A stretch of 64,000 nucleotides of DNA from contig CAMEEX010000002.1 of assembly GCA_945915235.1 (NCBI GenBank), positions 6-64,005 on the forward strand, read 5' to 3'. This DNA is from an uncultured Clostridia bacterium (GTDB lineage Bacteria; Bacillota; Clostridia; Lachnospirales; Lachnospiraceae). A program made the position numbers and the translations under genes. The notes under the pieces are model-generated. The model saw only the letters and a list, made by a program, of their open reading frames with translations, ran no database searches and was not told the DNA's origin. This document shows, one piece after another, positions 1 through 64,000 of the stretch (position 1 is the first letter of the stretch; every line of letters starts with the position of its first letter).

Positions 1-637
1 ACGCCTGTAGCAACTTTGAAATCATCTCAACATTGACCATTGGCCTTGTTGATTCCTGAAAGATAACGATATCGTTATCTGCATATTGATTTTTGACAAA
101 CTCCAAACCATTTTCCACAGACCGAATCCCACTAGATGCCGCAGGTATTAAACCTCTTAACTTAGTAATTTCATACTGTTTTGCATATGCAGTTATGATA
201 CTTTCCCAACCCTTTAGACAAACAACATAAATATCGTCAATAGATGGATGTTTTTGGTATGCCTCTAAACAATATACAATTACAGGTTTTCCTAAGATAT
301 CAATAAATTGATTAGGTATACTTTTGTGATTCCGAACCGACTTTCCCCCAGCCAGAATAATTGCAACCACTTTATTTTCTTGTGTCCTCGTATTGTAGCA
401 TAAGTTTAAATCAGAACTTTGTAATGTTCCGGCTAATGGATTAATTCCCATCAGATACTCTACGGTTGTATCAAGAATATTTGCAAATTTTAATAACTTT
501 TTTTGTGTAACATCATTTTCACCAGATTCTATTTTAGCAATAGTCGATCTTGTTTTATACCCCATTGCATCAGCCAATTCTTGTTGGGACATATTAAGTT
601 CAAGTCTTTTCTTTTTTATATTTACTCCAACCGACAC
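1..637 (-). CDS. XRE-family HTH domain fused to IspD/TarI-like cytidylyltransferase (3' end lies beyond window edge)
   Basis: Own minus-strand translation. GTG at 635-637 is preceded by GGAGG (645-649). N-terminus VSVGVNIKKKRLELNMSQQELADAMGYKTRSTIAKIESGENDV is an XRE-type HTH. It is followed by VVAIILAGGKSVRNHKSIPNQFIDILGKPVIVYCLE, a cytidylyltransferase glycine-rich motif. The ORF is absent from the track because it runs off the window. Confidence 0.7.
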   Translation of the reverse strand, partial: MSVGVNIKKKRLELNMSQQELADAMGYKTRSTIAKIESGENDVTQKKLLKFANILDTTVEYLMGINPLAGTLQSSDLNLCYNTRTQENKVVAIILAGGKSVRNHKSIPNQFIDILGKPVIVYCLEAYQKHPSIDDIYVVCLKGWESIITAYAKQYEITKLRGLIPAASSGIRSVENGLEFVKNQYADNDIVIFQESTRPMVNVEMISKLLQA

Positions 638-669
638 AATTATACCTCCAAAACAGCACTATTGTGTGT

Positions 670-698
670 ATTATAAATCAACATAAGGTGATTATCAA
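670..698 (-). promoter_or_regulatory. sigma-A-type promoter for the HTH-cytidylyltransferase gene
   Basis: Minus strand reads TTGATA (698-693), 17 nt, TATAAT (675-670), about 30 nt upstream of the GTG start. Confidence 0.5.
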
Positions 699-729
699 GT
701 AGAATTATATTAATATTGTTGATTTGAAA

Positions 730-758
730 TTGACACATGACTTTATACTTGATATTAT
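730..758 (+). promoter_or_regulatory. sigma-A-type promoter for the 856-3421 gene pair
   Basis: TTGACA (730-735), 17 nt, TATTAT (753-758). It is divergent from the promoter at 670-698. Confidence 0.45.
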
Positions 759-855
759 TAAGAGTACTTAATAAAGAATGAGGATAATCATCAAAAATGG
801 TTAGATATATTTTTTTAATTTTAAAACCTTAGTTCTAAATGAAAGGATATCTAAT

Positions 856-1599
856 ATGAATATAGGTGTAATTTTAGCTAGTGGCAATGGTACTCGAGTT
901 AGCTCAAAAATTCCTAAACAATTTATAGAAATAATGGGGAAGCCTATTTTGGCATACACGCTTGAAATTTTTCAAAATAATGAGAATATTGATGCTCTTG
1001 AAATTGTTTGTCAAAAAGATTGGATTAAAACTGTAGAACAAATTTGCGACAAATATAATATTACAAAAAAACGCTGGTTATGCACTGGGGGATCATCCTT
1101 TCAAGAATCTACAATGAATGGCATTTTTCATCTAAAAAACAAAATTTCTGAAAATGATATCGTTGTTATTTCATTTGGCGTATCTCCTATGACACCTCAA
1201 GAAGATATCAACGATTCAATACGCGTATGTAAAAAACACGGAAATGCTATCGCTTCAGCTGATATTGACCTTTGTACATGCATAAAAGATGATGATTATT
1301 CAACTACACAGAATATTATTAGAGAAACAATAAAAGGATTTGCAAATCCATGGACATTCAAATTCGGTGAATTATGTGATGCCTACGAGGAAGCTGTTCA
1401 AAAAGATATTCTTAATGATTTGGAACCGCATACAACTTCACTTTATTTAGCATTAGGCAAAAGATTGTGGTTTTCTCAGTGTACGTCACCGCAATATAAA
1501 ATAACACATAAGGCAGATATTGATCTTTTTGAAGGAAGTTTATTGCTTAAAGAAAAACGTGAAAGGGAGACACATAATGATAACATACAAAGAATTTGA
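856..1599 (+). CDS. IspD/TarI-like sugar-phosphate (ribitol-5-P / MEP type) cytidylyltransferase
   Basis: N-terminus MNIGVILASGNGTRVSSKIPKQFIEIMGKPIL matches the TarI/IspD GxGxR...PKQF signature. RBS AAAGGA lies upstream. Confidence 0.75.
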   Translation: MNIGVILASGNGTRVSSKIPKQFIEIMGKPILAYTLEIFQNNENIDALEIVCQKDWIKTVEQICDKYNITKKRWLCTGGSSFQESTMNGIFHLKNKISENDIVVISFGVSPMTPQEDINDSIRVCKKHGNAIASADIDLCTCIKDDDYSTTQNIIRETIKGFANPWTFKFGELCDAYEEAVQKDILNDLEPHTTSLYLALGKRLWFSQCTSPQYKITHKADIDLFEGSLLLKEKRERETHNDNIQRI

Positions 1600-3421
1600 A
1601 GTAATAAGAACATTACTCAAGGCAGATAAAACACCAACAGATATAGCCACATACGTTTATCTCAATATTCATTATTATGTATTTAAATCGAAAGATGAAG
1701 TTGCCGAACTTACTACCAGTCTTGAAAAAAAGGGGTATTTGAATAACGGTAAAGTGACAGAGACTGCAATAGAAGAATTAAGACCTTTGAAAGTTAATAA
1801 TGCCGTTATTCTTGCTGCGGGTGGTTCTGACATCTCAGCAAAATCTGTTTACAATATGCCCAAAGGTCTTTTTATGAAAAATGGAGAAACACTAATAGAA
1901 CGTCAAATCCGACAGCTTAAGGAAGCCGGAATTGATAATATAACTGTTATAATCGGATATAAACAGGAACTTTTTTTCTTTCTTATTGATAAATGGCGGG
2001 TTAATATTGAAATTAATCCTGATTTAAAGAAAAACAACATTTATTCGTTATATATTGCTAAAAATTCTCTTGGCTCAACCTATATTCTTAATTGTGATAA
2101 TTATTTTGAGGAAAATCCTTTTTCTCAATATGAGTATAACTCCTTTCATGCAACCGTTTATAAAGAAGACGCACATAATGAATTAGTAGTAAAGAAAAAT
2201 CAATCAGGAAGAATACTTAATATATATAGTTGTGTCAAAAGCGGGGAATGTATATATGGTCATGCATATATCAATTTTGAATTAAGTCGTAGGCTTGTAC
2301 AGTATATGGAAAAAGAAATTGATGACTTTCGCGTATCTGCACTTTTTTGGGAAGAATTTATTAATCGTCACATTGACGATCTTGATATGTATGTAAGGGA
2401 ATATCCTAGTAATTTTTTATATGAATTTGATTCTATTCAGGAAATTCAGAATATTGATGGTTTATTTCTTAGCAATGTATCTGGGTGGATTAATGAGAAA
2501 ATATGTTCTGTTCTTAATTGTACAGAAGATGAAATCAGTGATATTAACGTATTACAAAAAGGTCTTTCCAATATTCTTTTTACATTTGTTGTCCGAGACG
2601 AACGTTATATTTTTAGATACCCTGGAGACAGTACACATTTCTTTATATATAGAAAAAATGAATGTGTGGCTAATAGATTAGCCGCACAAGCTCATGTAGA
2701 TGACACATATATATATATAGATGAGCAAGGCGCCAAGATTTCAAAATTTCGTGAGAATTGTATTGACCTTCACGGTAAATATTACACTGATATTGAATTA
2801 ATGAAACAAATTGCCAGAAAGATACGTGCTTTCCATGACATGGGATACGATTTACCTAATTGGAAAGAATATACCTATGACCCCATATGGCAGTGTGAAC
2901 GCCTTTTTAAGGAAGCCTCAAAAATAAAAGGCGATTTATTTAAAATTTTTGAAAAAGAATGGATTATGCTTCGAAAACTTCAGCACTATGCTGATATGGA
3001 CGGGGTCAAGCATACAATGTGCCACAATGATATTAATATCGATAATATATTGATGACTGAAACAACTCTGGATATTATAGACTATGAATTTGCAGGATAC
3101 AATGACCCCGGATATGATTTCGGACGTGTGATTGCCGGAATCGATTACGAGGTCAATGATCCAAAAATTAAACAAATTCTTGAAGCGTATTTTGATCGCC
3201 CTGCTACAGAAAAAGAATACCTTCATTGGATGGCATACTCTGCGATTCATAATTGGTATTATGTTGGCTGGGCTCTTTATAAAGAAAGCATAAATGAAAG
3301 TAGCAGAGATTGGATGATATTCTTCTATAAACAGGCAAAAAAACTTGCCGCCTGGTGTTTACCACAATATGAAGCAATTTATGGTTACATGGAAGATCCC
3401 ACAACTACTCCATTGAACTAA
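1577..3421 (+). CDS. Three-domain protein: winged-helix-like N-terminus + LicC-like nucleotidyltransferase + LicA-like choline/ethanolamine-type kinase
   Basis: ATG at 1577 follows GGGAGA. The first ~70 aa (KEFEVIRTLL...LEKKGYL) look winged-helix-like. VILAAGGSDISAKSVYNMPKGLF...GIDNITVIIGY is an NTP-transferase fold. HNDINIDNILM and IIDYEFAGYNDPGYDFG are APH/choline-kinase catalytic motifs. I trimmed the track start at 1520. Confidence 0.75.
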   Translation: MITYKEFEVIRTLLKADKTPTDIATYVYLNIHYYVFKSKDEVAELTTSLEKKGYLNNGKVTETAIEELRPLKVNNAVILAAGGSDISAKSVYNMPKGLFMKNGETLIERQIRQLKEAGIDNITVIIGYKQELFFFLIDKWRVNIEINPDLKKNNIYSLYIAKNSLGSTYILNCDNYFEENPFSQYEYNSFHATVYKEDAHNELVVKKNQSGRILNIYSCVKSGECIYGHAYINFELSRRLVQYMEKEIDDFRVSALFWEEFINRHIDDLDMYVREYPSNFLYEFDSIQEIQNIDGLFLSNVSGWINEKICSVLNCTEDEISDINVLQKGLSNILFTFVVRDERYIFRYPGDSTHFFIYRKNECVANRLAAQAHVDDTYIYIDEQGAKISKFRENCIDLHGKYYTDIELMKQIARKIRAFHDMGYDLPNWKEYTYDPIWQCERLFKEASKIKGDLFKIFEKEWIMLRKLQHYADMDGVKHTMCHNDINIDNILMTETTLDIIDYEFAGYNDPGYDFGRVIAGIDYEVNDPKIKQILEAYFDRPATEKEYLHWMAYSAIHNWYYVGWALYKESINESSRDWMIFFYKQAKKLAAWCLPQYEAIYGYMEDPTTTPLN

Positions 3422-3442
3422 AATTTGTACAATTCAATATAT

Positions 3443-3532
3443 CCTGAATTACTCACACGTCAGTATTTGAAACAATTATAGTAATAATGTGTTCTTTAAC
3501 TATATTCTCAATATCGCTGTGAGTAATTCAGG
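3443..3532. repeat. Perfect 15-bp inverted repeat (3443-3457 / 3518-3532) with 60-nt spacer in the convergent intergenic region
   Basis: CCTGAATTACTCACA at 3443-3457 and its exact reverse complement TGTGAGTAATTCAGG at 3518-3532. The second arm abuts the stop codon at 3533. Confidence 0.8.
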
Positions 3533-4195
3533 TCATATTATTAATTTCTTAATCTCCCTCAATATATCCCCATAAGGTCTCCCTTTGCCAAACAACACCG
3601 TGGTACCTAAAACAAATCCTCTGACTCCCTTAGGAGCAAATGTCTCAATCTTGTCCATTCCGCATGCGCCGTCCCAGTAAATCTCAAAGCCCATCTCGTC
3701 CTTAATCTTGAGAAGCCTGTCTATCTTCTTTCCGACATAAGGCAGGTACATCTGTCCCGCATTTCCCGGATTAACCGACATCACCAGAACCTTATCCACA
3801 ATCTGAAGCATCTCCATAACTGTCTCAATACTGGTTCCCGGATTAATGGCTATTCCCGGTATCATTCCGGCATCTATTATCTTCTGCAAGGTAGTAGATG
3901 GGTGATACTCTGCCTCAGGGTGAATATACACCGTATCACCTTTTCTTAAGTTCTTAAGAAAAAGCTCTATATGTGTGTTAGGGTGCTCTATCATAAGATG
4001 AACGTCTAGCGGCAGCTTGGTGGCTGAACGTATGTATTTCATATCATTTAATGACATCGCATAGTTAGGAACATAACGTCCGTCCATTATGTCAATATGA
4101 AAGGAATCAATGCCTCCTGCCTCTAAATCCCTTATCTCCTTTTCCAGATTGCCAAAATTGGCGCACATCATCGATGCGGTTAATTCAAAACTCAT
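3533..4195 (-). CDS. Ribulose-phosphate 3-epimerase family protein (Rpe/AlsE-like)
   Basis: MSFELTASMMCANFGNLEKEIRDLEAGGIDSFHIDIMDGRYVPN is the classic Rpe N-terminal pattern. I chose the start at M11 of the track ORF. Confidence 0.8.
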   Translation of the reverse strand: MSFELTASMMCANFGNLEKEIRDLEAGGIDSFHIDIMDGRYVPNYAMSLNDMKYIRSATKLPLDVHLMIEHPNTHIELFLKNLRKGDTVYIHPEAEYHPSTTLQKIIDAGMIPGIAINPGTSIETVMEMLQIVDKVLVMSVNPGNAGQMYLPYVGKKIDRLLKIKDEMGFEIYWDGACGMDKIETFAPKGVRGFVLGTTVLFGKGRPYGDILREIKKLII

Positions 4196-4225
4196 ATGTA
4201 TTCCTCCATGAATAGTATTTCTCAT

Positions 4226-5797
4226 TTATATTTTCAAGGCTTTGACTATCCTCCTGCAACTTTCATTGTCATGAAATTTGTGCATGATACCCGTCAGCCT
4301 GCGTCTTTTTTCTGCCTTATCGTCCTCGCCCCGGTATACTCTGTCTATAAACCCACAAAAATTCTCAAAATTGTATAACTCATCTCCCGGAAGCCACTCC
4401 AATATGTTATCGAACACAAAGCCCCTGCTGTCTCTATATTCTTCAACATCATCAAGTGTAAATGCTATCGGTCTGTCAAGCAGCATATAGTCAACCGCAG
4501 CCGAAGAATAATCACTTATAAGCGCGTCCGCACAGCCAAGAAGCTGGTTGATCTGAATATCGCTGTCAAACAAAGTATCATTATCAATCATAACCATATT
4601 CGACAGTTCAAAATTCATTATCTTTGTCTTGTCCTGAAAAGGGTGCAGTTTTACAAGCAGGACAATATTTCTTTCTTTGAGATATAAATTAAGCTCCTTG
4701 CATCTTTCCAAGGTATTCACAATCGGCAGACCCGTCTGATTCTGATATTCGTATTCATTGAGATTTTCAAGACCTGATTTAGCCATACGAAATGTAGGCA
4801 GCCAGAAAACATACTTATCCGCCGCCGGAAGCTCCAGGCGCGTCATGTAGTCATCTGATTTATCGAACAGCCAGTCCTGCTTGGCATATCCTGTCACAAG
4901 CATCTGATTTTCATTAAGTCCATATATTTCCCGGTGAATATCTGAGTACAAATCACTGATTACCGTAGTGTACTCATATCTTTTTTCACATCTGACAAAA
5001 TTAACCCTTGTCTTAAATCCACAGCCATGCCATAGCTGGACTCTGACCTGGTCCTTCCTGCTGTTCCTTGCAAAGCCGTACGCATCTGTAAAAAATATAT
5101 ACTTTGCAAGACACAATACCCTATAGTATTCGTCCCTCTTGTCCATATCCTCACTGTCAGCCCAATCATACCCGATAAAGGATACATTCCTATAATCTCT
5201 TGTATATCTGTAGTATTTACCGGCAGGCTGTGTGAAATCGTCGGGATTTTTTACAAGCCAGACAAGCTCATATTTATCATTATAATGGTTAGAAAGCATA
5301 TATTCAAATAATGCTCTTGCATTATCGGAAAAGTCCATTCCATTTACATAGGAAGCCGCATGCGGTCCACTGCGGAATAATATAATATTTTCCAGAGAAT
5401 GAATTTCATATTTTTTTCTGTATGACAAATCAATTTCTGTTTCACGGTTCGGAAAAACATAGATTGGAATATTATATTTTTCTTCATCAATATACTGCAA
5501 AAGTGTACTATATACCTCTTTAAAAAAATCATCGGTAATTACGAAAACCGTGTCATCAAGATTAACTTTATTCAGTGTATCAAATCCGCAGACTTCTATC
5601 TCATGCCCGTCAACATCATGCTTTCCGTGATTTCTTGCATTGGCATCCAACACTCCCCGAATGGAATTGTCATAACCATATTTTAAGATATACTGTTCTA
5701 AATACGATGGCGAATACCCTACAAAAAAGATACCTCTTCCCGATATATCTCCATAATTTTTATCCGTCAAAATTACAAGCTCATCTGTTTTCTCCAT
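4226..5797 (-). CDS. TagB/TagF-family CDP-alcohol (glycerol/ribitol) phosphotransferase with degenerate N-terminal Rossmann-like module
   Basis: LWHGCGFKTR, WLPTFR and ISDYSSAAVDYMLLDRPI are Glyphos_transf motifs. The N-terminus GIFFVGYSPSYLEQYILKYGYDNSIRGVLDAN...TVFVIT follows the module pattern. Confidence 0.8.
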   Translation of the reverse strand: MEKTDELVILTDKNYGDISGRGIFFVGYSPSYLEQYILKYGYDNSIRGVLDANARNHGKHDVDGHEIEVCGFDTLNKVNLDDTVFVITDDFFKEVYSTLLQYIDEEKYNIPIYVFPNRETEIDLSYRKKYEIHSLENIILFRSGPHAASYVNGMDFSDNARALFEYMLSNHYNDKYELVWLVKNPDDFTQPAGKYYRYTRDYRNVSFIGYDWADSEDMDKRDEYYRVLCLAKYIFFTDAYGFARNSRKDQVRVQLWHGCGFKTRVNFVRCEKRYEYTTVISDLYSDIHREIYGLNENQMLVTGYAKQDWLFDKSDDYMTRLELPAADKYVFWLPTFRMAKSGLENLNEYEYQNQTGLPIVNTLERCKELNLYLKERNIVLLVKLHPFQDKTKIMNFELSNMVMIDNDTLFDSDIQINQLLGCADALISDYSSAAVDYMLLDRPIAFTLDDVEEYRDSRGFVFDNILEWLPGDELYNFENFCGFIDRVYRGEDDKAEKRRRLTGIMHKFHDNESCRRIVKALKI

Positions 5798-5811
5798 CAG
5801 TCTCTTCCATC

Positions 5812-7011
5812 CTATATCCAGCCATCAGCCTCGGCAAAATCCCAGAAAATCTCCTGCTGTTCAAACCATAGCAGTTTATTTTCCGGCACTCCGCGCCCGG
5901 CTAATTCTCTTTTTATTTCTGCCGACTTTACCTTATTCTTTACGGTTATCAGAATGTAGTCATAATCTATCCCTGCCAAATCCCTAGACGAAGTAAAATC
6001 CGAATCGACACTATATACAATCCTAAAGGAAGTATCCATAACCGCAACAACGCTGCTTCTTCCGTCATTTAAAATCTGTTTTTTATAAATCTCTCCCAGC
6101 TCACCTGCCCCGAACAGAATAAGCTTGGAATTGTGCGGTATCTTTTCCAGATAATACGGCTTAATCCATAATAAATTTTTATTTTCAAAACCAAGCCTTG
6201 AATTAATCCCCTTATACAACAGCTCTGTTATGTATAACTCAGCCTGCATTCTCATCGATGATGTAAAATTCGGATGAGCATACATGGAAATAAAATGCTG
6301 ATATACCGAGTTGACTGCTGTCAGATAATTTGTATTAGGCTTATGAACCATTGAAGAATTGTTCTGCATATAGTGATAGTAGGCTTCCCGTGCGATAAAA
6401 ACAGTTTTACAATCCAACATATATCTTACCACACATAATTTATCTTCCGAATAGGATATGCTGTCCTCAATACAATTCTGTGCCACACTTAATAAATCCT
6501 TTTTAAACAGCTTGCAGCACAGGGAACCTCTTATGCCGACATCCTTTTTTTCAATATTATATATGACCTGCTCTCTAAGCCCGTCCATTCTTTCTTCATC
6601 ATAGAAGCCCTCAGGAACGGTATCATAGTGCTGCGTTATATAATTTCCCTCATATTTATAACCGCTTGATACAAGGTCCGCACCCGTCTCGGTCATATAT
6701 CCGTAAAGCCTCTCATACATATCGTCATCAATCCAGTCATCGCTGTCGACGTATCCTATGTACTCCGAGCCTGCGCCTGCGATACCTGCCTTTCTCGCAG
6801 ACACAAGCCCCCCATTAGGCTTGTCAATTATCTTTATTCTGCAATCCCTGTCCTGATATCTTCTCAGCATATCAAGGCTGTTGTCTGTGGAGCCATCATT
6901 CACGCATATTATCTCTATATCCTCAAGAGTCTGTCTTAAGACACTGTCCAGACATCTCTCCAGATATTCAGAGGTATTATATACCGGTATTATTATCGAA
7001 ACCTTTGTCAT
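5812..7011 (-). CDS. GT2 glycosyltransferase with C-terminal Rossmann-like module
   Basis: VSIIIPVYNTSEYLERCLDSVLRQTLEDIEIICVNDGSTDNS and DSDDW are GT-A motifs. The C-terminus carries KLILFGAGELGEIYKKQIL...YDYILITV. Confidence 0.8.
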   Translation of the reverse strand: MTKVSIIIPVYNTSEYLERCLDSVLRQTLEDIEIICVNDGSTDNSLDMLRRYQDRDCRIKIIDKPNGGLVSARKAGIAGAGSEYIGYVDSDDWIDDDMYERLYGYMTETGADLVSSGYKYEGNYITQHYDTVPEGFYDEERMDGLREQVIYNIEKKDVGIRGSLCCKLFKKDLLSVAQNCIEDSISYSEDKLCVVRYMLDCKTVFIAREAYYHYMQNNSSMVHKPNTNYLTAVNSVYQHFISMYAHPNFTSSMRMQAELYITELLYKGINSRLGFENKNLLWIKPYYLEKIPHNSKLILFGAGELGEIYKKQILNDGRSSVVAVMDTSFRIVYSVDSDFTSSRDLAGIDYDYILITVKNKVKSAEIKRELAGRGVPENKLLWFEQQEIFWDFAEADGWI

Positions 7012-7017
7012 CTTTTT

Positions 7018-8448
7018 TCACCTGTTTTTTATCTTTTCAAGAATAATCGCTGCTATTTTTTCTGATGCATGTCCATCATCATAATTTTTCATTTTCCGCA
7101 TGAACTCATGCAGCCTGTGCCTGTAGGCATCATAATCAAAATCAAGTATCTTCCCACATAACTCGCTGTTGGACATACTCCTTATATATGGCAGTTCCTC
7201 CATAGGAATATAGAAATTCCTGTCATTAATATATTGCTCATAATCTTTCTGATATAAAAATACAGGACGTTCCGTAAACGAAAAATCATACATACAACCT
7301 GAATAGTCGGTTATCAGAACATCTGTTGCCGCCAGCAGCTCCTCGAAATCATCATATTTATCAACCGCTATATACACATTCTCATCAAAAGAATATTCTA
7401 TATTTCTGATATCCGGGTGTTTGCTTACTGCACACACAAACCTTCTGTTAAATCTTTTTTCTAACGCCCTGAGCACTTCATTTATGTCCAGATCATAATT
7501 CTCCGTTCCAAAATCCTTGCGGAACGTAGGAGCATACAGCACCATTCCAACCTCATCAGGTAGATTGTAATACTTGAAAACCTTTTCCCTTATATTGCTT
7601 TTGCTCCAGAATACATCCTGCCTCGGCAGACCAACCTGCGATATCTCGCCGTCATACCAGAAGGATTTTCTATACAGCTCGGTGTAAAATTCACTTCCCG
7701 AGATAAACAAATCCGCCATTTTAGAATCATTTATCGCATTGGCTAGATAGGTTTCAGGCAGCTTTTCTATTATATCCTTCTCAACCCTTTTTATGGGCGC
7801 TGCTCCATGCCATGCCTGAATGTAATACTGTCCCTGCCTTTTACGGGTGTCAAATGTCTTTCTTGAATTATCCACCCATATATGTGCTGTCGCCAGCTCT
7901 TCGTAATACTCTCTCGTTCCAAGCTTTACCTGCCTGATTTCCTTTGGAAGGTTATTGCTCAAATCGGACACAACCCACACCAGATCGCACTCTTTTTTTG
8001 TGTCCGATTCCAATAGTTTTTGTGCAATGTATTTAGGATTACAGCCGTATCCCATGCCCTTCATATTCATAAAAAGAATTTTATTGTTCTGTATCGGCTT
8101 CCTGTACAGCTTGTCATAAAACCCATCTATCAACTGTTCCGGATTTACAAAATACACCCGTGAACACCCAAGCCCGTTCAGCTTATCACCGATTATCTGA
8201 TGAAGCACTCTCTGAACGGCAACTATGTACAGCGCATCAGGATAAATCGCGCTTACCTTATCAACAACCTCAACATCAATACCGAATTTCTCATTGGCAT
8301 TCCCGCCCATTTCCGAAACGACAAAGTTTCTTATTTTATCTGAAAAACCATTTTCCTCCAAATAAAAATAGAGAATATTTGAAATTGTCCCTGCGCCATA
8401 TATAACTATATTTTCTGTTTCCTGACAAAGCATGTCCAGACTTTCCAT
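7018..8448 (-). CDS. TagB/TagF-family CDP-alcohol phosphotransferase with N-terminal Rossmann-like module
   Basis: The N-terminus carries NIVIYGAGTISNILYFYLEENGF...ALYIVAV. AWHGAAPIKR, LYAPTFR and ITDYSGCMYDFSFTERPVFLY follow. The start could instead be M6 (8433). Confidence 0.8.
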   Translation of the reverse strand: MESLDMLCQETENIVIYGAGTISNILYFYLEENGFSDKIRNFVVSEMGGNANEKFGIDVEVVDKVSAIYPDALYIVAVQRVLHQIIGDKLNGLGCSRVYFVNPEQLIDGFYDKLYRKPIQNNKILFMNMKGMGYGCNPKYIAQKLLESDTKKECDLVWVVSDLSNNLPKEIRQVKLGTREYYEELATAHIWVDNSRKTFDTRKRQGQYYIQAWHGAAPIKRVEKDIIEKLPETYLANAINDSKMADLFISGSEFYTELYRKSFWYDGEISQVGLPRQDVFWSKSNIREKVFKYYNLPDEVGMVLYAPTFRKDFGTENYDLDINEVLRALEKRFNRRFVCAVSKHPDIRNIEYSFDENVYIAVDKYDDFEELLAATDVLITDYSGCMYDFSFTERPVFLYQKDYEQYINDRNFYIPMEELPYIRSMSNSELCGKILDFDYDAYRHRLHEFMRKMKNYDDGHASEKIAAIILEKIKNR

Positions 8449-8455
8449 AATAATA

Positions 8456-8809
8456 TTAATTGCTCTCCCTTATAATATGAATTTTGTTGATGCCACAAGC
8501 CATCAGCTTCTCCGTCATCTGGCGCACACACATGCTGGCAACAAGATACACTGCATTCGGGTGCAGTCTAACCGCCTCCTCGACACTGTATATGTTCTTA
8601 TCCATAAGTATTCCTCCGACAATCGCTGCATTGCCGTCGCAAAAGCCTTTAACACTATCGGCGCGCCCTTTAAGCGAGAGCACCTCCCAACAATGCTTTC
8701 CCACTTTCCCGGCTCCATATATTATAATATCTTTTTCATCAAATATCTTTTTATCCTGCTCTATTGTTCCAATATAATCCACGTCAATCCCCCATATACT
8801 CTGAAACAC
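8456..8809 (-). CDS. Free-standing copy of the Rossmann-like module (possibly the frameshifted C-terminus of the upstream deacetylase)
   Basis: DIIIYGAGKVGKHCWEVLSLKGRADSVKGFCDGN...AVYLVAS. GTG start. It overlaps the 3' end of 8784-9692 by 26 nt, with a G5 run at the junction. Confidence 0.55.
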   Translation of the reverse strand: MFQSIWGIDVDYIGTIEQDKKIFDEKDIIIYGAGKVGKHCWEVLSLKGRADSVKGFCDGNAAIVGGILMDKNIYSVEEAVRLHPNAVYLVASMCVRQMTEKLMACGINKIHIIRESN

Positions 8810-9692
8810 ATTTTATAAAATCTTCCAACTCACAATCGTCAATGGCTACCCTTGGTATTTCATACAATGAGTCCCCCGTTCTCCAAACCTTTTTTACTGT
8901 CGTTGCCGATTTCTTTATCCCGTTATTCCTGCATATATCTAAAGTATCGCTATTATAATGAACTGCCGAACCAAATGGAAACGAAAACGTCTCCACACTT
9001 TTTCCTATATAATCGTTCAGACATCTGATGGATTTACCTATTTCATATTCCTGCTGTTCCCTCGTCTGGCTTCCAAGCGATATATGATTAACCGTGTGTG
9101 CCCCCAGTGTTATAAGCTCCGAATCAGAAAGTGCTTTCAGCTCCTCAATGCTGACCGGCAAATTCTCTTTTCTGGCAGTATTATCAATATCCGCCCACTT
9201 TCTCAACTGCTCAAACCACTCAAATGCAAGTCTGTAATCCGGCTCCATCTTCAATAACCAATGAAGAGTCTTTATAAGCTCCACTCTCTTTTCATATGTA
9301 TCAGTCTCCCATGTGTATGCATATAATTTATCTTCCAAAGTAAACTTGGCCGGATATTGTTTTTTTACGGTGAGCAGTCTGACAATCTCGTCCCACCAGT
9401 ACTCTTTACCGGAATTGACATACCCTGTACTTATAAAAATCGTTGCGGGAACCTGTGTCTTTTCAAGTATAGGCAAAGCATATATATAGTTATCAGCATA
9501 TCCATCATCGAATGTGACAACAACCGCATCGCGTTCTCCCTGCTCCCAATCGTCCTCAAATCTCAAAATGTCATATTTGCTTTTTATATAGTTCATCTGC
9601 TCTTCAAAATGTTCCGGGCTGACCGCAAGATTAAATATCTCATCCTTTACAGCATTAACTCTATGGTAAAGCAGGCAAAGTACCTTTTTCAT
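8784..9692 (-). CDS. Polysaccharide deacetylase (CE4 / NodB homology domain)
   Basis: VVVTFDDGYADNY and LGAHTVNH are NodB motifs. Confidence 0.8.
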   Translation of the reverse strand: MKKVLCLLYHRVNAVKDEIFNLAVSPEHFEEQMNYIKSKYDILRFEDDWEQGERDAVVVTFDDGYADNYIYALPILEKTQVPATIFISTGYVNSGKEYWWDEIVRLLTVKKQYPAKFTLEDKLYAYTWETDTYEKRVELIKTLHWLLKMEPDYRLAFEWFEQLRKWADIDNTARKENLPVSIEELKALSDSELITLGAHTVNHISLGSQTREQQEYEIGKSIRCLNDYIGKSVETFSFPFGSAVHYNSDTLDICRNNGIKKSATTVKKVWRTGDSLYEIPRVAIDDCELEDFIKCVSEYMGD

Positions 9693-9724
9693 ATTTCCAT
9701 CACAGTAATTAACTCTATATAATA

Positions 9725-10963
9725 TTACTTCCAGAATATAAAGTAATTATCTATCTTCCTTTCCTTAAGAATATTTTCAATTTGAACCCGAGGAGTCTCC
9801 TTGACAACGGTGACTATAATGCCATTATTCTCATCATCAGTATAATCTGATATGTTTATAACCGGAATTTTATCTATGTCCGATATATTTTTGCCCGAGG
9901 AAACGATAAATGCCTTTGGTTCAATTCCGTTTTTTCTCAGCCAGCTTAAGCAAAAACGTCCCGCATCACCTGCTCCATACAAATATATATTCTTCTTAGC
10001 GGATGCTGCTTCCAACATTCCCTGCAAATTCGCCGGCAGCTTCCTGACCTCCGCCAGTGTAGGAAACGGAAAAAACGCATGCAGACTGTGGAAAATTTCC
10101 GTCAGGCTGCTCTGCAAAAACAGATTCTGCTTCCGTGCGTATTCCGAAGACATAACCTCGCCTGTATCATATCCGGCATCCTGTGCAACATACGCGAAAA
10201 TCCGTTCCACTCCATAGCTTAAATAATCAGAATGTGCCAACTGCACATCATCAAAATCCTCGTATGTCCATGCATACCTAAACAGTTTTTCCAGTGCTGC
10301 CGTTCTGAACCACAGCGCTGTTCCAATGGTTATTGGCGGCTTCGTCTCCTGCAAATCACATTTCAATCCAAGCCTATCCGCCAAATTCTTTGTGGTCCTA
10401 AACGAACCATGCCACCCATACCCATACCATGTACAAAAATGCACCCCGATTGGAGCCGGAGGAGCAAGAACCCCCAGTTCCTTATTCTGCTCAAACAGCT
10501 CAATAATCTGTTGAATATACCCCGTGCCTCCGATTAAATTTCCCCATATATTTTCGACCCAGAGTGTCGTATCATCTTTGGTCTCAGCGGAGTGTTCCTT
10601 CTTGTCATGGACGAAGCAGACATACTCATAATCAGGAACTACCTGTCCGGCTGCAATCAGCAAGCCACTTATATCACGCCCCGTATTCGGTTTCATTATT
10701 ATATTTATATTGGTACGCTGTGTGTTTTTTATATAATCCTTTACCTTATCCCTTACGCTATCTAACGGTGTAACAATATACACATCTATTCCCGTATCAA
10801 TACAGCTTATATACTTAAAATAATTTTCCAGTGTGTCAAAATAATACAGATATAAAATTATTGCTGCTTTTCTTTTGGAGTAAGACTCTCTGACAGGCTT
10901 CATCTCATTCGCAAGAATAAAGCACAGCCCTTTTTCCTGTTTTATATCATAAACATTTTTCAT
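9725..10963 (-). CDS. RgpF-like (rhamnan synthesis protein F family) glycosyltransferase with C-terminal Rossmann-like module
   Basis: LYLYYFDTLENYF...IDVYIVT...NTGRDISGLL...FVHDKK resembles the RgpF pattern. The C-terminus carries NIYLYGAGDAGRFCLSWLRKNG. I set the start at ATG 10963 (GAGGT 7 nt upstream) rather than the track GTG at 11017. Confidence 0.65.
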   Translation of the reverse strand: MKNVYDIKQEKGLCFILANEMKPVRESYSKRKAAIILYLYYFDTLENYFKYISCIDTGIDVYIVTPLDSVRDKVKDYIKNTQRTNINIIMKPNTGRDISGLLIAAGQVVPDYEYVCFVHDKKEHSAETKDDTTLWVENIWGNLIGGTGYIQQIIELFEQNKELGVLAPPAPIGVHFCTWYGYGWHGSFRTTKNLADRLGLKCDLQETKPPITIGTALWFRTAALEKLFRYAWTYEDFDDVQLAHSDYLSYGVERIFAYVAQDAGYDTGEVMSSEYARKQNLFLQSSLTEIFHSLHAFFPFPTLAEVRKLPANLQGMLEAASAKKNIYLYGAGDAGRFCLSWLRKNGIEPKAFIVSSGKNISDIDKIPVINISDYTDDENNGIIVTVVKETPRVQIENILKERKIDNYFIFWK

Positions 10964-11010
10964 AATCTGTACCTCTATATCTATCAGCCCAATAAAATCT
11001 TCCGGAAAAC

Positions 11011-12126
11011 CTACCACATATCCTCAAGAATATGCTCCAGCGAATAAATCGGACATTTAACTCTCGTAGACATCTCAGAATAAATCTCGTGGAAATGCGT
11101 TACAGCAGTCACAATCATGGCATCTGCATTATCACCCTCGTATTTATCCGGTTTAATTACCGGTAAATCAGAATATGCATATTTATCAGACTTATCCAAA
11201 ATACAGGTTATCTTCATACCTGAGTGCTTTAACTCAGCTATCAAATGCGTTCCAAGTTCCCCATAGCCATATATCGCCACACTGTTAATACCTTGGCGTC
11301 TCAGATAATCTGCAACTCTTTTCTCCGCCTGAAGGAGTGCCAGCCATTCACTGTATATATACTTTATCGCACCGCCATAATCGTCCGCCTTAGGCACTCT
11401 AAGTGCTCCCTGTTCCGGCTTCAAGCCAAATTCCGCATATATTCTCTCGGTTTCCCTTGAATTAATTTTTACGGAATCCACCCTCTCGCTAAATCCACCA
11501 AGTGAATACATACTGACAGGAAAATCCAGCTTTTTCACCTTTATATTTGATAAAAGACAATCATAATACCATTTGAGCTCAGCCCTGAGCTTATAGGACA
11601 CATCAAACGGGTGAGCCAGCAGACATTCCCTTTTAGCAAAAATAGACTGATGATTCAGGTTCAGGGAATGTGTTTCAAGATACGGTCTCATATCCTCACC
11701 CTCAATATTTTCTATAGAAACAGGAACCTGTATATATTCATCCTTATTCGGAAATATGTACACGCACTTTCCATAGTACCAGTCCATTCCCGGTGCTTTG
11801 TCAATCTCGCAATGTATATCATAAAGGGTGTTTTTGTTCAGCAGAAAATCTCCGCTGTTGATAAAACATATATAATCACCCTTAGCTCTTCTGACAGCCC
11901 TATTCATCGCATCATATATGCCATTATCCTTTTCCGAATAAATGCTTATATCTAATTGGCTGTACTTCTCCTTATATTGCTTAACAATCTGCAAGGTATC
12001 GTCGTCAGAGCCACCGTCCTCAATAATATGCTCATAATCGGAAAATTCCTGATTATAGATTGACTCCAAGGTCTGAGCTATTCTTTTCTGTTCATTATAA
12101 CAAATTGTTATGATTGTAAAAAGCAC
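11011..12126 (-). CDS. GT2 glycosyltransferase with C-terminal Rossmann-like module
   Basis: FTIITICYNEQKRIAQTLESIYNQEFSDYEHIIEDGGSDDDT. The C-terminus carries SVAIYGYGELGTHLIAELKHSG...DAMIVTAV. GTG start with GAGGT upstream. Confidence 0.75.
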   Translation of the reverse strand: MLFTIITICYNEQKRIAQTLESIYNQEFSDYEHIIEDGGSDDDTLQIVKQYKEKYSQLDISIYSEKDNGIYDAMNRAVRRAKGDYICFINSGDFLLNKNTLYDIHCEIDKAPGMDWYYGKCVYIFPNKDEYIQVPVSIENIEGEDMRPYLETHSLNLNHQSIFAKRECLLAHPFDVSYKLRAELKWYYDCLLSNIKVKKLDFPVSMYSLGGFSERVDSVKINSRETERIYAEFGLKPEQGALRVPKADDYGGAIKYIYSEWLALLQAEKRVADYLRRQGINSVAIYGYGELGTHLIAELKHSGMKITCILDKSDKYAYSDLPVIKPDKYEGDNADAMIVTAVTHFHEIYSEMSTRVKCPIYSLEHILEDMW

Positions 12127-12155
12127 TTGTGTTTACCTCGCTTAACTGTATTTAA

Positions 12156-13334
12156 CTACTCATAATAATCTATTGTATCTAAAATCCATATCTTTTTCAG
12201 ACCTATTCCCATACCATTCAAATCCACCATTATCTGATGGGATATTTGCGGATTTTCCACAGCAATAAATAGATAATCATATTTTAATTCCAACAAACAT
12301 TCAACAGGGAGTATATTCTTTGACGGAGCGAATTTAGAATACTGTTTATCCACCCACGCAATAACCGTCATGCCATCAATATCATCTATCTGTCTTTTTA
12401 ATAACTCACCCATTTTTCCGGCAGCATATATAGCTACTTTACAATTGTCTTTACACATAAATTGAGGTATGACATAACGCTTGCTCGTTTTCAGTCCAAG
12501 TGACCTTCCCATAAGAATTCTAAATGTTTCTGAAATATGGCGTGCTATATCTTTATTTACACAACCAAACAACATCTTTTTTTCGGCTATATTCTTATAT
12601 TGATTTTTTAAATCTATCAGACTTTTCAGTTTTTCATCTTCAATTCTGTGAATAAATGAATCCTCTAATTGCACATAATGATAACCCGCGTAGTCTAAAA
12701 CACACATATTATCTATACTCGTTATATATGAAAACACGGTAACTCCGTCTTCACAAATTAACAGCCTATATATAATCTCATCAAAGGTGTTTTTCAGTAT
12801 ATCTTTTTTAAATATTTTGCCACTCATCGAATGTATAATACCCGGTGACATTTTATCAATATCCAATATGATATTTGGCACCATCTCCATTATCTGAGCC
12901 TTTGCATATATTCCTGTCTTAACTCCATTTTTCAGCTTGAAACTTTTGGAAGGATAATCCATGCTCAAATCGGAGACAACAAAATCCAACTTTGAATTGT
13001 TGTTGACAGGTCTCATTAATTCTTCCAAAAAATCCCCATCTATCCAGTCATCAGCATCTATATAACAGATATATTCTGAATCCGCATGCTCCAAGCCATT
13101 TTTTCTGGATGACTGTAACCCTACATTGTCCTGATAGATATATACAAACCTCTTATTCCTTGCTGCATATTCCCTACAGATGTCTGCCGACTTGTCCGTT
13201 GAACCATCATCAAGCATTATAACCTCATAACACTCATACGCCTGTTCTTCTATTGACCTCAGACATCTTTCCAAATATTTTTCTTTATTATAAATTGGAA
13301 TAATAACTGAAATTTTCTTTTCTTTATCTGTCAT
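12156..13334 (-). CDS. GT2 glycosyltransferase with C-terminal Rossmann-like module
   Basis: ISVIIPIYNKEKYLERCLRSIEEQAYECYEVIMLDDGSTDKS and DADDW. The C-terminus carries KVAIYAAGKMGELLKRQI...YDYLFIAV. The start is at ATG 13334 after GAGGAAA. Confidence 0.8.
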   Translation of the reverse strand: MTDKEKKISVIIPIYNKEKYLERCLRSIEEQAYECYEVIMLDDGSTDKSADICREYAARNKRFVYIYQDNVGLQSSRKNGLEHADSEYICYIDADDWIDGDFLEELMRPVNNNSKLDFVVSDLSMDYPSKSFKLKNGVKTGIYAKAQIMEMVPNIILDIDKMSPGIIHSMSGKIFKKDILKNTFDEIIYRLLICEDGVTVFSYITSIDNMCVLDYAGYHYVQLEDSFIHRIEDEKLKSLIDLKNQYKNIAEKKMLFGCVNKDIARHISETFRILMGRSLGLKTSKRYVIPQFMCKDNCKVAIYAAGKMGELLKRQIDDIDGMTVIAWVDKQYSKFAPSKNILPVECLLELKYDYLFIAVENPQISHQIMVDLNGMGIGLKKIWILDTIDYYE

Positions 13335-13372
13335 CTTATTTCCTCTGTTAATGAAATTAACACGGCGCACTA

Positions 13373-14470
13373 TTATTTGGCACTTTGAACAAATACGCCA
13401 TATTTTTTAATCTTATATTGCTGTAAAATCTCAATAAAACTATATATATTTATTGGATGCGCCGCAATAACTATGAGGTAATCCTCCTGTAGCTGTGGCA
13501 ACTTATCAGTTGATACTATCTCAACCCCGTTAAGCCTTTCTCCTACGAGATTCTGATTTCTATCAACATAATATGCAATTCTGTCACCATAGCCCTCATA
13601 AGCCTTTTGTCCAAATCCACCTGCGCCATATACAACTATTTTTTTATCGCCATCAATCTCTAATTCTGACCTAATTTCAGGAAATACATTCACGAACTTT
13701 TCCCTTAGATTTTTATCAACCAGACCTTCCGTCTTAAATTCATAATATATTCTGCAGATTTCCCTTTTATCGCCCGACAGCCTGTCAATTATATTCGAAA
13801 TATTATCCTTTCGCAGCCTCAGCCACTGATTATAAATTTCCTTCTTTCTTTTTCCCGTCAGGCTTTTTCCGTGCTCCCTATATAAATATAACTCCTTATC
13901 AATGTAATCTATTTTTCCATAATTAAATAGAATTCTCAACCAATAATCATAATCCTCAACAAGGAACCTGCCTGCATCATACTCACCAACATCACTCAAA
14001 ACACAGCTTCTATACATAAAACATGCCCCGACACAATCGTCATGCAGCATGGTTTTTGGGTCATATTTAAGATATTTTCTTATAAAATTTCCTTTTTCAT
14101 CAATCACCTGCATCGCTGCACACACCATATATGAGTCCGGATTATTATCAAGAAATTTTACCATCTCAGATAAAGCCTCCGGCAGGTAAATATTATCATC
14201 TGATGTCCAGGTTAACAATTCACCATTAGCATTCCTAAATCCAATATTTAAAGATTCCGGCAGTTTTTTATTCACACAATTTTTTATTGTTCTTATCCTC
14301 TTATCCATCAGAATATATTTATCTATTATTTGCTGTGTGTCATCAGTCGAGCAGTCATTAACTATAATTAACTCCCAATCTGTATATGTCTGTCTTATAA
14401 TACTTTCTATAGATTCGCTTATAAAATCCTGTCCATTATATGTAGGCAAAACAATACTTACCTTCGGCAT
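13373..14470 (-). CDS. GT2 glycosyltransferase with C-terminal Rossmann-like module
   Basis: VSIVLPTYNGQDFISESIESIIRQTYTDWELIIVNDCSTDDT. The last 90 aa are KKIVVYGAGGFGQKAYEGYG...DYLIVIAA... Confidence 0.8.
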   Translation of the reverse strand: MPKVSIVLPTYNGQDFISESIESIIRQTYTDWELIIVNDCSTDDTQQIIDKYILMDKRIRTIKNCVNKKLPESLNIGFRNANGELLTWTSDDNIYLPEALSEMVKFLDNNPDSYMVCAAMQVIDEKGNFIRKYLKYDPKTMLHDDCVGACFMYRSCVLSDVGEYDAGRFLVEDYDYWLRILFNYGKIDYIDKELYLYREHGKSLTGKRKKEIYNQWLRLRKDNISNIIDRLSGDKREICRIYYEFKTEGLVDKNLREKFVNVFPEIRSELEIDGDKKIVVYGAGGFGQKAYEGYGDRIAYYVDRNQNLVGERLNGVEIVSTDKLPQLQEDYLIVIAAHPINIYSFIEILQQYKIKKYGVFVQSAK

Positions 14471-14472
14471 TT

Positions 14473-15597
14473 TTAATTCTCTCCCCGTGTCATAAAGTGA
14501 TTAATTAAAACATTTACTATTTTTTCACATGCATGTCCGTCTCCATACGGATTATTAGCATGACTCATTTTCATATATGCTTCCGGCTCACGCAGCAATT
14601 TATTAGCTTCGTCGTATATTCTCTTTTCAGATGTTCCCACAAGCTTCAATGTTCCTGCCTCAACGCCCTCCGGTCTCTCTGTTGTATCACGCATCACCAA
14701 AACAGGCTTTCCCAGTGCCGGAGCTTCCTCCTGAATTCCTCCACTATCTGTCAAAATCATATAACATCTATTTATAAAATTATGAAAATCAAGAACGTCA
14801 AGCGGCTCTATCATGCGTATTCTATCGCAATCTGACATATATTTAGATGCTATCTCTCTTACCGCAGGATTTTTATGAATAGGATATATTACTTTTACAT
14901 CTTTGTTATCATCAACAATTTTTCTTATGGCAGAAAACATCTCTTCCATTGGTAAACCTATATTTTCCCGTCTATGAGCAGTTACTATTACCAATTTACT
15001 TCCATTAGCCCATGCAAGATTTTCATTATCATATGTATTATCAACAGTAGTTTTTAGCGCATCAATCACCGTGTTACCGGTGACAAAGATTTTTTCTGCA
15101 TTCTTTCCCTCTGCTAAAAGATGGGCCTTGGCATTCTCTGTAGGCGCAAAATACAGTTCAGAAAAAACATCCACTGCCTGTCTATTGAATTCCTCTGGAA
15201 ACGGGGAGTCCATTTTGTAGGTTCTTAAACCCGCTTCAACATGCCCAACCGGAATTCTATTATAAAATGCAGCTAATCCGGCAGCAAATGACGTAGTTGT
15301 ATCACCATGAACAAGTACTATGTCCGGCATTTCCTTGAGAATAACCTCTTCCATTCCCTGCAAAACTGCCGATGTAATCATGCTGAGTGTCTGCTGTTTT
15401 TTCATAATATCCAGGTTATAATCGGGAGTAATATGAAAAGTACTCATGACCTGATTAAGCATTTCTCTGTGCTGCCCGGTAAGACATACCACTGTTTTAA
15501 TTTCTTCATGTTTTTTTAACTCAATTACCAGAGGACACATCTTAATTGCCTCAGGCCGTGTTCCAAATACTACCAATACTTTCACTTTTATCACCAA
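14473..15597 (-). CDS. wecB: UDP-N-acetylglucosamine 2-epimerase, non-hydrolysing type (WecB/MnaA)
   Basis: VFGTRPEAIKMCPLV, VHGDTTTS and TDSGGIQEEAPALGKPVLVMRDTTERPE. The start codon is uncertain (TTG 15597 or GTG 15585). Confidence 0.9.
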   Translation of the reverse strand: MVIKVKVLVVFGTRPEAIKMCPLVIELKKHEEIKTVVCLTGQHREMLNQVMSTFHITPDYNLDIMKKQQTLSMITSAVLQGMEEVILKEMPDIVLVHGDTTTSFAAGLAAFYNRIPVGHVEAGLRTYKMDSPFPEEFNRQAVDVFSELYFAPTENAKAHLLAEGKNAEKIFVTGNTVIDALKTTVDNTYDNENLAWANGSKLVIVTAHRRENIGLPMEEMFSAIRKIVDDNKDVKVIYPIHKNPAVREIASKYMSDCDRIRMIEPLDVLDFHNFINRCYMILTDSGGIQEEAPALGKPVLVMRDTTERPEGVEAGTLKLVGTSEKRIYDEANKLLREPEAYMKMSHANNPYGDGHACEKIVNVLINHFMTRGEN

Positions 15598-15642
15598 CCT
15601 ATTTTTCCTAAATTGTATTTTGATATATGTAATATAAAAATA

Positions 15643-17133
15643 TCAGAGTTTTTCTTCTATGATAGCTCTTAGAGATATTATGTTGTTATATCCGGCATTT
15701 TTTAATGTGTGATATATGTCATCAAAATAAAAGAATGAACATACAATCACTGCATCTATACTTCCATCATATGGAATACACTCCGTTCCATCTATGCCAC
15801 GCAATGACCCACGCCACTGTCTGTCAAATATGTATTCAATGTGAACTTCCGAATTTTCAAGCTCTGCTGATAAATGCTTTGTAAACATGCCAAAACCATA
15901 TAACGCTATTTTCTCTATTTTATTCTCTTTAAAATATTCTGATATCGAGTAGGCTCTGTCTCTCAGCGTCATCCATTTTTCAAGATATTCAAAATACATG
16001 CTATCTTTATCTTGACCAAGCTGAGTCAATCCTTCAGTTACAGCTTGTACAGGGGTGGAACAAAATACATTTTTATAATTTTCTCTTGCACTCTTTACAG
16101 CTTCAAGATATCGGGTTCCATTTACCGTGTCCGGTTCAAGATACATTCCCTCTCCCCATTCGTTCCATGCATTAATAAATGTAAATTCACTTCCGGACAT
16201 GCTGTTCTTCTTCAAAAGTAATGTCAAATACTTCTCGAAAAGCTCCGGTGTTGCTCCCACAAGTACATTTCCCTTATCCCCTCGTCTCGGCGTGTCGTCA
16301 TAATCGACAAGCGCTTCATATGTAACATTTGTGGAATTTACATTATTATTCAATATATTTTCCCATACACTACTATAATCAGTAAATAATGTCGATTTTT
16401 TCCCCTTTAAACTTAACTTCAATGCCGTCGCCGGTGCCGGAACCATCTTTTCATCCAATATGCCATCTACAGTATTTTCAGCAAATGCCCCAATAAAATA
16501 AATTCCACTAAGACCGTGTTCAACCGCAAGTTCCTGCCAATAATCAGTCATTTCCTCAAGTCGTGATATTTTATACGATATATAAAACATAAACACCGGT
16601 TTATCATTAACCCTTATATATCTCTTGTCCTCAAAGAAGGGTAGCAAATATTCAAAATGTTTCTTCCATGCGTCTTTTGAACCGTATTGTTGCTCTAAAA
16701 GAATTGCCTTTTCGCCCTTGCTGCCCTCTTTCTCATATTTACATGCCCATGAATTTTTTCCCTGTAATGCACTCCACGATCTTGCCCATGTTTCATTCGC
16801 CCAACAAAAGCAGAACGGCATATCTATGCCCTTGTTATTCAAAAGTATTTCAGCCGGCTTCTCCAATATCTGTCTTCCGTCTTTAAACCAATAATGATAC
16901 ATACACATTCCGTCTATGCCATATTGCTTCATCAACTCAGCCTGCCACCTTAACGTATTCTCGTCTGTCAAATCATAATAATTATCTCCCAATGGCTCTC
17001 TCGGTTGCCTATGGTCATCTGATAATGGCTTAGCTTGTCTGACCGTAACCCAGTCAGTAAATCCCTCGCCCCACCATTCATCGTTTTCCTTAACTCTATG
17101 AAACTGCGGTAAATACATTGCAAGTATTTTCAT
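15643..17133 (-). CDS. WbsX-like glycosyltransferase/glycosidase-fold protein with C-terminal Rossmann-like module
   Basis: MKILAMYLPQFHRVKENDEWWGEGFTDW is the WbsX family N-terminal signature as I recall it. The C-terminus carries KIALYGFGMFTKHLSAELE...IDAVIVCS. Confidence 0.7.
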   Translation of the reverse strand: MKILAMYLPQFHRVKENDEWWGEGFTDWVTVRQAKPLSDDHRQPREPLGDNYYDLTDENTLRWQAELMKQYGIDGMCMYHYWFKDGRQILEKPAEILLNNKGIDMPFCFCWANETWARSWSALQGKNSWACKYEKEGSKGEKAILLEQQYGSKDAWKKHFEYLLPFFEDKRYIRVNDKPVFMFYISYKISRLEEMTDYWQELAVEHGLSGIYFIGAFAENTVDGILDEKMVPAPATALKLSLKGKKSTLFTDYSSVWENILNNNVNSTNVTYEALVDYDDTPRRGDKGNVLVGATPELFEKYLTLLLKKNSMSGSEFTFINAWNEWGEGMYLEPDTVNGTRYLEAVKSARENYKNVFCSTPVQAVTEGLTQLGQDKDSMYFEYLEKWMTLRDRAYSISEYFKENKIEKIALYGFGMFTKHLSAELENSEVHIEYIFDRQWRGSLRGIDGTECIPYDGSIDAVIVCSFFYFDDIYHTLKNAGYNNIISLRAIIEEKL

Positions 17134-18254
17134 TATTTTTCCTCACTATAATTTTTCGTATGAATACATAATTTAACTCCTCTAACTAATGCCCTGTTTA
17201 AACTTGTTGAAATATAGGTCTGTCTCATCTTCCACGGATACCACATATACCCTTTAGACGTAGTATGACTTACTCCCATAATATCCATCTGATTTTCTAT
17301 AAGCGTCTGGTCAAAATCACTATGATAACAGCAGATAGCCATAGATATATTTTCAGAACGGTCAATAAGCGAAGCTGCTCCCCTTAACGCATCCCATTCA
17401 TTACCTTCTATGTCCATTTTAATAAAATCTACCGGCTGATTTATCAATGAATCCAATTTTGCATACTTTCCCTCATCATATGAAGTTATGTATTTTTCAA
17501 TTATGCAGACTTTATCCATATATTTCTCAAAAGTATGTTTAAGAGCCTGTATCCATCCCGGATCTGTTTCAATAATATATAACTTTTTTACTCTTTCAAT
17601 TATTTCCAAAGAAAAGTTTCCCTCAGCAACCCCTGCATCGATAACAACACTACCCGGTTTAACCACAAAATCTTCCGTTATATATCTATGTGGGGATTCC
17701 TCATCCTGTTCAAGACATACCGAATTATAGTAGTTCTCAACCTGCTCCTTCGTCTTAAATTCAGGAGTAAAATACATTTTCATACCTTTATGTATAACGT
17801 AAAACAGCCCACATTCCTCATCTAAATAAACATTATATTTTTTATCACAATATTTTTTTACAAAATCATAATTAAATACACCTAATTTGTTACAGCTTAG
17901 ATATTTTAAAATTTGCTGTATTTCACTATCCTTTGAGTTAGCATATCGCTTCATTATACTTCTTTTGTAAAAAAAACTTCTATCCTCAACCCTTCCTATG
18001 TACGATTTGTCAAGTGATACAATTTGATCGTATATTTCATTATATGCGTTTGCTAATATAACAATTGCATCTATTTTTTCTCTGTTTTCGAGTATAAAAT
18101 CCGCCGAAAATACTTTTACTCCATAAAAATTTATACCATGTTTACCTGCATCATTGTCAACTATTCCAAGTACATTATAATCACTTATTGTCATGCTCTC
18201 AGTCAGTATCTGTTTAGTTAGTCCTGAAGCCCCCCATAAGACTATATTTTCCAT
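17133..18254 (-). CDS. FkbM-family methyltransferase with N-terminal Rossmann-like module
   Basis: The N-terminus carries NIVLWGASGLTKQILTES...IDAIVILA. VIDAGVAEGNFSLE and IKMDIEGNEWDAL are FkbM-type SAM-MTase motifs. The start is at the second ATG (GGAG 7 nt upstream). There is a 1-nt TAATG overlap with the next gene. Confidence 0.7.
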   Translation of the reverse strand: MENIVLWGASGLTKQILTESMTISDYNVLGIVDNDAGKHGINFYGVKVFSADFILENREKIDAIVILANAYNEIYDQIVSLDKSYIGRVEDRSFFYKRSIMKRYANSKDSEIQQILKYLSCNKLGVFNYDFVKKYCDKKYNVYLDEECGLFYVIHKGMKMYFTPEFKTKEQVENYYNSVCLEQDEESPHRYITEDFVVKPGSVVIDAGVAEGNFSLEIIERVKKLYIIETDPGWIQALKHTFEKYMDKVCIIEKYITSYDEGKYAKLDSLINQPVDFIKMDIEGNEWDALRGAASLIDRSENISMAICCYHSDFDQTLIENQMDIMGVSHTTSKGYMWYPWKMRQTYISTSLNRALVRGVKLCIHTKNYSEEK

Positions 18255-18280
18255 AATCATGCTCCTCTTTTAGCCAAAAT

Positions 18281-19507
18281 CTACTCACATTCGTTAATAT
18301 ATTGGTTGATTACAAATGGTTCTATATCTACAATCTTATTATCCGAAAATCCAGGCAACAACCTCTTAATATTGTCTCTTATTTCATCAGCATATATTTC
18401 TGAGGCAATCACAATTACATCAAATTTAAAGAATCGCATTTTATCCGGCGAAATAATAATTGTATTATCAAAAGACTGAAACTGCTTTTCTCTATTTGAA
18501 TCAACAAAAGAAACAATTTCATATTGTTCCTTATCAATTCTCGGAAGCATTTTTCTGCACAGTCCCCCCGTTCCATAAACCAGTAATCTCTTCTTACCTG
18601 TAGATGGCTTAACCTCTCTTAACCTTTCTGATTTTAATTTTAATGCCATGATTTCTGAAAACCGTAACATTATACCCTGCAAATTATCATATACCAGATT
18701 ATCATACTTGGTAGTAATATCAAAACTTAGCTTATCTTCTTTCGTTTCATTTCCTTCATAATATGCATATGACATTGACTTCTGCTCTAAATCAACATTA
18801 TCATTCATAATATCATACATTTTCTTCCAATGTGATCCCGTCTGGATTCCATTGTCAGGATATGACAACATATTAATGCTATTCAATATAATCTGTTTTG
18901 TATATTGATTTTTTCCGCGTATAGGGAAATGTGCAAATCTTAAGTTCTCTGCTTTTCCTTCTTTGCTGCCACCTAGAACTTTAGCGCTATGATTTCCCTC
19001 TGCAATTATAAGTTTCTTTTCAAGTACCATCTTACCAGGTACGATTACCTTCGTAAATTTTTCCTGAGTATCATCGCGGTAAACAGGATAATCTTCGACC
19101 CTGAACATTCTATCCGGAGCATTTTTATAAATATACGTTCTCCATAAAAGATAATAAATCGTATCATCAGATAATTTTTCAATCTCTTCTCTTACACCAG
19201 CTCCGGCAATGTTGATAAGCATTTCATCAGCATCCATTAACACCAGAAAATCTATATTATTAGATTTCACAAAATTATATGTATACTTGTTAGCAAATTT
19301 ATAGGCATCAAATTCACTTGCTGCCTCATCTATCAACATTATTGGCAATCCCTCATCAATCAAGCTGTTTATTATCTCATATGTGCCATCAATGCTTCCG
19401 TTATCTATAACCAATATACTGTCAAAAAACTGTGCATGATATCTGAGGAAATATTCTATTATGTCTGCTTCATTTTTAACCTTGGTAATTAAACCTAGTT
19501 TTTTCAT
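18281..19507 (-). CDS. GT2-like glycosyltransferase (Glyco_tranf_2_4-like) with C-terminal Rossmann-like module
   Basis: ITKVKNEADIIEYFLRYHAQFFDSILVIDNGSIDGT and MDADE. The C-terminus carries RLLVYGTGGLCRKMLPRID...FDVIVIAS. Confidence 0.6.
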   Translation of the reverse strand: MKKLGLITKVKNEADIIEYFLRYHAQFFDSILVIDNGSIDGTYEIINSLIDEGLPIMLIDEAASEFDAYKFANKYTYNFVKSNNIDFLVLMDADEMLINIAGAGVREEIEKLSDDTIYYLLWRTYIYKNAPDRMFRVEDYPVYRDDTQEKFTKVIVPGKMVLEKKLIIAEGNHSAKVLGGSKEGKAENLRFAHFPIRGKNQYTKQIILNSINMLSYPDNGIQTGSHWKKMYDIMNDNVDLEQKSMSYAYYEGNETKEDKLSFDITTKYDNLVYDNLQGIMLRFSEIMALKLKSERLREVKPSTGKKRLLVYGTGGLCRKMLPRIDKEQYEIVSFVDSNREKQFQSFDNTIIISPDKMRFFKFDVIVIASEIYADEIRDNIKRLLPGFSDNKIVDIEPFVINQYINECE

Positions 19508-19520
19508 ATTATCACCGTTC

Positions 19521-20894
19521 TTACATATTAATAGCCAACTTTATGTAATCTCCCATTTCATATATTTCACAATTGTTCCCAAGTGAAGCCAACAATTCTT
19601 CTTTTATGTCAGCACTCACCTTATTATCTGCTATAGCAATCATTATTTGATAATCTTCATTGATACTTATTAAATTCTTTAAACTGATTACCGGTATATT
19701 TTCAACTGTATATTCATACGATACATTTGTCTGGCAAAACATATCAACTTTTATACCCATATTCAGCATATAATGTAACAATCTTCGTCCAAAATCCCCT
19801 GCCCCATAGATTATCTTACTTTTTTTACTCTTAATAATCGCCTCTCTTATATCATCAAAATAATCTATAGTATATTTTACATATTTTTTGTATGATTGCT
19901 CAAAGCACTCATCATATAGGTTCTCCTGAATGCAGCGGCACTCTTCACACCATTCAGATAACTCTTTTTTTGTCATCCTTCGTATATTCTTACAATTCAA
20001 CAAAGAATCGCATAACATTATATCCATTTTTTGAACTTGATAGTTAAATTTTTTATGCGTCTCAATATTAAATTCCATCATATATTTCAAGTAATTGGTA
20101 TAAAATTTTATTCTAATATCCTCACTGCATTTTATTGAAGAATTCCATGAGCCTTCGTGCATATAATTTCTTACTGACCAACACTTATCTATGTAATATA
20201 CATCACCATTAAAAGCGCACCAAAATCTCAGAGGATCATCCCCCACCGGACTTGTCATAAAAAAATGTGGTATATTACACCAGTATTCATGTCTAAAAAG
20301 AAATGACGCTGTGGCAGGCCGCCCATGAGCACATGAAAAAATCTCATCGGCATCTACAACTCCACTGTCCATATTAATGATTTGCGGAATTACTTCACCG
20401 GCAGTCTCATCAAAGCGTATGGCATTGTGAAAGCAAAGGCTTACATTCGGCATCCGCTCCATCAGTTCATACTGAACTTGCAATTTATCCTGATATAGCC
20501 AATAATCATCGCCTTCACAAAGTGCAATATACTTTCCTCTCAATTCATACTGCTTAAAGTATGCCATTACTTCCTTTCTTTTACTATGTGAATATGTATT
20601 TGTTTTAGCTATTATTGCACGGATTAATCCAGGATATTTTGTCGCATATTCTCTGACAATATCGGACGTTCCATCATTTGATGCATCATCAAACACAACT
20701 ATTTCATACCCTACATTTAACTTTTGTTTTACAAATCCCTCCAATGTCTTTCTTATATATTTCACATGATTGTATGTTGCACATGAAATAGTTATCTCAA
20801 CCTTTTTACTTTTCAATTCATCCGAATAGAATTCCTCATAATCTGTCAACTGCTCTATTTGGGTGTAGAGTTCATTTGAATTAATTTTTTCCAT
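19521..20894 (-). CDS. GT2 glycosyltransferase with C-terminal Rossmann-like module
   Basis: ITISCATYNHVKYIRKTLEGFVKQKLNVGYEIVVFDDASNDGT and CEGDDYW. The C-terminus carries KIIYGAGDFGRRLLHYMLNMG...YQIMIAIA. Confidence 0.75.
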   Translation of the reverse strand: MEKINSNELYTQIEQLTDYEEFYSDELKSKKVEITISCATYNHVKYIRKTLEGFVKQKLNVGYEIVVFDDASNDGTSDIVREYATKYPGLIRAIIAKTNTYSHSKRKEVMAYFKQYELRGKYIALCEGDDYWLYQDKLQVQYELMERMPNVSLCFHNAIRFDETAGEVIPQIINMDSGVVDADEIFSCAHGRPATASFLFRHEYWCNIPHFFMTSPVGDDPLRFWCAFNGDVYYIDKCWSVRNYMHEGSWNSSIKCSEDIRIKFYTNYLKYMMEFNIETHKKFNYQVQKMDIMLCDSLLNCKNIRRMTKKELSEWCEECRCIQENLYDECFEQSYKKYVKYTIDYFDDIREAIIKSKKSKIIYGAGDFGRRLLHYMLNMGIKVDMFCQTNVSYEYTVENIPVISLKNLISINEDYQIMIAIADNKVSADIKEELLASLGNNCEIYEMGDYIKLAINM

Positions 20895-20920
20895 GTTAAT
20901 TTATATCCTTCCCTAACAAC

Positions 20921-23014
20921 CTAAAGTGCAACAACATTCACATAAGGCAAATTCCTGTCTTGCAATATATTCACTATTTCATCATAATATTTACCCGATA
21001 CCGCTGGTATAATTTCAATTCCTTCACAGCGTCCCACTATCTGTTCCAATGTGTATACTGGAAAATTGTTATACTGATCTATACAGTTTTTATTTGTAAC
21101 CACAAAGCCATGTATTGTAGTATTTCTTGATTGCAATAATCTGAATATCTTATCCGCCCACACTCCTGTTCCATATAGATAAATATCTTTTCCAGTACAG
21201 TAATCACACAACTTTTCAAGGTTATTCTCAAGAATTATATCCTCACTACGTCTAACAAAGCGCTTTATAGCATTACTATCAGGGATTGCATCTTTTAATT
21301 TTATTATTTTATTTGCATCCGCAATCTCATCTACAGGTTCTGTATTCTTAGAAGTTTTGATAATATTCAAAACTTCCCCAATTGCATACAATGCCATTAA
21401 CTTATCCTCCGAATGAAATACTATACCATTCTCACACTTTTTGACAGCTTTATTGAACATGGCATCTGCTACACTTTTTCCAAAAGCATCGGAATATATA
21501 CCCTCTTTATAATAATTTTCCACAATATTTTTGATGTCTTCGAACATTCCATTCTGCTCAATGTCATCAATGTTCAACTTATTTTGAATAAAATTTCTAT
21601 AAGGTATAGCCGCAACTGTACTCTCCGCTTTTAGCATCGGATATTTATTGCATAGGTAATCCACATACTTTAATGTATCCTCTTCGAACTTATGCCCTCT
21701 ATCAAATCTATAGTTCAATAATTCAGGGCAGCACCTTTTAATTATCAATGCATATATAACCTCTCGTTTATGTTCCTCTCCTACATCCAGCCCCCTCAAT
21801 GTATAATCCATAAACGGAGATAACATAAACATATTGCTCATCATCCAACGTGTCACCTGTTTACCAAAAAACTTTTCATCCAAGGTTTCCATCATGACAT
21901 ATTCACTATTACTATAAGCATTTATAATATCGTTCCCCGTATATTCTGTAGCTATCCTATGTGAATCTATAGTGTCTAGCAAGGCATCATATAAAATTCC
22001 TGCATTCTCTAAGCCGTCCGCAAATGAAGCCATACGTTCAAAATCCCAATATCCTCTTACGGTCTCACCAAAATGTCCACCTATTCTTATTACTGTGTCA
22101 TCATATATAAGTTCAGGACCCAATACCTGATTCATATCATCAAGCATACAATATTTATATACATCCCTCCAACATTCTCCTTTAACCTTCTGGTTATCAA
22201 AATAATAAGAATCAGAGCAAACTTTAAAATTAAAGTCCCTTGCAATGTCTTCTACAATTTCATAATCCTCATTAAAATATTCTTTTGCTACTTTATCAAC
22301 CGGTTTCGATGTAAAAACTATAATTTTGTCACTATTCAATTTAATGCCACTATAGTTGACCAGCGCAAAAACCGTTCTGCTGTCAAATCCACCTGACAGT
22401 TCTACCCTCATGCGCCACCCGCCAAGCTCTAATCCCTTATATAATTTTGCCCATTTATTAATCCATGTGTCAATAATCCGCATACCTTCTTCAGAATCTA
22501 TATTAACGCGTCTTTTTAACCTATAATCATTATCAATTCTGAATTTTTTATCTTTAATATCAATATATACCGTCGACCATATTGGCACTGATTTTATCTC
22601 ATTTACTAATGTTTTAAATACAGACTGCGACATCATATCTGTAAGAAATAATGACTCTGCATCTCCGATATTAAGCGTAATCTTTTTCTGAACCCCTACA
22701 GTCTCCAATAATTTGAAAAAGGAATTACTCACAGCCCAATAATTATCATCCGAATAATAATATAACCGCATAACTCCCATACTGTCTCTTTGTATATATA
22801 ACTCACCTTGTTTTTTTCTTATAATGATGTATGCACCAACAGCATCATTTAAATCCTCATCACTAATGCTTTCAACCTGCTTATACTCCGAAATATAAGT
22901 ATTTTGGCAGAACATATAACCATAAATATCAGACTCAAACGTGTCCACCGTATCTGAAGTCACAACAAAAAAATTCTTATCAAGCCATTTACTCAAATCA
23001 TTAATATTTTTCAT
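20921..23014 (-). CDS. Asparagine-synthetase-like PP-loop (adenylating) enzyme lacking the N-terminal Cys nucleophile, with C-terminal Rossmann-like module
   Basis: VELSGGFDSRTVFAL is an SGGxDS PP-loop, preceded by an Ntn-like region (ELYIQRDSMGVMRLYYY). The N-terminus is MKNIN..., not MCG. The C-terminus carries DIYLYGTGVWADKIFRLLQSRN. The start is at ATG 23014 after GAAGGG. Confidence 0.7.
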   Translation of the reverse strand: MKNINDLSKWLDKNFFVVTSDTVDTFESDIYGYMFCQNTYISEYKQVESISDEDLNDAVGAYIIIRKKQGELYIQRDSMGVMRLYYYSDDNYWAVSNSFFKLLETVGVQKKITLNIGDAESLFLTDMMSQSVFKTLVNEIKSVPIWSTVYIDIKDKKFRIDNDYRLKRRVNIDSEEGMRIIDTWINKWAKLYKGLELGGWRMRVELSGGFDSRTVFALVNYSGIKLNSDKIIVFTSKPVDKVAKEYFNEDYEIVEDIARDFNFKVCSDSYYFDNQKVKGECWRDVYKYCMLDDMNQVLGPELIYDDTVIRIGGHFGETVRGYWDFERMASFADGLENAGILYDALLDTIDSHRIATEYTGNDIINAYSNSEYVMMETLDEKFFGKQVTRWMMSNMFMLSPFMDYTLRGLDVGEEHKREVIYALIIKRCCPELLNYRFDRGHKFEEDTLKYVDYLCNKYPMLKAESTVAAIPYRNFIQNKLNIDDIEQNGMFEDIKNIVENYYKEGIYSDAFGKSVADAMFNKAVKKCENGIVFHSEDKLMALYAIGEVLNIIKTSKNTEPVDEIADANKIIKLKDAIPDSNAIKRFVRRSEDIILENNLEKLCDYCTGKDIYLYGTGVWADKIFRLLQSRNTTIHGFVVTNKNCIDQYNNFPVYTLEQIVGRCEGIEIIPAVSGKYYDEIVNILQDRNLPYVNVVAL

Positions 23015-23049
23015 AATAAACACCCTTCTGCAGTATTACTACAATAAAC

Positions 23050-24141
23050 TTACCTTATAGAGTCGATAAAATCTTCTAATCTCAGTTTATCGTCTTCTGA
23101 CAATATATCCTCTTGCTTTAATCTTTCACGTTTTACTTCCTCATCAGATATTGCCAACGCATAATGCTTTGTCGCAAATGTATTTACATCAACGGTAACC
23201 AGTCCATTTGATGAAAAAGGCAACAAATATAATTTTCCATCTTTATATACCATATTAGAAAACGGAATATCTTTTACGCCTCTTATGCTGTCAATATTTT
23301 TAAATGTATCCGGCAATTCAATTTTTCTCATCTCGGCAGCCGAAGTATCCTGTACATATATGGAGCCATCCGAATTCACATAAAAAATGTTATTATTTTT
23401 TTTAAGTGCAAATGAACATGAGTTTATTCTTCCATTTTCACTGTCCAGAACCAAGCTTGCAGTACCATCGTCATTTATCCCAAATACACTTTTTCTGTCA
23501 GTTCCACAAGCAAACACCTTTTCCACATCCCCCGTTATCTTGGATAATAGCTTTCCACCGCAATGAATAAGTTTAATAACCTCACCTGCAATATAATCTG
23601 CATATATCACCATATCCGTTCCCGAAACAGCAAACCAGACCCTACCGTTATCACATATATAACTATATATTTTATTCTCACTATTAAACTCTATTGGAAT
23701 ATCTATAATATCTGAAAACGCCAAACCTTGGTCATATGTTCCAGTCTCTGTGTCATATACCATAATATGCTGATTAATATTATACGGAAGCATATAAATC
23801 CTACCTTCAACTGCTTCAGCGCTACAATACAGAAGTTCTCCTATCTTACCAATATTATAATTTAATCCAAGTCTGGTAAAATGCCCTGTAAATCTATCGA
23901 TCTTTATTAACTGAGCTGTATTTCTCAATATACAATAAATAAAATCCCCAACCAAAAGCGAAGTCATTATAAGTCCTACTCTATATATCTCATTATATCT
24001 CCCCAATGGCATTAATCTTGAAATAGTATTATACTTTTCCGTGTCTAAATCCCACTCTGCCATCAACCATGAATCCATATCACTCATAATCAACTTGTTA
24101 TCCAGAAACAGCACATTGTACGTTGACAAATATTTATCCAT
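23050..24141 (-). CDS. Hypothetical protein, repeat-containing (possibly beta-propeller-like), acidic helical C-terminus
   Basis: The ORF fills the gap in the operon. It has recurring hydrophobic-strand/turn segments (IYMLPYNINQHIMVYDTETGTY, VWFAVSGTDMVIYADY, IFYVNSDGSIYVQD, KLYLLPFSSNGLVTVD). I recognise no catalytic motif. Confidence 0.4.
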   Translation of the reverse strand: MDKYLSTYNVLFLDNKLIMSDMDSWLMAEWDLDTEKYNTISRLMPLGRYNEIYRVGLIMTSLLVGDFIYCILRNTAQLIKIDRFTGHFTRLGLNYNIGKIGELLYCSAEAVEGRIYMLPYNINQHIMVYDTETGTYDQGLAFSDIIDIPIEFNSENKIYSYICDNGRVWFAVSGTDMVIYADYIAGEVIKLIHCGGKLLSKITGDVEKVFACGTDRKSVFGINDDGTASLVLDSENGRINSCSFALKKNNNIFYVNSDGSIYVQDTSAAEMRKIELPDTFKNIDSIRGVKDIPFSNMVYKDGKLYLLPFSSNGLVTVDVNTFATKHYALAISDEEVKRERLKQEDILSEDDKLRLEDFIDSIR

Positions 24142-24171
24142 TAAATTATACCTATCCTATCTGCTTAACGC

Positions 24172-25581
24172 TTAAGCCTTACATTTTCTATAATCATCTA
24201 TCAACTTGTACACATCTATAATATTCCCTTTAAAACCTTGCCCTCGTAAATCGGCTTTTATATGTTCATACTGATTATAAACTGTGACAAGCACTGTACC
24301 ATTTTTGTCCAAATATTCACTTTCAATATTATAAAGGTCAATATTTCTGTATTTATTAAGTCTATCATTCCTGTCAATCAGCCCCGTAATTGTCATCCTC
24401 TTCTCGGACTCGTTTAAAAGTATTAATGTCTTAGCAATTGCAGAAAAACCATACAGATACAAATTGTCGCTTGTTTTACAAACATTTTCCGCTATATATT
24501 CGTATAGTTTATTACTGTTCATAAGCTGATTAATAATGCTCATTATTACTTCCTGTTTCGACTTTTCCAATGGTCCCATACCTATATTACTTGCTAAGTC
24601 AGCTGACCATAACAATACCTTAGGATCTTTAAAAATTGGTGATTTCATTACCTCTACATATTGTTCATAATACGGATGATATGGATTTCTAACATCCATA
24701 AACCACTGTATATTTTTATCATATATTCCGCCTGGAACAATCGGACGTATTCTTACCTTATCAGCCCCGAACTCTTCTATACATCGTCTTGCAAATTCAG
24801 GCATCTCCCTGAAATTTTCTTCCTGCAATACTGTCGCAAGCTCAAGGTAATTAATAACGCCTTCTTCTCTGAGCTTTTTTACATACCTCAAATTATTTTC
24901 TATATTAGATATCGGCAGTCTCGTTCCGGATAAATGCTGATAGACCATCTCATTAAAACTCATAACCGTAATACTGACATGCAAATTGTACTTTCCAAGA
25001 TTTGCTATTTTACCCCAATTTTTTTCATTAAAAAGAGAACCATTTGTTTCTAATGCCACTGTCACCTGCTCTGGTGGCGCGATAGGTTTCCATTCTGCAA
25101 GAAGTTTCATAGTCCTCGGACTGGCAAAGAGTTCCCCCCTTCCATTTGCTGAAATGTTTTTTACGTATGGCATTAGTTCTCTTAATCGAGACTCAAGTTT
25201 TTCATACTGTTCTGTATAATCGTTTTCCTTAGTATCTTTCATGTGCTGATAGCTTGTACAACATGTACAGCTATAATTACAATTTCCCTCATATCCCAGC
25301 AGCAACATATCAGGATAATCAGGAAGTGTTTCAATATCAATATATATATCATCTAAATTTCCATTTGAGAGAAATGGACAATTATCTGCATCACAATATG
25401 CAAAGCTACCATCCTGAAATGTTTTCAAAATATCTGCAGCTTTCTCTCCATTTATTAGGGTACTATAATCTGCATCAATAATATTCCCAATCAAATTTTT
25501 TTTCATCCAGCCACAAACTCGTGCGTCACCCTCAGCATTTATAATCTGAAGCCAATTTACAGCTCTTCTACAAACTTTCAT
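24172..25581 (-). CDS. Radical SAM enzyme with N-terminal Cys-rich (SPASM/twitch-like half motif) region and C-terminal Rossmann-like module
   Basis: CNYSCTCC is a CX3CX2C motif. The N-terminus carries CRRAVNWLQIINAEGDARVCGW and YCDADNCPF. The C-terminus carries NLYLYGFSAIAKTLILLNESEK...TVLVTV. The start is at ATG 25581 after GGAGG. Confidence 0.7.
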   Translation of the reverse strand: MKVCRRAVNWLQIINAEGDARVCGWMKKNLIGNIIDADYSTLINGEKAADILKTFQDGSFAYCDADNCPFLSNGNLDDIYIDIETLPDYPDMLLLGYEGNCNYSCTCCTSYQHMKDTKENDYTEQYEKLESRLRELMPYVKNISANGRGELFASPRTMKLLAEWKPIAPPEQVTVALETNGSLFNEKNWGKIANLGKYNLHVSITVMSFNEMVYQHLSGTRLPISNIENNLRYVKKLREEGVINYLELATVLQEENFREMPEFARRCIEEFGADKVRIRPIVPGGIYDKNIQWFMDVRNPYHPYYEQYVEVMKSPIFKDPKVLLWSADLASNIGMGPLEKSKQEVIMSIINQLMNSNKLYEYIAENVCKTSDNLYLYGFSAIAKTLILLNESEKRMTITGLIDRNDRLNKYRNIDLYNIESEYLDKNGTVLVTVYNQYEHIKADLRGQGFKGNIIDVYKLIDDYRKCKA

Positions 25582-25615
25582 ATATGCCTCCAAAAATTTC
25601 CCAATTTATGTAATA

Positions 25616-26521
25616 TTATAACTCTGATATATAATTTTGATAGGACGTGTCAGGATCAAACACAGCTCCCATGTGTACTGTCTTTCTCATCTCTATAGGA
25701 GGCATGGACATATAATCTCCATACGCAACTGTAAGTATGTTATCATACCCTATCGGCATTGGAACATCATAATTTTCGAATTTTCCCATAACTACTTTGT
25801 CAAATGCATTTGTATCATACGTCTGTCTTTCATATCCGTATGCATTATATACCATCAACGCAGTCTTATTTTCATCTATATAATTATATTTTGATGCTAT
25901 CTTCTGTATTTTGTTATAAACTTCTACGCTGGACATTCCCTGCCACTTTTGTACCCTCTCAATGTCCTGTCTACTAAGATTAGGATTATCCTTTCTCATA
26001 TATGTAGAATTTTGAATCGCGAGCTGTATAATAGCATTGTAATCTTTCTCCTGTGTATCTTGGTTTACCTTATCTACCGGAAAAATATCCAAACATATTC
26101 CTTGATTCATTTTACTATACTTAAATTTTTCTATAAGCGATGTTGTGTTTGAGTTTCTCAACCTTGCGAATGAAAAACCACTATATTCATCGGTTAAAGG
26201 TATCTGCAAAAAATACGGATTCTCAAATTCGTATGCTAAACTCACAAATCTATCATAATCATCCCTGAGCATAGCAACATCAATGTCATCATCCCACGGT
26301 ATAAAACCTTTATGCCTTACAGCCCCAAGCAAGGAACCTCCAAATATATAATATTTTAAACCATGTTTTTTACATACACGTTCAAACTCAAGGTATAAAT
26401 CCAACTCAACTGCCCAGATTTTTTTCATTCGTTCATTAACATAGTAATCGCATCTATACTCCGGCTTTAAAAATTCTTCGCTAATTCTTCCACTCTTCAA
26501 TATTCTCTCTACTTCAGTCAT
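25616..26521 (-). CDS. licD: LicD-family phospho-alcohol (phosphocholine / ribitol-phosphate type) transferase
   Basis: YYIFGGSLLGAVRHKGFIPWDDDIDVAMLRDDYDRF is the LicD nucleotidyltransferase-fold signature. Confidence 0.85.
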   Translation of the reverse strand: MTEVERILKSGRISEEFLKPEYRCDYYVNERMKKIWAVELDLYLEFERVCKKHGLKYYIFGGSLLGAVRHKGFIPWDDDIDVAMLRDDYDRFVSLAYEFENPYFLQIPLTDEYSGFSFARLRNSNTTSLIEKFKYSKMNQGICLDIFPVDKVNQDTQEKDYNAIIQLAIQNSTYMRKDNPNLSRQDIERVQKWQGMSSVEVYNKIQKIASKYNYIDENKTALMVYNAYGYERQTYDTNAFDKVVMGKFENYDVPMPIGYDNILTVAYGDYMSMPPIEMRKTVHMGAVFDPDTSYQNYISEL

Positions 26522-27725
26522 GCTCGTTTTCTACCTCAACCTTATAATATTGGCTCATATTATTTGTAATATCTATCATTTCCTGCATTGAATCTGCTTT
26601 AAAAATTATAGTTCCCAATGAGTGGGAAGTATTTTGATATTCATGCACATAATCTCCCGCTTCCGCAGTACAATAAACATTTAATAAATTTTTTTCCTTA
26701 AATCTTCTCTCAAAGTTGATATCTTTAAACCGTCCACTCTCAGTACTATAAATCATATAGTTGCTATAATATCCATTGCTTTCTGCCATTGTCAATTCAC
26801 TGCAGTCTTCTCCCATATAACCCATTATTGTATACTTAACTAAATCAACTCCCGTTGCATACTTTATTAACTGCGGTATATAACTTCCTCCGTTGCGTGG
26901 TCCCAATTCAAGAATAAAAACATTATCATTCTGATCAATTATAACCTCTATGTTATAAGCACATGTTTTCATTCCCAATGCTGTTATCAGTTTTTGCAGT
27001 TCATTATCGATTTTATCTTTCATTTCTTTACTTAATAATGACGGCCAAAATTCACCCAAAGCAACATACTCTCTTGTTCCATTTGAACTATATAGCTCGT
27101 TTCCGTAACTTGTAAATACTAATTTGCCATCTACGGAAAACCCATCACCTGATACCTGATATCCCTTTTTTACAATAAACTCTTCGACAATAAACCTTTT
27201 TTTTCTTGAATAACTAAGCGCTTCTTTAACAGCCTCTTTTAGCCCGGATTTATCATACACCTTAACAACTCCCTTACTTCCTGAGGAGTCCACCGGTTTT
27301 ACCATTACCGGCATTTTATATCTGTCCATATCTGCATATGCTTCTTCATATGAATCATATCCACAAGCGGTTGGCACATTAAAACCATTATTTTTTAGAA
27401 AAGCACGGAACAAATCCTTCTGTGTAAGAATATTAACTGATTTATAGGGATTGCCGATAAGCCCCATTTTTTCTGCTACATATGCTGCTGTTGGCGCAGC
27501 CGGATCAGATGCATATGCTACAATCCCATCTATTTCTTTCTCTTTTGCCAGTTGGAGTACCCCTTCAATATCTGTTGTGCTTACATTATAATATTCATCC
27601 GCCAACTTATGCCCAGGATTTTCCGGCAAATAGTCGCATGTTATAACATGGTATCCCAAATCTTTCGCACATTGTATTGCCGGAATCTGTTGTCTTGCTC
27701 CACCTAACATTAATATCTTTTTCAT
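26514..27725 (-). CDS. ATP-grasp domain ligase
   Basis: A pre-ATP-grasp Rossmann region (KKILMLGGARQQIPAIQCAKDLGY) is followed by MPVMVKPVDSSGSKGV and VFILELGPRNGG. The start is at ATG 27725. Confidence 0.8.
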   Translation of the reverse strand: MKKILMLGGARQQIPAIQCAKDLGYHVITCDYLPENPGHKLADEYYNVSTTDIEGVLQLAKEKEIDGIVAYASDPAAPTAAYVAEKMGLIGNPYKSVNILTQKDLFRAFLKNNGFNVPTACGYDSYEEAYADMDRYKMPVMVKPVDSSGSKGVVKVYDKSGLKEAVKEALSYSRKKRFIVEEFIVKKGYQVSGDGFSVDGKLVFTSYGNELYSSNGTREYVALGEFWPSLLSKEMKDKIDNELQKLITALGMKTCAYNIEVIIDQNDNVFILELGPRNGGSYIPQLIKYATGVDLVKYTIMGYMGEDCSELTMAESNGYYSNYMIYSTESGRFKDINFERRFKEKNLLNVYCTAEAGDYVHEYQNTSHSLGTIIFKADSMQEMIDITNNMSQYYKVEVENEHD

Positions 27726-27744
27726 TATGTACAACCTTCTATGT

Positions 27745-28908
27745 CTAAATATTTTTAATAAAATTCTCTATTCTAATAATTGCTTTCTTCAAATTATCCA
27801 TATCTAATGTAAAGGCAATTCTAATATAGTATTTGTATATGTTTCCATATGTAATCCCGGGAACCACCGCAACATGTTCCATCTCAAGTAATTTGTTGGC
27901 AAATTCCATACAGTCCAATCCTGTCTCACTTATATTCACAAACAAATAAAATGTTCCGTCCGGTTTATGACAGCTTAACTTAGGAATATTATTTATTGCG
28001 GCAACCATATAATTTCTGCGTTCTTCATATACATCACAAATTCTTGTGTCATCCAGATGAAATTTATATGCAGCTATTGCAGCATACTGTGATGGCAATG
28101 GAGCACATGCACATATATTTTCCTGCATCTTAATCATATTTTTTATGAAATCTTCCGGTCCTATTGAATATCCAAGTCTATAACCTGTCATTGCAAATCT
28201 TTTTGAAATACTATCTATCAATACAGTTCTATCCTGCATTCCATCTCTTGTAATAATACTGTCATGCTTTTTCCCGTCAAAAAGTATAGTTTTATATACC
28301 TCATCCGAAAAAATCACTAGATTATATTTATTGGCGATATCCGCAATGTCATCAAGCAATTTGCTGCCCAATTCCATTCCGGATGGATTTGCCGGAGAAT
28401 TCAACACCATTGCAACTGTTCTATCTGTAATCTTTTCCAAAATCTGTTCTGTTGTAGGTTGAAAGTCGTTATCCTCAAATGTATTGATAACTACCGGTAC
28501 TCCCTCACACATTTTGATCATTTGAACATAGTTTACATAATGTGGTGATATGATAATCACCTCGTCTTTAGGATCAAGCAATGTAAGAAATGCCAGATAC
28601 AACGACTCCATTCCACCTACCGTAACCACCACATCTGTATTCGGATTTGCTTTCAAACCATATTCCTTGTAAAAGCAATCACATATAGCCTTACGCAATT
28701 CCATCAATCCTGCATTAGCCGAATATCTGGTTTTGCCACTCTGTATAGCATCACAAGCAGCCTCTTTTATGCCTGTATCTGTCTGAACATCCGGATCACC
28801 TAATGTAAAATCTATAACATCATCATACGCCTGTGCCATATTGAACAATTTTCTGGTCAATGACGCCTCTAATGAATTAGCCTTCTTTGATACTTTCATT
28901 TTCCACAC
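27745..28908 (-). CDS. Class I/II (AspC-like) PLP-dependent aminotransferase
   Basis: NSPANPSG, FSDEVY and SISKRFAMTGYRLGY (PLP lysine motif). The start may be M4 (28899). Confidence 0.85.
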   Translation of the reverse strand: MWKMKVSKKANSLEASLTRKLFNMAQAYDDVIDFTLGDPDVQTDTGIKEAACDAIQSGKTRYSANAGLMELRKAICDCFYKEYGLKANPNTDVVVTVGGMESLYLAFLTLLDPKDEVIIISPHYVNYVQMIKMCEGVPVVINTFEDNDFQPTTEQILEKITDRTVAMVLNSPANPSGMELGSKLLDDIADIANKYNLVIFSDEVYKTILFDGKKHDSIITRDGMQDRTVLIDSISKRFAMTGYRLGYSIGPEDFIKNMIKMQENICACAPLPSQYAAIAAYKFHLDDTRICDVYEERRNYMVAAINNIPKLSCHKPDGTFYLFVNISETGLDCMEFANKLLEMEHVAVVPGITYGNIYKYYIRIAFTLDMDNLKKAIIRIENFIKNI

Positions 28909-29434
28909 CTTTACTCATTTCTTCATCATACTCACATCTAAGGATTGAGTAAATTAGCAAATCTACAAATTTTCCATCTTTATAGTTTGCCTTTCGCTTT
29001 CTTCCTTCATATACAAATCCACATTTTTCGTATAAATGTATTGCCCTTTTGTTATCAGCCAAAACACATAATTCTACCCTTTGTAAATTCAAATTGTTAA
29101 ACGCGTGCCAAAGCATCCTATTTACAGCATAAGTTCCAGCTCCTTTATTTTGATTTTCTGAATCTCCAACCATAATTTGAAATTCTGCAGATTGATTTTG
29201 AAAATTAATAGATGTAAGACTTACAATTCCTAATATCTCGTCACAGGAATCATTAACAATTGCACATCTTACATTTTCCATTCGATTTGCCATATAATTA
29301 TTAAACCAATTCACGTCCACTTCATAATTAATAAATCTAAAAGGTGCCCCTAAATAACTTATTAGTTTTTCGTCATTCCTCCAGTTATTTATTTTATTTA
29401 AATCTCTTCTCTCTATTTCTCTCAGTCTATACAT
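28877..29434 (-). CDS. GNAT-family N-acetyltransferase
   Basis: The N-terminus is RLREIERRDLNKINNWRND. QNKGAGTYAV and HLYEKCGF are acetyl-CoA-binding motif A-like segments. Confidence 0.75.
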   Translation of the reverse strand: MYRLREIERRDLNKINNWRNDEKLISYLGAPFRFINYEVDVNWFNNYMANRMENVRCAIVNDSCDEILGIVSLTSINFQNQSAEFQIMVGDSENQNKGAGTYAVNRMLWHAFNNLNLQRVELCVLADNKRAIHLYEKCGFVYEGRKRKANYKDGKFVDLLIYSILRCEYDEEMSKGVENESIKEG

Positions 29435-30372
29435 TTTCTTACCATATCCTCCATATATTCCATATCTGAAATTTCATACCTTTGGTCAATTGGAAGCGGT
29501 AATATATTTTTAGCAAACTCGTACTCCAATGTTCCTTCTTTACATTCCTCCAGCACATTTGGCCATAATGTCGGAACATAAATCTTGTTCAGCTGTAATT
29601 TTTTTCTCACTTCACAGCCATTCTTTATTAACAACGGATACATAAAAGCACCATATGGAACAATCAGGTCTAATTCATTTATATCTGAAAACGCTTTATA
29701 CAACTTCTCAAAATTATGTTGTCTTTTACTTCCTACACAATTATAATTAATGCCTCTCAATAGGTTTTCTGTTAATTTCGACATCGTTTTTATTGGCTGT
29801 ATCTCTATTAATGCATTGTTTTCAACATATTTGTCATAAAATTCACTTGCAGTACACTCGAAACGTCCAAGTAAAAAAGTCATTCTTGAATAAGATTCAT
29901 CTTGTTCAAGCTGTCTATCTATTTTTTTATTAGTATATAAAAAAGCACCATCCGCAACACCAAAATATTTACGACAGCTATATAATGTATCAACATTAGC
30001 AATTGGCATCTGAAAATAACTCTGCGTGTTATCCACAATAACATTTGTATATTTCTTTTTTAATTCATATAATATTGTGTTATCAAGTTGACCGTAAAAA
30101 TTAACTATATATATCCATTCATTCTCATTTATTTTTTCGCATATTGGCATAAAATGTTCATCAATATGATATTTTTCCACTTTTACATTATATTGAATAA
30201 ATACACTATCACATGAACTGCACATAAAAAACGGCATTAAAATATGCTTAATTTTTTTTGTTTCTATAATATAGGCCAATGCGTTTTTAGCACAATTCAA
30301 AGTCACTGCACCTTCATGAAGCATCGGTAAATTATAGTGTTCCAACTCTATATAACCACCAATTTCTTTCAT
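29422..30372 (-). CDS. Divergent DegT/DnrJ/EryC1/StrS-like fold-type-I PLP enzyme (tentative)
   Basis: The IGGYIELE N-terminus and YSCRKYFGVADGAFLY can be aligned to SFHATKVFNTIEGGAV of the neighbouring DegT enzyme, with the lysine retained. The assignment is weak. Confidence 0.45.
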   Translation of the reverse strand: MKEIGGYIELEHYNLPMLHEGAVTLNCAKNALAYIIETKKIKHILMPFFMCSSCDSVFIQYNVKVEKYHIDEHFMPICEKINENEWIYIVNFYGQLDNTILYELKKKYTNVIVDNTQSYFQMPIANVDTLYSCRKYFGVADGAFLYTNKKIDRQLEQDESYSRMTFLLGRFECTASEFYDKYVENNALIEIQPIKTMSKLTENLLRGINYNCVGSKRQHNFEKLYKAFSDINELDLIVPYGAFMYPLLIKNGCEVRKKLQLNKIYVPTLWPNVLEECKEGTLEYEFAKNILPLPIDQRYEISDMEYMEDMVRKCID

Positions 30373-31478
30373 TTCTTTTCCCCCATCACCCCAACTATTC
30401 TCTCCATCTTCTCCACCTCAAGTCCCTCATAAAACGGTATTGTCAGGACTCTGTCCGAGAGATTTCTGGCATTGTCAAGCTTGTCAAATCTGTATTTATT
30501 TCTGAAGCATGCCTGGTCTGCCGTAATCGGGTGGAAATACTTTCTTGCGTATATATTGTGCTCCCTTAACATATCATACAGTTCGTTTCTGCTCATTCCA
30601 TACTCATCATTTACCAAGATAGGGAAGTATGCGTAATTGCGGGTTGCTCCCTGACGCTGCTCAAGGAAGCCGATGCCCGGAATCTTGGAGAGCTGTTCCC
30701 TGTAGTACTCATAGCGTTCCTTTCTGTTTGCAAGCGCCTCATCAATATGCTTCAGATTGCACAATCCCATGATTGCACAGAACTCATTCATCTTAGCGTT
30801 AGCGCCGACGTCCGTCACCAGCTCCTCACCGTGAATTCCAAAGTTCTTGAGATTATAGAGCTTGTCATATATCTTGTGGTCAGAGAATGAAACCGCACCG
30901 CCCTCTATTGTATTGAACACCTTGGTTGCATGAAAGCTGAACACGGACGCATCTCCGTAGCAGCCTATTCCCTTCCCTTTGTATTCGACACCGAATGCAT
31001 GGGCTGCATCATATATCACCTTGAGATTGTACTTGTCGGCTATTCTCTGGATTTTCTCCACGTTGCATACATTTCCATAAACATGCACAGGTAGGATAGC
31101 CACTGTCTTTTCTGTGACAAGCTCCTCTATCTTACTCTCGTCAATCGTTCCGTCCTCCCAGTTCACATCGCAGAACACCGGTTTGAGGTGATTTCTGACA
31201 ATAGCGTGAGTCGTCGATATAAATGTGAACGGGGTCGTTATAACCTCACTTCCCTCAGGAAAGCCGAATGCCTGAATTGCAAGCTCAAGCGCCATATGAC
31301 CATTCACCATAAGCGACAGTCCCGGCACTCCAAGATAGTCTGTCAGCTTTGCCTCTAACTGCTTATGGTATGTTCCCATATTCGTGAGCCAGTGTGTGTC
31401 CCAAAGCGGCTTAATAGCCTCTATATATTCCTCGTATGATGGCATAGAGGATTGTGTAACTAGTATTCTGTCATCCAT
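30369..31478 (-). CDS. DegT/DnrJ/EryC1/StrS-family sugar aminotransferase
   Basis: VFSFHATKVFNTIEGGAV (PLP lysine) and TTPFTFISTTHA. The start is at ATG 31478 after AAAGGAAC. It overlaps the next gene by 4 nt (ATGA). Confidence 0.9.
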   Translation of the reverse strand: MDDRILVTQSSMPSYEEYIEAIKPLWDTHWLTNMGTYHKQLEAKLTDYLGVPGLSLMVNGHMALELAIQAFGFPEGSEVITTPFTFISTTHAIVRNHLKPVFCDVNWEDGTIDESKIEELVTEKTVAILPVHVYGNVCNVEKIQRIADKYNLKVIYDAAHAFGVEYKGKGIGCYGDASVFSFHATKVFNTIEGGAVSFSDHKIYDKLYNLKNFGIHGEELVTDVGANAKMNEFCAIMGLCNLKHIDEALANRKERYEYYREQLSKIPGIGFLEQRQGATRNYAYFPILVNDEYGMSRNELYDMLREHNIYARKYFHPITADQACFRNKYRFDKLDNARNLSDRVLTIPFYEGLEVEKMERIVGVMGEKK

Positions 31479-31523
31479 TATGTGTTCCTTTCCGGACCCC
31501 AACCTGAATGCATGATTTTCGCG

Positions 31524-31550
31524 ATTATATCATACAATAGGGAATTTCAA
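31524..31550 (-). promoter_or_regulatory. Candidate sigma-A promoter with extended -10 for the 24-gene glycan operon
   Basis: Minus strand reads TTGAAA (31550-31545), 15 nt, TGATATAAT (31532-31524). The spacer is short and the extended -10 is intact. It lies between the terminator and the first gene. Confidence 0.4.
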
Positions 31551-31567
31551 CGAAATCTCTTATCATA

Positions 31568-31596
31568 TTAAAAAGGCTGCCATTCCCATGGCAGCC
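31568..31596 (-). terminator. Rho-independent terminator downstream of the LicD-paralog pair
   Basis: Minus strand reads GGCTGCC-ATGGGAAT-GGCAGCC followed by TTTTT. The stem lies at 31575-31596. Confidence 0.75.
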
Positions 31597-31703
31597 TCTG
31601 TAAACTATCAATTCCCTATAATGCCTCCATGCATTTTACAACCCGCTATCCATGCGGATTCGTTGTTTCGTCCTGTTTTGTACACATTTCGATTAATTCT
31701 TAT
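31568..31703 (-). ncRNA. Candidate ~135-nt structured RNA (independent sRNA, attenuator leader or 3' UTR) with three GGA-loop hairpins
   Basis: No ORF is present. Hairpins are AUCCGC-AUGGAUA-GCGGGU (about 31641-31659), AAUGC-AUGGAG-GCAUU (about 31620-31635) and the terminator GGCUGCC-AUGGGAAU-GGCAGCC. It is bounded by a sigma-28-like promoter and a U-tract. Confidence 0.3.
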
Positions 31704-31710
31704 ATTTATT

Positions 31711-31737
31711 TTATCGGCATTTTCGGTATTTTCTTAA
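31711..31737 (-). promoter_or_regulatory. sigma-28 (SigD/FliA)-like promoter inside the LicD-to-DegT intergenic region
   Basis: Minus strand reads TTAA (31737-31734), 15 nt, GCCGATAA (31718-31711). The -10 is an exact match to the SigD -10 consensus as I know it. The -35 is weaker (consensus TAAA). Confidence 0.4.
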
Positions 31738-31779
31738 CCTTATTATAATTTTTGTACAATTTAAAGGGGGCCTTTTTAA

Positions 31780-34113
31780 TTACCCCACCTCCACATTCTC
31801 CAGCATAACCGGTTTGCCCGCGCGCACGAACTTCTGAATAATGCTGTCCACGTCACCATAGTACGCATGTCCTATCAGTGCGAGCTCATCGGGCTGTATT
31901 TTTCCGGTTCCGTCATATATTCCCCAGCCCTTTTTCAGATACTCGTCCACCACCGACACATACTCCTGCCACAGCTCGGGATATCTGCTCTCCAATACAG
32001 GTCCCACTATCGGATTGTCGATCCACAGGAAGGTTATTGACTCCGCTTCTCTCTCAAATGTCGCGAGTATGCTTCTCAGCTTTTCTATGTATCTGTCCCT
32101 GTTCTGAAGGATAAAGCTTATGTTATTCTTGTATACGACAACCTTCTTCTCCCTGCCGTCACCGTCGTACATGAGTTTCTTCCACTGCTCCGGCAAGGTT
32201 GAGATTACCTGCTTTCGCAGCGCCTGTTCTGTCTCCTGCCTGTATGCCGGCAATCTGGTCTGAATTTTCTTCTCCCATAGCTCTGCCGTATCGTCCCCGG
32301 CAAATTCAGCGAGCAGCTTCACATAGGTCTGTCTGAAGCTCTCCGACTTCACAATCACCCTGTCCGCCTGCATAACGCCCTTGCTGCACATGTAATTGCG
32401 TGCATTGAGCAGTGATTTCTCGTCATCGTCCCTGATATCATCGATATCAAACGGAGGAACGAATACCAGACAATCCGTATATTTTCTGAGATTATCCGAA
32501 TGAAACGGCGGATATATTCCTATAACAAAATCGTGCTGGTCATAAGGGCACTGTATATAAATCTCATCGGGGTGCCTTGAGGCAATGTCATACTGTCTGT
32601 AGTCGGTAAGCTGTACCGCCTCAGGAAAGCCTTCGCTCTCGTAGCAATCCTCAAGGATTTCTCCTCTTGCTGTTTTTATAAAGTACGGCTCGGGCATTAC
32701 GATCACATCGCAGTCCTCATCGTTGCTGTACTCTCTCCACAGGTCATCGAAACCTCTCCACAGTGATGCTTTATATGGTATGAATACTATCTCCCGTCTT
32801 TTTTGCAGTTTTTCAACACCGGCTTTTAATTTTGTGAGTGCGTCATCGACCATTCCGCACATAACCAGCCTGCTCTCCACGCTGCCCGCCTCACCCGAGC
32901 TTATCAGCTCGTACATGCTGTAGACGGTTTCACAGTATTCCTCGAATGTTTTTATAAGGCTGTCCGTATTGGAAAAATTGTTCTCAACCGCATTTCCCGC
33001 ACCTATGGCGACATTCTGGCAGCTCTCAAGAAGCTGCAACACCGTCTCAATATCGTTTGTCTGCACCAGCCTGATTATATTCGTGTGTATCTTGGCAAGC
33101 ACCTCAACCGCTTCAAGCACCTGTCTTTTCACATTTTCACGGATATTGACATCGCTCCTGACACACGGTTTTAAGTCCTCCTCAGAAAAATAATATTTGT
33201 AAGGGAGGCCATTGGTGTAGAGCTTCTCCGCCTCCGCCTCCGCTTTATCAAAATACGGGTAGTCGTGGACTCCGCCCGAATGTATAAGAACCATGTAATT
33301 TCCATAGTCCTCCCTCAGTATCTCATCATACATGGCGGGCGCATTGATGGTCATGTTCTCAAACGGAAGCTCTATAATATCCTTATAATACTCAAGCTTA
33401 TACTTATGAGTTCCCTTTTCTATCCAGTAAGTCATAAGTGCAACCTCTGTGGCGCCATCTTCGGGAGTATACAGCGCATACATCTTCTCCGCAAATTCAC
33501 ACATCTGATGGACAAGCGGCTTGTCCCTGTCGAAGTGGACATGGCAGAGTCTCTCGACGGTTTCCACCGCCTCAAGCGTGCTGGCAAATTCACATTGGTC
33601 CGTTCCGATGCTGTTTATTATTGAGGTTGCGAGCTTTATCATCTCCTTGCGAAATTCCTCGTCCTGCTCATTCGGCGCAATGTAGTCGAGCACAAATATA
33701 TCCACACCTGCCGGATACGGGAACTGATGAAATTTAGCTATATGTGTTTTTGTAAAATTTACCTTCGAGTCATTATTGACTCTGGTAATCATGTCATCAA
33801 AATCCAATGCCTCATGGACATTCAGAACATAATAGTCCTCCGGGAGCTCACTCTTAGCTATGCTGTTGAACTTATCATAGTCCTCTCTGAGCATGCCGAT
33901 ATCCAGGTCGTCGTCCCACGGCACGAACCCGCCATGGCGCACTGCTCCCAAAAGTGTTCCATAGTCTGCAAACCATCGGATATTATGTTTTTTGCACACT
34001 CTTGCGACCTCATTGAGCACCTCAAGCTCTGCCGCCCATGCCCTCTTAACTATACCTGGCACAAAAAAACCGTCTCTGACCTCATCATCAAAATAATTGT
34101 CCGGGAATTGCAT
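31780..34113 (-). CDS. Large LicD-domain protein (N-terminal LicD fold + ~500-aa uncharacterised C-terminal region), paralog A
   Basis: WFADYGTLLGAVRHGGFVPWDDDLDIGMLREDYDKF is LicD. I recognise no catalytic motif in the C-terminal region (VFIPYKASLW..., IYIQCPYDQHD, LVFVPPFDIDD). Confidence 0.75.
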   Translation of the reverse strand: MQFPDNYFDDEVRDGFFVPGIVKRAWAAELEVLNEVARVCKKHNIRWFADYGTLLGAVRHGGFVPWDDDLDIGMLREDYDKFNSIAKSELPEDYYVLNVHEALDFDDMITRVNNDSKVNFTKTHIAKFHQFPYPAGVDIFVLDYIAPNEQDEEFRKEMIKLATSIINSIGTDQCEFASTLEAVETVERLCHVHFDRDKPLVHQMCEFAEKMYALYTPEDGATEVALMTYWIEKGTHKYKLEYYKDIIELPFENMTINAPAMYDEILREDYGNYMVLIHSGGVHDYPYFDKAEAEAEKLYTNGLPYKYYFSEEDLKPCVRSDVNIRENVKRQVLEAVEVLAKIHTNIIRLVQTNDIETVLQLLESCQNVAIGAGNAVENNFSNTDSLIKTFEEYCETVYSMYELISSGEAGSVESRLVMCGMVDDALTKLKAGVEKLQKRREIVFIPYKASLWRGFDDLWREYSNDEDCDVIVMPEPYFIKTARGEILEDCYESEGFPEAVQLTDYRQYDIASRHPDEIYIQCPYDQHDFVIGIYPPFHSDNLRKYTDCLVFVPPFDIDDIRDDDEKSLLNARNYMCSKGVMQADRVIVKSESFRQTYVKLLAEFAGDDTAELWEKKIQTRLPAYRQETEQALRKQVISTLPEQWKKLMYDGDGREKKVVVYKNNISFILQNRDRYIEKLRSILATFEREAESITFLWIDNPIVGPVLESRYPELWQEYVSVVDEYLKKGWGIYDGTGKIQPDELALIGHAYYGDVDSIIQKFVRAGKPVMLENVEVG

Positions 34114-34134
34114 TTTTCTAACCTCACATGTTCT

Positions 34135-36456
34135 TTATATTTCAACGCTCTCAATCATAACAGGCACGCCGTTTTTCTGGCATATCCTCGACAAATAACA
34201 GCCATCTCCATAGTACGCATCGGCAAGCTCCGCTACAGCATGTCCATCTGACATGTCATGTATTCCGATATCGCTGGCACAGGCTGCCAGTTCTTCTATC
34301 TCTCCGGCAAGCTTCGGATTTGTCCGTCTCACGGACTCCATCGTACATTCAGGGAAATTCCAAACCACTGCAATATCCTGAGAGTTATCCTTAAACACCT
34401 CTAAAGCCCGCCTGACCTTCGCTGCGGCAGCCGCGCCATTCTCAAGGAAAAAGCCGACCTCGTTATGGTATAATATTATTTTTTTCCTGCTGCCGTCGGG
34501 CTTATAGATTATCCTTCTGACCTCGTCAGGCATATCGGCAAGCTTCTGCTCATTATGCACGGCAGCCTGTCCGTCAGCCACAGTCGTCTGGTTCCCCGTT
34601 CCGACAAGCTTCTGCTCCCATATACTTCTGCTGTCCTCACCTGCCCATTCGGTCAGCTTATCACAGTACACTTTTTTCAGCGCCTCCGATTGTACCATAA
34701 CCCGATGTGCTCTCACTACCCCCGGCACAGGGGCATAATGCTTCATATTATGATACTCGCGCTCGTCGCTGTCCGTGAACTCATCAACGGCAAACGGCGT
34801 AACATATATCATGGTCTCGCAGCTCTCCAGAAGCTTTCCCGTATAATATGCCGGGTGTATGCTTATCCCCTCATTCCACTCGTCATACGGATTTTGTATA
34901 TATACAACATCTGGTCTGTGTAGTGCAATATCATATTCATTGTACTTCACCACCCTGACGTTTTCCGGCGTATCTTGAAGCAGCTCTAAAAACGCCTCAT
35001 ATTCGCAGTGCTCATCGTACAATGCGCCATCGTATCTTTTATGGAAATAAGGTACCGGTATGACATATATTTTACAGTCACTCTGTACTGCTTTCAGGTA
35101 TTCAGCCCTTATATACTGCCACTGTGCAGTCCTTGACACGACAAAAACCGTTTCCTTCCTGTCAATTATGTCCTTCCGAACACATTCAGCTATCTCCACG
35201 GCGCATTTTCTAAGCTTCTCCGCCGCATCGCCCTTCTGAACCTGCTCGTACAGAAGCTCACAATAATTTTCCAAAATTCCGACTGTCTCAAGTCCTTCTC
35301 CATACTGCTGCTCTATGAGCGTACCGAAATCAACCGCAAGCTGCTGTGCCTCATACGGATCCTTAATATCATAAAGCTCCTCACATACCGCATGGGCGAT
35401 ATCCTCGAAGCTGTCAGCAGCTTTCGCCTTCCGGCATTCACCCAAGGCATATTCTTTCTCCGTCTCGTTGTACTCATACTTAGGAAGCGTTATGTCCATC
35501 AGTGCATCAAGCTGCGCCTGCTGGCTCTCGTAAAACGGATAGCCGTGACCGCTGCAATCCTTATGTATCTCCAGATAATTCCCATACCGCTTTCTAAGCA
35601 TCGCGTCATACCCTATCGGAACCGGTATTGTGGTATTTTCAAACGGTATTCTCACACAGTCCTCATAGTATTCCTTCTTATACCTGTGATTTTTCCTTCT
35701 GAGTCCGAAAGGATACAACTGCGTAAGCTCATCGCTCTCCTTATCACTGAACTTTGCAAATAGTCTTTCCGCCTGAATGTACATATATTGATGCAGCTCA
35801 GATATGTACTTTTTTACCTCATCATCGGCGCTGTCCCCGGCAAGCCAGTTCTCTATATATCTCCTGTTGTACATTCCATGTATGCAGCCCGTCTGTGTAA
35901 GTTTGTTAAGCCCGTCAAAGGCGTCCTTCACACTAATATTCTTTTCCGCTATATGGTCCGCGAGCGTAATCGTATAGTCAGCGAGAACATCCCTCGTCTT
36001 TTCAGCCTCCGCGTCTCTTGCAACATAGTCCATAAGAAATATGTCAACGCCCGCAATGTACGGAAATTCATGATATTTTCTCAGATGGGCTTCATCATAG
36101 CTCATGTGTCCGGTGTTCATCACCCTTGCAAGGAACAGCCAGAAATCATCTCTTGTATGCAGGTTATTAATCTTGTATCCCTGCGGCAGCTCACTCTCGG
36201 CGACCTTGAGAAACTTCTCATAATCGGCGCGTTTCATGCCGATATCCAGATCATCGTCCCACGGTATAAAACCGTTATGTCTCACCGCCCCGAGCAGTGT
36301 TCCCCACTCTGCAAAATACTGTATATTGTGCCTGCGGCATATCCTGTCAATCTGCTCAAGGACTTCCAGCTCCGCCGCCCATGCACGCTTTATCATGGAA
36401 GGTACAAAAAATCCCTCCCTAATCTCATCTTCAAAATATTCTTCCGGAAACTGCAT
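34135..36456 (-). CDS. Large LicD-domain protein, paralog B (same architecture as 31780-34113)
   Basis: MQFPEEYFEDEIREGFFVPSMIKRAWAAELEVL...YFAEWGTLLGAVRHNGFIPWDDDLDIGMKRADYEKF. It is collinear with paralog A along the whole length (VVYIQNPYDEWNE, MIYVTPFAVDEF). Confidence 0.75.
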   Translation of the reverse strand: MQFPEEYFEDEIREGFFVPSMIKRAWAAELEVLEQIDRICRRHNIQYFAEWGTLLGAVRHNGFIPWDDDLDIGMKRADYEKFLKVAESELPQGYKINNLHTRDDFWLFLARVMNTGHMSYDEAHLRKYHEFPYIAGVDIFLMDYVARDAEAEKTRDVLADYTITLADHIAEKNISVKDAFDGLNKLTQTGCIHGMYNRRYIENWLAGDSADDEVKKYISELHQYMYIQAERLFAKFSDKESDELTQLYPFGLRRKNHRYKKEYYEDCVRIPFENTTIPVPIGYDAMLRKRYGNYLEIHKDCSGHGYPFYESQQAQLDALMDITLPKYEYNETEKEYALGECRKAKAADSFEDIAHAVCEELYDIKDPYEAQQLAVDFGTLIEQQYGEGLETVGILENYCELLYEQVQKGDAAEKLRKCAVEIAECVRKDIIDRKETVFVVSRTAQWQYIRAEYLKAVQSDCKIYVIPVPYFHKRYDGALYDEHCEYEAFLELLQDTPENVRVVKYNEYDIALHRPDVVYIQNPYDEWNEGISIHPAYYTGKLLESCETMIYVTPFAVDEFTDSDEREYHNMKHYAPVPGVVRAHRVMVQSEALKKVYCDKLTEWAGEDSRSIWEQKLVGTGNQTTVADGQAAVHNEQKLADMPDEVRRIIYKPDGSRKKIILYHNEVGFFLENGAAAAAKVRRALEVFKDNSQDIAVVWNFPECTMESVRRTNPKLAGEIEELAACASDIGIHDMSDGHAVAELADAYYGDGCYLSRICQKNGVPVMIESVEI

Positions 36457-36486
36457 CTGCTTTCTCCCTATTGTGATTATTAATGT

Positions 36487-36513
36487 ATATCGGTTAATTC
36501 TCTGTTATTATTA
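36487..36513 (-). promoter_or_regulatory. sigma-28 (SigD)-like promoter upstream of the LicD-paralog pair
   Basis: Minus strand reads TAAT (36513-36510), 15 nt, ACCGATAT (36494-36487). This is the same -10 octamer as the fliC promoter, about 30 nt upstream of ATG 36456. Confidence 0.4.
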
Positions 36514-36540
36514 ATATTACTGCAATCTGCCGTATCGCGT

Positions 36541-36569
36541 TTGACCTTTTTCATTGCAGGCGTTATAAT
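36541..36569 (+). promoter_or_regulatory. sigma-A promoter for the GT4-GT2 gene
   Basis: TTGACC (36541-36546), 17 nt, TATAAT (36564-36569). AGGAGG lies 6 nt before ATG 36601. Confidence 0.55.
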
Positions 36570-36600
36570 TTTTTGTATCAGTCCCTTTTAGGAGGTAAAA

Positions 36601-38091
36601 ATGGACAACAAAAAAGATATTTTGATTGATTTTCTTATCCCGATTGCCGGCGAAGGCGGAGCCGAGCGCGTTATGAACGTGGTGCTCGAATATCTCAACA
36701 ATAACGGCTTCCATGCCCGTGTTGTTCAGCTTATATCTGACGGAAGCCGTCACTTTAACAGCAGCATTGATGTTTACCCCATTCTTATAAATCAAAGAGT
36801 CAATGACCTGAGCGAGCTCTCGGGTCTGTATACCGCATTTCTGTCACAGTACGGTGTCCCGGACATTGTTGTCGCCACTTCCTGGCCTTATCTGATACTG
36901 ACGGCGCGCAAGGCTCTCGAGCCATTTAACACTCCATGCAAAGTCTACTCCTGGCTGCACAACGCTTTAAGCGAATATTCACGTTACGGTGCCGGGGGAA
37001 TTGAATGTATGAGACTTGCCGACCACCACCTGTGCATCAGCAGACACGCCGCCGACATTCTTATCAAGGATAACCCCGATGTCAGCACCTCCATCACATT
37101 CAATCCTGTCGATATGAGCCACTATATTCCTCAGAAACAGTACCATTCTGACAGCAGAACGCTGCTCTATGTAGGACGTTTATCGCCGGAGAAACGTGTC
37201 GATATCATTCTACGAGGTCTTGCCTCCGTCAATATGCGGCAGCCCGGGCTGCCATGGAAGCTTCGTATAGTGGGCGACGGTGACGAGCGCCGTTCAATCA
37301 TAGAACTGATTGACGAACTGCGGCTCGGCGACTATGTCACCTTAACCGGCTGGCAGAGCAATCCTTGGCAATACTGCGATGATATCACAGCTCTTGTCGT
37401 TGCATCGGAATGTGAAGGCGGCCCCCTTGTCGCGGTTGAAGCTCTTGCCAACGGCATTCCCGTCATATCGACCCCCGTTGACGGAGTTATCAAGCTGATT
37501 ACGCCCGGAATAAACGGCTGGCTGTTCCCTCACAATGACCACGAAGCACTCGCTGATATCTTATGCGCCATCTCGGACAGAACTCTCCCTGCCATCAAGC
37601 CCTGTGCCTGCACAGAGAGCGTATCCTGTTACGAGCGCGACACGGCTCTTGCGAATTTCAAGAGGGCTCTTTATGACGGACTCGACAAAATATCAATCAT
37701 AGTCTACTGCTTCAATGCGGAAAAACAGCTTCGAAAATGTCTCGACAGCCTGCTGTCGCAGACGCTTACTCGGGCAGCCATGGAGTTTATCTGCGTGGAC
37801 AATCATTCCACTGATAACTCGCTTGACATACTGAGCGAGTACGAGCAAAAATACTCTGATATTTTTATGCTTATTCCGCTTTCCGAGAGCATACCGCCTG
37901 AACATGCCAAGGGTATCGCATTGGATTACTCAACCGGAAACTATATTACATATATGGACACCGAGGATTGTATTCCACCCACTCTGCTTGAAAATCTCTA
38001 TACCCACATAAAAATATACGGCGGCGACATAGAAGGCAGAATATACCAAAGGAGCTCTCTCCTTAACAGGGCTGACTACACAGCGGAATAA
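36601..38091 (+). CDS. Bifunctional-looking glycosyltransferase: GT4 (GT-B) domain + short C-terminal GT2 (GT-A) half-domain
   Basis: YVGRLSPEKRVD and ASECEGGPLVAVEALANGIPVISTPVDG are the GT4 EX7E region. ISIIVYCFNAEKQLRKCLDSLLSQTL...FICVDNHSTDNS...YMDTED is the GT2 N-terminal half. The protein ends ~135 aa after the GT2 domain starts. Confidence 0.8.
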   Translation: MDNKKDILIDFLIPIAGEGGAERVMNVVLEYLNNNGFHARVVQLISDGSRHFNSSIDVYPILINQRVNDLSELSGLYTAFLSQYGVPDIVVATSWPYLILTARKALEPFNTPCKVYSWLHNALSEYSRYGAGGIECMRLADHHLCISRHAADILIKDNPDVSTSITFNPVDMSHYIPQKQYHSDSRTLLYVGRLSPEKRVDIILRGLASVNMRQPGLPWKLRIVGDGDERRSIIELIDELRLGDYVTLTGWQSNPWQYCDDITALVVASECEGGPLVAVEALANGIPVISTPVDGVIKLITPGINGWLFPHNDHEALADILCAISDRTLPAIKPCACTESVSCYERDTALANFKRALYDGLDKISIIVYCFNAEKQLRKCLDSLLSQTLTRAAMEFICVDNHSTDNSLDILSEYEQKYSDIFMLIPLSESIPPEHAKGIALDYSTGNYITYMDTEDCIPPTLLENLYTHIKIYGGDIEGRIYQRSSLLNRADYTAE

Positions 38092-38097
38092 ATATAT

Positions 38098-39273
38098 TTA
38101 CATACAGTCTGACAAAATCTCCTTCAATCTGACCTTATATGTATGATGCTTTTCAATCTCAGCGAGTGCGGCTGAGGCAATACGGCTGCGCTCCTGATCA
38201 TGCTCGAGATAATAGGCTGACAGCTCGAGTGCCTCTTCTATCGATGTATACTGTACAAAATGTTTTCCCGGCTCGAAATGTCTCAGCATATCCTGCTGGT
38301 AATTGGTGAGCAGAAATCCGCCTGAACCCATTATATCCATTGCTCTGAGCGGAATTCCCGTCCTTATGCTTCTCAATGATATATTAAGGTTAATTTTATA
38401 TGTATTGAATACAACCGGCATCTCGTTGAGGTAATCTATACTGCCCAGGTTTCGCGCCCCGGGAATTGAATAATCGGACTCAGTGAAGTAATCAATCTTA
38501 AATCCGCACCCGGCCATCGCACCTATAAGCCCTTTCCTGTCGATAAAGGCTATTCTCGGGCATATATAATAGTCCGCGTAGACCCTCGGCTTGCTTATAT
38601 AACTATTCTTCTCTATCTTGTACGGCATCACTTTGTCTATCTTTTCTAAGACTTCCCCTTCAAGACATTCCTCCAGAAAATTGCAGCCATACACCCGTCG
38701 CTGCGCCTCGACAAGAGCATCAAGGAACCCGGCAAGCTCCATATCCCTGCTCGTCTCAAACAGTCTCTCATAAAATCTGTTTCTGTTATTGTACATTGAA
38801 CCCACAAATTCGATATCGCCTCTGTCACCACATATTTTATTGCTTCTGTTCTTTGCTATGGTCCCGGCAATTCTCTCCGTATTGACTGCCAGAGGTATAT
38901 AATGTATCGTACTTACACCCTTCTTGGACAATTCATCAGCCATATAGCTGTCAAAGGTTCCGACGTAATTCACATTATTATTAACGGAGGCATCATATAC
39001 CTTCAGGAAAGGGCTGTCATAAATCCACGAAAAATACCGACAGCCTGTTCTCATACACGCCTGTGATATAAACGGATAATAATTAAAGGACACAACCAGC
39101 TCCGCCCTCGTCTCCCTTATCACAGCGTACAGGCTGTCGCTAAATTCCTGATATTCACCGCCAAACGCTTTCTCCGGTATCTCAATTACCTTCACCTCAT
39201 GTCCGAGCTGAAGAAGCGTCTCAAACATATCTATCGCCCCAAAACAGTTCCAGTTCGCATATACAATTCGCAT
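38098..39273 (-). CDS. CgeB-like glycosyltransferase (DUF3880-type N-terminus + Glyco_trans_1_2-like C-terminus)
   Basis: MRIVYANWNCFGAIDMFETLLQLGHEV. The C-terminus is GIPLRAMDIMGSGGFLLTNYQQDMLRHFEPGKHFVQYTSIEEALELSAYYLEHDQERSRIA. I set the start at ATG 39273 (AAAGGAAAT upstream). The track's longer form overlaps the divergent gene. Confidence 0.7.
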   Translation of the reverse strand: MRIVYANWNCFGAIDMFETLLQLGHEVKVIEIPEKAFGGEYQEFSDSLYAVIRETRAELVVSFNYYPFISQACMRTGCRYFSWIYDSPFLKVYDASVNNNVNYVGTFDSYMADELSKKGVSTIHYIPLAVNTERIAGTIAKNRSNKICGDRGDIEFVGSMYNNRNRFYERLFETSRDMELAGFLDALVEAQRRVYGCNFLEECLEGEVLEKIDKVMPYKIEKNSYISKPRVYADYYICPRIAFIDRKGLIGAMAGCGFKIDYFTESDYSIPGARNLGSIDYLNEMPVVFNTYKINLNISLRSIRTGIPLRAMDIMGSGGFLLTNYQQDMLRHFEPGKHFVQYTSIEEALELSAYYLEHDQERSRIASAALAEIEKHHTYKVRLKEILSDCM

Positions 39274-39343
39274 TATATTTGATTTCCTTTTGTGATGTGA
39301 TATTATCATTATAGCATACTCGTTCCAAGGAGGACACATTTTA

Positions 39344-40510
39344 ATGAAAGTACTTTTTATACCAACCGCCAACTCAGTATCAGACCTCATGCTCGGTCTG
39401 ACCGAAATGGGATATGATGTGTCATATATTCCCAATTTTGCAGCCAACCCTGTAGCTCCCCTTGACACGGACAGAGCCGTCATCATCTCCGCGCTTGAAA
39501 CCGTCCGCCCAAGCTATGTATTCTCGTATCTTTTTATCCCTATGGTCGCTGAGATTACTCATTCCTACGGTATTCCTTACATATCATGGACTTACGACTC
39601 GCCGCTCACAAGCCTGTTCACTCCGCAGTTAGAATATGACAATAATTATGTATTTATATTCGATAGGGCACAGTATCTTCGTCTCAAGACCTCGACCAAT
39701 GCCAATGTATACCATCTCCCGCTGGGCGCATACATGACCCGCGTCGGCGCAATCGACATATCGGACGATGACGTCGCAAAATTCTCATCAGACATATCAT
39801 TTGTGGGGACGCTTTACGGAGACAACCCATACAATAAATATTCAGCATATCTTGATGAGACTGCCGGAACGGAGCTCAACAATTATCTTCTCGCAAATGC
39901 CCATAACTGGCTTCACACCAAGCCGTGGCCTTCCCTGTCAGAGCAGTCCACACATGCCATGCAACAGCTATTTGGAAATATGATTACAAACAACTCCTCT
40001 CTCAATGACAGCACTTATATAGCTCTATTATTTCTATCCAAAAAGCTTGCGGAGATAGACCGCATAACCTTGCTGAACGCGCTTGCCATGCAGCATCATG
40101 TAGACCTCTACACGGGAGACGGTGCTCACCCCGCGCTAAGCAATGTACATCAGCATGGACGTGTCAGCTACGAGAGTGATATGAGCAAGGTGTTCTACTG
40201 CTCCAAAATCAACCTCAATGTGACTCTTCCGTCCATAGAGACAGGAGTTCCACAGCGCGTGTTCGATATTATGGCATCAGGCGGTTTTTGTATAAGTAAC
40301 TATCAGGAGGAGATGGACGAGCTATTCACCGTCGGAAAGGATATAGAATGTTACAGAAGCGTTGATGAACTGCTTGATAAAGTAAATTATTATCTCACGC
40401 ATGACAACGAAAGGCTCAGAATTGCCATAAACGGATATAAATGCGTTGCTGAAAATCATACCTTAAATCATAGAATAAGTGAAATGTTCAATATAGTAAA
40501 AGGAAATTAG
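39344..40510 (+). CDS. CgeB-like glycosyltransferase, paralog of 38098-39273
   Basis: MKVLFIPTANSVSDLMLGLTEMGYDV. The C-terminus is GVPQRVFDIMASGGFCISNYQEEMDELFTVGKDIECYRSVDELLDKVNYYLTHDNERLRIA. AAGGAGG lies upstream. Confidence 0.7.
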   Translation: MKVLFIPTANSVSDLMLGLTEMGYDVSYIPNFAANPVAPLDTDRAVIISALETVRPSYVFSYLFIPMVAEITHSYGIPYISWTYDSPLTSLFTPQLEYDNNYVFIFDRAQYLRLKTSTNANVYHLPLGAYMTRVGAIDISDDDVAKFSSDISFVGTLYGDNPYNKYSAYLDETAGTELNNYLLANAHNWLHTKPWPSLSEQSTHAMQQLFGNMITNNSSLNDSTYIALLFLSKKLAEIDRITLLNALAMQHHVDLYTGDGAHPALSNVHQHGRVSYESDMSKVFYCSKINLNVTLPSIETGVPQRVFDIMASGGFCISNYQEEMDELFTVGKDIECYRSVDELLDKVNYYLTHDNERLRIAINGYKCVAENHTLNHRISEMFNIVKGN

Positions 40511-40553
40511 AGATATATTGTAATCTAAATCAGAATATAATAAAGCACAAAAT

Positions 40554-40579
40554 AAAGACCGGTGAAATCACCGGTCTTT
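40554..40579. terminator. Bidirectional rho-independent terminator between the CgeB-like gene and fliC
   Basis: GACCGGTG-AAAT-CACCGGTC stem-loop. The minus strand continues TTTATTTTGTG and the plus strand continues TTTACT. Confidence 0.75.
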
Positions 40580-40604
40580 ACTATGATAGCCTTCTTACTT
40601 GAGA

Positions 40605-41423
40605 TTAGCCAAGGATTGAAAGAACACCCTGTGTTGACTGATTAGCCTGTGCAAGCATAGACTGTCCAGCCTGAGCAAGAATGTTGTTCTTGCTGTAGCT
40701 AACCATCTCATCAGCCATATCAGTATCACGGATACGTGACTCAGCTGAAGATGTGTTCTCAGATGTTGTGTCAAGGTTAGCGATTGTGTGCTCAAGTCTG
40801 TTCTGGATAGCACCGAGCTTAGATCTCTGTGTAGATACACTCTCGATAGCCTTCTGAATAGCGCTCATTGTAACACCAGCTGTTGCGTTAGAGCTTACCT
40901 TAAGATTATCAGCTGATAAGCCGATAGCTGATGCAGACATGTTACTAATAGAGATAGACATTGTCTGCCCCTTAAGAGCACCGATCTGAAGAGACTTGTT
41001 CTTGAATGATCCAGTTAACAGGTTCTGAGTATTGAACTGTGTTGTAGACTGAATTCTGTCAAGCTCTTTCTTAAGCTCATCGATCTCATCCTTGATAGAG
41101 TTTCTATCAACTGTTGTGTTAGTATCGTTAGCAGCCTGCGTAGCGAGCTCGTTCATTCTCTGAAGAATGGAGTGTGCCTCGTTAAGAGCACCTTCTGCTG
41201 TCTGGATAAGAGATACGCCGTCAGCTGCGTTGTCAGATGCCTTATCAAGACCTCTGATCTGATATCTCATCTTCTCGGAAATTGAAAGACCAGCTGCGTC
41301 ATCGCCTGCTCTGTTAATTCTGTAACCTGAAGATAACTTCTCTGCTGACTTAGCCTGTGCGCTAGTTGTGATGCCTAACTGTCTGTTAGAGTTCATCGCT
41401 GTAAGATTGTGCTGTACTACCAT
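40605..41423 (-). CDS. fliC: Flagellin (short, 272 aa)
   Basis: The N-terminus is MVVQHNLTAMNSNRQLGITTSAQAKSAEKLSSGYRINRAGDDAAGLSISEKMR. The C-terminus is LAQAGQSMLAQANQSTQGVLSILG. The central segment is Ser/Thr-rich. Confidence 0.95.
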   Translation of the reverse strand: MVVQHNLTAMNSNRQLGITTSAQAKSAEKLSSGYRINRAGDDAAGLSISEKMRYQIRGLDKASDNAADGVSLIQTAEGALNEAHSILQRMNELATQAANDTNTTVDRNSIKDEIDELKKELDRIQSTTQFNTQNLLTGSFKNKSLQIGALKGQTMSISISNMSASAIGLSADNLKVSSNATAGVTMSAIQKAIESVSTQRSKLGAIQNRLEHTIANLDTTSENTSSAESRIRDTDMADEMVSYSKNNILAQAGQSMLAQANQSTQGVLSILG

Positions 41424-41430
41424 GATATAT

Positions 41431-41464
41431 TCCTCCTTGAATATCTATCGGCATCCATGCCGAT
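41431..41464 (-). promoter_or_regulatory. Putative CsrA-binding sites in the fliC leader (GGA-loop hairpin plus SD-overlapping site)
   Basis: Minus strand reads AUCGGCA-UGGA-UGCCGAU (41464-41447), 8 nt, AAGGAGGA (41438-41431), then ATG. This arrangement parallels the two-site CsrA operator of B. subtilis hag. Confidence 0.45.
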
Positions 41465-41524
41465 GTGAATTGTTGTAGAGGCTCTGCCTCCAAGTTGGTA
41501 AGTATTTCTTACCTTCTGTATATT

Positions 41525-41551
41525 ATATCGGTTCAAAGTCCTATAACTTTA
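41525..41551 (-). promoter_or_regulatory. sigma-28 (SigD/FliA) promoter of fliC
   Basis: Minus strand reads TAAA (41551-41548), 15 nt, ACCGATAT (41532-41525). The consensus is TAAA-N15-GCCGATAA. Confidence 0.7.
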
Positions 41552-41580
41552 TACCCGAATAATATCTTTTTTTAAATTTT

Positions 41581-42060
41581 TTATTTTTTCTTATCCATGA
41601 ATACAGGTTCACTCGTAACCTTGTTCATGGTCTTGTAATAGTTAGCGGCATACTGCTGGTTCTTCTTCACGCTGCTGATTTCCTTGCGGCGCGATGCAAA
41701 CTTGCCCTCTATTCTGTCCTTATTGCGCTTCTCCTCCGCCATGAGATGGCTGCTCTTCTCCATTATCTGAGTTATCTTGCCCTGAAGCCTCTTTATCTCA
41801 GAAGCATATCTGTCCTTATTTCCGTCAAGCTCTGCCTTCACATTGTTGTAGACAAGCTGAAAGCCTTCATCCATCGCATTGAGCCGGTCTATAAGCTCCG
41901 CCTTCTGCTCAACAATATGTCCGAACGCCGCCTCGTCGAATGTCACGGCACTTAGCACCTTTTCCTGCTCTACGTTAAGTCTCTCAACCGAGTCAAGAAT
42001 GTCAATCTTCTTGTCAAGACTGCTCTCCAATATTGTCAAATAGCTCTCTGTCATGCTCAT
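41581..42060 (-). CDS. Putative flagellar export chaperone (FliT position; FlgN-like coiled coil)
   Basis: It sits between fliS and fliC, as fliT does in Bacillus. The protein is helical and charged (ILESSLDKKIDILDSVERLNVEQEKVL...). The start is at ATG 42060 after GAGGAA. I see no diagnostic motif. Confidence 0.4.
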   Translation of the reverse strand: MSMTESYLTILESSLDKKIDILDSVERLNVEQEKVLSAVTFDEAAFGHIVEQKAELIDRLNAMDEGFQLVYNNVKAELDGNKDRYASEIKRLQGKITQIMEKSSHLMAEEKRNKDRIEGKFASRRKEISSVKKNQQYAANYYKTMNKVTSEPVFMDKKK

Positions 42061-42101
42061 GGTGTTCCTCATTTCCATATCCTGCACTTGCAGATACTGT
42101 T

Positions 42102-42488
42102 TTACTTAGAATGGTTGGTCCTTGATAGACGCATAACTTCCTTCCATGTATCTCTCATGGTTCTGAGATGTCCAAGTACTTCTTCCATTATCGCCTTATC
42201 CTTCTTGATATTCGCCTCAAGAAGTCTTCTCTTAAGATACCTATATACCTCATCAAAGTCCTTCGCAACCGGATACTTGTGATCCAATGTTACCTGGAAC
42301 TCCTCTATAATTCTCTCTACCTTACGGATGCTGTTGTGTGCCTTCTCTATTTCGCCCTTCTCTATTGCAACAATCGCAATGTTGGCATACTTGATAGCTC
42401 CCTCATAAAGCATAAGCGTAAGCTCAGCCGGTGACGCTGTGAGTATCTTGTTCCTCTCGTACTGCTGATAGCCTGCAGGTGTGTTCAT
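42102..42488 (-). CDS. fliS: Flagellin-specific chaperone FliS
   Basis: YERNKILTASPAELTLMLYEGAIKY...AHNSIRKVERIIEEFQVTLD...YRYLKRRLLEANIKKD. Confidence 0.9.
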   Translation of the reverse strand: MNTPAGYQQYERNKILTASPAELTLMLYEGAIKYANIAIVAIEKGEIEKAHNSIRKVERIIEEFQVTLDHKYPVAKDFDEVYRYLKRRLLEANIKKDKAIMEEVLGHLRTMRDTWKEVMRLSRTNHSK

Positions 42489-42605
42489 GCCGCCTACCTC
42501 CTCTTACTTGCAAAGCACAGCCCACTATTATCGTAATAATGAGCTGTGCATATTTATGGTACTATTTTATCAAATTATTATCACATTGTAAAGGTATAAA
42601 CTTTA

Positions 42606-44768
42606 TCATGAACCCAGAAGGCTGGAAAGCGAGGATGTTGATGACTGAAGCTTCGACAGTGCTGACTCCATGGATGAGAACTTCTTGTAATAGAACTCCT
42701 CATAGTAATCAAGCTTCTCCTGCCATTTATCAACCTTATCCTTGTAATCGCTGTACTCGCTGGACATCTGCTTGTCATTGTAAATAGTGTAAATACTGCT
42801 TACGCTTGATGAAGCCATTCTCTTTGTAAGATCGCTGTACATTGAATTGGAAAGTTTCTGGAAGAATTCACTCACCACCTCCGGATCCTCATTGATTGCA
42901 GCCATAAGCTTATCTGCATTTCCGGAAGTCGTAGCATCATCAGCATCTCCATCTATATGCAGGCATCCTCTTTCATTCGCATCTGATGTAAAATATCCAC
43001 CTGTGCTTATACCAAATGTAGCGAGTGAATATGTCTTTCCGTTAATCTCAAAGCTGGCATTCATTATACTCTTCATTGCCGAAGATGCATTTCCAAGTGT
43101 GCTGTCTCTTCTGAGAAGTGAATCCTTAATCTTTGTCTCCCACTTCTCTATCTGGGAATCAGTCATCTCCTCCTTCTCATCATCGGTAAGAGGCTCATAA
43201 TCACCCGCCGAGTCAGCATTGTAGGCTGTATCCATATCCTTGATAAGCTCATTGTACTTACTGATAAAGCCCTTAATCTTGTCATACATAGCCTGAGTAT
43301 CGTTGGAGGTCGTGATGCTTACCTTCTCGTCAGCTCCGGTTACCTGCATTGCAGTAATTGAGAGTCCGTTGATAGAGAATGTACCAGTGCTGCTGGTGAA
43401 TGTGGCACCGTTGAGAACTATCTCTGCGTCCTGACCGCTTATTCTCGCAGCATCTGAATTATATGTACCTGCTGCCGCAGAATTAACGACATTCTTGGCA
43501 TTCAGATATGCTTCCTTATTATTTTTAAGGAACTCAACCGTCTCGTCGTACTCAGCCTCCTCATCTTTGACTACAGTCGACGATTCAGCGTAAGCCTTCT
43601 TGTTAGCCTCGTCACTTACAAACTTATTAGCCGCATCGAAATCGTCAAGAGCTGCCTTCGCATTAAGAATCGCCTGCTTCTCCTCCATCTGCTTGGCAAT
43701 CTTTTCGTCCGTTGTTCCGTTGTTCTTCTTTATGAACGCCTTCATCTCAGCGTAATCGGCATCTGTGTAGTTGACATCGACAGTCTTCTCGTTTCCATCT
43801 TCATCGGTAACCGTCTCTTGCCCTTTCACAAGCTTCTTTCCTAAATCGTCAAGGCTGTCCTTGTACTTATCGACTATCGCCTGCTGGTCATCATAGTTTT
43901 TTACAACAGCCTGATGGTTCTCATACTGTGCTGCATATGATGCCTTCTCGTTATAGTTGGCTATTGTCTTCTTATATGTTGCGAGTTCATCATCTGTATA
44001 CGTTTTATTGTCTCTAAAGACAGCGACAATAGCTTTTGCAATCTGCTTCTGCTCATCATCCTTGGCAGCAATCGTTCCATTTGCAATGCCTATATACTTC
44101 TTCATCTCAGCCGTATCGTTGTTGTCAATATCCTTCACGGCAAACAGTCCGAGTGACTGCAATGCTCCGAGTCCATCGGCATTGTTCGCAGTGAGCGTGA
44201 ACTCCCCGTCCGCACCGGACGTCTTGGAATTGACGAAAAATCTCTGGTTAGTCTCATCGAAGTTTGCGTTGACACCTGCGCTCTTGAGCTTGCTGATAAA
44301 TTGATTGACCGTCATTCCATCTGTTATCTCTATCTCTGTATCATTTACAGCTATCTTGCTTCCTGTCTCTATGCCCATGGCATCAAGTGCCGTGTTTCCG
44401 GTAACCTTCGAGCCGTCTTTCTGTGCTACCTTTCCTCCCGTCATGTATGCTGAGGATGCAAGCTGATTTACCTTCATCTTCTGTGTTCCGTTTACAGCAG
44501 ATGATGAAGCCGTAACCTTAGCTACATTGCTGTTGGATACGGAGCTTGTCTTGAGGCTGTACGACGTCGACATTCTCATTGATGAGAGGCTTGATGTGTA
44601 GAAGCCATATATCTTGCTGTTCATGGTCTTCCATGAGTCCATCTTCCACTCCTGCTTGGTCTGTGCCTTCTCATACTTTTCCTTCTTCTTGGAATATGCA
44701 GATACAAGCTCCTGTACAATGGAGTCTGTATCAAGTCCGGATATAAGTCCGCTGACTCTGATTGCCAT
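42606..44768 (-). CDS. fliD: Flagellar filament cap protein FliD (HAP2)
   Basis: The N-terminus is MAIRVSGLISGLDTDSIVQELVSAYSKKKEKYE. The C-terminus is FSSMESALSKLQSSTSSLSSLLG. Confidence 0.9.
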   Translation of the reverse strand: MAIRVSGLISGLDTDSIVQELVSAYSKKKEKYEKAQTKQEWKMDSWKTMNSKIYGFYTSSLSSMRMSTSYSLKTSSVSNSNVAKVTASSSAVNGTQKMKVNQLASSAYMTGGKVAQKDGSKVTGNTALDAMGIETGSKIAVNDTEIEITDGMTVNQFISKLKSAGVNANFDETNQRFFVNSKTSGADGEFTLTANNADGLGALQSLGLFAVKDIDNNDTAEMKKYIGIANGTIAAKDDEQKQIAKAIVAVFRDNKTYTDDELATYKKTIANYNEKASYAAQYENHQAVVKNYDDQQAIVDKYKDSLDDLGKKLVKGQETVTDEDGNEKTVDVNYTDADYAEMKAFIKKNNGTTDEKIAKQMEEKQAILNAKAALDDFDAANKFVSDEANKKAYAESSTVVKDEEAEYDETVEFLKNNKEAYLNAKNVVNSAAAGTYNSDAARISGQDAEIVLNGATFTSSTGTFSINGLSITAMQVTGADEKVSITTSNDTQAMYDKIKGFISKYNELIKDMDTAYNADSAGDYEPLTDDEKEEMTDSQIEKWETKIKDSLLRRDSTLGNASSAMKSIMNASFEINGKTYSLATFGISTGGYFTSDANERGCLHIDGDADDATTSGNADKLMAAINEDPEVVSEFFQKLSNSMYSDLTKRMASSSVSSIYTIYNDKQMSSEYSDYKDKVDKWQEKLDYYEEFYYKKFSSMESALSKLQSSTSSLSSLLGS

Positions 44769-44832
44769 AATTTACTCCTTTCCACCATGTTGTGATGGTT
44801 CCGTTTACAATAAAAACGCTCTTTCCATGATG

Positions 44833-45288
44833 TTAGCGTTTCTCGTCTACAAGAATTCCCGCGAGCTCCCATGCCTTAGCGATAAGGTCGAGAGTCTTCT
44901 CAGGAGGTATCTCCTTAATTGTCTCCTTGGTATCCTTGTCAACTATCTTTATTGTCACCCTGTTGGTCTCATCGTGATAACCGAACTCGGCAACCGTGTT
45001 GTTATTGAGCTTGCTGTTAATCTCTGATATACGCTGCTTGAGAGCCTTCTCATTGAGCTGGATATCCTGCTCAATATTCTTGCTGTTTTCCGCAGCCGTG
45101 TTATCCATGTTCTGCTGCTGACCGCTCTTGTTAGCGTTCGTTGTCTGTGCGCTGACAGACTCCTGCTTATTCTGCTGTACACTGACCTCCTTGGTCTCGG
45201 TAACAGTAGTGTTCTGCTTCGCAATATTGTTTGAAGCACTCATTGCAGCATTAGCCGCTGCCACGCTTTTAATTCCTTCAATCGCCAT
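44833..45288 (-). CDS. flaG: FlaG family flagellar protein
   Basis: The C-terminus AEFGYHDETNRVTIKIVDKDTKETIKEIPPEKTLDLIAKAWELAGILVDEKR is the FlaG signature. The start is at ATG 45288 after GGAGG. Confidence 0.8.
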   Translation of the reverse strand: MAIEGIKSVAAANAAMSASNNIAKQNTTVTETKEVSVQQNKQESVSAQTTNANKSGQQQNMDNTAAENSKNIEQDIQLNEKALKQRISEINSKLNNNTVAEFGYHDETNRVTIKIVDKDTKETIKEIPPEKTLDLIAKAWELAGILVDEKR

Positions 45289-45381
45289 TTTAAGACACCT
45301 CCGTGTGTTCATTTATTAAATATTGACGTTGTTTCTTATTGTATGTGTGTATCCTTTATACCTCTTCATACTCTCCAATCT

Positions 45382-45409
45382 ATTTCGGCAAATCGATATA
45401 AAAAGTTTA
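45382..45409 (-). promoter_or_regulatory. sigma-28-like promoter upstream of flaG-fliD-fliS
   Basis: Minus strand reads TAAA (45409-45406), 16 nt, GCCGAAAT (45389-45382). Confidence 0.5.
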
Positions 45410-45420
45410 GCTCTATATTG

Positions 45421-45639
45421 CTATCCCAGAAGGTTCTTGAGTGCCTCTGCTCCGTCTGACTCACTCGCTGCCCTATTGGCATCCTTAATCTGCACATATA
45501 CTTCCTTGCGGTACACCGGAACAGCCTTTGGAGCAGTGATGCCAATCTTGACCTGATCGCCTTTTATTTCGAGTACAGTTATCTCTATGTCGTTGTTGAT
45601 TACAATGGTTTCATTCTTCTTTCTCGATAAAGCAAGCAT
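45421..45639 (-). CDS. csrA: Carbon storage regulator CsrA (flagellar type)
   Basis: MLALSRKKNETIVINNDIEITVLEIKGDQVKIGITAPKAVPVYRKEVY. It overlaps fliW by 1 nt (TAATG). Confidence 0.95.
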   Translation of the reverse strand: MLALSRKKNETIVINNDIEITVLEIKGDQVKIGITAPKAVPVYRKEVYVQIKDANRAASESDGAEALKNLLG

Positions 45640-46094
45640 TACTTCTCCTCCTTCATCTTCTGAATGTAATCGTACACATTGTAGCGGACCTCGTACTCGT
45701 CATTGTTTACAATGAGCTGACATGCCTTTTTCGTATTCATGTTGATAACCACCGGTGCCTTCAGGTTAGCCGTCATCTTTGTAAGGTCTGACGGAACCGT
45801 GACAACCGAAAGAAGAAAATAGTCAGCCTCCGACTCAACCTCGCCCAGAGGAGCAAGCTGCTCATCATCCACAACCGGGTTGTACTGCGCTATTATATTC
45901 ATTGGGTCAATAACGGTGAAGGCAAGCTTCGGCTCGTCAAGACACTGAAGCCACATAATCTTCCCCTTCTTCTCAGAATTATATATCAAAGTGTAGTGTG
46001 TATACTCTTCAAAGCCCATCAACCCCTGAGTAAATGTGATTATCCTGTCCTGTGCTACCTCAATCTCCCCAAATAATCTTGTATTGACTTTCAT
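45639..46094 (-). CDS. fliW: Flagellar assembly factor FliW (CsrA antagonist)
   Basis: MKVNTRLFGEIEVAQDRIITFTQGLMGFEEYTHYTLI...ANLKAPVVIN. Confidence 0.95.
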   Translation of the reverse strand: MKVNTRLFGEIEVAQDRIITFTQGLMGFEEYTHYTLIYNSEKKGKIMWLQCLDEPKLAFTVIDPMNIIAQYNPVVDDEQLAPLGEVESEADYFLLSVVTVPSDLTKMTANLKAPVVINMNTKKACQLIVNNDEYEVRYNVYDYIQKMKEEK

Positions 46095-46157
46095 TTAATC
46101 TCTCCTTGTCTTAACATTATGCCTTAGTAACCCCGTAAGACTGTCGAAGCATACGTT

Positions 46158-47645
46158 TTACAGGTAATCGAGTAACGACTGTCTCACCGTCTTAGACGCT
46201 GTTGCGATAGCCGCATCGTATACAGTCTCTGCCGCTGCAAAGTCAATAGCTATATCCTCAAGCTCAACATCCTCATTCTTAGACTTGAGATCCTTGAAGG
46301 TGGTCTGTTGCTGCGTGAGTCTGGTCTTGGTGAGCGTGAGTCTTACCTCACGGCTTCCGACATCCGCAAGCTCCGTGTTGACTGTCGACTGATAGCCTTT
46401 CATCTGAGTAATTCCCTTTGCAAAAAGTGTTTCCATATTGCTCTTTGCATAGTCGAGTTCCTTCGTTGCAGCCTCTATCATCGAGTCAAGCTCATCCGTC
46501 TGACCTGCATACATATCAGACTCCTTCATATTTTTGAGCTTTGATATCTTTTCCTCTATGTCAGCAACTGTCGAAAGGCTGTTTACGAGATCATCTATAT
46601 CTCTTCCTATATTATAGCTGAGTACATCCGTCGCACGGGAATTAACCTTGAGTGTCTGGCTGAAATTGATGGTATACTCAATATCCTGACTGTCGTCACC
46701 GTCCCTGCTTGATAGTGAATACTTCTGTCCGTTGGTCAGATCTTCACAGTCAAAGTAATGCTCAGGTCTTAAATCACCCTTTGCAAATGAGTCCTTGCGG
46801 TAGGATACATCTATGCTTGAACTGCTGAGTGCCTGCTGTGACGCCTCCGAGAATACGATTTCACCCTTATCGTATACATAGTAAGCCGTGTCATCCGCAA
46901 GTCCGCCAGCGCTGATGATGTCCTGAAGTTCCTCCGTGCTGACTGCTTTCACCGTACCTGTATATGCCTGACCGTCAACGGTAATCTCCGGGAGTGATGT
47001 GGCATCTGCCGCATCATAGGCACAGTCATCGTATGCAAGTCTTATTCTGTACACCTCCTGTGTCTCAGGTGTGTCCGCTGCCGCTATGGCTGCCACATTA
47101 TCTATGTCCACACTATTTTTAATGTATTTTGTCGTGGTAAAGTCAGAGCCCGTGAAGCTCTGGTTAATTCTGTAGGACACGCCGTTAATCTCTCCGTCGT
47201 TCTGGAAGGTGAGTGCTCTGTCCGTTCTGTAGCCTGTAAATATATATCTGCCTGAGCTGTCTGCATTTCCCTCAGCGTACATCGCATCCTTGAGCTGCTG
47301 TATACTCTGTATTATCGCACTTCTGTTGGTTGTCTCGTAAGAGTCCGTTGAGCCCTGTGTGCAGTATTTCAATATGTCGGTGTAAAGGCTGTCCATGTTC
47401 TTTAGTGAAGTCTCCGTCAGCGTTATCCACGCATCGGCATCGGGAACATTCTTCTTGAGATACTGCTCAACCTCCGTAAGACTGGTTCTAAGAGAAAGCG
47501 CTCTTATAGCTATAATAGGATCGTCCGACGGCTTGGATATCTTCTTCTGTGATGACATCTGCTGCTCGGTTGTATATAAATTATTCTTGGACTTATTGAC
47601 ATTACGCATTGTCGTATTAGTCATCATTGTGTTAGTTATACGCAT
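46158..47645 (-). CDS. flgL: Flagellar hook-filament junction protein FlgL (HAP3)
   Basis: MRITNTMMTNTTMRNVNKSKNNLYTTEQQMSSQKKISKPSDDPIIAIRALSLR. The C-terminus is flagellin-like. Confidence 0.85.
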   Translation of the reverse strand: MRITNTMMTNTTMRNVNKSKNNLYTTEQQMSSQKKISKPSDDPIIAIRALSLRTSLTEVEQYLKKNVPDADAWITLTETSLKNMDSLYTDILKYCTQGSTDSYETTNRSAIIQSIQQLKDAMYAEGNADSSGRYIFTGYRTDRALTFQNDGEINGVSYRINQSFTGSDFTTTKYIKNSVDIDNVAAIAAADTPETQEVYRIRLAYDDCAYDAADATSLPEITVDGQAYTGTVKAVSTEELQDIISAGGLADDTAYYVYDKGEIVFSEASQQALSSSSIDVSYRKDSFAKGDLRPEHYFDCEDLTNGQKYSLSSRDGDDSQDIEYTINFSQTLKVNSRATDVLSYNIGRDIDDLVNSLSTVADIEEKISKLKNMKESDMYAGQTDELDSMIEAATKELDYAKSNMETLFAKGITQMKGYQSTVNTELADVGSREVRLTLTKTRLTQQQTTFKDLKSKNEDVELEDIAIDFAAAETVYDAAIATASKTVRQSLLDYL

Positions 47646-47663
47646 ATTCTGCCTCCGTTTCTA

Positions 47664-49208
47664 TTAGAGTCCTGTCTCTTCTATAAGTTTACTATAAATC
47701 TGGTTCATTACCGAGATGACCTTCGATGAGAGGTCGTATGCGTGCTGGAACTTCACCAGGTCAACGCCCTCCTCATCCTCATCAACACCTGATATGGAGG
47801 TTCTCTGAGTCTCAACAGCACTCCTTACATTGCTGTAGTTCGTGCTGAAGCTTATCGCCCTCTTGGTATCCACCGCAATCTCGGATACTGACGATGAGAG
47901 AAAATCCCAGAAAGTGCCGCTCTTGATGGTCGTCTTGTCCTTGAGTGCATATAGGTCATCCGCCATATCGGAATTCTCACCGCCGCGTGACACATCGTAA
48001 GAAAAAGGAAGATTTGACAGATCACTTATCATGTCTGCATTCACACTGATATTACCCGCTGTCACATAGGAGTCGCTGTCATACTTAGATACAAGCAGCT
48101 TCTGCGTGTTAGCCGTTCCGTCAGCAAGCTCGCCCTTGAGAATAATGTCGTTGAACTCCTTGGCAAGCGTTGTCACAAAGCGGTTAAACTGTGACTGATA
48201 ATATGGTATTCCCTTATATGACGGATTTCTGTAAGCGTCCGAAACCACCTCAAGATACTGCTTGCCGTCCGCATCCGTCTGCACCTTCTCATAGGAATCG
48301 TTACAGCCGTCTCTCATATCAAAGAGTGCCTTAAGGCTTCCTCTCCCCGACTCCTCATACGGATTATATGGATTTCCATTGTCCCACTTTATATCATAAA
48401 GACCTTCCGCATCACTGGCATTTCTCTTGTTCGAGGTCTCTCTTGCCACACACTCGAGGGTACTGTAAGTATATCCCGTAACGAGATTTTGACCATTAAA
48501 TGTAACCGTGTAATCAGAAACACCGTTTCCTATGTCGCGCTCATCTACCTTCACATCTGCATAGTATGAAAGCTGGTCGACAATGAGATTTCTCGTATCC
48601 CTGAGGTCATTTGCCGTGCCTCCCGATGCCTCTATCGTATTAATCTGTTTGTTGAGCGATGCAATCTGCTCCGCCATGGTATTTATTGTAGACACAGATG
48701 ACTTAATCTCCTCATTAATATCATTCTGTGTATTCTGCATATTGGAGGACAGAGTGTTAAAATACTCGCATATACTGGACAGGTAACTTAACATCTGACC
48801 ACGCTTTACGTCACTGCTTGGGTCTGACTTTAGTGCATCAATCGTCTTAAAGAGGTTATTATACTCTGTTATAAAGCCCTCCGTGTTAAACTCGTCAAGG
48901 TATGTCTGCACAAGCTCCGAGTACGACTGAAGTGTCTCGTACTGACCACACTGTGAATTGTTATTTCTATATCTCTCATCGTAGTATTCGCTTCTTGCCT
49001 GCTCGATATCAATAAGTGAAACACCCGTACCTACTGCACCGTAAGGCTTGTACACTCTTATGGCATAGCTTGCCTGCTGCACCGTAGACTGGCGTGTGTA
49101 TCCTTTCGTATTGATATTTGAAATATTATGCGCCGTGGTGTTGATTGCCGCATTGCTGGCAAACAGTCCCGAAGCTCCTATTGTCATTCCAAAAAAAGTA
49201 TTAGGCAT
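47664..49208 (-). CDS. flgK: Flagellar hook-associated protein FlgK (HAP1), paralog 1
   Basis: The N-terminus is FFGMTIGASGLFASNAAINTTAHNISNINTKGYTRQ. The C-terminus is GVDLVKFQHAYDLSSKVISVMNQIYSKLI. Confidence 0.8.
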   Translation of the reverse strand: MPNTFFGMTIGASGLFASNAAINTTAHNISNINTKGYTRQSTVQQASYAIRVYKPYGAVGTGVSLIDIEQARSEYYDERYRNNNSQCGQYETLQSYSELVQTYLDEFNTEGFITEYNNLFKTIDALKSDPSSDVKRGQMLSYLSSICEYFNTLSSNMQNTQNDINEEIKSSVSTINTMAEQIASLNKQINTIEASGGTANDLRDTRNLIVDQLSYYADVKVDERDIGNGVSDYTVTFNGQNLVTGYTYSTLECVARETSNKRNASDAEGLYDIKWDNGNPYNPYEESGRGSLKALFDMRDGCNDSYEKVQTDADGKQYLEVVSDAYRNPSYKGIPYYQSQFNRFVTTLAKEFNDIILKGELADGTANTQKLLVSKYDSDSYVTAGNISVNADMISDLSNLPFSYDVSRGGENSDMADDLYALKDKTTIKSGTFWDFLSSSVSEIAVDTKRAISFSTNYSNVRSAVETQRTSISGVDEDEEGVDLVKFQHAYDLSSKVISVMNQIYSKLIEETGL

Positions 49209-49231
49209 CTTACTGCCTCCTTCCGTCCTGC

Positions 49232-51001
49232 TTAAATCATCTGAATAACCGTATCCATCATCGTCGTAATCACGTTGATATATCTCGAAGCCGCATTGTA
49301 CGCCTGCTGGTAACGTATCATGTTGGTCAGCTCCTCATCTGAGGAAACACCCATTACCTGCTGTCTGCCGTCATCAATGCCGTCGCTTAAGCCCTGCTGA
49401 TTATCCGTCATGCTCTCGTACACTCTGCCTTCACTTCCGACATCGTCCACAAGTGCCTCATAAAACTGTTCAAATGTAAGGCTCTCACTGCCGTCCCTGT
49501 AGAACATGCTCTTCTGTGAGAAGAGTGCCGTCAGCTCCTTAGCCCTGTCGTAATCGACCTTGCCATCAGCCTGCGCCAAAGGTATGTATGAGAAATCCGA
49601 GAGCACGGTCGGGTTAATCTCCAGGTTACTTATACTGTACTTCGAGTCAAGACCGAGTTCACTCACTGTGTTGTACAGATAGTAGGTCTCGCCGTCCGTT
49701 CCCGTAACCTTCTTATATCTGTCGGTGTATTTTCTTGAAAACAGTTCCGTTCCCGGTGTCCTGTCATTGTCCTGGCCGTAATCGGTCTTATCCATATCAA
49801 GTATCTTTCCGGTGTAGGTCACTGTATTGCCGTCATCGTCAATATATGTCACCGTAGCGTCCTTCATAGGGCTCAGCACATCGTTAATCTGCTCTACTAT
49901 GCTGTTGACCATCTTGTCGAAGTTGGCAATGCTTCTTGCCATAACCGAATAGTCCTTACAGCTTATGAAGCTCTGATAATCTCTATACGCTGTATAGGCT
50001 GCAACAGCCGCGTTATATTCTTCATCGCTTCCATAATCCGCCCTGTCAGGTTTCTCTGTCACAACCTGATCCGGCTCGGTCATATTCGCATAGGTAGGTG
50101 ATATCGTTCCTCTTGCTGCTAACAATCCCTTGAGTGAACCTATGTCCGTGTTCTTCGCCGTCGACATGGTGAGTTCCATGTTGTACAGAGAATGATCCTG
50201 CATTTCCTTCCATACAGGAATGTAGAAATCCGTTCCTTCTATTTTATTCAGTCCAAGATGTGACACGCTTAGATTATCGCAGAAGAAATTGCCCTCCACC
50301 ATAACTGTCACCACATTGTTCGCATCCTCGCTATAATCTATCTTAACATAACCTGAGAGTTCATCAAGAAGGTTATCCCTCTCATCTCTCAGTGTCATCG
50401 CGGTCTCCACTCCACTCTCAATCATGGATATCTGACCGTTGAGATACTGTATTCTGTCACCGATCTCATTGATTCTCTCTGTTATCTTGGCAATCTCGGT
50501 ATTAAGGCTGTCCTGGTAGCTCACAAGTCCCTTGTACACCGACTGTGAACGGTCCAAGAAACTTATCGCGCTCTGCACAAGTGCCGCTCTCGCCGTATTA
50601 TCATCAGGTGTCTTGGCAAGCTCATTAATCGCTGAAAGGAGATCTGATACGGAATTCTGATACGATATTCCATTGAGCTCACCTAACTGTGTCTGTATCT
50701 CATCGGTTGCGTTGGTCAGCTTATCATAGAAGCCGTAGCGTCCGTTCTCTCTTCTGTATGCCTCATCTAAGAGAATATCTCTCACATGTGCAACTTGCTG
50801 TATGGTGACGCCATTTCCTCTCTGAAGAGTGTTCGTCGCAAATCTGGTTAAAACGTTATACTGTGTATCTCCAAAGACAACCTGCTGTCTTACATATCCT
50901 TTTGTATTGACATTCGCCATGTTATTGGCTGTCGTGTTAAGAGCGTTGGAGCTGTTCACCAAGCCCGACAGGCCTATATACAAAGCAGACATATTTGCCA
51001 T
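49232..51001 (-). CDS. flgK: Flagellar hook-associated protein FlgK (HAP1), paralog 2
   Basis: The N-terminus is MANMSALYIGLSGLVNSSNALNTTANNMANVNTKGYVRQ. The C-terminus is EELTNMIRYQQAYNAASRYINVITTMMDTVI. The start is 51001 (GAGGT upstream) or 51043. Confidence 0.8.
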   Translation of the reverse strand: MANMSALYIGLSGLVNSSNALNTTANNMANVNTKGYVRQQVVFGDTQYNVLTRFATNTLQRGNGVTIQQVAHVRDILLDEAYRRENGRYGFYDKLTNATDEIQTQLGELNGISYQNSVSDLLSAINELAKTPDDNTARAALVQSAISFLDRSQSVYKGLVSYQDSLNTEIAKITERINEIGDRIQYLNGQISMIESGVETAMTLRDERDNLLDELSGYVKIDYSEDANNVVTVMVEGNFFCDNLSVSHLGLNKIEGTDFYIPVWKEMQDHSLYNMELTMSTAKNTDIGSLKGLLAARGTISPTYANMTEPDQVVTEKPDRADYGSDEEYNAAVAAYTAYRDYQSFISCKDYSVMARSIANFDKMVNSIVEQINDVLSPMKDATVTYIDDDGNTVTYTGKILDMDKTDYGQDNDRTPGTELFSRKYTDRYKKVTGTDGETYYLYNTVSELGLDSKYSISNLEINPTVLSDFSYIPLAQADGKVDYDRAKELTALFSQKSMFYRDGSESLTFEQFYEALVDDVGSEGRVYESMTDNQQGLSDGIDDGRQQVMGVSSDEELTNMIRYQQAYNAASRYINVITTMMDTVIQMI

Positions 51002-51066
51002 ATTATACCTCATTTCCGAGCGATTTATCGCGGGGAGGCGCATTTTTCACACTACTCCTCCGATAA

Positions 51067-51582
51067 TTACTGCTTCTTATCAAATTTCGTCTCAGGCAAT
51101 GCATAATTGTTGCTTATGTATGCATCTTTTCCATAATTATTCGTCTCGGGTCCTCTTCTCATGCTCTGCACAAGATTCATCTCAAACTGAAGCATCTCCA
51201 TCGACTGGTCGAGGAGTGCTCTATTGCGGTCATTCACGTCAACCATTCTCTTCATAGTCAAAGAAAGCCTGTCATGAATTGAAATAAGCGCATCCCTCTC
51301 CTTCTCCTGTGAGCTAAGAAGCTCAATCAGTCTGGTGAGAGTCAAAGTCTTAACATCCTTGTTAAGAACATCCGCGATATCGTTCGATACCTCGGTTCTC
51401 TTCTTCTCGAGCGCTATGATTCTTTCCATCACAAGCTGTTCCTTCTCTACCATCCTTGAAAGCTCGTTCACATCGTTCCGGATAATAATACCCGTTTTCT
51501 CGAGTCCGAGCTCTAAAAGACCCTCATATTCCGTATTCTCTTTTTCCAAAGTATCTATTAGTACATCAATCAGACTGGCCAC
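51067..51582 (-). CDS. flgN: FlgN family flagellar chaperone
   Basis: LIDVLIDTLEKENTEYEGLLELGLEKTGIIIRNDVNELSRMVEKEQ. It sits between flgM and flgK. GTG start. Confidence 0.75.
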   Translation of the reverse strand: MASLIDVLIDTLEKENTEYEGLLELGLEKTGIIIRNDVNELSRMVEKEQLVMERIIALEKKRTEVSNDIADVLNKDVKTLTLTRLIELLSSQEKERDALISIHDRLSLTMKRMVDVNDRNRALLDQSMEMLQFEMNLVQSMRRGPETNNYGKDAYISNNYALPETKFDKKQ

Positions 51583-51600
51583 TTATCCGGTCACACCCTC

Positions 51601-51882
51601 CTAAAACTCTATCGTCTTATATTTCTCCAACAGCTTAGCTACGAGCTTATTCGCTGATACATCATACTTACCTGCCTCATACTGCTCTTTGACAGCTGCG
51701 ATTCTGTCCTCCCTGACATCATCTGCCTGTGCAACTGCAGCTTTAGCCACCTGATAATCTCTTCCCTGCTGCGAAATCTCAAGCTTATCTTCTGTTGCGG
51801 AGGTCTTGGCAGTTCTCTTCGTCTGTGACTTTCCCGCTGCCGCATATACCATGCTAACCTGATTATAGGCATCTATACGCAT
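51601..51882 (-). CDS. flgM: Anti-sigma-28 factor FlgM
   Basis: MRIDAYNQV...DKLEISQQGRDYQVAKAAVAQADDVREDRIAAVKEQYEAGKYDVSANKLVAKLL. ATG 51882 follows GGGTGG. Confidence 0.85.
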   Translation of the reverse strand: MRIDAYNQVSMVYAAAGKSQTKRTAKTSATEDKLEISQQGRDYQVAKAAVAQADDVREDRIAAVKEQYEAGKYDVSANKLVAKLLEKYKTIEF

Positions 51883-51927
51883 ATTAACCACCCTTTCTAA
51901 CTGAAAAAAATCTATGTTCTGTAATAT

Positions 51928-51954
51928 GTATCGGTATACAGAAAAAAAAACTTA
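51928..51954 (-). promoter_or_regulatory. sigma-28-like promoter upstream of flgM
   Basis: Minus strand reads TAAG (51954-51951), 15 nt, ACCGATAC (51935-51928). Confidence 0.45.
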
Positions 51955-51989
51955 GAGGAAAATGAAAAAATTTCAAAATCCTCTAAGTT
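51942..51989 (-). terminator. Rho-independent terminator after the yvyF-like gene
   Basis: Minus strand reads AACTTAGAGGA, a 19-nt loop, TCCTCTAAGTT, then a T-run. Confidence 0.7.
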
Positions 51990-52059
51990 CAATCATTCAA
52001 ATATTCACAGGCAGCAATCCTCACATTCTGCCTTATATGCCCGGTCACACTGCATAAAT

Positions 52060-52464
52060 CTATAGGAATCTCATCTTGTTTTCCTTAGCTTCCTTCTTGA
52101 GCACCGGCTCAATCTTCTTAGGCTGCTCATAGAGCTCAGAAAAATTAGATGCCATGCTCGACTTACAGTTCTCGCAGAATCTTCCCGAGCGTATCATCTT
52201 ACCGCACTTCTCGCAGGCGATACCAACAGGTGAGTCGTCGGCAAACGCAAGTCTCTCTTCGCGAATCCACTTCTCAATCTGCTTGACACTGACATCCGCA
52301 GCTTCCGCAACCTCATGTATGCTGGCAGAAGTGTTCTCCCTTATGTACTTCTTGGCAACCTGAAACTTCTCCTCAAGCTCTTCCTGACATGCAGGACACA
52401 AATAGCTTCCTCCCTGAATATAGCTGAATAACCTTCCACATCCTCTGCAATTTCTGACTTCCAT
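52060..52464 (-). CDS. YvyF-like flagellar operon zinc-ribbon protein
   Basis: MEVRNCRGCGRLFSYIQGGSYLCPACQEELEEKF...IHEVAEAADVSVKQIEKWIREERL...CEKCGKMIRSGRFCENC. It occupies the same position as B. subtilis yvyF, upstream of flgM. ATG 52464 follows GGAGG. Confidence 0.8.
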   Translation of the reverse strand: MEVRNCRGCGRLFSYIQGGSYLCPACQEELEEKFQVAKKYIRENTSASIHEVAEAADVSVKQIEKWIREERLAFADDSPVGIACEKCGKMIRSGRFCENCKSSMASNFSELYEQPKKIEPVLKKEAKENKMRFL

Positions 52465-52508
52465 CCAAATACACCTCCATCTTGCGATACCATTGATTAA
52501 CGCATATA

Positions 52509-53267
52509 TCAAAAACCTCTTCCCACACATACCGAAGCAAAATATATATCCACCTTATTCCGTCCGTTAAGCGCCTTCGCACATGCATCAAGCGTTGCCC
52601 CGGTAGTATATATATCATCTACCAATAATATCCTCTTATATTTTACTATATCCGGTGTTACATGAAAAGCATTTTTTATATTTTTTGCTCTTTCTTTGTC
52701 CCCAAGTGCTTTTTGCGGCAAAGTATTCTTCGCTCTCTGTATAAGCTGTTCGTCAACCGGAATATCAAGCAGCGCGCCCAGCCTATGTGCTATAAGTGCA
52801 GCCTGATTGTAGCCCCTTTTTCTGTAACGCTTCTTATGAAGCGGGACAGGCACAAGCACATCAGGCTTCCAGCCTGCCATAATCTTTCCCCTGAGTCCGT
52901 ACAGCATATCCGCATAAAAGTACGCATACTCCCGCTGCCCCTCATACTTAAATCTGTACATCGACTGTTTGATTTCCTTCGTGTACGAGAAGGCGGCAAC
53001 GCCTCTTATGAATTCATGCCGCTTATTACCACAGTCAGAGCAGACCTCCTGCGTGTCGTCGTCGAGCTGCTTGCCGCACACCATGCAGAAGGGCGAAACG
53101 ATATAACGTAAGCCCTGCATACATTCCGTACACGCGTCGCCCCGTTCCTCCACCACAGCCTCGCATATCGGACATCTGTAGGGGTAGAGCAGCTTAGCTG
53201 CACTCCTTAATCCTCTGTGCAAGAGTTGAATAGCGCTTCTGCTCGTTGGTATTGTCAACCATGTCAT
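52509..53267 (-). CDS. comFC: ComF-family phosphoribosyltransferase-like competence protein (ComFC)
   Basis: It has an N-terminal CxxC zinc finger (CPICEAV...CTEC) and the PRTase motif ILLVDDIYTTGATL. The start codon is uncertain, and the ORF overlaps the recD2 3' end. Confidence 0.8.
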   Translation of the reverse strand: MTWLTIPTSRSAIQLLHRGLRSAAKLLYPYRCPICEAVVEERGDACTECMQGLRYIVSPFCMVCGKQLDDDTQEVCSDCGNKRHEFIRGVAAFSYTKEIKQSMYRFKYEGQREYAYFYADMLYGLRGKIMAGWKPDVLVPVPLHKKRYRKRGYNQAALIAHRLGALLDIPVDEQLIQRAKNTLPQKALGDKERAKNIKNAFHVTPDIVKYKRILLVDDIYTTGATLDACAKALNGRNKVDIYFASVCVGRGF

Positions 53268-55443
53268 AGAACACCTCTTCCGTTCCGACGATACAAACAC
53301 ATTTTCTGGCCCTTGTCACAGCCGTATAGAGTATATTGCGGTTCATAAGCATACGCGGTCCCGACAGAAGCGGTATCACCACCGCCGGGTACTCGCTTCC
53401 CTGCGCCTTGTGCACCGTCACTGCGTAGGCGAGCTCGAGCTCATCAAGCTGCTTGAAGGGGTACTCTACATATCTGTCGTCCTCAAACCGAACCGTAACC
53501 TTCTCCGTGTAAAAATTGATATTGTCTATGACACCCATATCGCCATTGAACACCCCCATGCCATGGTCGGTAGGTATGCCGTTCTTTCCGCGGGTCTCCC
53601 ACTCAAGCTGGTAATTATTCTTAATCTGCATCACCTTGTCACCCTCGCGGAACAATGCGCCCGCACTCTCCTTCTCCTGCTTGGAGGAGTCCTTGGGATT
53701 GAGATACTCCTGCAAAACAGAATTGAGCTTCTCAACGCCAAGCAGCCCTTTTCTCGTCGGCGTGAGCACCTGTATGTCAAATATCCTGGCATCTACATAC
53801 TTAGGAAGTTTCTGTGACACGAGCGTTATCATAGCCCCTATCACATTGTTGGCATCTTCCCTCTTTATAAATATGAAATCCTTGCTCGTCGGCCCTATCT
53901 TAAAGCGCTCACCGTCGTTAATCTTATGGGCGTTCACTATGATATCGCTCTCTTTTGCCTGTCTGAAAATCTTGGTGAGCTTCACAACCGTGAATTTCTC
54001 CGAGTCTATGATATCCCTCAGAACATTTCCCGGTCCTACAGAAGGAAGCTGGTTCACATCACCCACGAGAATGAGTCTCGTGCCTGCTGTGACCGCCTTC
54101 AGAAGGCTGTTCATAAGGAAAATATCCACCATCGACATCTCATCAATTATTATGACATCGGCATCTATAGGATTTTCCTCATTTCTCATAAAGCTTGCGG
54201 TCGTCCTGCCCTCATCGGGTGCTCCCGATAGTTCCAACATTCTGTGTATAGTCTGTGCCTCGCAGCCCGTGGCTTCAGTCATTCGCTTCGCCGCGCGCCC
54301 GGTAGGAGCCGCAAGCCGTATCTCCTTGCCCTCCCCCTCAAAATACCTGATGATGGTATTTATCGTGGTAGTCTTACCTGTTCCCGGTCCTCCGGTAATT
54401 ACAAGAAGTCCCGATGACACTGCCTGCATTACCGCATTTCTCTGCATATCGTCAAGTTCAATTTTCTCAGCCTTCTCTATGCGGTGTATCCTGTCAAGCA
54501 CACCCTTCTCATCGACCTTTGCCCTTACATCAAGCGCCTTGAGCGCGTATGCGACAGCCATCTCCATATAATAATAGGATGCACCATATACTATGCGCTG
54601 TGGTGTATCCTGTTGTGTATTCTCATCACTATTTTCTTTTAATTCCTTGACAACGACCTTCTTGTCGATGGACAGCTCGACAAGTTGCCTGTCTATGTCG
54701 TCAATCCGTGCATCAAGAAGGACTGCGAGCTGTTCGACGAGCTCCTCATAGGGCAGATATATATGCCCGTTGCCCGTCGCCTGAAGAAGAGTGTACATAA
54801 TTCCGCTCTTAATTCTGAAATCCGAATCGGCAGCTATGCCTGCCTTTCTCGCTATCTCGTCCGCAATCTTGAAGCCTACACCAGTGATGTCATCGGCAAG
54901 TCTGTAAGGATTTTCCCTAAGTATCGTGTATACCGACGCACCGTACTGATTGTAAATCTTCACAGCGAGTGCCATCGAAATACCGTAATCCTGAAGAAAC
55001 ATCATCGCGTTTCTCATATCCCTCTTGGCGGTGACGTTATCCGATATCTCAGCCGCCATTCTCTGACTTATTCCCTTTATCTCGGCAAGCCGCTCCGGCT
55101 CCTCCTCAATAATTCGAAGTGTGTCCGCCTTAAACCTTCGGACTATTCTCGACGCAAGTGCCGCTCCTATTCCCTTCACAGCTCCCGATGCGAGATATCG
55201 CTCCACCGACTTCTCATCCTCGGGCGGAATGTCCTCACAGGTCTCTATCCTTAGCTGCTGTCCGTAGACTGCATGCTCCGAATATTCACCCGTAACCTCG
55301 ACAAACTCGCCCTCCGTGATATAGGGAACCGTTCCCACACAGGTGAGGTCATCGTCCTCATCAAGATTGAGCTCAAACACGGTGTATCCGTTGTCCTCGT
55401 TGCGGTATACAATTTTGTTGACGTATCCCTTAAAACGCTCCAT
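53194..55443 (-). CDS. recD2: RecD2-type SF1B ATP-dependent DNA helicase
   Basis: The N-terminus is FKGYVNKIVYRNEDNGYTVFEL. Walker A is ITGGPGTGKTT and Walker B is IIIDEMSMVD. VGDVNQLPSVGPG and YAVTVHKAQGSEY are also present. Confidence 0.9.
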   Translation of the reverse strand: MERFKGYVNKIVYRNEDNGYTVFELNLDEDDDLTCVGTVPYITEGEFVEVTGEYSEHAVYGQQLRIETCEDIPPEDEKSVERYLASGAVKGIGAALASRIVRRFKADTLRIIEEEPERLAEIKGISQRMAAEISDNVTAKRDMRNAMMFLQDYGISMALAVKIYNQYGASVYTILRENPYRLADDITGVGFKIADEIARKAGIAADSDFRIKSGIMYTLLQATGNGHIYLPYEELVEQLAVLLDARIDDIDRQLVELSIDKKVVVKELKENSDENTQQDTPQRIVYGASYYYMEMAVAYALKALDVRAKVDEKGVLDRIHRIEKAEKIELDDMQRNAVMQAVSSGLLVITGGPGTGKTTTINTIIRYFEGEGKEIRLAAPTGRAAKRMTEATGCEAQTIHRMLELSGAPDEGRTTASFMRNEENPIDADVIIIDEMSMVDIFLMNSLLKAVTAGTRLILVGDVNQLPSVGPGNVLRDIIDSEKFTVVKLTKIFRQAKESDIIVNAHKINDGERFKIGPTSKDFIFIKREDANNVIGAMITLVSQKLPKYVDARIFDIQVLTPTRKGLLGVEKLNSVLQEYLNPKDSSKQEKESAGALFREGDKVMQIKNNYQLEWETRGKNGIPTDHGMGVFNGDMGVIDNINFYTEKVTVRFEDDRYVEYPFKQLDELELAYAVTVHKAQGSEYPAVVIPLLSGPRMLMNRNILYTAVTRARKCVCIVGTEEVFYDMVDNTNEQKRYSTLAQRIKECS

Positions 55444-55531
55444 ATATCTTCTCTTTTACAAGTTGTGCCTTAACCGTTACCGAAAGCATTTGACAAGCAT
55501 CTGCCCTTCTGCTCCCGCCTCGGAAAATCAC

Positions 55532-55888
55532 TTAATCATTGCTGTAATTTCTCTTCATCTGCTCATAGAGCATCTGTGCTATGCCGAGTCCCTCTCCGCC
55601 GTTGGACTCACTGGAAAGGCTGGCATATTCCTGAATAAGTGTGTCCTTAAACATGGATACATATGAAGTTGAGGAGCTGCTGTCATCGCTCTCCGGCACC
55701 ATCTTCTCCATGGTCTTAAACACCTGCTCGGTAAAGTATGCCTCGAACTCCTTGCACACCTCCATCATCTCATCGTCTGTAGCCGATGAATAGTCGGAGC
55801 TTAACTTGTCCTTCATCTTATCTGCGGACACGTTACTCTTCGTATATGTATCATAATATGAGCTCACGCCCGATAACAAATCATTCAT
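55532..55888 (-). CDS. Rod-binding FlgJ-like protein (no muramidase domain)
   Basis: CKEFEAYFTEQVFKTMEKM and GGEGLGIAQMLYEQMKR match the FlgJ N-terminal rod-binding pattern. Confidence 0.7.
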   Translation of the reverse strand: MNDLLSGVSSYYDTYTKSNVSADKMKDKLSSDYSSATDDEMMEVCKEFEAYFTEQVFKTMEKMVPESDDSSSSTSYVSMFKDTLIQEYASLSSESNGGEGLGIAQMLYEQMKRNYSND

Positions 55889-55939
55889 AGTGACCTCCCT
55901 TTCTTTCAGCGTAAACGCTAAAACCGGTGTCCGTGCTTA

Positions 55940-56761
55940 TTAACGCTTAAGCTGATTAGCCTGACTGAGCATATCATCAGCCGCCTGAATAGCCTTCGAG
56001 TTCATCTCGTATGCTCTCTGTGCGGAGATGAGGTTTACCATCTCGTCGACCACCTGTACGTTCGAGCCTTCGGTGTAACCCTGAAGCAGCTTACTCGACT
56101 TCATTCTCGGGTTAGTGCCCTCCTCAATCGCAGCTCCTGATGCATCTGTAGCCAGGAAATAGGTTCCCGAGTGATTTTCAAGTCCTGCCGTATTCGGGAA
56201 CTGGTAGAGTCCAATTTTAAAGTTAAGGTCAACTGTCTCATTAGTTGAAGGATCCTGATAGAAGAATCTTCCGTCATCTGCTATGGCGAACTTACTCGTC
56301 TCATAGTCCGATGAGAATATAATAGGAGTTCCGGTACTGTCAAGCACAGGATAACCCTCGCTTGTACAGAGCATTGATGTGTTATCAGATGCCCTTGCAA
56401 TATTGAAGTTACCATTACGGGTATAATATGTCTCACCGTCTAAGCCTCTTGCAGCAAAAAATGCACTTCCGTCGATGGCAAATGCAAAAGTATTAGATGT
56501 CGCAATATAGCTGCCCGGTGTAAACTGCTTAGTAATAGCGCTGGTTCTTACTCCAAGTCCTACCTGTGCCCCTACCGGCTTATTGTCGCCATTGGCTGAT
56601 GTTGTCTCAGCCTGAATGGTCTGATAGAGAAGAGTCTTAAATTCCGCTGTGGTTGTCTTATATCCAATCGTATTTACGTTAGAAAGGTTATTCGCAATAT
56701 TATCTACATTCGTCTGCTGTGCAATCATTCCCGATGCCGCAGTCCATAAAGCTCGTACCAT
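55940..56761 (-). CDS. flgG: Flagellar basal-body rod protein FlgG
   Basis: MVRALWTAASGMIAQQTNVDNIANNLSNVNTIGYK. The C-terminus is EGSNVQVVDEMVNLISAQRAYEMNSKAIQAADDML. Confidence 0.85.
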   Translation of the reverse strand: MVRALWTAASGMIAQQTNVDNIANNLSNVNTIGYKTTTAEFKTLLYQTIQAETTSANGDNKPVGAQVGLGVRTSAITKQFTPGSYIATSNTFAFAIDGSAFFAARGLDGETYYTRNGNFNIARASDNTSMLCTSEGYPVLDSTGTPIIFSSDYETSKFAIADDGRFFYQDPSTNETVDLNFKIGLYQFPNTAGLENHSGTYFLATDASGAAIEEGTNPRMKSSKLLQGYTEGSNVQVVDEMVNLISAQRAYEMNSKAIQAADDMLSQANQLKR

Positions 56762-56808
56762 AATCTGTTTCCTCCATTATAAGATTAATATTCTAAAGCA
56801 CCTCTATT

Positions 56809-57576
56809 TTAAATCTTTCCCAGATTAACTGATTTCTCAAGTGAGGAATCTATAGTCTGGATAGCCTTCTGGTTGCTCTCATAAGCTCTTGATATCGTTA
56901 TCATCTCAACCATCTCGGAGATGACATTGATATTGGACATCTCAAGATAGCCCTCTCTCACCTTATAATTTCCGTCTTTCTCAACCGCACCGTCCACTGC
57001 AGTGTAGAGATTTTCACCAAATTTTCTGAGATAGTTGTAATCCTCAAAATCGGTAATCTGTATCTTGTCAACAAGCTGTTCGTCAGCATACACATTTCCG
57101 AGCTCATCTATTGAAACTTCCGTGCCTGTCGGTATCTGAATACGTCCGCCCTGTCCGAGAAGATAATCTCCGTCCTCCGTCACAAGCATGCCCTCATTGT
57201 TGATGGAAAAGGAACCGTCCCTCGTATACCTTGTCGATGTCACTCCCGACTTCGAGGTGTACTCGATATTGAAAAATCCCGTGCCCTCAAGTGCAAGGTC
57301 AAGCGTATTACCCGTAACCTTAAATGAACCCTGTGTGTAGTCAGTGTAGGTCTCACCTATCTTCACTCCGAGTGACTCCTTGCCTATTCTGCGGTTGATG
57401 TAACCCTCAGAGTCGTCCTTAATCTTCTGTGTATACATGCTGTCAAACGCCTGTGAGGTAGAACCCTCTTTCTTGTAGCCAACCGTCGATGCATTTGCAA
57501 GGTTGTTAGTAATCACATCCAGTCTTGCCTGCTGGTTCATCATTCCCGTATACGCTGTGTAAAGACCTCTTACCAT
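56809..57576 (-). CDS. flgF: Flagellar basal-body rod protein (FlgF/FlhO-like)
   Basis: MVRGLYTAYTGMMNQQARLDVITNNLANASTVGYK. The C-terminus is EMSNINVISEMVEMITISRAYESNQKAIQ. Confidence 0.8.
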   Translation of the reverse strand: MVRGLYTAYTGMMNQQARLDVITNNLANASTVGYKKEGSTSQAFDSMYTQKIKDDSEGYINRRIGKESLGVKIGETYTDYTQGSFKVTGNTLDLALEGTGFFNIEYTSKSGVTSTRYTRDGSFSINNEGMLVTEDGDYLLGQGGRIQIPTGTEVSIDELGNVYADEQLVDKIQITDFEDYNYLRKFGENLYTAVDGAVEKDGNYKVREGYLEMSNINVISEMVEMITISRAYESNQKAIQTIDSSLEKSVNLGKI

Positions 57577-57620
57577 AAGTTCCTCCTAAATATATTTCCA
57601 TCCTGCGTCCGAATACCTGA

Positions 57621-58610
57621 CTAGTCGCGTACCCCGCCTAAGAACTCGATAAACTTACCTGTTCCGATAGCAACTGCCGTCATAGGGTCCTCAGCCGTCA
57701 TTGTGTTAATTCCCGTCTTGGACTCGATAAGCTCCTCAAGTCCCTGAAGAAGACTTCCGCCTCCCGTGAGAACAATTCCTCTGTCTGCAATATCCGCTGC
57801 GAGCTCAGGCGGTGTCTTTTCGAGAACGCTGTGCACTGCCTCAACAATCTGCGCCGTAGCGTCCTTGAGTGCCTCCTCGGTCTCCTCGGAAGTGACTGTC
57901 ACCGTCTTAGGCAGACCTGTGAGAAGATTTCTTCCTCTTACGTCCATGGTCACAACCTCCGGTCTCGGGAACGCGCTTCCTATCTTAATCTTGATATCCT
58001 CGGCTGTTCTCTCACCGATGAGGAGATTATGCTTCTTACGCATATAGCGCACGATGGCATCGTCAAAATCATCTCCTGCAATCTTGATTGACGTGCTGAC
58101 AACCGTACCTCCAAGTGAGATAACTGCTATATCGGTCGTACCGCCGCCTATATCAACTATCATGTTTCCACATGGTCTTGAAATATCAATTCCTGCTCCG
58201 ATGGCTGCCGCGATAGGTTCCTCAATGATGGCAACCTCTCTCGCACCTGCCGAATAGGTAGCGTCCTCAACAGCCTTCTTCTCGACCTCGGTAACACCAC
58301 TAGGAACGCAGACACTTATTCTCGGCTTCTTTAACATCTTCTTGCCGAGCGCCTTCTGTATGAAGTACTTGAGCATCTTCTCAGTCACCGTGTAATCCGA
58401 GATAACACCCTGTCTTAAAGGTCTGACCGCCACGATATTGCCCGGCGTTCTTCCGAGCATCAGTCTGGCTTCCTCTCCTATAGCCTTGATCTTATTCGTA
58501 TCCCTGTCAAAGGCAACTACCGAAGGCTCCTTGAGTACAACGCCCTTACCCCTGATGTAAACAAGTATGCTGGCAGTTCCTAAATCGATTCCAATATCTG
58601 TGGTTATCAT
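57621..58610 (-). CDS. mreB: MreB/Mbl family actin-like rod-shape protein
   Basis: IGIDLGTASILVY...EPSVVAF...DIGGGTTDIAVISLGG...IVLTGGGSLLQGL. ATG 58610 follows GGAGG. The position upstream of the rod genes resembles mbl-flhO-flhP in B. subtilis. Confidence 0.9.
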   Translation of the reverse strand: MITTDIGIDLGTASILVYIRGKGVVLKEPSVVAFDRDTNKIKAIGEEARLMLGRTPGNIVAVRPLRQGVISDYTVTEKMLKYFIQKALGKKMLKKPRISVCVPSGVTEVEKKAVEDATYSAGAREVAIIEEPIAAAIGAGIDISRPCGNMIVDIGGGTTDIAVISLGGTVVSTSIKIAGDDFDDAIVRYMRKKHNLLIGERTAEDIKIKIGSAFPRPEVVTMDVRGRNLLTGLPKTVTVTSEETEEALKDATAQIVEAVHSVLEKTPPELAADIADRGIVLTGGGSLLQGLEELIESKTGINTMTAEDPMTAVAIGTGKFIEFLGGVRD

Positions 58611-58899
58611 AAAATCCTCCATCCATAAATAAAATATCTAAGTTAAGCTTTAAGTTAATAATCAGTCTTAAAAGTCCATATATCAACATTATAAACAAAA
58701 ACTTTTCAATTTAAAAGAGGTATTTGAAAAAAAGAAAAAAAATAATGCTTTTTATATGGTATAATGCTATTATGTAGTGGAAATTAAATTTTTAACGATT
58801 TATAACTGTTCAGAGCCCGGCAAATATCATAACAAGCCGCTCAGAAATGGAGATAGTACTATTTGAGTCACTGTAAAAGCAGTGACATGGAGGATTATT

Positions 58900-60321
58900 A
58901 TGTCAAAAAATACCACTAAAAAGGGTATGCGTATCATAATCGTAGGCTGCGGCAAGGTGGGTATCACCTTGACCGAACAGCTTGCCAAGGAAGGTCACGA
59001 CATAACTTTAATAGATAAAAACGCGCAGAAGCTTCAATCCACGGCGAGCATGTACGATGTCATGGGCGTTGTCGGCAACGGCGCAAGCTACAGCGTGCAG
59101 GAGGAGGCAGGAATAGCCTCCGCCAACCTTATCATAGCCGTAACAGACTCGGACGAGCTGAATCTGCTGTGCTGCACCATTGCCAAGCGTGTCGGCAACT
59201 GTGCCGCCATCGCGAGAGTCCGCACTCCCGATTACAGTCAGGAGGCAGGCTATCTTCGCGAGAGGCTCGGACTTGCCATGATCATCAACCCAGAGCTTGA
59301 GACAGCCAAGGAGGCTGCGAGAATTCTGTACATGCCTACCGCCCTCGAGGTCAACTCCTTCGCACACGGTCAGGCGGAACTCGTCAAATTCAAAATTCCA
59401 AAATGCAACCGTCTCGACGGCATGACCATCGCGGCTCTCGGCAAGGAGATGAATGTACCTTACGTCATCTGCGTTATCGAGCGCGGAGGCTACGTCCACA
59501 TACCTACCGGACGCTTTGTGATGCATGCCGACGACACCATATCCTTCGTCGCCTCACGAAAATCCACCAAGATTTTTCTCGAGCACATCGGTTTTAAGAC
59601 CAATCAGGTCAAGGATACAATGATCATCGGCGGCGGAAGTGCCGCATACTATCTCGCCGACCAGCTTATCCGCTCGGGTATCTCGGTAAAGATCATCGAG
59701 AACAGCCGTGAGCGCTGCGAGGAGCTGAGCATACTCCTGCCAAAGGCGGTCATCATAAACGGCGACGGAACCGACGAGGAGCTTTTAAAGGAGGAGGGCA
59801 TCACGGAGGTTGAGTCGTTCGTGCCGCTCACAGGCATCGACGAGGAGAACATCATGCTGACGCTCCACGCCAAGCAGGTCTCAAACGCCAAGGTAATCAC
59901 CAAGATTAACCGTATCACCTTCAAGAACGTGATAAACAGCCTAGACCTTGGAAGTGTTATCTACCCAAAGTACATTACCTCCGAGGCAATTATCGCCTAC
60001 GTCCGCGCCAAGAACGACTCGTTAGAGTCGACGGACTCAAACGCTGCAGGCAATGCTGCTTCCGACAGCACCATTGAGACTCTCTACCATATGTTCGACC
60101 ACCGCGTTGAAGCTATTGAGTTCCGTGTCACCAAAAGCTCCGCCGTGACGGGCAAACCGCTCGCCGAGCTAAAACTCAAGGACGAGATACTCTTATCCTT
60201 CATCAACCGCAACGGAACGATAATCATTCCAAGTGGTCAGGACTGTATTCTTGAGGGCGATACTGTAATGATTGTCACAACGCATACCGGCTTTACCGAT
60301 ATACAGGATATTTTGCGCTAA
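58900..60321 (+). CDS. trkA: Trk potassium uptake system NAD-binding subunit TrkA (two RCK modules)
   Basis: MRIIIVGCGKVGITLTEQLAKEGHDITLIDKN and a second IIGGGSAAYYLADQLIRSGISVKIIE. ATG 58900 follows GGAGG. Confidence 0.9.
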   Translation: MSKNTTKKGMRIIIVGCGKVGITLTEQLAKEGHDITLIDKNAQKLQSTASMYDVMGVVGNGASYSVQEEAGIASANLIIAVTDSDELNLLCCTIAKRVGNCAAIARVRTPDYSQEAGYLRERLGLAMIINPELETAKEAARILYMPTALEVNSFAHGQAELVKFKIPKCNRLDGMTIAALGKEMNVPYVICVIERGGYVHIPTGRFVMHADDTISFVASRKSTKIFLEHIGFKTNQVKDTMIIGGGSAAYYLADQLIRSGISVKIIENSRERCEELSILLPKAVIINGDGTDEELLKEEGITEVESFVPLTGIDEENIMLTLHAKQVSNAKVITKINRITFKNVINSLDLGSVIYPKYITSEAIIAYVRAKNDSLESTDSNAAGNAASDSTIETLYHMFDHRVEAIEFRVTKSSAVTGKPLAELKLKDEILLSFINRNGTIIIPSGQDCILEGDTVMIVTTHTGFTDIQDILR

Positions 60322-60335
60322 CCCGGAGGCATACT

Positions 60336-61823
60336 ATGAACAAATCAATTATCAGATATATTTTAGGACATGTGCTCCTGCTGACGTCCTGTCTCATGCT
60401 TCTGCCCGCGCTGGTCGGACTCATATATCTTGAGCGCGAAGGAATTGCATATATCATCATGGCAGCAATCTGTCTTATATGTGGCTTTCTGTTTACAAGA
60501 AACAAGCCCGAGAACACAACCCTCTATTTAAAAGAGGGTTGTATAAGTACCTCTCTGGCGTGGATTGTGCTCAGTATTGTAGGCTGTATTCCGTTCTGCA
60601 TAACAGGGGAAATTCCGTCCTTCACGGACGCGCTGTTCGAGACAATATCAGGCTTCACAACGACGGGAGCGAGCATTCTCTCCGACATTGAAGCGCTCTC
60701 GCACTGTTCACTTTTATGGAGAAGCTTCACCCACTGGATCGGCGGCATGGGCGTACTCGTCTTTCTGCTCGCCATCGTACCGCTCAGCGGCGGCTCGAAC
60801 ATCAACCTCATGCGTGCGGAGAGCCCGGGACCTTCCGTCGGCAAGCTCGTCCCTAAGATGAAATACACAGCAAGAATACTCTATATCATATATTTCGGCC
60901 TCACCCTCATACAGTTCATACTTCTTCTTATAGGAAGAATGCCTGTATTTGATGCGGTATGTACGGCATTCGGCACCGCCGGAACCGGAGGCTTCGGCAT
61001 AAAAAACGACAGCATAGCCGGTTATTCCCCGTACATTCAATGGGTGACAACCATATTCATGCTCCTGTTCGGAGTAAACTTTAACGCCTACTATTTTATC
61101 CTGTTCGGAAATGCAAAAAAGGCTTTAAAGATGGAGGAGGTTCGCTGGTACTTCATCGTTGTCATCGTCTCCGCATTGATAATCGCGATCGAGCTGTGCA
61201 AAGCCAGTGTCCCATTCAGCACCGCAGTGCGTGACTCGTCCTTCCAGGTCGCATCAATAATAACGACCACGGGCTTTTCCACAACTGACTTCAACCTCTG
61301 GTCGGGCACGAGCAAGACCATTATCGTCATGCTCATGTTCGTCGGCGCATGTGCCGGCAGCACCGGAGGCGGCATGAAGGTATCCCGTTTCGTGACACTT
61401 TTCAAAACCGTTTTCAAGGAGCTCGACTCCTACATCCACCCAAAGCGCATCCAGAAGCTTGCTCTCGACGGAAAGCCGATTGACCACGACGTCGTCCGCT
61501 CAATCAACGTGTACTTTATAACCTTTACCGTCATATTCGTGGCTTCCCTGTTCCTCGTCTCGCTCGAGGGCAAGGACTTAGTGACCAATTTCACCGCCGT
61601 CGCCGCGACCATCAACAATATCGGTCCCGGCCTCGAACTCGCCGGCCCGACCCAAAACTTCGGCCATTTCAGCATGCTCACCAAATATGTGCTGATGTTC
61701 GACATGCTTGCCGGACGACTTGAGCTATTTCCTCTGCTCATTCTCTTCCACCCTGCTGTGTGGAAGGACCTCCACACAACGCACAGGAACTGGAAGATGA
61801 GAAGGAAGGAGAATGAGGAGTAG
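60336..61823 (+). CDS. trkH: TrkH-family potassium transporter membrane subunit
   Basis: The protein is multi-pass and hydrophobic, with SGFTTTGAS, TAGTGGFG, TTTGFST and CAGSTGGGMKV selectivity-filter-like repeats. Confidence 0.9.
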   Translation: MNKSIIRYILGHVLLLTSCLMLLPALVGLIYLEREGIAYIIMAAICLICGFLFTRNKPENTTLYLKEGCISTSLAWIVLSIVGCIPFCITGEIPSFTDALFETISGFTTTGASILSDIEALSHCSLLWRSFTHWIGGMGVLVFLLAIVPLSGGSNINLMRAESPGPSVGKLVPKMKYTARILYIIYFGLTLIQFILLLIGRMPVFDAVCTAFGTAGTGGFGIKNDSIAGYSPYIQWVTTIFMLLFGVNFNAYYFILFGNAKKALKMEEVRWYFIVVIVSALIIAIELCKASVPFSTAVRDSSFQVASIITTTGFSTTDFNLWSGTSKTIIVMLMFVGACAGSTGGGMKVSRFVTLFKTVFKELDSYIHPKRIQKLALDGKPIDHDVVRSINVYFITFTVIFVASLFLVSLEGKDLVTNFTAVAATINNIGPGLELAGPTQNFGHFSMLTKYVLMFDMLAGRLELFPLLILFHPAVWKDLHTTHRNWKMRRKENEE

Positions 61824-61836
61824 CGGTAAATAAATT

Positions 61837-61943
61837 AAGGACTGCCTACACGGAAAACGCCAGCCTGCGTAATGCTTGATAATGCTTGATTTAAAGCGTT
61901 GTGCAGGGCTTGGCGATTTTCCATAGGGCAGTCCTTATTTTTT
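61837..61943. terminator. Long imperfect hairpin with T-tract (bidirectional terminator candidate) carrying a tandem decamer at its apex
   Basis: AAGGACTGCC (61837-61846) pairs with GGCAGTCCTT (61927-61936), followed by ATTTTTT. Inner arms (GGAAAA/TTTTCC, CGCC/GGCG, AGCC/GGCT) also pair. AATGCTTGAT occurs twice in tandem at 61871-61890. Confidence 0.55.
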
Positions 61944-61958
61944 GATTTTCTATGCTGT

Positions 61959-62222
61959 CTATGTGTGTGCGTTATGTATGTGGAGATACTTCTCGCGCGT
62001 GGCAAGTCCACCGCGGATATGTCTCTCGCTCTTGTTTAGCTCGAGTATCTCGCGCGCCTGCCTTGCAAGCTCGGAATTGATTGCGGGAAGACGCTCGGCG
62101 ACGTCCTTGTGTACGGTGCTCTTGCTTATCCCGTACTGCTTGGCAGCCTGACGCACGGTGCAGTTATTCTCGATAATGTAGGAAGCAATCTCCATCGCCC
62201 TTTCCTCGATATAACTCTTCAA
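61959..62222 (-). CDS. spoIIID: Stage III sporulation protein D (SpoIIID) DNA-binding regulator
   Basis: KSYIEERAMEIASYIIENNCTVRQAAKQYGISKSTVHKDVAERLPAINSELARQAREILELNKSERHIRGGLATREKY aligns along its whole length with B. subtilis SpoIIID as I recall it. TTG start after AAGGGG. Confidence 0.9.
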   Translation of the reverse strand: MKSYIEERAMEIASYIIENNCTVRQAAKQYGISKSTVHKDVAERLPAINSELARQAREILELNKSERHIRGGLATREKYLHIHNAHT

Positions 62223-62249
62223 AAAATACCCCTTAAGAACCTTTTTTAC

Positions 62250-62277
62250 AATGTATGCGGGTATATAAGAATTATTC
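62250..62277 (-). promoter_or_regulatory. SigE-type (mother-cell) promoter of spoIIID
   Basis: Minus strand reads GAATAAT (62277-62271), 13 nt, CATACATT (62257-62250). The SigE consensus as I recall it is kmATAww-N13/14-CATACAhT. Confidence 0.55.
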
Positions 62278-62306
62278 TATTGTCTTTTCATTGGTGTATT
62301 TTTAAT

Positions 62307-63887
62307 TTATGATTTTACATATTCTTCAATTATACATGTATGATGTTTCTTGTCTTTCCCATTATGGTCATAATTAACTCCTACAAGTAAGATTTTATAA
62401 CCATAATCTGTCAATGCGCCATGATATCGGTTCTCTTTTATCTGCTGTATAGCAGTATCAGCTGACTGATTATATTTCAGCTCTACAATCATTGCCGGTC
62501 TATGTCCGGCATTACTCCTCGGAATAAAGGCAAAATCAGCAAAGCCTTTTCCCGCAGGCATTTCGCGAATGATGTTATAATATGCCGGCGCTGTAAAATA
62601 TGCCATGGTGAGGACACAGCTCAATGAATTTTCGTCATTGTATTTAAGGACAGAAGTGTAGGTATCATGGGCAAGTTGAATAAGTTCTGCTACTCTGCTG
62701 CTGTCACCATCTATAGTTGCCATGAGCAGTTCATCGCATTTTCCGACCGACTTTGCAATCTCGCCCCAACTGCCGGTACAAAGCGCCGCCTGATATGCCT
62801 TCTTAACTTCGTAATTAGGTATATAGGCACTGCCTTCTTCTCTGTCATATCCAAGATATCCCAAATGAATTAATGCAGTAATCGCATCGTCTTTGGAGGA
62901 AACAGTAGAGAAGTCATTTTGAAAAGTATCTGTATTTATATATACCTTTCCGCCTGCCAGCATCTTCATTATATCGTCCTTGAGTCCTGCATAATTCATT
63001 GTAATAAATGTATTGATTGATGCAAAAGATGATGTGTTTTTCCAATATGAATCAAAATCATGGTTGTCCATAGCCATGGATACAGAATTAGGATTATACA
63101 TGTGTATACCATCTATCAGATAGCCATTGTACCATGCTTTTACACTTTCAAAATCCATGTTGTACTGTTCACATAAATTCTTTACTTCATCTTCGGTAAA
63201 GCCATAATACTCTGTGATAGGCTTTGACCTAAGCATCGTGTATTCTCTAAAATTGTTAAGCGCCGACTCATCTTTTATCTTCTTGATTGGCAGAATACCG
63301 GTGATATAAGCCAAGGCTAGGAATGATTTCGACTCTTCCGACTTAAATAGTGAATGAAGAAACTGAAGATATCTGTGAATAAGCTCCTCATCGCGGCTAT
63401 TCCTTATCACGCAATCCCATTCATCAATAATGATTACAAACGCCGTATTCGTTTTTCGATATATTTCATATATAAGAAGATATAGTTCTTTTTTATAATT
63501 TAAGGAACTGCTGTATACTTCTCTGAAATCATCACAAAGACGTTCATGAATTGACTCTATCAAGTCGTCTTTATGAAAATCCCAGACAGAAGAGATATCC
63601 AGATGTATAACATTGTATTTATTCATATGCTTTTTATAATCAGCATTAGACGCAATCTTTGTGTTTTCAAAAAGGCTGGTGGAATCACAGCCAAGGCTAT
63701 AATAAGCATCAATCATTCCGGCAGCATGTGATTTGCCAAAACGCCTGGCATGGCTTACGGCAATACACTTTTCCTCTGTAGACAGTCTTCTGTTAAGAAA
63801 TCCCAGCAGCTTGGTCTTATCTATATAAATAAGACTATTTTTTGCCTGCGTAAAGCTCTTGTTGTCAGGATTAAAATATATACCCAT
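62307..63887 (-). CDS. Predicted AAA-ATPase-like N-terminal domain + PD-(D/E)xK nuclease-like C-terminal domain protein
   Basis: The N-terminus is GIYFNPDNKSFTQAKNSLIYIDKTKLL...SHARRFGKSHAAGMI, followed by VIIIDEWD. The C-terminus is GKGFADFAFIPR...MIVELKYNQSADTAIQQIKENRY. This matches the AAA-ATPase_like/PDDEXK_9 architecture common in gut Firmicutes and Bacteroidetes. Confidence 0.7.
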   Translation of the reverse strand: MGIYFNPDNKSFTQAKNSLIYIDKTKLLGFLNRRLSTEEKCIAVSHARRFGKSHAAGMIDAYYSLGCDSTSLFENTKIASNADYKKHMNKYNVIHLDISSVWDFHKDDLIESIHERLCDDFREVYSSSLNYKKELYLLIYEIYRKTNTAFVIIIDEWDCVIRNSRDEELIHRYLQFLHSLFKSEESKSFLALAYITGILPIKKIKDESALNNFREYTMLRSKPITEYYGFTEDEVKNLCEQYNMDFESVKAWYNGYLIDGIHMYNPNSVSMAMDNHDFDSYWKNTSSFASINTFITMNYAGLKDDIMKMLAGGKVYINTDTFQNDFSTVSSKDDAITALIHLGYLGYDREEGSAYIPNYEVKKAYQAALCTGSWGEIAKSVGKCDELLMATIDGDSSRVAELIQLAHDTYTSVLKYNDENSLSCVLTMAYFTAPAYYNIIREMPAGKGFADFAFIPRSNAGHRPAMIVELKYNQSADTAIQQIKENRYHGALTDYGYKILLVGVNYDHNGKDKKHHTCIIEEYVKS

Positions 63888-64000
63888 TGTTATCCCACCT
63901 CCCCAATTCCATTTAGTAACAGTATAGATTTTTTCTTATATTATGTCAAACATCACAAGTACTGGGTTTGTGTCAAGTAAACGTTGGCAATTATTCATTT

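Follow-up and report, generated by a model that had tools for sequence, protein, structure and literature searches.

A glycan locus free of membrane-protein genes, bracketed by two flagellins in an uncultured Lachnospiraceae bacterium of the gut: a probable flagellin glycosylation island

Introduction

In Clostridium botulinum and Campylobacter, the large islands for flagellar glycosylation are hypervariable, often low-GC groups of soluble sugar-biosynthesis and transferase genes beside or between the flagellins, and are centred on nonulosonic acids (Pse/Leg) and Maf transferases. The crust genes of Bacillus subtilis spores, sps/cge (cgeAB/cgeCDE), also work without a lipid carrier, and encode CgeB, the TagF-like SpsB, the DegT-type SpsC and the GNAT-type SpsD. 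In Clostridioides difficile, the type A flagellin carries GlcNAc-P-N-methylthreonine, installed from a CDP donor by the TagF-like enzyme FtaD (CD0244), and Pseudomonas aeruginosa FgtA has a similar domain (PMC4441256, PMC10714395, bioRxiv 10.64898/2026.02.12.704994). FtaD moves the CDP-activated group onto GlcNAc-FliC (PMC10714395; bioRxiv 10.64898/2026.02.12.704994). In Butyrivibrio proteoclasticus, EPS loci flanking the flagellar cluster have been termed flagellar glycosylation islands, and glycosylation of Pseudobutyrivibrio flagella has been reported (PMC2914790).

Here we describe an island of about 43.5 kb and about 34 genes, flanked on both sides by flagellin genes, in an uncultured human-gut Lachnospiraceae bacterium. 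The nearest genomes to the host are 'Firmicutes bacterium CAG:882' and a Hadza-derived metagenome-assembled genome. The window, by which we mean the whole stretch of DNA that was analysed, is 64,000 nucleotides long. Like the C. difficile type A locus (fgtA/cd0240 and ftaABCD/cd0241-0244) and the P. aeruginosa b-type locus (PA1088-1091), the island adjoins fliC and combines, in a pathway predicted to be fully cytoplasmic, a cytidylyltransferase for a CDP donor with a TagF-like phosphotransferase, predicted here to form a phosphodiester on a flagellin-bound sugar. The C. difficile locus has only five genes, however, and far fewer glycosyltransferases. No GT2 FgtA-type initiating enzyme was identified in our island, which has two TagF-like and three LicD-family enzymes, and its predicted donors are CDP-choline and a CDP-polyol rather than CDP-N-methylthreonine. 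With the Butyrivibrio proteoclasticus EPS loci it shares the pattern of hypervariable, often low-GC blocks of soluble sugar and transferase genes beside or between flagellin genes (PMC2914790).

Extent and gene content of the island

A metagenome contig with 99.97% identity to the window (L002, in which position = window position + 3765) runs 3.8 kb beyond window position 1. Left of the window it completes the gene for a 317-aa HTH_3-IspD-type cytidylyltransferase, whose 3' part lies at 1..637 (minus strand), and goes on to encode a DUF6492 protein, the third CgeB-like glycosyltransferase of the island and, after these, another flagellin. The island is therefore bracketed by two flagellins and reaches about 2.9 kb left of window position 1. 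The original prediction had pointed to this sequence as a place where tagGH, wzx or priming transferases might lie; only soluble glycan genes and the second flagellin were found there, and no export or priming genes. The start first proposed for the island, position 3533, was wrong, since the genes at 1-637, 856-1599 and 1577-3421 also belong to it.

Between 3533 and 40510, the ORF map and Pfam scans gave 29 tightly packed genes with 16 transferases, reproducing the roughly 30 contiguous genes and 16 transferases listed earlier. The tailoring and precursor genes recognised by Pfam are Rpe, MnaA, an FkbM methyltransferase, a polysaccharide deacetylase, a radical SAM enzyme, an ATP-grasp enzyme, two aminotransferases, a GNAT and an Asn-synthase-like protein. 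A Kyte-Doolittle scan (19 residues), which gave 10 segments for the positive control TrkH, found no transmembrane-type segment in any of the island proteins, and there was no Pfam match to the WecA/WbaP, Wzx, Wzy, ABC2 or O-antigen ligase families in the island or the beyond-window sequence. The claim that multi-pass membrane, priming, flippase, polymerase, exporter and ligase genes are missing is thus confirmed.

Flagellin, promoters and the CgeB-like glycosyltransferases

The predicted acceptor is the short flagellin of 272 aa encoded by fliC (40605..41423, minus strand), which lies 94 nt from the last glycosyltransferase gene; its Ser/Thr-rich stretch can be placed at residues 155-187, and Ser and Thr make up 26% of the exposed central segment (residues 141-190). 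An exact sigma-D-type promoter (TAAA-N15-ACCGATAT, 41526..41551, minus) precedes fliC, which also has its own intrinsic terminator, a 14-bp stem followed by a T run (40551..40582, minus). Beyond it is a late flagellar cluster (41581..52060, minus) encoding FlgN-like, FliS, FliD, FlaG, CsrA, FliW, FlgL, two FlgK paralogues, FlgN and FlgM, with a sigma-D-like motif at 51929-51954. The flagellar side was originally described as entirely late-class, which is true up to about 52 kb, but past comF and recD2 there are rod genes (FlgJ-like, FlgG, FlgF) at 55.5-57.6 kb.

A relaxed sigma-D motif, with a chance expectation of 0.005 per 300-nt upstream window, has only three sites in the window, all of them intergenic, on the minus strand, and heading either fliC or one of two long glycan operons. 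The glycan operons have one mismatch each: TTAA-N15-GCCGATA (31712..31737, minus) in the 278-nt gap heading the DegT-to-Rpe operon, and TAAT-N15-ACCGATA (36488..36513, minus), which precedes the first LicD gene by 30 nt. Elsewhere in the Lachnospiraceae, FliC is preceded by the strict motif in 34 of 65 cases, but CgeB, LicD and GT2 genes in only 1/71, 0/21 and 0/56 respectively. The mismatches and these counts tell against a flagellin island.

Between the LicD genes and fliC are a GT4-GT2 fusion (36601..38091, plus), with a sigma-70-like promoter at 36541-36569, and two CgeB-like GT-B glycosyltransferases with DUF3880 and Glyco_trans_1_2 domains. The first of these (38098..39273, minus; 391 aa) probably starts at ATG 39273 rather than at the ORF end at 39486, which leaves it without overlap with its neighbour. 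The second, CgeB388 (39344..40510, plus), is predicted to have a GT4-like GT-B fold (pLDDT 93.5). Glyco_trans_1_2 (PF13524) is the domain of B. subtilis CgeB; NCBIfam gives the CgeB-like proteins no CgeB-family assignment. Each of the two flagellin genes flanking the island has a CgeB-like neighbour. Relatives of CgeB388 in Lachnospiraceae have a flagellin within 10 kb in 52 of 80 loci and within 1.5 kb in 49 of 80 genomes, typically with a gap of about 130 nt, and the gene order that they share with fliS, fliD and fliW is conserved. Its gene neighbourhood therefore makes CgeB388 a candidate flagellin-directed transferase. Where the C. botulinum and Campylobacter islands rely on nonulosonic acids and Maf, the candidates for this role here are the DUF3880 and Glyco_trans_1_2 GT-B proteins; Pfam scans of the window gave no NeuB/Pse/Leg or Maf genes, and the known flagellin glycosyltransferase families (Maf, GmaR/FgtA-type GT2-TPR) are not represented in it, which speaks against a flagellin island.

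Donor-forming enzymes and phosphotransferases

The IspD/TarI-like cytidylyltransferase (856..1599, plus; Pfam IspD E = 6e-21) scores 98 bits against the NCBIfam ribitol-5-P cytidylyltransferase subfamily, under the cut-off of 166 bits, and is a candidate for making a CDP-polyol, probably CDP-ribitol. An A7 tract within the gene (1065..1071, plus) is A8, a frameshift, in another metagenome, this being the sole difference over 13.4 kb. The following gene (1577..3421, plus; Pfam Choline_kinase and NTP_transf_3) encodes a LicC-LicA fusion of CTP:phosphocholine cytidylyltransferase and choline kinase; its N-terminal half matches LicC (PDB 1jyk, E = 1e-33) and the remainder choline kinases (E = 1e-9 to 1e-4), and it is predicted to make CDP-choline. 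A ribulose-phosphate 3-epimerase (Rpe) paralogue (3533..4225, minus) would be the source of ribulose-5-P, and in related islands Rpe forms part of an Rpe-IspD-ADH(TarJ-like) triad. The MnaA-type UDP-GlcNAc 2-epimerase (14473..15597, minus; Pfam Epimerase_2 E = 4e-124) is predicted to make UDP-ManNAc. A tailoring set at 26514..31502 (minus) comprises an ATP-grasp ligase, a class I/II aminotransferase, a GNAT, a 316-aa protein and a DegT-type sugar aminotransferase, and these genes are found together again in loci L093 and L094. Neither a TarJ-type reductase nor a LicB-type choline permease is encoded in the window, which leaves the assignments to ribitol-phosphate and phosphocholine incomplete.

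Two CDP-alcohol phosphotransferases are TagF-like. The first (4226..5797, minus; Pfam Glyphos_transf E = 4e-52) scores far under the NCBIfam cut-offs for TarL/TarF/TarB. The second, TagF2 (7018..8448, minus), aligns to the catalytic domain of TagF (PDB 3l7i, E = 3e-39), and its catalytic-type histidines H214 and H344 are invariant across the family. Of the LicD-family proteins, a single-domain enzyme (25616..26521, minus; Pfam LicD E = 3e-45) is a candidate phosphocholine transferase. The other two are paralogues of 777 and 773 aa (31780-34113 and 34135-36456, minus), each with an N-terminal LicD/FKRP-like phosphotransferase domain that a helical linker joins to a C-terminal GT-B fold, the latter most similar to TagF. 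Both sequence matching and structural superposition relate the LicD domains to FKRP, a ribitol-phosphate transferase. LicD homologues are present in 11 of the flagellin-adjacent islands, where Rpe and IspD also recur.

From homology and context we infer that the island is probably a flagellin glycosylation locus, modifying the filament protein in the cytoplasm. Soluble enzymes would first build the activated donors. The LicC-LicA fusion would supply CDP-choline; Rpe and the IspD-like cytidylyltransferases, with a TarJ-type reductase from elsewhere, a CDP-polyol that is probably CDP-ribitol; MnaA, UDP-ManNAc; and the DegT, GNAT, ATP-grasp and other tailoring enzymes, an aminated, acylated sugar. 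The CgeB-like proteins encoded beside each flagellin gene would then initiate O-glycosylation of unfolded flagellin, the GT2, RgpF, WbsX and GT4 enzymes would extend the glycan, and the TagF-like and LicD-family enzymes may add polyol-phosphate, phosphocholine or related substituents through phosphodiester bonds. We propose that the modified flagellin would leave through the flagellar export apparatus, which would explain why the locus encodes neither a lipid carrier nor any flippase, polymerase, exporter or ligase. It counts against this reading that about 18 transferases are many for a glycan that has to pass the narrow flagellar export channel.

The low-GC block

The block from 4.2 to 25.6 kb has 32-41% GC, against 43-48% in the flagellar flank, and is a mobile module. 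It also contains every copy of a Rossmann-like domain of about 100 aa that is appended to 12-14 unrelated enzymes, an arrangement that is new here. With all genes on the minus strand, the domain is C-terminal in a GT2 (5812-7011), in the RgpF-type glycosyltransferase (9725..11017), in three further GT2 (11011-12126, 12156-13370 and 13373-14470), as a PglD_N-like domain in two more (18281-19507 and 19521-20894), and in two of the three proteins encoded at 20921..25593, namely a 700-aa Asn-synthase-like protein and a radical SAM enzyme, the third being a 363-aa beta-propeller-like protein. It is N-terminal in TagF2 (residues 1-112) and in the FkbM-type methyltransferase (17133..18260), and a copy of about 108-117 aa stands alone (8456..8809). 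The block also encodes a polysaccharide deacetylase family enzyme (8784..9692) and a WbsX-type glycosyltransferase (15643..17133). TagF2-orthologue loci have many copies of the domain, at 2.55 per 10 kb, but few lie near CgeB/fliC genes, with 0.07 per 10 kb in the 10 kb on either side.

So sharp a division, in GC content and in the distribution of the domain, would fit two adjacent systems: a flagellin-proximal one (about 25.6-40.5 kb and the left end) that glycosylates flagellin and consists of GT4-GT2, the CgeB-like enzymes and perhaps also the LicD genes, and a separate mobile cassette (4.2-25.6 kb) building a glycan on another cytoplasmic acceptor, for example a soluble product linked to a nucleotide, or some other protein that is secreted. 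It would also fit that at 12 of 15 TagF2-orthologous loci no flagellar gene is seen within 10 kb, but this is weak evidence because the islands exceed the fetched 10-kb flanks, and three of the orthologous modules adjoin flgM/flgN/flgK (L092, L157). One of the modules with no flagellar gene nearby borders tRNA-synthetase and Abi genes. Moreover, the genes of the block run in the same direction as the DegT-LicD genes, closely packed against them and under the same candidate promoters, the gap at 31.5-31.8 kb has no predicted terminator, and the block itself lies between the two flagellin genes. We regard a division into two systems as unlikely; the link to flagellin is nevertheless weaker for the block than for the fliC-proximal genes.

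Comparison with wall polymers and spore glycans

The catalytic families and the CDP-alcohol donor logic are those of the pathways for wall teichoic acid and for phosphocholine (TagF/TarL, TarIJ, LicABCD), and TagF-like, LicD, LicC-LicA, MnaA and RgpF proteins are classic teichoic-acid or rhamnan enzymes. The island could thus make a lipid-carrier-dependent wall glycopolymer with ribitol-phosphate and phosphocholine, either a wall teichoic acid or a secondary wall polysaccharide, its adjacency to fliC being coincidental and the genes for priming, for export by a flippase or an ABC exporter, and for an LCP ligase lying elsewhere. The mobile nature of the low-GC block would suit this, and in some Firmicutes tagO and the export genes are unlinked from the remaining pathway. 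Unlike those pathways, however, the locus has no TagO, TagA/WecG, TagB-type primase, TagGH, LCP, LicB or TarJ, its NCBIfam scores are far under the equivalog cut-offs, and all its proteins are soluble, with no membrane protein in some 43 kb and the beyond-window sequence. The same holds for its orthologues: 14 of the 15 loci with full-length TagF2 orthologues (at least 49% identity) are without membrane proteins, whereas 28 of 29 loci of homologues at 35-44% identity have neighbours with at least 4 TM segments (Fisher p = 1.9e-9). Together with the bracketing flagellin genes and the sigma-D-like promoters heading the operons, this makes a wall polymer distinctly improbable. The membrane-protein-free orthologous loci, the two flagellins, the CgeB-fliC adjacency and the sigma-D-type motifs all support flagellin as the acceptor, as originally proposed.

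The B. subtilis sps/cge genes resemble the island in cytoplasmic, lipid-carrier-free assembly, and like it they encode DegT/GNAT proteins together with a TagF-like enzyme and a CgeB-type domain, but the context here is flagellar and not sporulation. A spore-surface glycan of that kind, made in the mother-cell cytoplasm, is very improbable in spite of PF13524, the similar soluble repertoire and the sporulation genes carried by Roseburia and its relatives (PMC11913394), given the CgeB-like genes directly adjoining fliC in 49 of 80 Lachnospiraceae genomes, the sigma-D type of the candidate promoters, the lack of a CgeB-family assignment in NCBIfam, and the Pfam scans, which gave no sporulation gene in the window.

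Phosphodiester chemistry and variability

The proposal that the flagellin glycan carries phosphodiester-linked polyol or phosphocholine is supported by the matches to LicC, choline kinase, TagF and FKRP, which point to CDP-choline and CDP-polyol chemistry. Phosphodiesters as such had been called unusual for a flagellin glycan, which is overstated in view of C. difficile FtaD; what would be new is the involvement of polyol-phosphate, phosphocholine or LicD. The fusion of LicD to a TagF-like GT-B fold is new here. A mechanistic analogy can be drawn to the mammalian alpha-dystroglycan pathway (ISPD, fukutin, FKRP), in that IspD-type and LicD-superfamily enzymes would put polyol-phosphate from a CDP donor on a protein O-glycan; it is an analogy only, the domains of life, compartments and acceptor glycans being different, and ribitol a candidate substrate in the island.

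In close relatives the corresponding position is taken by other soluble islands, whose gene content is completely different, which is the pattern expected of a surface antigen under diversifying selection. The island of one of them includes a GT2-TPR protein, which is the architecture of the Listeria flagellin transferase GmaR.

Gene content and limits of the island

On its gene content and surroundings, the locus is probably a flagellin glycosylation island, with flagellin as the acceptor, and the genomic context supports this earlier assignment of the acceptor. A six-frame ORF map, together with Pfam scans of all ORFs of at least 100 aa, was used as the basis of the gene inventory. There are 29 genes within 3533-40510, of which 26 form a single co-directional, densely packed run on the minus strand (3533-36456); beyond this come a GT4-GT2 fusion on the plus strand and then a divergent pair of CgeB-like genes (DUF3880 + Glyco_trans_1_2). 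Pfam assigns 16 transferases, these being six GT2, RgpF, WbsX, two TagF-like (Glyphos_transf), three LicD, the GT4-GT2 fusion and the two CgeB-like enzymes. The inventory of the original prediction is thus borne out gene by gene, and the glycan block and soluble repertoire that it described are confirmed. DegT, GNAT, ATP-grasp, a second aminotransferase, radical SAM, Asn-synthase-like, FkbM, deacetylase and MnaA proteins make up a tailoring and precursor set, which points to predicted aminated, acylated and methylated sugars. The ORF at 38098-39486 most likely starts at the ATG at 39273. Sequence searches with the 316-aa and 700-aa island proteins found no relatives of solved structure.

The island does not begin at 3533, as had been proposed, since three further genes to the left belong to it as well. 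These are part of an HTH-IspD gene (1-637), the gene for an IspD-like cytidylyltransferase (856-1599) and that for a LicC-LicA fusion (1577-3421). Over an overlap of 3.7 kb, a metagenome contig from ENA (L002) matches the window at 99.97% identity, and it reaches 3765 nt further left. Going outward from the window edge, it encodes first what is missing of the HTH-IspD cytidylyltransferase, then a DUF6492 protein, then a third CgeB-like glycosyltransferase and lastly a second flagellin (L002 1-882, some 2.9-3.8 kb to the left of position 1 of the window), for which the 5' 294 codons are present (Flagellin_N, E = 4e-43). As this extension ends in a flagellin gene, the whole island measures about 43.5 kb and has about 34 genes. 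There are flagellin genes at both of its ends, with a CgeB-like gene adjoining each. The N-terminal domain of the second flagellin is 53% identical to that of fliC, and the central region is different. The contigs that overlap the left end all stop less than 4 kb from window position 1, the second flagellin being found only on L002, and three independent assemblies break around it.

The flagellar flank

The gene for the 272-aa flagellin fliC (40605-41423, minus strand) lies 94 nt from the last glycosyltransferase, so that it does directly abut the glycan block, and the Ser/Thr-rich segment noted in it earlier corresponds to residues 155-187. The flagellar side had been described as entirely late-class. 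This holds up to about 52 kb, beyond which there are rod genes (FlgJ-like, FlgG and FlgF, at 55.5-57.6 kb), followed by mreB. Genes for a zinc-ribbon protein, a ComF-like protein and a RecD2 helicase (52060-55443) separate the late flagellar cluster from the rod genes. Two FlgK-like paralogues (514 and 603 aa) lie side by side at 47664-51043, and there are also two genes for FlgN-like chaperones, at 41581-42087, immediately upstream of fliC, and at 51067-51582. Two FlgK-like proteins, two FlgN-like proteins and two flagellins hint at a filament of more than one subunit.

CgeB-like genes in related loci

A family alignment of CgeB388, the CgeB-like enzyme encoded beside fliC (39344-40510, plus strand), was used to collect 80 loci from species-representative genomes, nearly all labelled as Lachnospiraceae or related genera (Eubacterium, Roseburia, Butyrivibrio), with a few uninformative or other labels. 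In a tblastn search of these with all window proteins, 52 of the 80 loci have a flagellin gene at a distance of at most 10 kb, and in 49 it lies at most 1.5 kb from a CgeB homologue, usually with a gap of about 130 nt. The genes follow a conserved order: first variable glycan genes, then two to four CgeB-like genes, and after these fliC, flgN-like, fliS, fliD, flaG, fliW, flgL and flgK. The AlphaFold model of CgeB388 (pLDDT 93.5) is a GT4-like GT-B glycosyltransferase, and the linkage to fliC in 49/80 genomes makes the CgeB-like GT-B enzymes candidate flagellin glycosyltransferases. LicD homologues are found in 15/80 loci, 11 of which also have fliC, and an Rpe and an IspD-type cytidylyltransferase recur alongside them; one locus (L075) has two TagF-like genes in addition.

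The nearest loci, from 'Firmicutes bacterium CAG:882' and a Hadza-derived MAG, have FliC proteins 83-85% identical to that of the window. At the same position these two relatives (L003 1-8600 and L004 1-8800) have wholly different soluble gene sets, including a GT2-TPR protein, two radical SAM/SPASM enzymes, a split transketolase, WbqC and a methyltransferase, and the CgeB-like pair is the only part conserved with the window. The island content is hypervariable between close relatives. In L003 the GT2-TPR protein, which has a GmaR-like architecture, occupies the place corresponding to the fliC-adjacent glycan genes of the window. No Maf protein or GmaR/FgtA-type GT2 with TPR was found in the window by Pfam.

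Relatives of the low-GC block and the lack of membrane steps

The block at 4-30 kb has a GC content of 32-41%, compared with 43-48% in the flagellar flank. One of its TagF-like genes, TagF2 (7018-8448, minus strand), was used as a probe for this block in other genomes, with flanks of 10 kb examined. Full-length TagF2 homologues of at least 49% identity are present in 15 loci, which have RgpF, a deacetylase, GT2, a second TagF-like gene, Rpe, IspD, LicD and DegT as neighbours in common with the window. Three of these orthologous modules directly abut flgM/flgN/flgK (L092, L157); most have no flagellar gene in the 10-kb flanks, and one terminates at unrelated genes. With so few flagellar neighbours, the link of the low-GC block to flagellin is probable rather than secure. 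That the locus holds two adjacent systems is accordingly worth stating as an alternative, if an unlikely one, the modules that abut flagellar genes speaking for the low-GC block probably belonging to the same flagellin system. In L157, the stretch from the TagF module to flgM (15017-19051) encodes a fusion of a TagD-like (CTP_transf_like) and a GFO_IDH_MocA domain, as well as a Na/Ala symporter and a fucosyltransferase of family GT11; the TagD-like fusion means that CDP-glycerol-type donors may serve other strains.

A second alternative, with a rather lower probability, is that the island makes a wall polymer whose membrane steps are encoded at unlinked sites. A TagF/TarL-type CDP-alcohol phosphotransferase is present, with two genes matching Pfam Glyphos_transf at E = 4e-52 and 3e-71. 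However, the TagF-like proteins score 63-114 bits in NCBIfam against equivalog cut-offs of 550-1000 bits for TarL, TarF and TarB, and so are not orthologues of the wall enzymes. In a Kyte-Doolittle 19-residue scan, the control protein TrkH gave 10 segments, and no protein of the island or of its left extension showed a membrane-protein pattern. In the same stretch, Pfam detected no family of the WecA/WbaP, Wzx, Wzy, ABC2 or ligase kinds, and the predicted pathway is thus cytoplasmic, lacking lipid-carrier priming as well as any flippase, polymerase, exporter and ligase. TagO, TagA, the primase TagB, the exporter TagGH and an LCP ligase are all missing from the window and from the 3.8 kb beyond it. 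Export or priming genes immediately outside the window would have spoken against the original prediction, and the 3.8 kb to the left, on L002, contains none, a result in its favour.

The hydropathy scan also separates the TagF2 relatives. Among the 15 orthologous loci, ORFs with at least four hydrophobic segments occur in only one (L086), where they belong to an unrelated ABC transporter adjoining a two-component system. A further 29 loci have TagF2 homologues at 35-44% identity, all lacking the N-terminal domain, and 28 of these 29 contain multi-pass membrane ORFs, from one to seven (Fisher p = 1.9e-9). The scan does therefore detect classical wall-polymer loci, and the orthogroup in the window is not among them. 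A spore-surface glycan is least probable of all, given that the flagellar context is conserved in 49/80 genomes and that Pfam found no sporulation genes in the window, and hence no sporulation context of the sps/cge kind. Wall teichoic acid, capsule and spore-coat glycan loci are accordingly all three rated low.

Donors and phosphotransferases

Returning to the probable flagellin glycosylation island, the LicC-LicA fusion matches Streptococcus pneumoniae LicC (1jyk, E = 1e-33) and choline kinases, and its product is probably CDP-choline. LicA kinase, LicC cytidylyltransferase and LicD are all represented, the last by three LicD-domain proteins. The hydropathy scan found no membrane protein in the island and thus no LicB choline permease there, so that choline uptake would need to be encoded elsewhere.

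The window also contains two IspD/TarI-like genes and an Rpe paralogue, and no ADH-type (TarJ-like ribulose-5-phosphate) reductase. A full triad of Rpe, IspD and ADH_zinc ends the orthologous modules L158 (16363-18891) and L159 (14266-16842); this has the logic of TarJ/TarI, by which CDP-ribitol would be made from pentose phosphates. At 3421-3533 in the window the ADH of the triad is missing, and a convergent IspD-like gene and the LicC-LicA fusion replace the region after Rpe. This replacement suggests a rearrangement or a switch of donor.

TagF2 aligns with the catalytic domain of TagF (3l7i, E = 3e-39), and both catalytic-type histidines are kept throughout its family. The two LicD proteins of about 775 aa (LicD777 and LicD773, 31780-36456, minus strand) are members of a large Lachnospiraceae family. 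Their model (pLDDT 89.9) has an N-terminal domain, a helical linker and a C-terminal GT-B fold. In the model, the N-terminal domain superposes on FKRP with an rmsd of 3.4-3.8 Å, and the best structural match of the GT-B fold is TagF (3l7l, E = 4e-5). By sequence, neither Pfam (with the C-terminal 480 aa) nor a profile search of PDB sequences gives a match for this domain, and hhalign of its family profile against TagF2 was negative too (probability 0.5). One homologue, P0138, does pass the Pfam Glyphos_transf threshold (27 bits), and it is only this match and the predicted fold that tie the domain to TagF. The TagF catalytic histidines are found in only about half of the family and are not conserved, from which the C-terminal domain may be a degenerate, non-catalytic one.

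A shared Rossmann-like domain

It is striking that 12-14 of the 18 proteins encoded at 4.2-25.6 kb, catalytically unrelated as they are, are fused to a Rossmann-like domain of about 100 aa with a YGAGxxG motif. It is N-terminal in TagF2 and FkbM, and C-terminal in RgpF, all six GT2, the radical SAM enzyme and the Asn-synthase-like protein; the matches to WbsX and to the other TagF-like protein, TagF1 (4226-5797, minus strand), are weak, and there is also a stand-alone protein of 117 aa. Example copies, within 4226-25593, are at 8113-8448, 8459-8767, 9728-10030, 20924-21226 and 24175-24504. Pfam gives weak matches to PglD_N, CoA_binding and C2185-like_N, and a PDB profile search gives hits to the NAD-binding domain of Rex, to a WbpM-like dehydrogenase in its N-terminal domain and to the accessory domain of WbaP. 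Copies number 2.55 per 10 kb in the TagF2-orthologue loci, compared with 0.02 in the membrane-rich TagF loci and 0.07 near CgeB/fliC genes. More speculatively, it could be a docking or nucleotide-binding module.

Taking these observations together, a tentative proposal, and one that is rather doubtful as a whole, is that gut Lachnospiraceae coat short flagellins with a teichoic-acid-like glycan (ribitol-phosphate and/or phosphocholine) built wholly in the cytoplasm and lipid-free, that the shared domain (of PglD_N or CoA-binding type, docking or binding a nucleotide handle) would replace the membrane as organiser, and that the fusions of LicD to a TagF-like GT-B domain would form a new class of protein-glycan phosphotransferase.

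Relation to known systems

Flagellin glycosylation islands are a well-known kind of locus. The original prediction considered phosphodiester chemistry unusual on flagellin, which was overstated, since TagF-like enzymes and CDP donors have a precedent in Clostridioides difficile type A flagellin. There, a TagF-like enzyme is established to install a phosphodiester-linked substituent from a CDP donor, and the same is inferred for Pseudomonas aeruginosa flagellin (PMC4441256, PMC10714395, bioRxiv 10.64898/2026.02.12.704994). Loci beside the flagellar cluster of Butyrivibrio proteoclasticus were earlier named flagellar glycosylation islands (PMC2914790), and the kind of system is thus already known. 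Literature searches found nothing tying LicD, DUF3880 or CgeB-like proteins to flagellin, and nothing relevant on glycosylated Lachnospiraceae flagellin. As predictions, several things are new: how large the island is, its enzymes of LicD/FKRP type and the fusions of LicD to a TagF fold, CDP-choline and a CDP-polyol as donors, a family of candidate flagellin glycosyltransferases, and the shared domain.

The Lachnospiraceae flagellins CBir1, Fla-X and A4-Fla2 are dominant Crohn's disease antigens and engage TLR5 unusually, and phosphocholine is a ligand of C-reactive protein and of natural antibodies. To our knowledge, the surface chemistry of these flagellins is essentially uncharacterised. 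If our reading is true, the exposed face of short flagellins would be a strain-variable glycan that might bear phosphocholine or polyol-phosphate, and anti-flagellin immunity and 'silent' gut recognition would have to be read differently. It would also carry the recently established logic of C. difficile flagellin modification, a CDP donor used by a TagF-like enzyme, over to enzymes of the LicD/FKRP type that modify a protein glycan in bacteria, and would name DUF3880 + Glyco_trans_1_2, a large unstudied family, as candidate flagellin glycosyltransferases. As a practical rule, loci that contain TagF or LicD and are free of membrane proteins are candidates for protein glycosylation and not for wall-polymer synthesis.

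Promoters, composition and variable tracts

An exact promoter of sigma-D type, TAAA-N15-ACCGATAT, precedes fliC, which also has a strong terminator. Three sites in the window fit a relaxed form of the motif, T[AT]A[AT]-N15-[GA]CCGATA, and all of them are intergenic and on the minus strand. One is upstream of fliC, and the other two, each with one mismatch, are at 36488-36513, 30 nt upstream of the first LicD gene, and at 31712-31737, in the 278-nt gap before DegT, and thus at the heads of both long glycan operons. The expectation is 0.005 per 300-nt upstream window, with the background taken from 1.48 Mb of related loci. In related loci the strict motif precedes FliC in 34/65 and FlaG in 7/14, and almost never precedes CgeB, LicD or GT2 genes, so that the promoter support is specific to this locus; strict sigma-D motifs on glycan genes are not general among Lachnospiraceae. 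The GT4-GT2 and CgeB-like genes have apparent sigma-70-like promoters. An Rfam scan of the window found no riboswitch and no other RNA family.

The window is a mosaic in GC content, lowest at 12-30 kb (32-36%), intermediate at 4-12 kb (39-41%) and highest from 30 kb on (42-50%), which is consistent with cassettes acquired stepwise. No transposase, tRNA or Rfam element was found at the GC joints within the window.

Phase-variation tracts in the style of Campylobacter are absent from the window, where G/C runs are all shorter than 7 and A/T runs all shorter than 11. It is worth adding that an A7 tract at 1065-1071, in the IspD-like cytidylyltransferase gene, is A8 in another metagenome (L083, about 1265-1272), where the gene is split into two ORFs. 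This is the sole difference between the two sequences in 13.4 kb (99.993% identity), and could be either slipped-strand on/off variation or a low-coverage assembly error.

Follow-up and report, generated by a model that had tools for sequence, protein, structure and literature searches.

A recurrent Rossmann-like module joined to glycan-building enzymes in a putative flagellin glycosylation island of a Lachnospiraceae-type bacterium

Gene content of the island

The window, meaning the whole 64,000-nucleotide stretch of DNA analyzed here, contains a hypervariable glycosylation island of a Lachnospiraceae-type gut bacterium. The island is headed by a flagellin gene, upstream of which FlgN-like, FliS, FliD, FlaG, FliW, FlgL, and FlgK proteins are encoded (Table 1). 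The glycan genes lie downstream of it, and flagellin is the putative acceptor of the glycan. Genes of the co-directional array are tightly packed, with intergenic distances of -32 to +45 nt, and G+C content is 32-41% within the array compared to 43-50% in the flank. No convincing transmembrane segment was found in any island protein, all of which are predicted to be soluble, and the island encodes no phosphoglycosyl transferase, flippase, ABC transporter, or other lipid-carrier machinery.

Between positions 4226 and 25593, 14 of the 17 genes carry one copy each of a domain of ~95 amino acids, regardless of their chemistry. All 14 copies are on the minus strand in the genes where an earlier note, made from the sequence, had placed a common segment, and no other ORF in a six-frame translation of the window matched the module. 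The same note counted 13 catalytically unrelated hosts, which was an overstatement: the hosts fall into seven families, comprising GT2 (six genes), TagF-type (two genes), RgpF, WbsX, an FkbM methyltransferase, a weakly AsnB-like protein, and a radical SAM protein. The weakly AsnB-like host, gene 20921-23023, encodes 700 amino acids with weak GATase_7 and asparagine-synthase matches, and no relative of it was found in the PDB. The free-standing copy abuts a CE4 deacetylase gene; its product is probably 108 amino acids long, starting at ~8782, directly after the CE4 stop codon.

As had been noted, the module is absent from the enzymes that make precursors. The further proposal that it marks transferase and tailoring enzymes holds only in part: three LicD proteins, a GT4+GT2 protein, and two DUF3880/CgeB-like glycosyltransferases in the same island lack it, and the module is therefore not a mark of all transferases. 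It is an accessory unit, found promiscuously at the N or C terminus of soluble enzymes of glycan building or as a neighboring gene product.

Table 1. Features of the island, by position in the window (E, leave-one-out HMM test).
Feature	Position	Strand	E	Remark
Co-directional gene array	3533..31502	-		24 genes: all module genes plus precursor enzymes
Degenerate module, N-terminal, TagF-type (Glyphos_transf) protein 4226-5797	5381..5764	-		Weakest copy
Module, C-terminal, GT2 protein 5812-7011	5836..6150	-	1e-9	Precomputed Pfam PF22674
Module, N-terminal, TagF-type protein 7018-8448	8110..8436	-	2e-11	
Free-standing module, gene 8456-8809	8459..8755	-	1e-11	
CE4 polysaccharide deacetylase without module	8784..9692	-		Pfam Polysacc_deac_1
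Module, C-terminal, RgpF-like protein 9725-11017	9728..10015	-	5e-12	
Module, C-terminal, GT2 protein 11011-12126	11014..11307	-	1e-14	
Module, C-terminal, GT2 protein 12156-13370	12159..12464	-	8e-10	
Module, C-terminal, GT2 protein 13373-14470	13376..13666	-	1e-11	Weak Methyltransf_14 match
Module, C-terminal, WbsX-like protein 15643-17133	15646..15936	-	2e-9	
Module, N-terminal, FkbM-type methyltransferase 17133-18260	17934..18257	-	4e-5	Matches CoA_binding, NeuD; precomputed PF22674
Module, C-terminal, GT2-type (Glyco_tranf_2_4) protein 18281-19507	18290..18613	-	5e-9	Matches PglD_N, PF22674; precomputed PF22674
Module, C-terminal, GT2 protein 19521-20894	19524..19844	-	1.5e-11	PglD_N 24.4 bits, above the Pfam cut-off of 23.4 bits
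Module, C-terminal, weakly AsnB/lasso-cyclase-like protein 20921-23023	20924..21211	-	3e-8	
Module, C-terminal, radical SAM protein 24172-25593	24181..24489	-	8e-9	
Flagellin gene, 272 aa	40605..41423	-		Heads island; Pfam Flagellin_N and Flagellin_C

Homology, fold, and conserved pocket of the module

Profile comparison identifies all 14 segments as homologues, each a copy of the same autonomous domain with a Rossmann-like fold. Pairwise phmmer searches linked 12 of the 14 at E<1e-3, and 13 were recovered at E<=4e-5 in a leave-one-out HMM test (Z=1000), in which the segment of gene 4226-5797 reached only E=0.022. When an HMM was trained on 255 instances of the domain among representative-library matches, with the 14 window segments left out, it recovered all 14 (13 at iE<=1e-8), a test that is not fully independent because a few of these instances represent clusters of window proteins. 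Its best match was the module of the RgpF-like protein (68.8 bits), and the module of the FkbM-type host scored 8.5e-14. After the window copies, the HMM matched TrkA next, through its TrkA_N Rossmann domain (17 bits). Gene 4226-5797 matched at iE=3e-5 (19 bits) over residues 44-116 only, excluding the glycine loop. Thirteen copies are statistically robust, and the N terminus of 4226-5797 is a degenerate copy with weak support. Identity of the other copies to the free-standing copy is 13-27%, and across loci the copies co-evolve with their own hosts. Within the window, the module of GT2 protein 11011-12126 is nearest to that of the WbsX-like protein (4e-11) despite their different hosts, and by pairwise phmmer that of 12156-13370 pairs with that of 5812-7011 (8e-11).

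An AlphaFold2 model of the free-standing copy (pLDDT 91, pTM 0.84) has Rossmann-like beta-alpha-beta topology: beta1, a Gly-rich loop, a helix, a beta2 strand with Asp at its end, and then another three or four strand-helix units. Foldseek matches in the PDB were Rex (the best, E 4e-5, TM ~0.7), VioB, 3nkl (the N-domain of a WbpM/PglF-type enzyme), WbaP (8t53), and 2g6t, and profile matches to PDB entries were 3nkl (7e-8), Rex (1e-7), 2g6t (6e-5), WbaP (6e-4), and PglD (6e-3). The module belongs to the Rex-C / CoA-binding / PglD_N / CoA_binding_3 group, a resemblance that the earlier note had suggested and that the profile and fold searches bear out, with matches to the Rex C-terminal domain, the PglD and VioB N-terminal domains, and the WbaP DUF (CoA_binding_3). 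Pfam family PF22674 (C2185-like_N) and crystal structure 2g6t each cover part of the module, so that the domain itself is not entirely new; a literature search found no papers on PF22674 or 2g6t.

The glycine loop that had been described as shared is retained as G-x-G-x-x-[GASTC] in 11 of the 14 window copies and is degenerate in 4226 (FVGYSPS), 17133, and 24172 (GFSAIA, in the radical SAM host). Ten of the 14 keep the Asp that closes beta2. Among 269 instances, the three glycines of GxGxxG are conserved at 97%, 88%, and 74% and the Asp at 82%. Alignment of 40 orthologues of 5812-7011 shows conservation at >=60%, mostly >=90%, for the Gly loop, for the beta2 Asp, and for a subsequent ITiKN..KA motif; identity is 45% over the whole module versus 58% in the GT-A core. 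With no usable glycine loop in three window copies and no Asp in four, the predicted nucleotide binding cannot be universal.

Recurrence of the module in other loci

The pattern recurs in further Lachnospiraceae-type islands, with 3-10 module genes per island. Free-standing homologues of 105-134 amino acids, many annotated PF22674, follow a CE4 deacetylase gene in loci L001-L004, L012-L016, and L019, so that independent loci share this pairing. Orthologues of the RgpF protein with its module occur in L010 and L012, and one of the FkbM-type module protein in L004. One WbsX protein, in L010, lacks the module and another, in L019, carries it; an Acutalibacteraceae TagF homologue (L007) lacks it, and in L002 the module forms the N-domain of a true hexapeptide acetyltransferase. 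Split versions beside module-less enzymes and the conserved CE4 pairing speak for an additional action of the module in trans. Metagenomic proteins carry two to four copies in tandem. Among the best 150 representative matches, a list biased to multi-copy proteins because scores add up, 110 have two modules, 8 have three, and 3 have four; the median gap between tandem modules is 29 amino acids, and 14 proteins consist of two modules and nothing else.

Candidate roles of the module

We tentatively favor, at somewhat less than an even chance, a role as a nucleotide-binding dimerization and regulatory domain working like the DUF of WbaP. In this large phosphoglycosyl transferase, which UMP inhibits, the dimer interface is made up by the DUF, a domain that also binds UMP, UDP, and UTP (PMC10942596); in EpsZ, the regulated step is dimerization through the DUF (PMC12802240). 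Among the roles that the earlier note had proposed, namely docking or oligomerization, nucleotide sensing, and acceptor recognition, these precedents, the conserved Gly-loop/Asp pocket, and the tandem copies favor a combination of nucleotide binding and dimerization. The module would pack against its own catalytic domain, in line with the full-length model of 5812-7011 described below, and pair with a second module, in trans here and in cis in tandem-module proteins elsewhere. Its pocket would hold an NMP or NDP by-product, an NDP-sugar, or another nucleotide, and a single nucleotide signal would thereby influence both activity and oligomeric state at many steps. A single by-product signal would not suit every host, since radical SAM, methyltransferase, AsnB-like, and CE4 enzymes release no UMP or UDP. 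Counting against a WbaP-like role, the GT-A and TagF catalytic domains bind nucleotide donors unaided, and the LicD proteins and other glycosyltransferases of the same island work without the module. So do characterized flagellin-glycan enzymes of Clostridioides difficile: FtaC is described as lacking an auxiliary domain, and the description of FtaD mentions none.

An alternative hypothesis, unlikely but the strongest of the rivals, is that modules bind one another or the free-standing copy to form a metabolon of soluble enzymes. In this cytoplasmic pathway, such a complex would replace the membrane and lipid carrier that co-localize enzymes in other glycan pathways, and any nucleotide pocket would be secondary or vestigial. 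A module shared by 14 of 17 genes whatever their chemistry, the 3-10 module genes of other islands, the lack of membrane proteins and lipid-carrier machinery, the contacts suggested by tandem pairs, the free-standing and split copies adjoining module-less enzymes, and the degenerate loops would all fit. However, low identity to the free-standing copy and co-evolution with the hosts fit separate homodimers at least equally well, several island transferases lack the module, and the strongly conserved Gly loop and Asp argue for a real ligand. Furthermore, the full-length model of 5812-7011 (AF2; pLDDT 92, pTM 0.88) has a pTM too high for a freely tethered domain of 100 amino acids, suggesting, from this value in one model, a fixed placement of the module on the enzyme that carries it.

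Such rigid packing would also suit a module that binds the nucleotide part of an NDP-sugar, CDP-alditol, or nucleotide-linked intermediate and offers the bound substrate to the catalytic domain in the manner of PglD_N and VioB_N. In PglD and VioB, the N-domain helps to bind the NDP-sugar. Similarity in sequence and fold to these domains and to Methyltransf_14, and the hexapeptide acetyltransferase of L002, point the same way, and nucleotide-level tailoring is documented for flagellin glycans, where FtaC methylates CDP-threonine. We nevertheless consider this role distinctly unlikely: GT-A, TagF, radical SAM, and methyltransferase folds already have donor sites that are complete, members of these host families function in its absence (L007, L010, and C. 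difficile FtaC/FtaD), the role gives no ready account of a free-standing copy paired with a CE4 deacetylase, and N- versus C-terminal placement on one host fold would need different geometries.

The module could also be a lineage-specific folding, solubility, or homodimerization unit with neither ligand nor pathway-level role, although this seems quite improbable, as does its spread as such a unit by domain shuffling within hypervariable glycan islands. TarS, TarP, and RmlT, to which the GT part of 5812-7011 is structurally closest, carry C-terminal oligomerization domains unrelated to the module, which is itself dispensable in homologues and evolves faster than the catalytic core. Yet conservation of the Gly loop and Asp at 74-97% in a very diverse family is unexpected for a purely structural unit. 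Least credible is Rex-like NAD(H) binding that couples flagellin glycosylation to the cell redox state: Rex is the best structural and second-best profile match, and GxGxxG followed by an acidic residue closing beta2 is the classic fingerprint of dinucleotide binding, but the closest glycan-pathway relatives have uridine nucleotides or NDP-sugars as ligands instead of NAD(H), there is no Rex DNA-binding domain, and loops are degenerate in several copies.

Homodimerization and a hetero-oligomeric metabolon are both compatible with the evidence. No publication on the pathway-wide fusion pattern was found in the literature search, in agreement with this part of the earlier note. The module thus belongs to a catalogued but unstudied domain family whose use across a whole pathway had been undescribed.

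Homology and age of the module copies

All 14 module segments can be aligned over ~95 residues, and 12 of them are connected at E < 1e-3 in pairwise phmmer comparisons. In leave-one-out profile searches, 13/14 were recovered at E ≤ 4e-5 (database size 1000), with the N-terminus of the protein encoded at 4226-5797 reaching only 0.022. A profile built from 255 representative-library instances, with the window segments excluded, recovers 14/14 (13 at iE ≤ 1e-8), although it is not fully independent, as a few of the instances are cluster representatives of window proteins; the 4226-5797 copy scored iE 3e-5 over residues 44-116 only. The earlier note had proposed one module in 14 genes. Thirteen copies are solid in this sense, and that of 4226-5797 is degenerate and weakly recovered. 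Every glycine-loop string quoted there was found in its gene. A profile of all 14 copies gave no additional match among the 418 six-frame ORFs of the window, and the next match of the 255-instance profile is the TrkA_N domain of TrkA, a distant Rossmann relative that serves as the background-score benchmark (17 bits). TrkA, encoded beside TrkH and comprising two TrkA_N and two TrkA_C domains, is the only other weak module-profile match in the window.

Chance similarity was rejected on the outcome of the pairwise comparisons, the leave-one-out searches, and the 255-instance profile. An artifact of gene calling or assembly was rejected because independent metagenome contigs encode identical proteins and an isolate genome carries orthologous fusions. 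Recent in-locus duplication or gene conversion was also rejected: the other copies are only 13-27% identical to the free-standing copy (8456-8809), modules track their hosts across loci, and there is a single DNA repeat family, of 25 nt. This repeat, the only DNA-level family in the array, encodes K-I-V-I-Y-G-A-G, which spans strand β1 and the first residues of the glycine loop; of the five listed copies, the one in an aminotransferase gene is probably a chance match. Since modules follow their hosts across loci, the nearest module sometimes lies on another host (e.g., 11011, a GT2-type enzyme, and 15643, a WbsX enzyme), and DNA-level repetition extends to 25 nt only, the fusions are old, with occasional shuffling.

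A flagellin-linked island of module-bearing enzymes

Instead of the 13 catalytically unrelated hosts first described, Pfam and NCBIfam place the fusion proteins in seven host families (see table, in which hosts are listed with the terminus that carries the module). The least clear of these, 20921-23023, shows weak similarity to GATase_7, asparagine synthase, and lasso cyclase at residues 64-223; phmmer against the PDB gave no match, and its catalytic part is essentially uncharacterized. Module-free genes within 4226-25593 encode a CE4 deacetylase (8784), a UDP-GlcNAc 2-epimerase (14473), and a weakly DUF6923-like protein (23050). The suggestion that precursor-making enzymes lack the module holds for all precursor enzymes further upstream. 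The companion suggestion, that it marks transferases and tailoring enzymes, fits the seven host families but not the three LicD proteins and three other glycosyltransferases that do without it. Two island proteins stand apart in annotation: 23050-24141 has no confident family (a weak DUF6923 repeat match), and 29422-30372 has no match in Pfam or NCBIfam.

Features of the glycan island and of the surrounding sequence (window positions)
Feature	Position	Strand	Remark
Cytidylyltransferase (IspD/TarI-like) gene	856-1599	+	Island end
Nucleotidyltransferase and choline-kinase fusion (LicC/LicA-like) gene	1520-3421	+	Island end
Ribulose-phosphate 3-epimerase gene	3533-4225	-	Island end
Glycan gene array, 24 co-directional genes	31502 down to 3533	-	Intergenic distances -32 to +45 nt
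TagF-type hosts	4226-5797, 7018-8448	-	Module N-terminal; Pfam/NCBIfam
GT2-type hosts	5812-7011, 11011-12126, 12156-13370, 13373-14470, 18281-19507, 19521-20894	-	Module C-terminal; Pfam/NCBIfam
RgpF host	9725-11017	-	Module C-terminal; Pfam/NCBIfam
WbsX host	15643-17133	-	Module C-terminal; Pfam/NCBIfam
FkbM methyltransferase host	17133-18260	-	Module N-terminal; Pfam/NCBIfam
Weakly asparagine-synthase/lasso-cyclase-like host, 700 aa	20921-23023	-	Module C-terminal
Radical SAM host	24172-25593	-	Module C-terminal; Pfam/NCBIfam
Weakly DUF6923-like protein	23050-24141	-	Module-free
Island protein	29422-30372	-	
25-nt DNA repeat	8390-8414, 8709-8733, 9969-9993, 13620-13644		
Fifth listed repeat copy	28830-28854		Aminotransferase gene
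Two paralogous LicD-fusion proteins, ~775 aa	31780-34113, 34135-36456	-	Upstream of array
DUF3880 and Glyco_trans_1_2 (CgeB-like) glycosyltransferase genes	38098-39486 (-), 39344-40510 (+)		Divergent pair; adjoin flagellin gene
Flagellin gene, 272 aa	40605-41423	-	Upstream of glycan genes
TrkA	58882-60321	+	Weak module-profile match

The glycan genes (39486 down to 3533) are contiguous with the flagellin gene and with genes for filament assembly; upstream of the flagellin gene lie those for an FlgN-like protein, FliS, FliD, FlaG, FliW, FlgL, and FlgK. This linkage is seen in the window only, as the related contigs end before any flagellin gene. A GT4+GT2 gene also sits on the minus strand between the 24-gene array and the flagellin gene. 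Both LicD-fusion paralogues carry LicD at N-terminal residues 40-290, followed by ~500 residues without a Pfam match, and neither bears the module. The two DUF3880/CgeB-like genes, whose ORFs overlap at their 5' ends, encode candidate enzymes for adding the first sugar to flagellin; the true start of the minus-strand member is probably the internal Met at MRIVYANW. The G+C content is 32-41% in the glycan array (3500-31600), compared to 43-50% in the flagellar and housekeeping flank (32000-62000). Among related loci, gene content varies upstream of a conserved 3' cassette (TagF, CE4, small module, GT2, TagF, and Rpe). The array has the look of an island that is hypervariable and may have been exchanged.

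Within 856-39486, a hydropathy scan found no protein with a convincing transmembrane segment, and a Pfam inventory found no phosphoglycosyl transferase (PGT), flippase, polymerase, or ABC transporter. With lipid-carrier, flippase, and export genes absent by these two surveys, the island has the composition of a cytoplasmic pathway, and a membrane-linked polysaccharide pathway was rejected on the joint absence of transmembrane proteins, PGT, flippase, and transporter. The genes at 856-4225 suggest that the TagF-type and LicD enzymes draw on CDP-ribitol (or a similar donor) and CDP-choline, and TarI/TarJ-like genes are additionally present in related loci. We interpret the array as an island for flagellin glycosylation that would produce, in the cytoplasm, a complex glycan with alditol-phosphate and phosphocholine. 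In Clostridioides difficile, the TagF-like FtaD acts directly on O-GlcNAc-flagellin with a CDP-linked donor (10.64898/2026.02.12.704994).

Structural relatives and distribution of the module

AlphaFold2 modeling of the free-standing copy from the 14-sequence alignment (pLDDT 91, pTM 0.84) predicted a β-α-β Rossmann-like topology. Foldseek against the PDB ranked Rex-family repressors at the top (E 4e-5, TM ~0.7), followed by VioB, 3nkl, biliverdin reductase, WbaP (8t53), and 2g6t, and the sequence profile of the module matched 3nkl (7e-8), Rex (1e-7), 2g6t (6e-5), WbaP (6e-4), and PglD (6e-3). Pfam matches among the 14 copies were to PglD_N (6/14), CoA_binding (three), C2185-like_N (two), and Methyltransf_14 (one). 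The likeness to Rex/CoA-binding, PglD, and WbaP-type CoA_binding_3 domains proposed in the earlier note is therefore correct, as Foldseek, PDB-profile, and Pfam matches all fit it.

The nearest catalogued family is PF22674 (C2185-like_N), which has no assigned function and whose model covers only part of the module group. By hmmscan, PF22674.2 matches only copies 5812 and 18281, at 16.7 bits at most against a gathering score of 27 bits. Precomputed PF22674.3 matches (E ≤ 1e-5) mark proteins identical to 5812, 17133, and 18281 and many relatives of the free-standing copy; most orthologues of 5812 carry the annotation too. The N-domain of 2g6t, an uncharacterized Clostridium acetobutylicum protein homologous to HI1244, is structurally similar to the module (residues 19-90; module-profile E 5.8e-5; Foldseek TMq 0.66, E 1.7e-2). 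Literature searches found no paper on PF22674 or 2g6t, nor anything on the module itself or on the fusion pattern. The fold, superfamily, Pfam family, and a crystal structure are already known, and WbaP sets a precedent for the accessory-domain idea. The earlier note knew of no such module used as a common tag across a pathway, and these searches agree. Undescribed in the literature searched are the presence of the module on most enzymes of a soluble glycan pathway, where its hosts belong to seven or more catalytic families in the window and to others beyond it and where it sits at either terminus, free-standing, or in tandem, and its recurrence in Lachnospiraceae-type islands.

A profile search of 1.84 billion representatives returned 23,607 clusters at E ≤ 1e-3 and 1,020 at E ≤ 1e-10. 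Partner domains in 40 sampled top matches include GT2, GT4-type, DUF4422, GT8, TagF-type, FkbM, WbsX, RgpF, Capsule_synth, and class-I methyltransferases, to which related loci add GT-D, WcbI, TOD1_MUCI70, ATP-grasp TupA, and a true hexapeptide acetyltransferase. Two modules occur in 110 of the best 150 representative matches, three in 8, and four in 3 (median gap, 29 aa), in a ranking that favors multi-copy proteins; 14 of the 150 consist of two tandem modules only (200-290 aa). Metagenomic proteins with two to four tandem copies are found among library proteins P0021-P0170 (e.g., P0021, P0023, and P0054).

Related contigs carry 3-7 module genes within 5-21 kb. The isolate genome of Lachnospiraceae bacterium WCA-9-b2 (GCA_009830285.1; locus L016) has seven, and a JGI metagenome contig of different gene content (L019) has ten in 20.5 kb. 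A genome scan with the TagF-type protein 7018-8448 gave three loci, a profile search with 63 diverse modules gave two proteins (candidates collected by shared words), and tblastn with the module found nothing among plasmids. An Acutalibacteraceae TagF homologue is without the module, and none was found in its 18-kb neighborhood. Small proteins of 159-168 aa in two related loci (L010, 1173-1652 and 4267-4761; L013, 870-1376) comprise a 65-80-aa leader and then a module. Their genes neighbor those of module-free enzymes, and in some cases the stop codon of one gene overlaps the start codon of the next; the small proteins look like split versions of fusions.

Possible functions of the module

The reading that we favor, tentatively, is that the module is a nucleotide-binding dimerization and regulatory domain. 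Like the DUF of WbaP/CpsE/EpsZ (PF13727, CoA_binding_3) and the N-domain of PglF/WbpM-type enzymes (3nkl), it is a Rossmann-like accessory domain on a glycan-pathway enzyme, with Foldseek TM values of 0.6-0.7 to this group. The WbaP DUF is flanked by a four-helix membrane bundle on one side and a single, unvarying catalytic domain on the other, and it dimerizes through a β-hairpin; it provides a dimer interface, binds UMP/UDP/UTP, and is tied to UMP inhibition (PMC10942596). In EpsZ, the regulated step is dimerization via the DUF (PMC12802240). Unlike the WbaP DUF, the module is attached to soluble enzymes, from seven or more families in the window and from others outside it, and it may be N- or C-terminal, stand alone, or be repeated in tandem; the island lacks a convincing transmembrane segment and a PGT or dehydratase domain. 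No window copy gave a reportable PF13727 match by hmmscan.

Across 269 module instances, the GxGxxG glycines are conserved at 97, 88, and 74%, the Asp ending β2 at 82%, an Asp before β4 at 63%, a Leu in the last long helix at 87%, and the Gly after that helix at 74%. In 40 orthologues of the GT2-type protein 5812-7011, the loop, the β2 Asp, and an ITiKN..KA motif are conserved, and conservation is higher in the C-terminal tail than in the body of the module. As read from these alignments, the pattern is the hallmark of a nucleotide pocket that has been kept. In the full-length model of 5812-7011 (pLDDT 92, pTM 0.88), the module, 25% of the chain, is probably fixed on its own enzyme, because such a pTM is incompatible with a freely tethered domain. 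Given this pocket and the tandem copies, the module would bind nucleotide and dimerize as the WbaP DUF does, and single copies may pair in trans, as suggested by the frequency of tandem pairs elsewhere. Against a nucleotide-binding dimerization domain stand the degenerate loops of three copies (4226, 17133, and 24172), the lack of a by-product common to the radical SAM, methyltransferase, AsnB-like, and CE4 hosts, and the fact that enzymes of this island and of C. difficile work without a module.

Alternatively, the module could link the enzymes into a hetero-oligomeric metabolon, which we consider unlikely. A CE4 deacetylase gene followed directly by a gene for a 105-134-aa module recurs in related contigs, L016, and L019, and small module proteins adjoin module-free enzymes in L010.

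Less probable still is a PglD-like handle for nucleotide-linked substrates. For the N-domain of PglD/NeuD/VioB (PF17836), the module matches PglD and VioB PDB entries by both sequence and fold; against PglD_N, 19521-20894 scored 24.4 bits (gathering score, 23.4) and five other copies scored below the cutoff. Unlike in those enzymes, no Hexapep (left-handed β-helix acetyltransferase) domain is present in any window protein, and PglD_N, a three-stranded unit, is shorter than the module. One protein, in L002, joins this N-domain to a hexapeptide acetyltransferase. Equally doubtful is a shared connector in a soluble, membrane-free assembly line, in which modules of successive enzymes and free-standing adaptors would hetero-oligomerize, or all would bind the same nucleotide handle of a soluble carrier, permitting processive cytoplasmic building of a long heteroglycan before or during its placement on flagellin.

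That the module is a passive structural unit seems improbable. Identity among the 40 orthologues of 5812-7011 is 45% in the module compared to 58% in the GT-A core. The glycosyltransferase part of this protein resembles CgT, TarP, TarS, and RmlT. TarS, TarP, and RmlT best match the GT-A part with its helical extension and also carry a C-terminal domain, which sets their oligomeric state; these C-terminal domains have other folds, making the parallel one of architecture and not of homology. Most improbable is an NAD(H) sensor: the C-terminal NAD(H)-binding domain of Rex (CoA_binding, PF02629) is the best structural match, with identical motif order, a Rossmann fold, the GxGxxG loop in 11/14 copies, and the acidic residue ending β2 (Asp in 10/14), but the winged-helix DNA-binding domain is absent from all 14 module proteins and the context differs.

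Among gut microbiota antigens, the flagellins of Lachnospiraceae are major ones, and to our knowledge their glycosylation is almost unstudied. Carried by most island enzymes, the module is a cheap sequence marker for finding such islands and one handle by which to regulate or pull down a whole pathway. WbaP-type initiating transferases and PglF-type dehydratases have an accessory domain that is poorly understood, and for this the module offers a soluble, easily expressed model. Should the modules connect enzymes, they would show how a cytoplasmic glycan pathway is organized without a membrane; an assembly line built on them, if real, would be an organizing principle for protein glycosylation, standing in for the lipid carrier and membrane of other pathways.

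Follow-up and report, generated by a model that had tools for sequence, protein, structure and literature searches.

Between the LicD paralogs and a flagellin-glycan operon in the 64,000-nt stretch of DNA analysed here computationally (the window), the minus strand at 31570-31737 carries a SigD-type promoter, a pair of hairpins with GGA in the loop and, last, an intrinsic terminator; no conserved ORF is present. What is such an element for? The initial annotation offered three answers, i.e. an independent sRNA that titrates or delivers CsrA, a CsrA-responsive attenuator of the glycan operon, or a structured 3' UTR of the LicD operon. The explanation that we consider best, at slightly under an even chance, is that the flagellin-glycan operon would have in this element its SigD-dependent promoter and its 5' leader, the latter acting as a CsrA-responsive attenuator tied to FliW-CsrA status.

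Promoter, hairpins and terminator of the element

Sequence reading and family comparison place the -35 box TTAA at 31734..31737, inside a GGTWAA that is conserved in the family, and the -10 box GCCGATAA (family consensus GCCGATAT) at 31711..31718, with a spacer of 15 nt that equals the sigma-D consensus spacing. The B. subtilis sigma-D consensus is TAAA-N15-GCCGATAT, with which the window promoter TTAA-N15-GCCGATAA agrees at 3/4 positions of the -35 box and 7/8 positions of the -10 box. The boxes and spacer are present as annotated (31737-31734 and 31718-31711), and the description of the -10 box as identical to the SigD consensus has to be corrected. TAAA, a 15-nt spacer and GCCGATAT are what a SigD promoter is recognised by, and on this comparison both the window element and its family qualify; the promoter is predicted to be of the SigD-dependent type. 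In the window, fliC and the LicD operon have SigD-type promoters too. Promoter geometry predicts a transcript start at ~31702-31704 and a variable 5' segment (31661..31704) that includes CAGGACG; this segment has diverged in one relative (L074) and is missing from the short-class variants.

Hairpin 1 (31640..31660; AAUCCGC-AUGGAUA-GCGGGUU, -7.9 kcal/mol) presents GGA in its loop, and hairpin 2 (31620..31635; AAUGC-AUGGAG-GCAUU, -3.0 kcal/mol) presents an SD-like GGAGG in a 6-nt loop. They are followed by the terminator (~31570..31597; GGCUGCC-AUGGGAAU-GGCAGCC, -20.3 kcal/mol), whose GGCUGCC/GGCAGCC stem can be extended to 11-12 bp and which ends in a U5 tract at 31574-31570. RNAfold recovered all three stem-loops (MFE -38 kcal/mol, z = -4.8), with equally good folds in 0 of 200 shuffles. 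When CCGATAW, a pair of GGA-loop hairpins and a terminator were demanded together in one descriptor, it gave 8 matches in real loci compared with 0 in shuffled sequence.

Several smaller features did not survive comparison with relatives. The GGA sites in the loops of hairpins 1 and 2 are kept, but the other annotated GGAs, i.e. those in the terminator loop, in CAGGACG and in UAGGGAAU, are lost outside the closest relatives; a third CsrA site in the terminator loop was rejected, its GGA being lost in L094 and L140 and lying inside the stem in the L087 class. The annotated 10-bp inverted repeat (31610-31619 / 31537-31546) does exist, and its arms are paired when the longer segment is folded, but it is conserved only in the closest relatives and was discarded as a functional clamp. 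The statement that no ORF follows the promoter holds for conserved ORFs, although a 28-codon TTG ORF, itself not conserved, is present after hairpin 2. Attenuation by a leader peptide or sORF was also rejected, as no conserved start codon or peptide follows the GGAGG; what looks like a peptide in the L087 subgroup is just the terminator in translation, and its sister variants lack it.

We compared the element with the fliC leader in the same window (41421..41553, minus strand), in which a SigD promoter, TAAA-N15-ACCGATAT, is followed by two predicted hairpins. These are BS1, AUCGGCA-UGGA-UGCCGAU, which lies at 41464-41447 where the annotation had it as AUCGGC-AUGGAU-GCCGAU, and the SD hairpin AUAUUC-AAGGAG-GAAUAU. 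Read from sequence and fold, hairpins 1 and 2 mimic both hairpins of the fliC leader, hairpin 1 being the counterpart of BS1 and hairpin 2 that of the SD hairpin. In an unrelated contig an identical hairpin, UGC-AUGGAG-GCA, lies ~21 nt 5' of the SD of a flagellin gene. The loop-to-loop GGA distance is mostly 18-24 nt in the family, 23 nt in the window element and 20 nt in the window's fliC leader; hairpins 1 and 2 thus have the arrangement of a hag-type site for one CsrA dimer, i.e. at least two GGAs, at least one of them in a loop, ~10-60 nt apart. The second site does not overlap the SD of a regulated ORF, there being no conserved start codon or ORF after the hairpin-2 GGAGG, and the regulated ORF begins 3' of the terminator. 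The presumed trans-acting partners are encoded on the minus strand at 45421..46094 (csrA, 45421-45639, Pfam 5.5e-26; fliW, 45639-46094, Pfam 3.4e-41). CsrAs of Roseburia, Agathobacter and another Lachnospiraceae species repress a two-GGA-hairpin hag leader in B. subtilis (PMC13443453), and from the hairpin architecture we infer that CsrA would bind the leader.

A family of leaders and the genes behind them

A metagenome pattern scan, together with genome loci, yielded at least 25 distinct variants of the leader from Lachnospiraceae genomes and gut metagenomes. The annotation had made conservation in relatives a check on the element, and the promoter, hairpins 1 and 2 (the latter as uGC-AUGGAG-GCa) and a terminator do recur, with compensatory changes in hairpin 1 and the terminator. 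The -10 box is GCCGATAT in 24 of 28 variants. The -35 box GGTWAA, which was outside the search pattern, is kept at a fixed, correct distance in 28 variants, the -35 position reading T(A/T)A(A/G) in most of them. Hairpin 1 occurs with at least 14 different stems, its loop GGA being present in all variants except L094. The hairpin-2 core uGCAUGGAGGCa was found in every variant recovered by motif search, an invariance that is partly a product of the search pattern used; in L052 the hairpin-2 loop is retained on a different stem. Among close relatives whose DegT proteins are 98% identical, the intergenic region has diverged, with retention of the promoter boxes, of the hairpin-1 loop on a stem with compensatory changes, of an identical hairpin 2 and of a terminator with compensatory changes. 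In a MAFFT alignment of the long class all sequences share the terminator 5' arm GCUGCCAUG, their 3' arms differing by wobble changes. Many of the family terminators have poor U-tracts.

The leader RNA family could not be found in the catalogues that we searched, including Rfam. There were no Rfam matches at the gathering threshold in the whole window or in 13 family loci, and at E<=10 the region 31400-31850 gave just sub-threshold noise, the best match being CsrC with 8.5 bits against a threshold of 61 bits. Nor did blastn with the intergenic region match any of 73 species-level genome loci (DegT homologues of <=78% identity); primary sequence is too diverged for such comparisons, and motif and descriptor searches were therefore needed. 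A covariance model (R1) made with 10 sequences of the short class did not find L012 or L052, and its scores for the window and the long class were local ones, confined to hairpin 2. As R1 was too narrow, we used explicit tabulation of hairpins and the MAFFT alignment of the long class instead.

In the window the element is followed by a gene for a DegT/DnrJ-family aminotransferase (30369..31478, minus strand; ORF list and Pfam), which is probably the gene that the leader controls. It is the first of 24 consecutive minus-strand ORFs running from 31478 down to 3533, in agreement with the 24 genes annotated for the glycan operon. Pfam likewise supports the identities given for CsrA, FliW, flagellin, FliD, the LicD paralogs and DegT. 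An exact-protein lookup with the 369-aa form of DegT (ATG start) returned no record, and a 377-aa TTG form was found through a homologue search.

The downstream linkage is a property of the family. The next ORF is co-oriented with the leader in all of the ~27 distinct loci with enough downstream sequence, and with a single exception it begins no more than 160 nt past hairpin 2. The distance from the U-tract to the start of the co-oriented sugar or glycosyltransferase gene is ~20-90 nt in loci with enough sequence, and the genes concerned are otherwise diverse (DegT, LicD, PseB-like, UDP-GlcNAc 2-epimerase, radical SAM, SDR, ACP, GT4 and others). The shortest gaps between U-tract and start codon, ~20-45 nt, are those of L087 (~33 nt), L038 and L003 (30-45 nt), L098 and L112; in L087, L038 and L003 the space does not suffice for a further promoter. 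Every locus of the family has the layout of an attenuator, i.e. promoter, leader, intrinsic terminator and co-oriented operon.

A possible additional promoter, of the sigma-A type, lies 3' of the terminator in the window (31524..31550, minus strand; TTGAAA at 31550-31545 and extended -10 TGaTATAAT at 31532-31524). It overlaps the inverted-repeat partner at 31537-31546 and is not kept in the near-identical relatives L084 and L085, nor in L074. This extended -10 promoter is plausible, and read-through of the terminator is therefore perhaps dispensable in this genome. Both it and the terminator were read from the sequence and folds, an automated promoter/terminator scan having missed them.

A candidate antiterminator and the competing explanations

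The hairpin-2 loop segment CAUGGAGGC (31623..31631) can pair with the terminator 5' arm GCUGCCAUG at 31587-31595, and in the window this pairing has an RNAduplex energy of -11.8 kcal/mol compared with -5.5 +/- 2.0 kcal/mol for shuffled arms. In the nascent RNA of the window, hairpin 1 with the antiterminator (-17.5 kcal/mol) is favoured by 4.4 kcal/mol over hairpin 1 with hairpin 2 (-13.1 kcal/mol). Across 19 variants the duplex of hairpin-2 segment and terminator arm has a mean z of -2.0, and Fisher's method, applied to 15 terminator types that are for the most part not homologous, gives a combined p of 6e-9, although combined p-values are optimistic here because the variants are phylogenetically related. 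When family and unrelated terminators were compared, 17 family types gave a mean z of -1.62 with 59% below -2, whereas 58 unrelated terminators gave a mean z of -0.34 with 5% below -2 (Mann-Whitney p = 0.005). About 6 of the 17 types (L100, L105/L144/L152, L118, L126, L150 and L012) have no excess complementarity to hairpin 2. The antiterminator is the weaker structure (-7 to -17 kcal/mol, compared with -9 to -22 kcal/mol for the terminators), and a local hairpin could displace it. Complementarity between loop and 5' arm that exceeds chance in this way suggests a CsrA-controlled antiterminator/terminator switch.

Such a switch might work as follows. The leader corresponds to the CsrA operator of the flagellin mRNA, i.e. 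a GGA-loop hairpin and, ~20 nt on, an AUGGAG|G hairpin, with a terminator replacing the start codon. When flagellin is not exported and FliW is occupied, one dimer of free CsrA would clamp hairpins 1 and 2; the clamped hairpin-2 loop would then be unable to pair with the terminator 5' arm, the terminator would form and a ~135-nt RNA would be released. When CsrA is sequestered by FliW, the CAUGGAGGC loop would form the antiterminator with the 5' arm of the terminator, and RNA polymerase would continue and transcribe DegT and the glycan genes. Leaders that have been terminated, with one CsrA dimer on each, could possibly act as a weak decoy. The binding of CsrA, the direction of regulation and the conditional nature of termination are all predictions of this scheme.

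The genes around the element bear on two of the competing explanations. According to one, the LicD operon upstream ends in the element, which would be its structured 3' UTR with a terminator: on the strand of LicD and 3' of its stop codon (31780), the element is separated from the gene by a weak hairpin (AAAGG-CCC-CCUUU) alone, so that LicD transcripts may enter it, and LicD is likewise upstream in L134, L087 and L074. However, other gene types are upstream at other loci (FlgN with a transposase remnant, Maf/MptE-like, GT8, GT2-TPR, Caps_synth, GDPD, GNAT and AAA-ATPase), in one locus on the opposite strand, and the conserved SigD -35 and -10 boxes sit 3' of the upstream stop codon and 5' of the hairpins. 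A downstream gene that is always co-oriented, combined with upstream genes that vary, argues for a cis leader and not a LicD 3' UTR; we have effectively rejected the latter and regard it as extremely improbable. The same linkage tells against a free-standing SigD-dependent sRNA of ~135 nt, i.e. a flagellin-leader decoy that would titrate or deliver CsrA and so ease fliC repression in a glycan neighbourhood that is incidental or co-inherited, because orientation and adjacency of the downstream gene are invariant and some gaps (30-45 nt) leave no room for another promoter. In addition, two GGA hairpins are conserved, rather than the three to five sites counted originally or the many found in CsrB/RsmZ-type sponges; the third-hairpin GGA and the unpaired GGAs are those lost in relatives, the poor U-tracts suggest leakiness, and Rfam gave no Csr/Rsm match. 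What speaks for an sRNA is that promoter to terminator form a discrete unit, whose terminator is strong in the window (-20 kcal/mol, U5), that its two CsrA-type hairpins copy the fliC operator, that DegT may have its own promoter in the window, and that the C. jejuni flaA leader itself titrates CsrA (PMC4894983). We consider it unlikely as a full account, the element probably not being a free-standing sRNA gene; it is compatible with attenuation, and both could hold, since terminated leaders keep two CsrA-type sites and a titrating sRNA is therefore possible as a by-product.

A different question is whether termination responds to CsrA at all. A SigD promoter and structured 5' UTR with a constitutive, leaky terminator would act as a fixed attenuator or insulator that gives a low glycan:flagellin ratio, and the GGA hairpins might then serve CsrA-dependent mRNA stability or translation, or another factor. 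This proposal shares the cis linkage and promoter conservation with our best explanation, and it accords with full-leader MFE folds in which hairpin 1, hairpin 2 and the terminator are present together, with the third of terminator types that have no complementarity to hairpin 2, and with downstream SD regions that often themselves contain GGA. However, it leaves unexplained the near-invariant AUGGAG|G loop, the significant complementarity of this loop to otherwise unrelated terminator 5' arms, and the invariance of the 5' arm while the 3' arm drifts, and we judge it somewhat unlikely. The CsrA-responsive attenuator of the initial annotation fits best overall, on account of the cis linkage, the short gaps and the loop/5'-arm complementarity, its response to CsrA being the predicted part.

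Significance and comparison with known CsrA systems and attenuators

CsrA in Firmicutes has essentially one known job, the control of flagellin translation, and one known antagonist, FliW, and no RNA is known as its regulatory partner in this phylum. The initial annotation's remark on the lack of a known CsrB-like sponge in Firmicutes is in line with the literature searched, in which we also found no precedent for an intrinsic terminator under CsrA control. It is conceivable, though we hold it as a rather doubtful proposal, that the element is the first CsrA-controlled intrinsic-terminator riboregulator, working in a TRAP-like manner, extending the checkpoint to transcription of glycosylation genes and yielding as its product the first Firmicutes CsrA decoy. 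If so, the FliW-CsrA checkpoint would gain a second, transcriptional output, which would explain how flagellin and the highly variable glycosylation islands stay in step. Gut Lachnospiraceae flagellins are major immune antigens. The SigD promoter, CsrA sites and terminator would together make a compact, portable control cassette, and it seems to have been placed ahead of numerous sugar genes, unrelated to one another, in abundant Lachnospiraceae of the human gut.

In the E. coli pgaA leader, CsrA reportedly promotes Rho-dependent termination (work attributed to Figueroa-Bossi et al. in 2014). The mechanism proposed here is similar in that CsrA binding to a 5' leader would alter RNA structure and cause premature termination; it differs in that pgaA termination depends on Rho and an exposed rut site, whereas the element would set an intrinsic terminator against an antiterminator. 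With the CsrB/CsrC/RsmX/Y/Z sponges (Rfam clan CL00106) the element shares a non-coding RNA, GGA hairpin loops and a Rho-independent terminator, but it has two conserved GGA hairpins where these sponges have 4-22, is SigD-driven and not driven by GacA/UvrY, has an obligate cis link to a downstream operon and gives no covariance-model match. None of the features that define a sponge, i.e. at least four GGA hairpins, a CL00106 match and independence from the neighbouring gene, is found in it.

The C. jejuni flaA mRNA leader is both a target and a titrator of CsrA (PMC4894983), in an organism that has FliW and is without Csr sRNAs. The RNA proposed here would likewise be of the flagellin-leader type and sequester CsrA, but as a non-coding copy of the operator ahead of glycosylation genes and not as the flagellin mRNA itself. 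As in TRAP-trp attenuation in B. subtilis (PMC3064811) and in PyrR-type systems, a leader-bound protein would keep an antiterminator from forming on the 5' arm of the intrinsic terminator and so cause termination; CsrA would do so on two GGA hairpin loops where TRAP uses 11 (G/U)AG repeats, and, unlike in TRAP and PyrR systems, the signal would be flagellar export state conveyed by FliW and not a metabolite. A further parallel is the 5' leader of hag, the B. subtilis flagellin gene, through which CsrA controls translation in the Hag-FliW-CsrA partner switch (Yakhnin 2007; Mukherjee 2011; with a summary in PMC13443453). The element resembles hag in its SigD promoter, in its two GGA sites, i.e. 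one in a hairpin loop and, ~20 nt on, an SD-type GGAGG, and in the presence of csrA and fliW in the same flagellar locus, where the window's own fliC leader has the hag layout. It differs from hag in having an intrinsic terminator, without a start codon or conserved ORF, after the second site; its targets would be the glycosylation genes 3' of that terminator, and its predicted output is read-through and not ribosome occlusion.

Architecture and conservation of the leader

The intergenic region studied follows a LicD-family gene of 777 aa (stop 31780) and precedes the gene of a DegT-family aminotransferase (ATG 31478), both on the minus strand and assigned by Pfam. Reading the sequence of 31300-32000 located a minus-strand SigD promoter (TTAA at 31737-31734, a 15-nt spacer and GCCGATAA at 31718-31711), and reading combined with RNAfold gave, on the same strand, hairpin 1 (AAUCCGC-AUGGAUA-GCGGGUU, 31660-31640), hairpin 2 (AAUGC-AUGGAG-GCAUU, 31635-31620) and a terminator (GGCUGCC-AUGGGAAU-GGCAGCC plus U5, 31596-31570). 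These are the three hairpins that the initial annotation had placed between the two genes; the leader has an MFE of -38 kcal/mol (z = -4.8), equalled by none of 200 shuffles. The -10 box shares 7 of 8 positions with the SigD consensus, to which it had been described as identical. It had also been stated that no ORF follows; a 28-codon TTG ORF does lie after hairpin 2, but it is unconserved, and leader-peptide attenuation was rejected. No Rfam 15 family matches the window, the region around the element or the family loci scanned.

A putative extended -10 promoter (TGaTATAAT, 31532-31524) lies 3' of the window's terminator and is absent in the near-identical loci L084/L085. The 10-bp inverted repeat reported previously (31537-31546 / 31610-31619) exists; it encloses the terminator, overlaps this putative promoter and, once the RNA reads through, might mask the -35 region downstream. 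It has one mismatch in locus L120, is partial in L084/L085 and is absent in L074.

A blastn comparison of the intergenic region with species-level genome loci (73 loci, DegT homologues of ≤78% identity) gave no match; more was learnt from contigs whose DegT proteins are closer. In L074-L079 DegT is 98% identical and the intergenic region is heavily diverged, with GGTTAAGAAA and ATGCCGATAA as surviving islands. The hairpin-1 loop AUGGAUA survives on a compensatorily substituted stem (GUCUGU/ACGGAC), as do a 22-nt block with hairpin 2 and, with compensatory and wobble changes, the terminator; conservation is lacking in the 5' segment with its CAGGACG, in UAGGGAAU and past the terminator. In L087-L089 (DegT 81% identical) the sequence is different again and the architecture is kept: a perfect TAAA-N15-GCCGATAT promoter, the hairpins GAUUC-AGGAC-GAAUC and AUGC-AUGGAG-GCAU, a terminator unrelated to the window's and a DegT start codon only ~33 nt past the U-tract. 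The first ~125 nt of L080-L082 (DegT 88% identical), contigs that end short of any promoter, hold a different leader upstream of DegT, with an 11-bp 5' hairpin, a candidate GGA hairpin (CGC-GAGGAU-GCG) and AUGUGCC-AAGG-CACAU-U6 as terminator.

Two further instances, L003 and L038, came from a search of the genome loci for GCATGGAGGC, L012 from a descriptor search and L052 from a promoter listing. A metagenome scan for TGCCGATAW-N(29-84)-TGCATGGAGGCA returned 69 loci, ~40 of them obvious members and the remainder chance matches in GC-rich coding DNA; once duplicates were removed, at least 25 distinct variants were left. L090 (5499-5600) is a pattern match and not a family member: a SigD promoter there precedes a leader with UGCAUGGAGGCA as its SD region, so that the motif doubles as a true ribosome-binding site, and the ORF that follows (MTRYQAYQGNQV...) is fliS-like by eye.

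Across the family the -35 box GGTWAA is conserved, though it was outside the search pattern, and its T(A/T)A(A/G) stands exactly 15 nt from GCCGATA. Hairpin 1 has at least 14 different stems of 4-9 bp, with GGA in the loop of all variants except L094 (AUGAAUG). The hairpin-2 core was fixed by the search pattern; its outer pairs covary (AUGC/GCAU, UUGC/GCAA and G-U variants), the independently found L052 keeps the AUGGAG loop on another stem (AUC/GAU), and L012 has AUGC-AGGAU-GCAU. In the long subclass (6 distinct sequences including the window's) 93.7% of structure cells pair, vs 22-60% with slid partners, and there are double changes at three pairs. L094 and L140 have no GGA in the terminator loop, and in the L087 class this GGA lies within the stem. 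The third to fifth GGA sites of the initial annotation are unconserved, and the conserved unit is therefore two GGA hairpins, not three to five.

Likeness to flagellin leaders

Folding of the window's fliC leader, which includes the hairpin described initially, gives four hairpins (z = -5.0), ending with AUCGGCA-UGGA-UGCCGAU and AUAUUC-AAGGAG-GAAUAU; the latter displays the Shine-Dalgarno in a loop of 6 nt. Essentially one flipped base pair and one additional loop base set the element's hairpin 1 apart from the former, hairpin 2 has the geometry of the latter (a 6-nt loop NUGGAG, then G), and the element's two GGA motifs stand 23 nt apart, against 20 nt in the fliC leader. By this likeness in hairpins and spacing the element copies the presumed CsrA operator of flagellin and has a terminator where the start codon would be. 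Both csrA and fliW are encoded in the window (Pfam), and Lachnospiraceae CsrAs have been shown to act on the B. subtilis hag leader, which has two GGA hairpins (PMC13443453).

Related features occur in this and other flagellar leaders. In that of fliC, an additional hairpin (UGGAGGC-AGA-GCCUCUA, minus strand 41476-41492) has a second GGAGG buried in its stem, using the same GGAGGC:GCCUC pairing as the antiterminator proposed below. On 58% GC contigs (L103 5047-5088 and L121) a flagellin gene (Pfam) has a SigD-driven leader with an identical UGC-AUGGAG-GCA 12-mer hairpin ~21 nt upstream of the SD GGGAGG; judged by sequence, the exact hairpin-2 sequence probably serves as a flagellin-leader site in a distant organism. 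In L049 (~6535-6640) and L051 (~7978-8085), both plus strand, a SigD promoter (TAAA-N15-TCCGATAT) precedes a GGA-loop hairpin (GCGG-GGAAAGU-CCGC), an SD GGAGG and an ORF beginning MAIEALGG, which we guess to be flaG-like; a further flagellar gene may thus have a leader of the CsrA type.

Gene context

In all ~27 distinct loci with enough downstream sequence the next ORF is on the same strand, and in all but one it starts ≤160 nt past hairpin 2, typically 20-90 nt after the U-tract. The gene varies by locus and is always a sugar-modification gene (DegT, another aminotransferase, LicD, PseB-like dehydratase, UDP-GlcNAc 2-epimerase, radical SAM and SDR enzymes, acyl carrier protein, GT4 or a glycerophosphotransferase-like protein). 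The upstream genes are mutually unrelated: FlgN (L003, right after fliD-fliS), a Maf/MptE-like protein, GT8, GT2-TPR, Caps_synth, GDPD, GNAT, an AAA-ATPase/PDDEXK protein and LicD. This rules out the suggestion that the element is a 3' UTR of LicD, and argues strongly that it is a cis-acting leader.

Two more SigD-type promoters lie on the same strand of the window, at fliC and at the first LicD gene. Together with the element's promoter they suggest that the glycosylation island is organised as SigD-driven units, consistent with published work in which fliC of Roseburia and Eubacterium was assigned to sigma-28 in silico (PMC3720852). The LicD promoter (ATTAAT..N15..ACCGATAT, minus strand 36487-36515) is ~30 nt upstream of the first paralog (ATG 36456), whose short leader has no terminator and carries the SD AGGGAGAAAG; the LicD pair seems to form a separate SigD unit. 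In L003 a remnant without a reading frame (~2330-2600), similar to a PD-(D/E)XK/Rpn-type transposase, separates flgN from the element, and AAA-ATPase/PDDEXK genes lie just upstream of the element in several other loci, which hints that the promoter-leader cassette is placed at recombination-prone joints of glycosylation islands.

A possible antiterminator and its comparison with known systems

When leaders were folded up to the terminator 3' arm, the 5' arm paired with the hairpin-2 region in most variants. Adding the 5' arm gained more energy than adding shuffled arms did (mean z = -1.2, Fisher p = 1e-5), and the duplex between hairpin-2 segment and 5' arm gave a mean z of -2.0 (19 variants), or -1.76 for 15 largely non-homologous terminator types (Fisher p = 6e-9), combined p-values that are optimistic because the variants are related by descent. 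For 17 family terminator types the mean z was -1.62, with 59% below -2, vs -0.34 and 5% for 58 unrelated terminators of the same DNA (Mann-Whitney p = 0.005). In the window the proposed helix joins CAUGG-A-GGC (31631-31623) to GCU-G-CCAUG (31595-31587) at -11.8 kcal/mol, taking the entire GGA loop and nearly all of the terminator 5' arm. For nascent RNA the calculation favours hairpin 1 with the antiterminator (-17.5 kcal/mol) over hairpin 1 with hairpin 2 (-13.1 kcal/mol). Of antiterminator and terminator, the terminator is the stronger. All long-class sequences share the 5' arm GCUGCCAUG unchanged and differ by wobble changes in the 3' arm, a pattern to be expected of a 5' arm that pairs with two partners. 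CAUGGA, seen repeatedly, would then have a specific function, as CAUGG in the loops is complementary to the CCAUG that tops the terminator.

We think it possible, though somewhat short of probable, that the element is a TRAP-like, CsrA-controlled terminator/antiterminator. In this model CsrA on hairpins 1 and 2 would block the antiterminator and cause termination, while sequestration of CsrA by FliW would let the antiterminator form and polymerase read through; glycan synthesis would then be turned on upon de-repression of flagellin translation. The cis linkage and the excess loop/arm complementarity favour the attenuator suggested initially; against it, about one third of terminator types show no excess complementarity to hairpin 2. 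A constitutive leaky terminator would account for the layout but leaves that complementarity unexplained. The CsrA-titrating sRNA also suggested is possible as a trans-acting decoy, particularly as a by-product of termination, whereas the design with only two sites and the invariant cis linkage argue against this as the primary role.

As the initial annotation stated for CsrB-like sponges, our literature search found no CsrA-binding regulatory RNA, and likewise no CsrA-dependent intrinsic attenuator, reported in Firmicutes. The GGA hairpins are common to Csr/Rsm sponges, but the sponge membership tests place the element outside that group. In the pgaA leader CsrA reportedly works via Rho. The model has the logic of TRAP/PyrR-type attenuators with a different protein, and the element has the sites of a hag-type CsrA operator with a different output. 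The C. jejuni flaA leader, which titrates CsrA (PMC4894983), completes the group of systems closest to the element.
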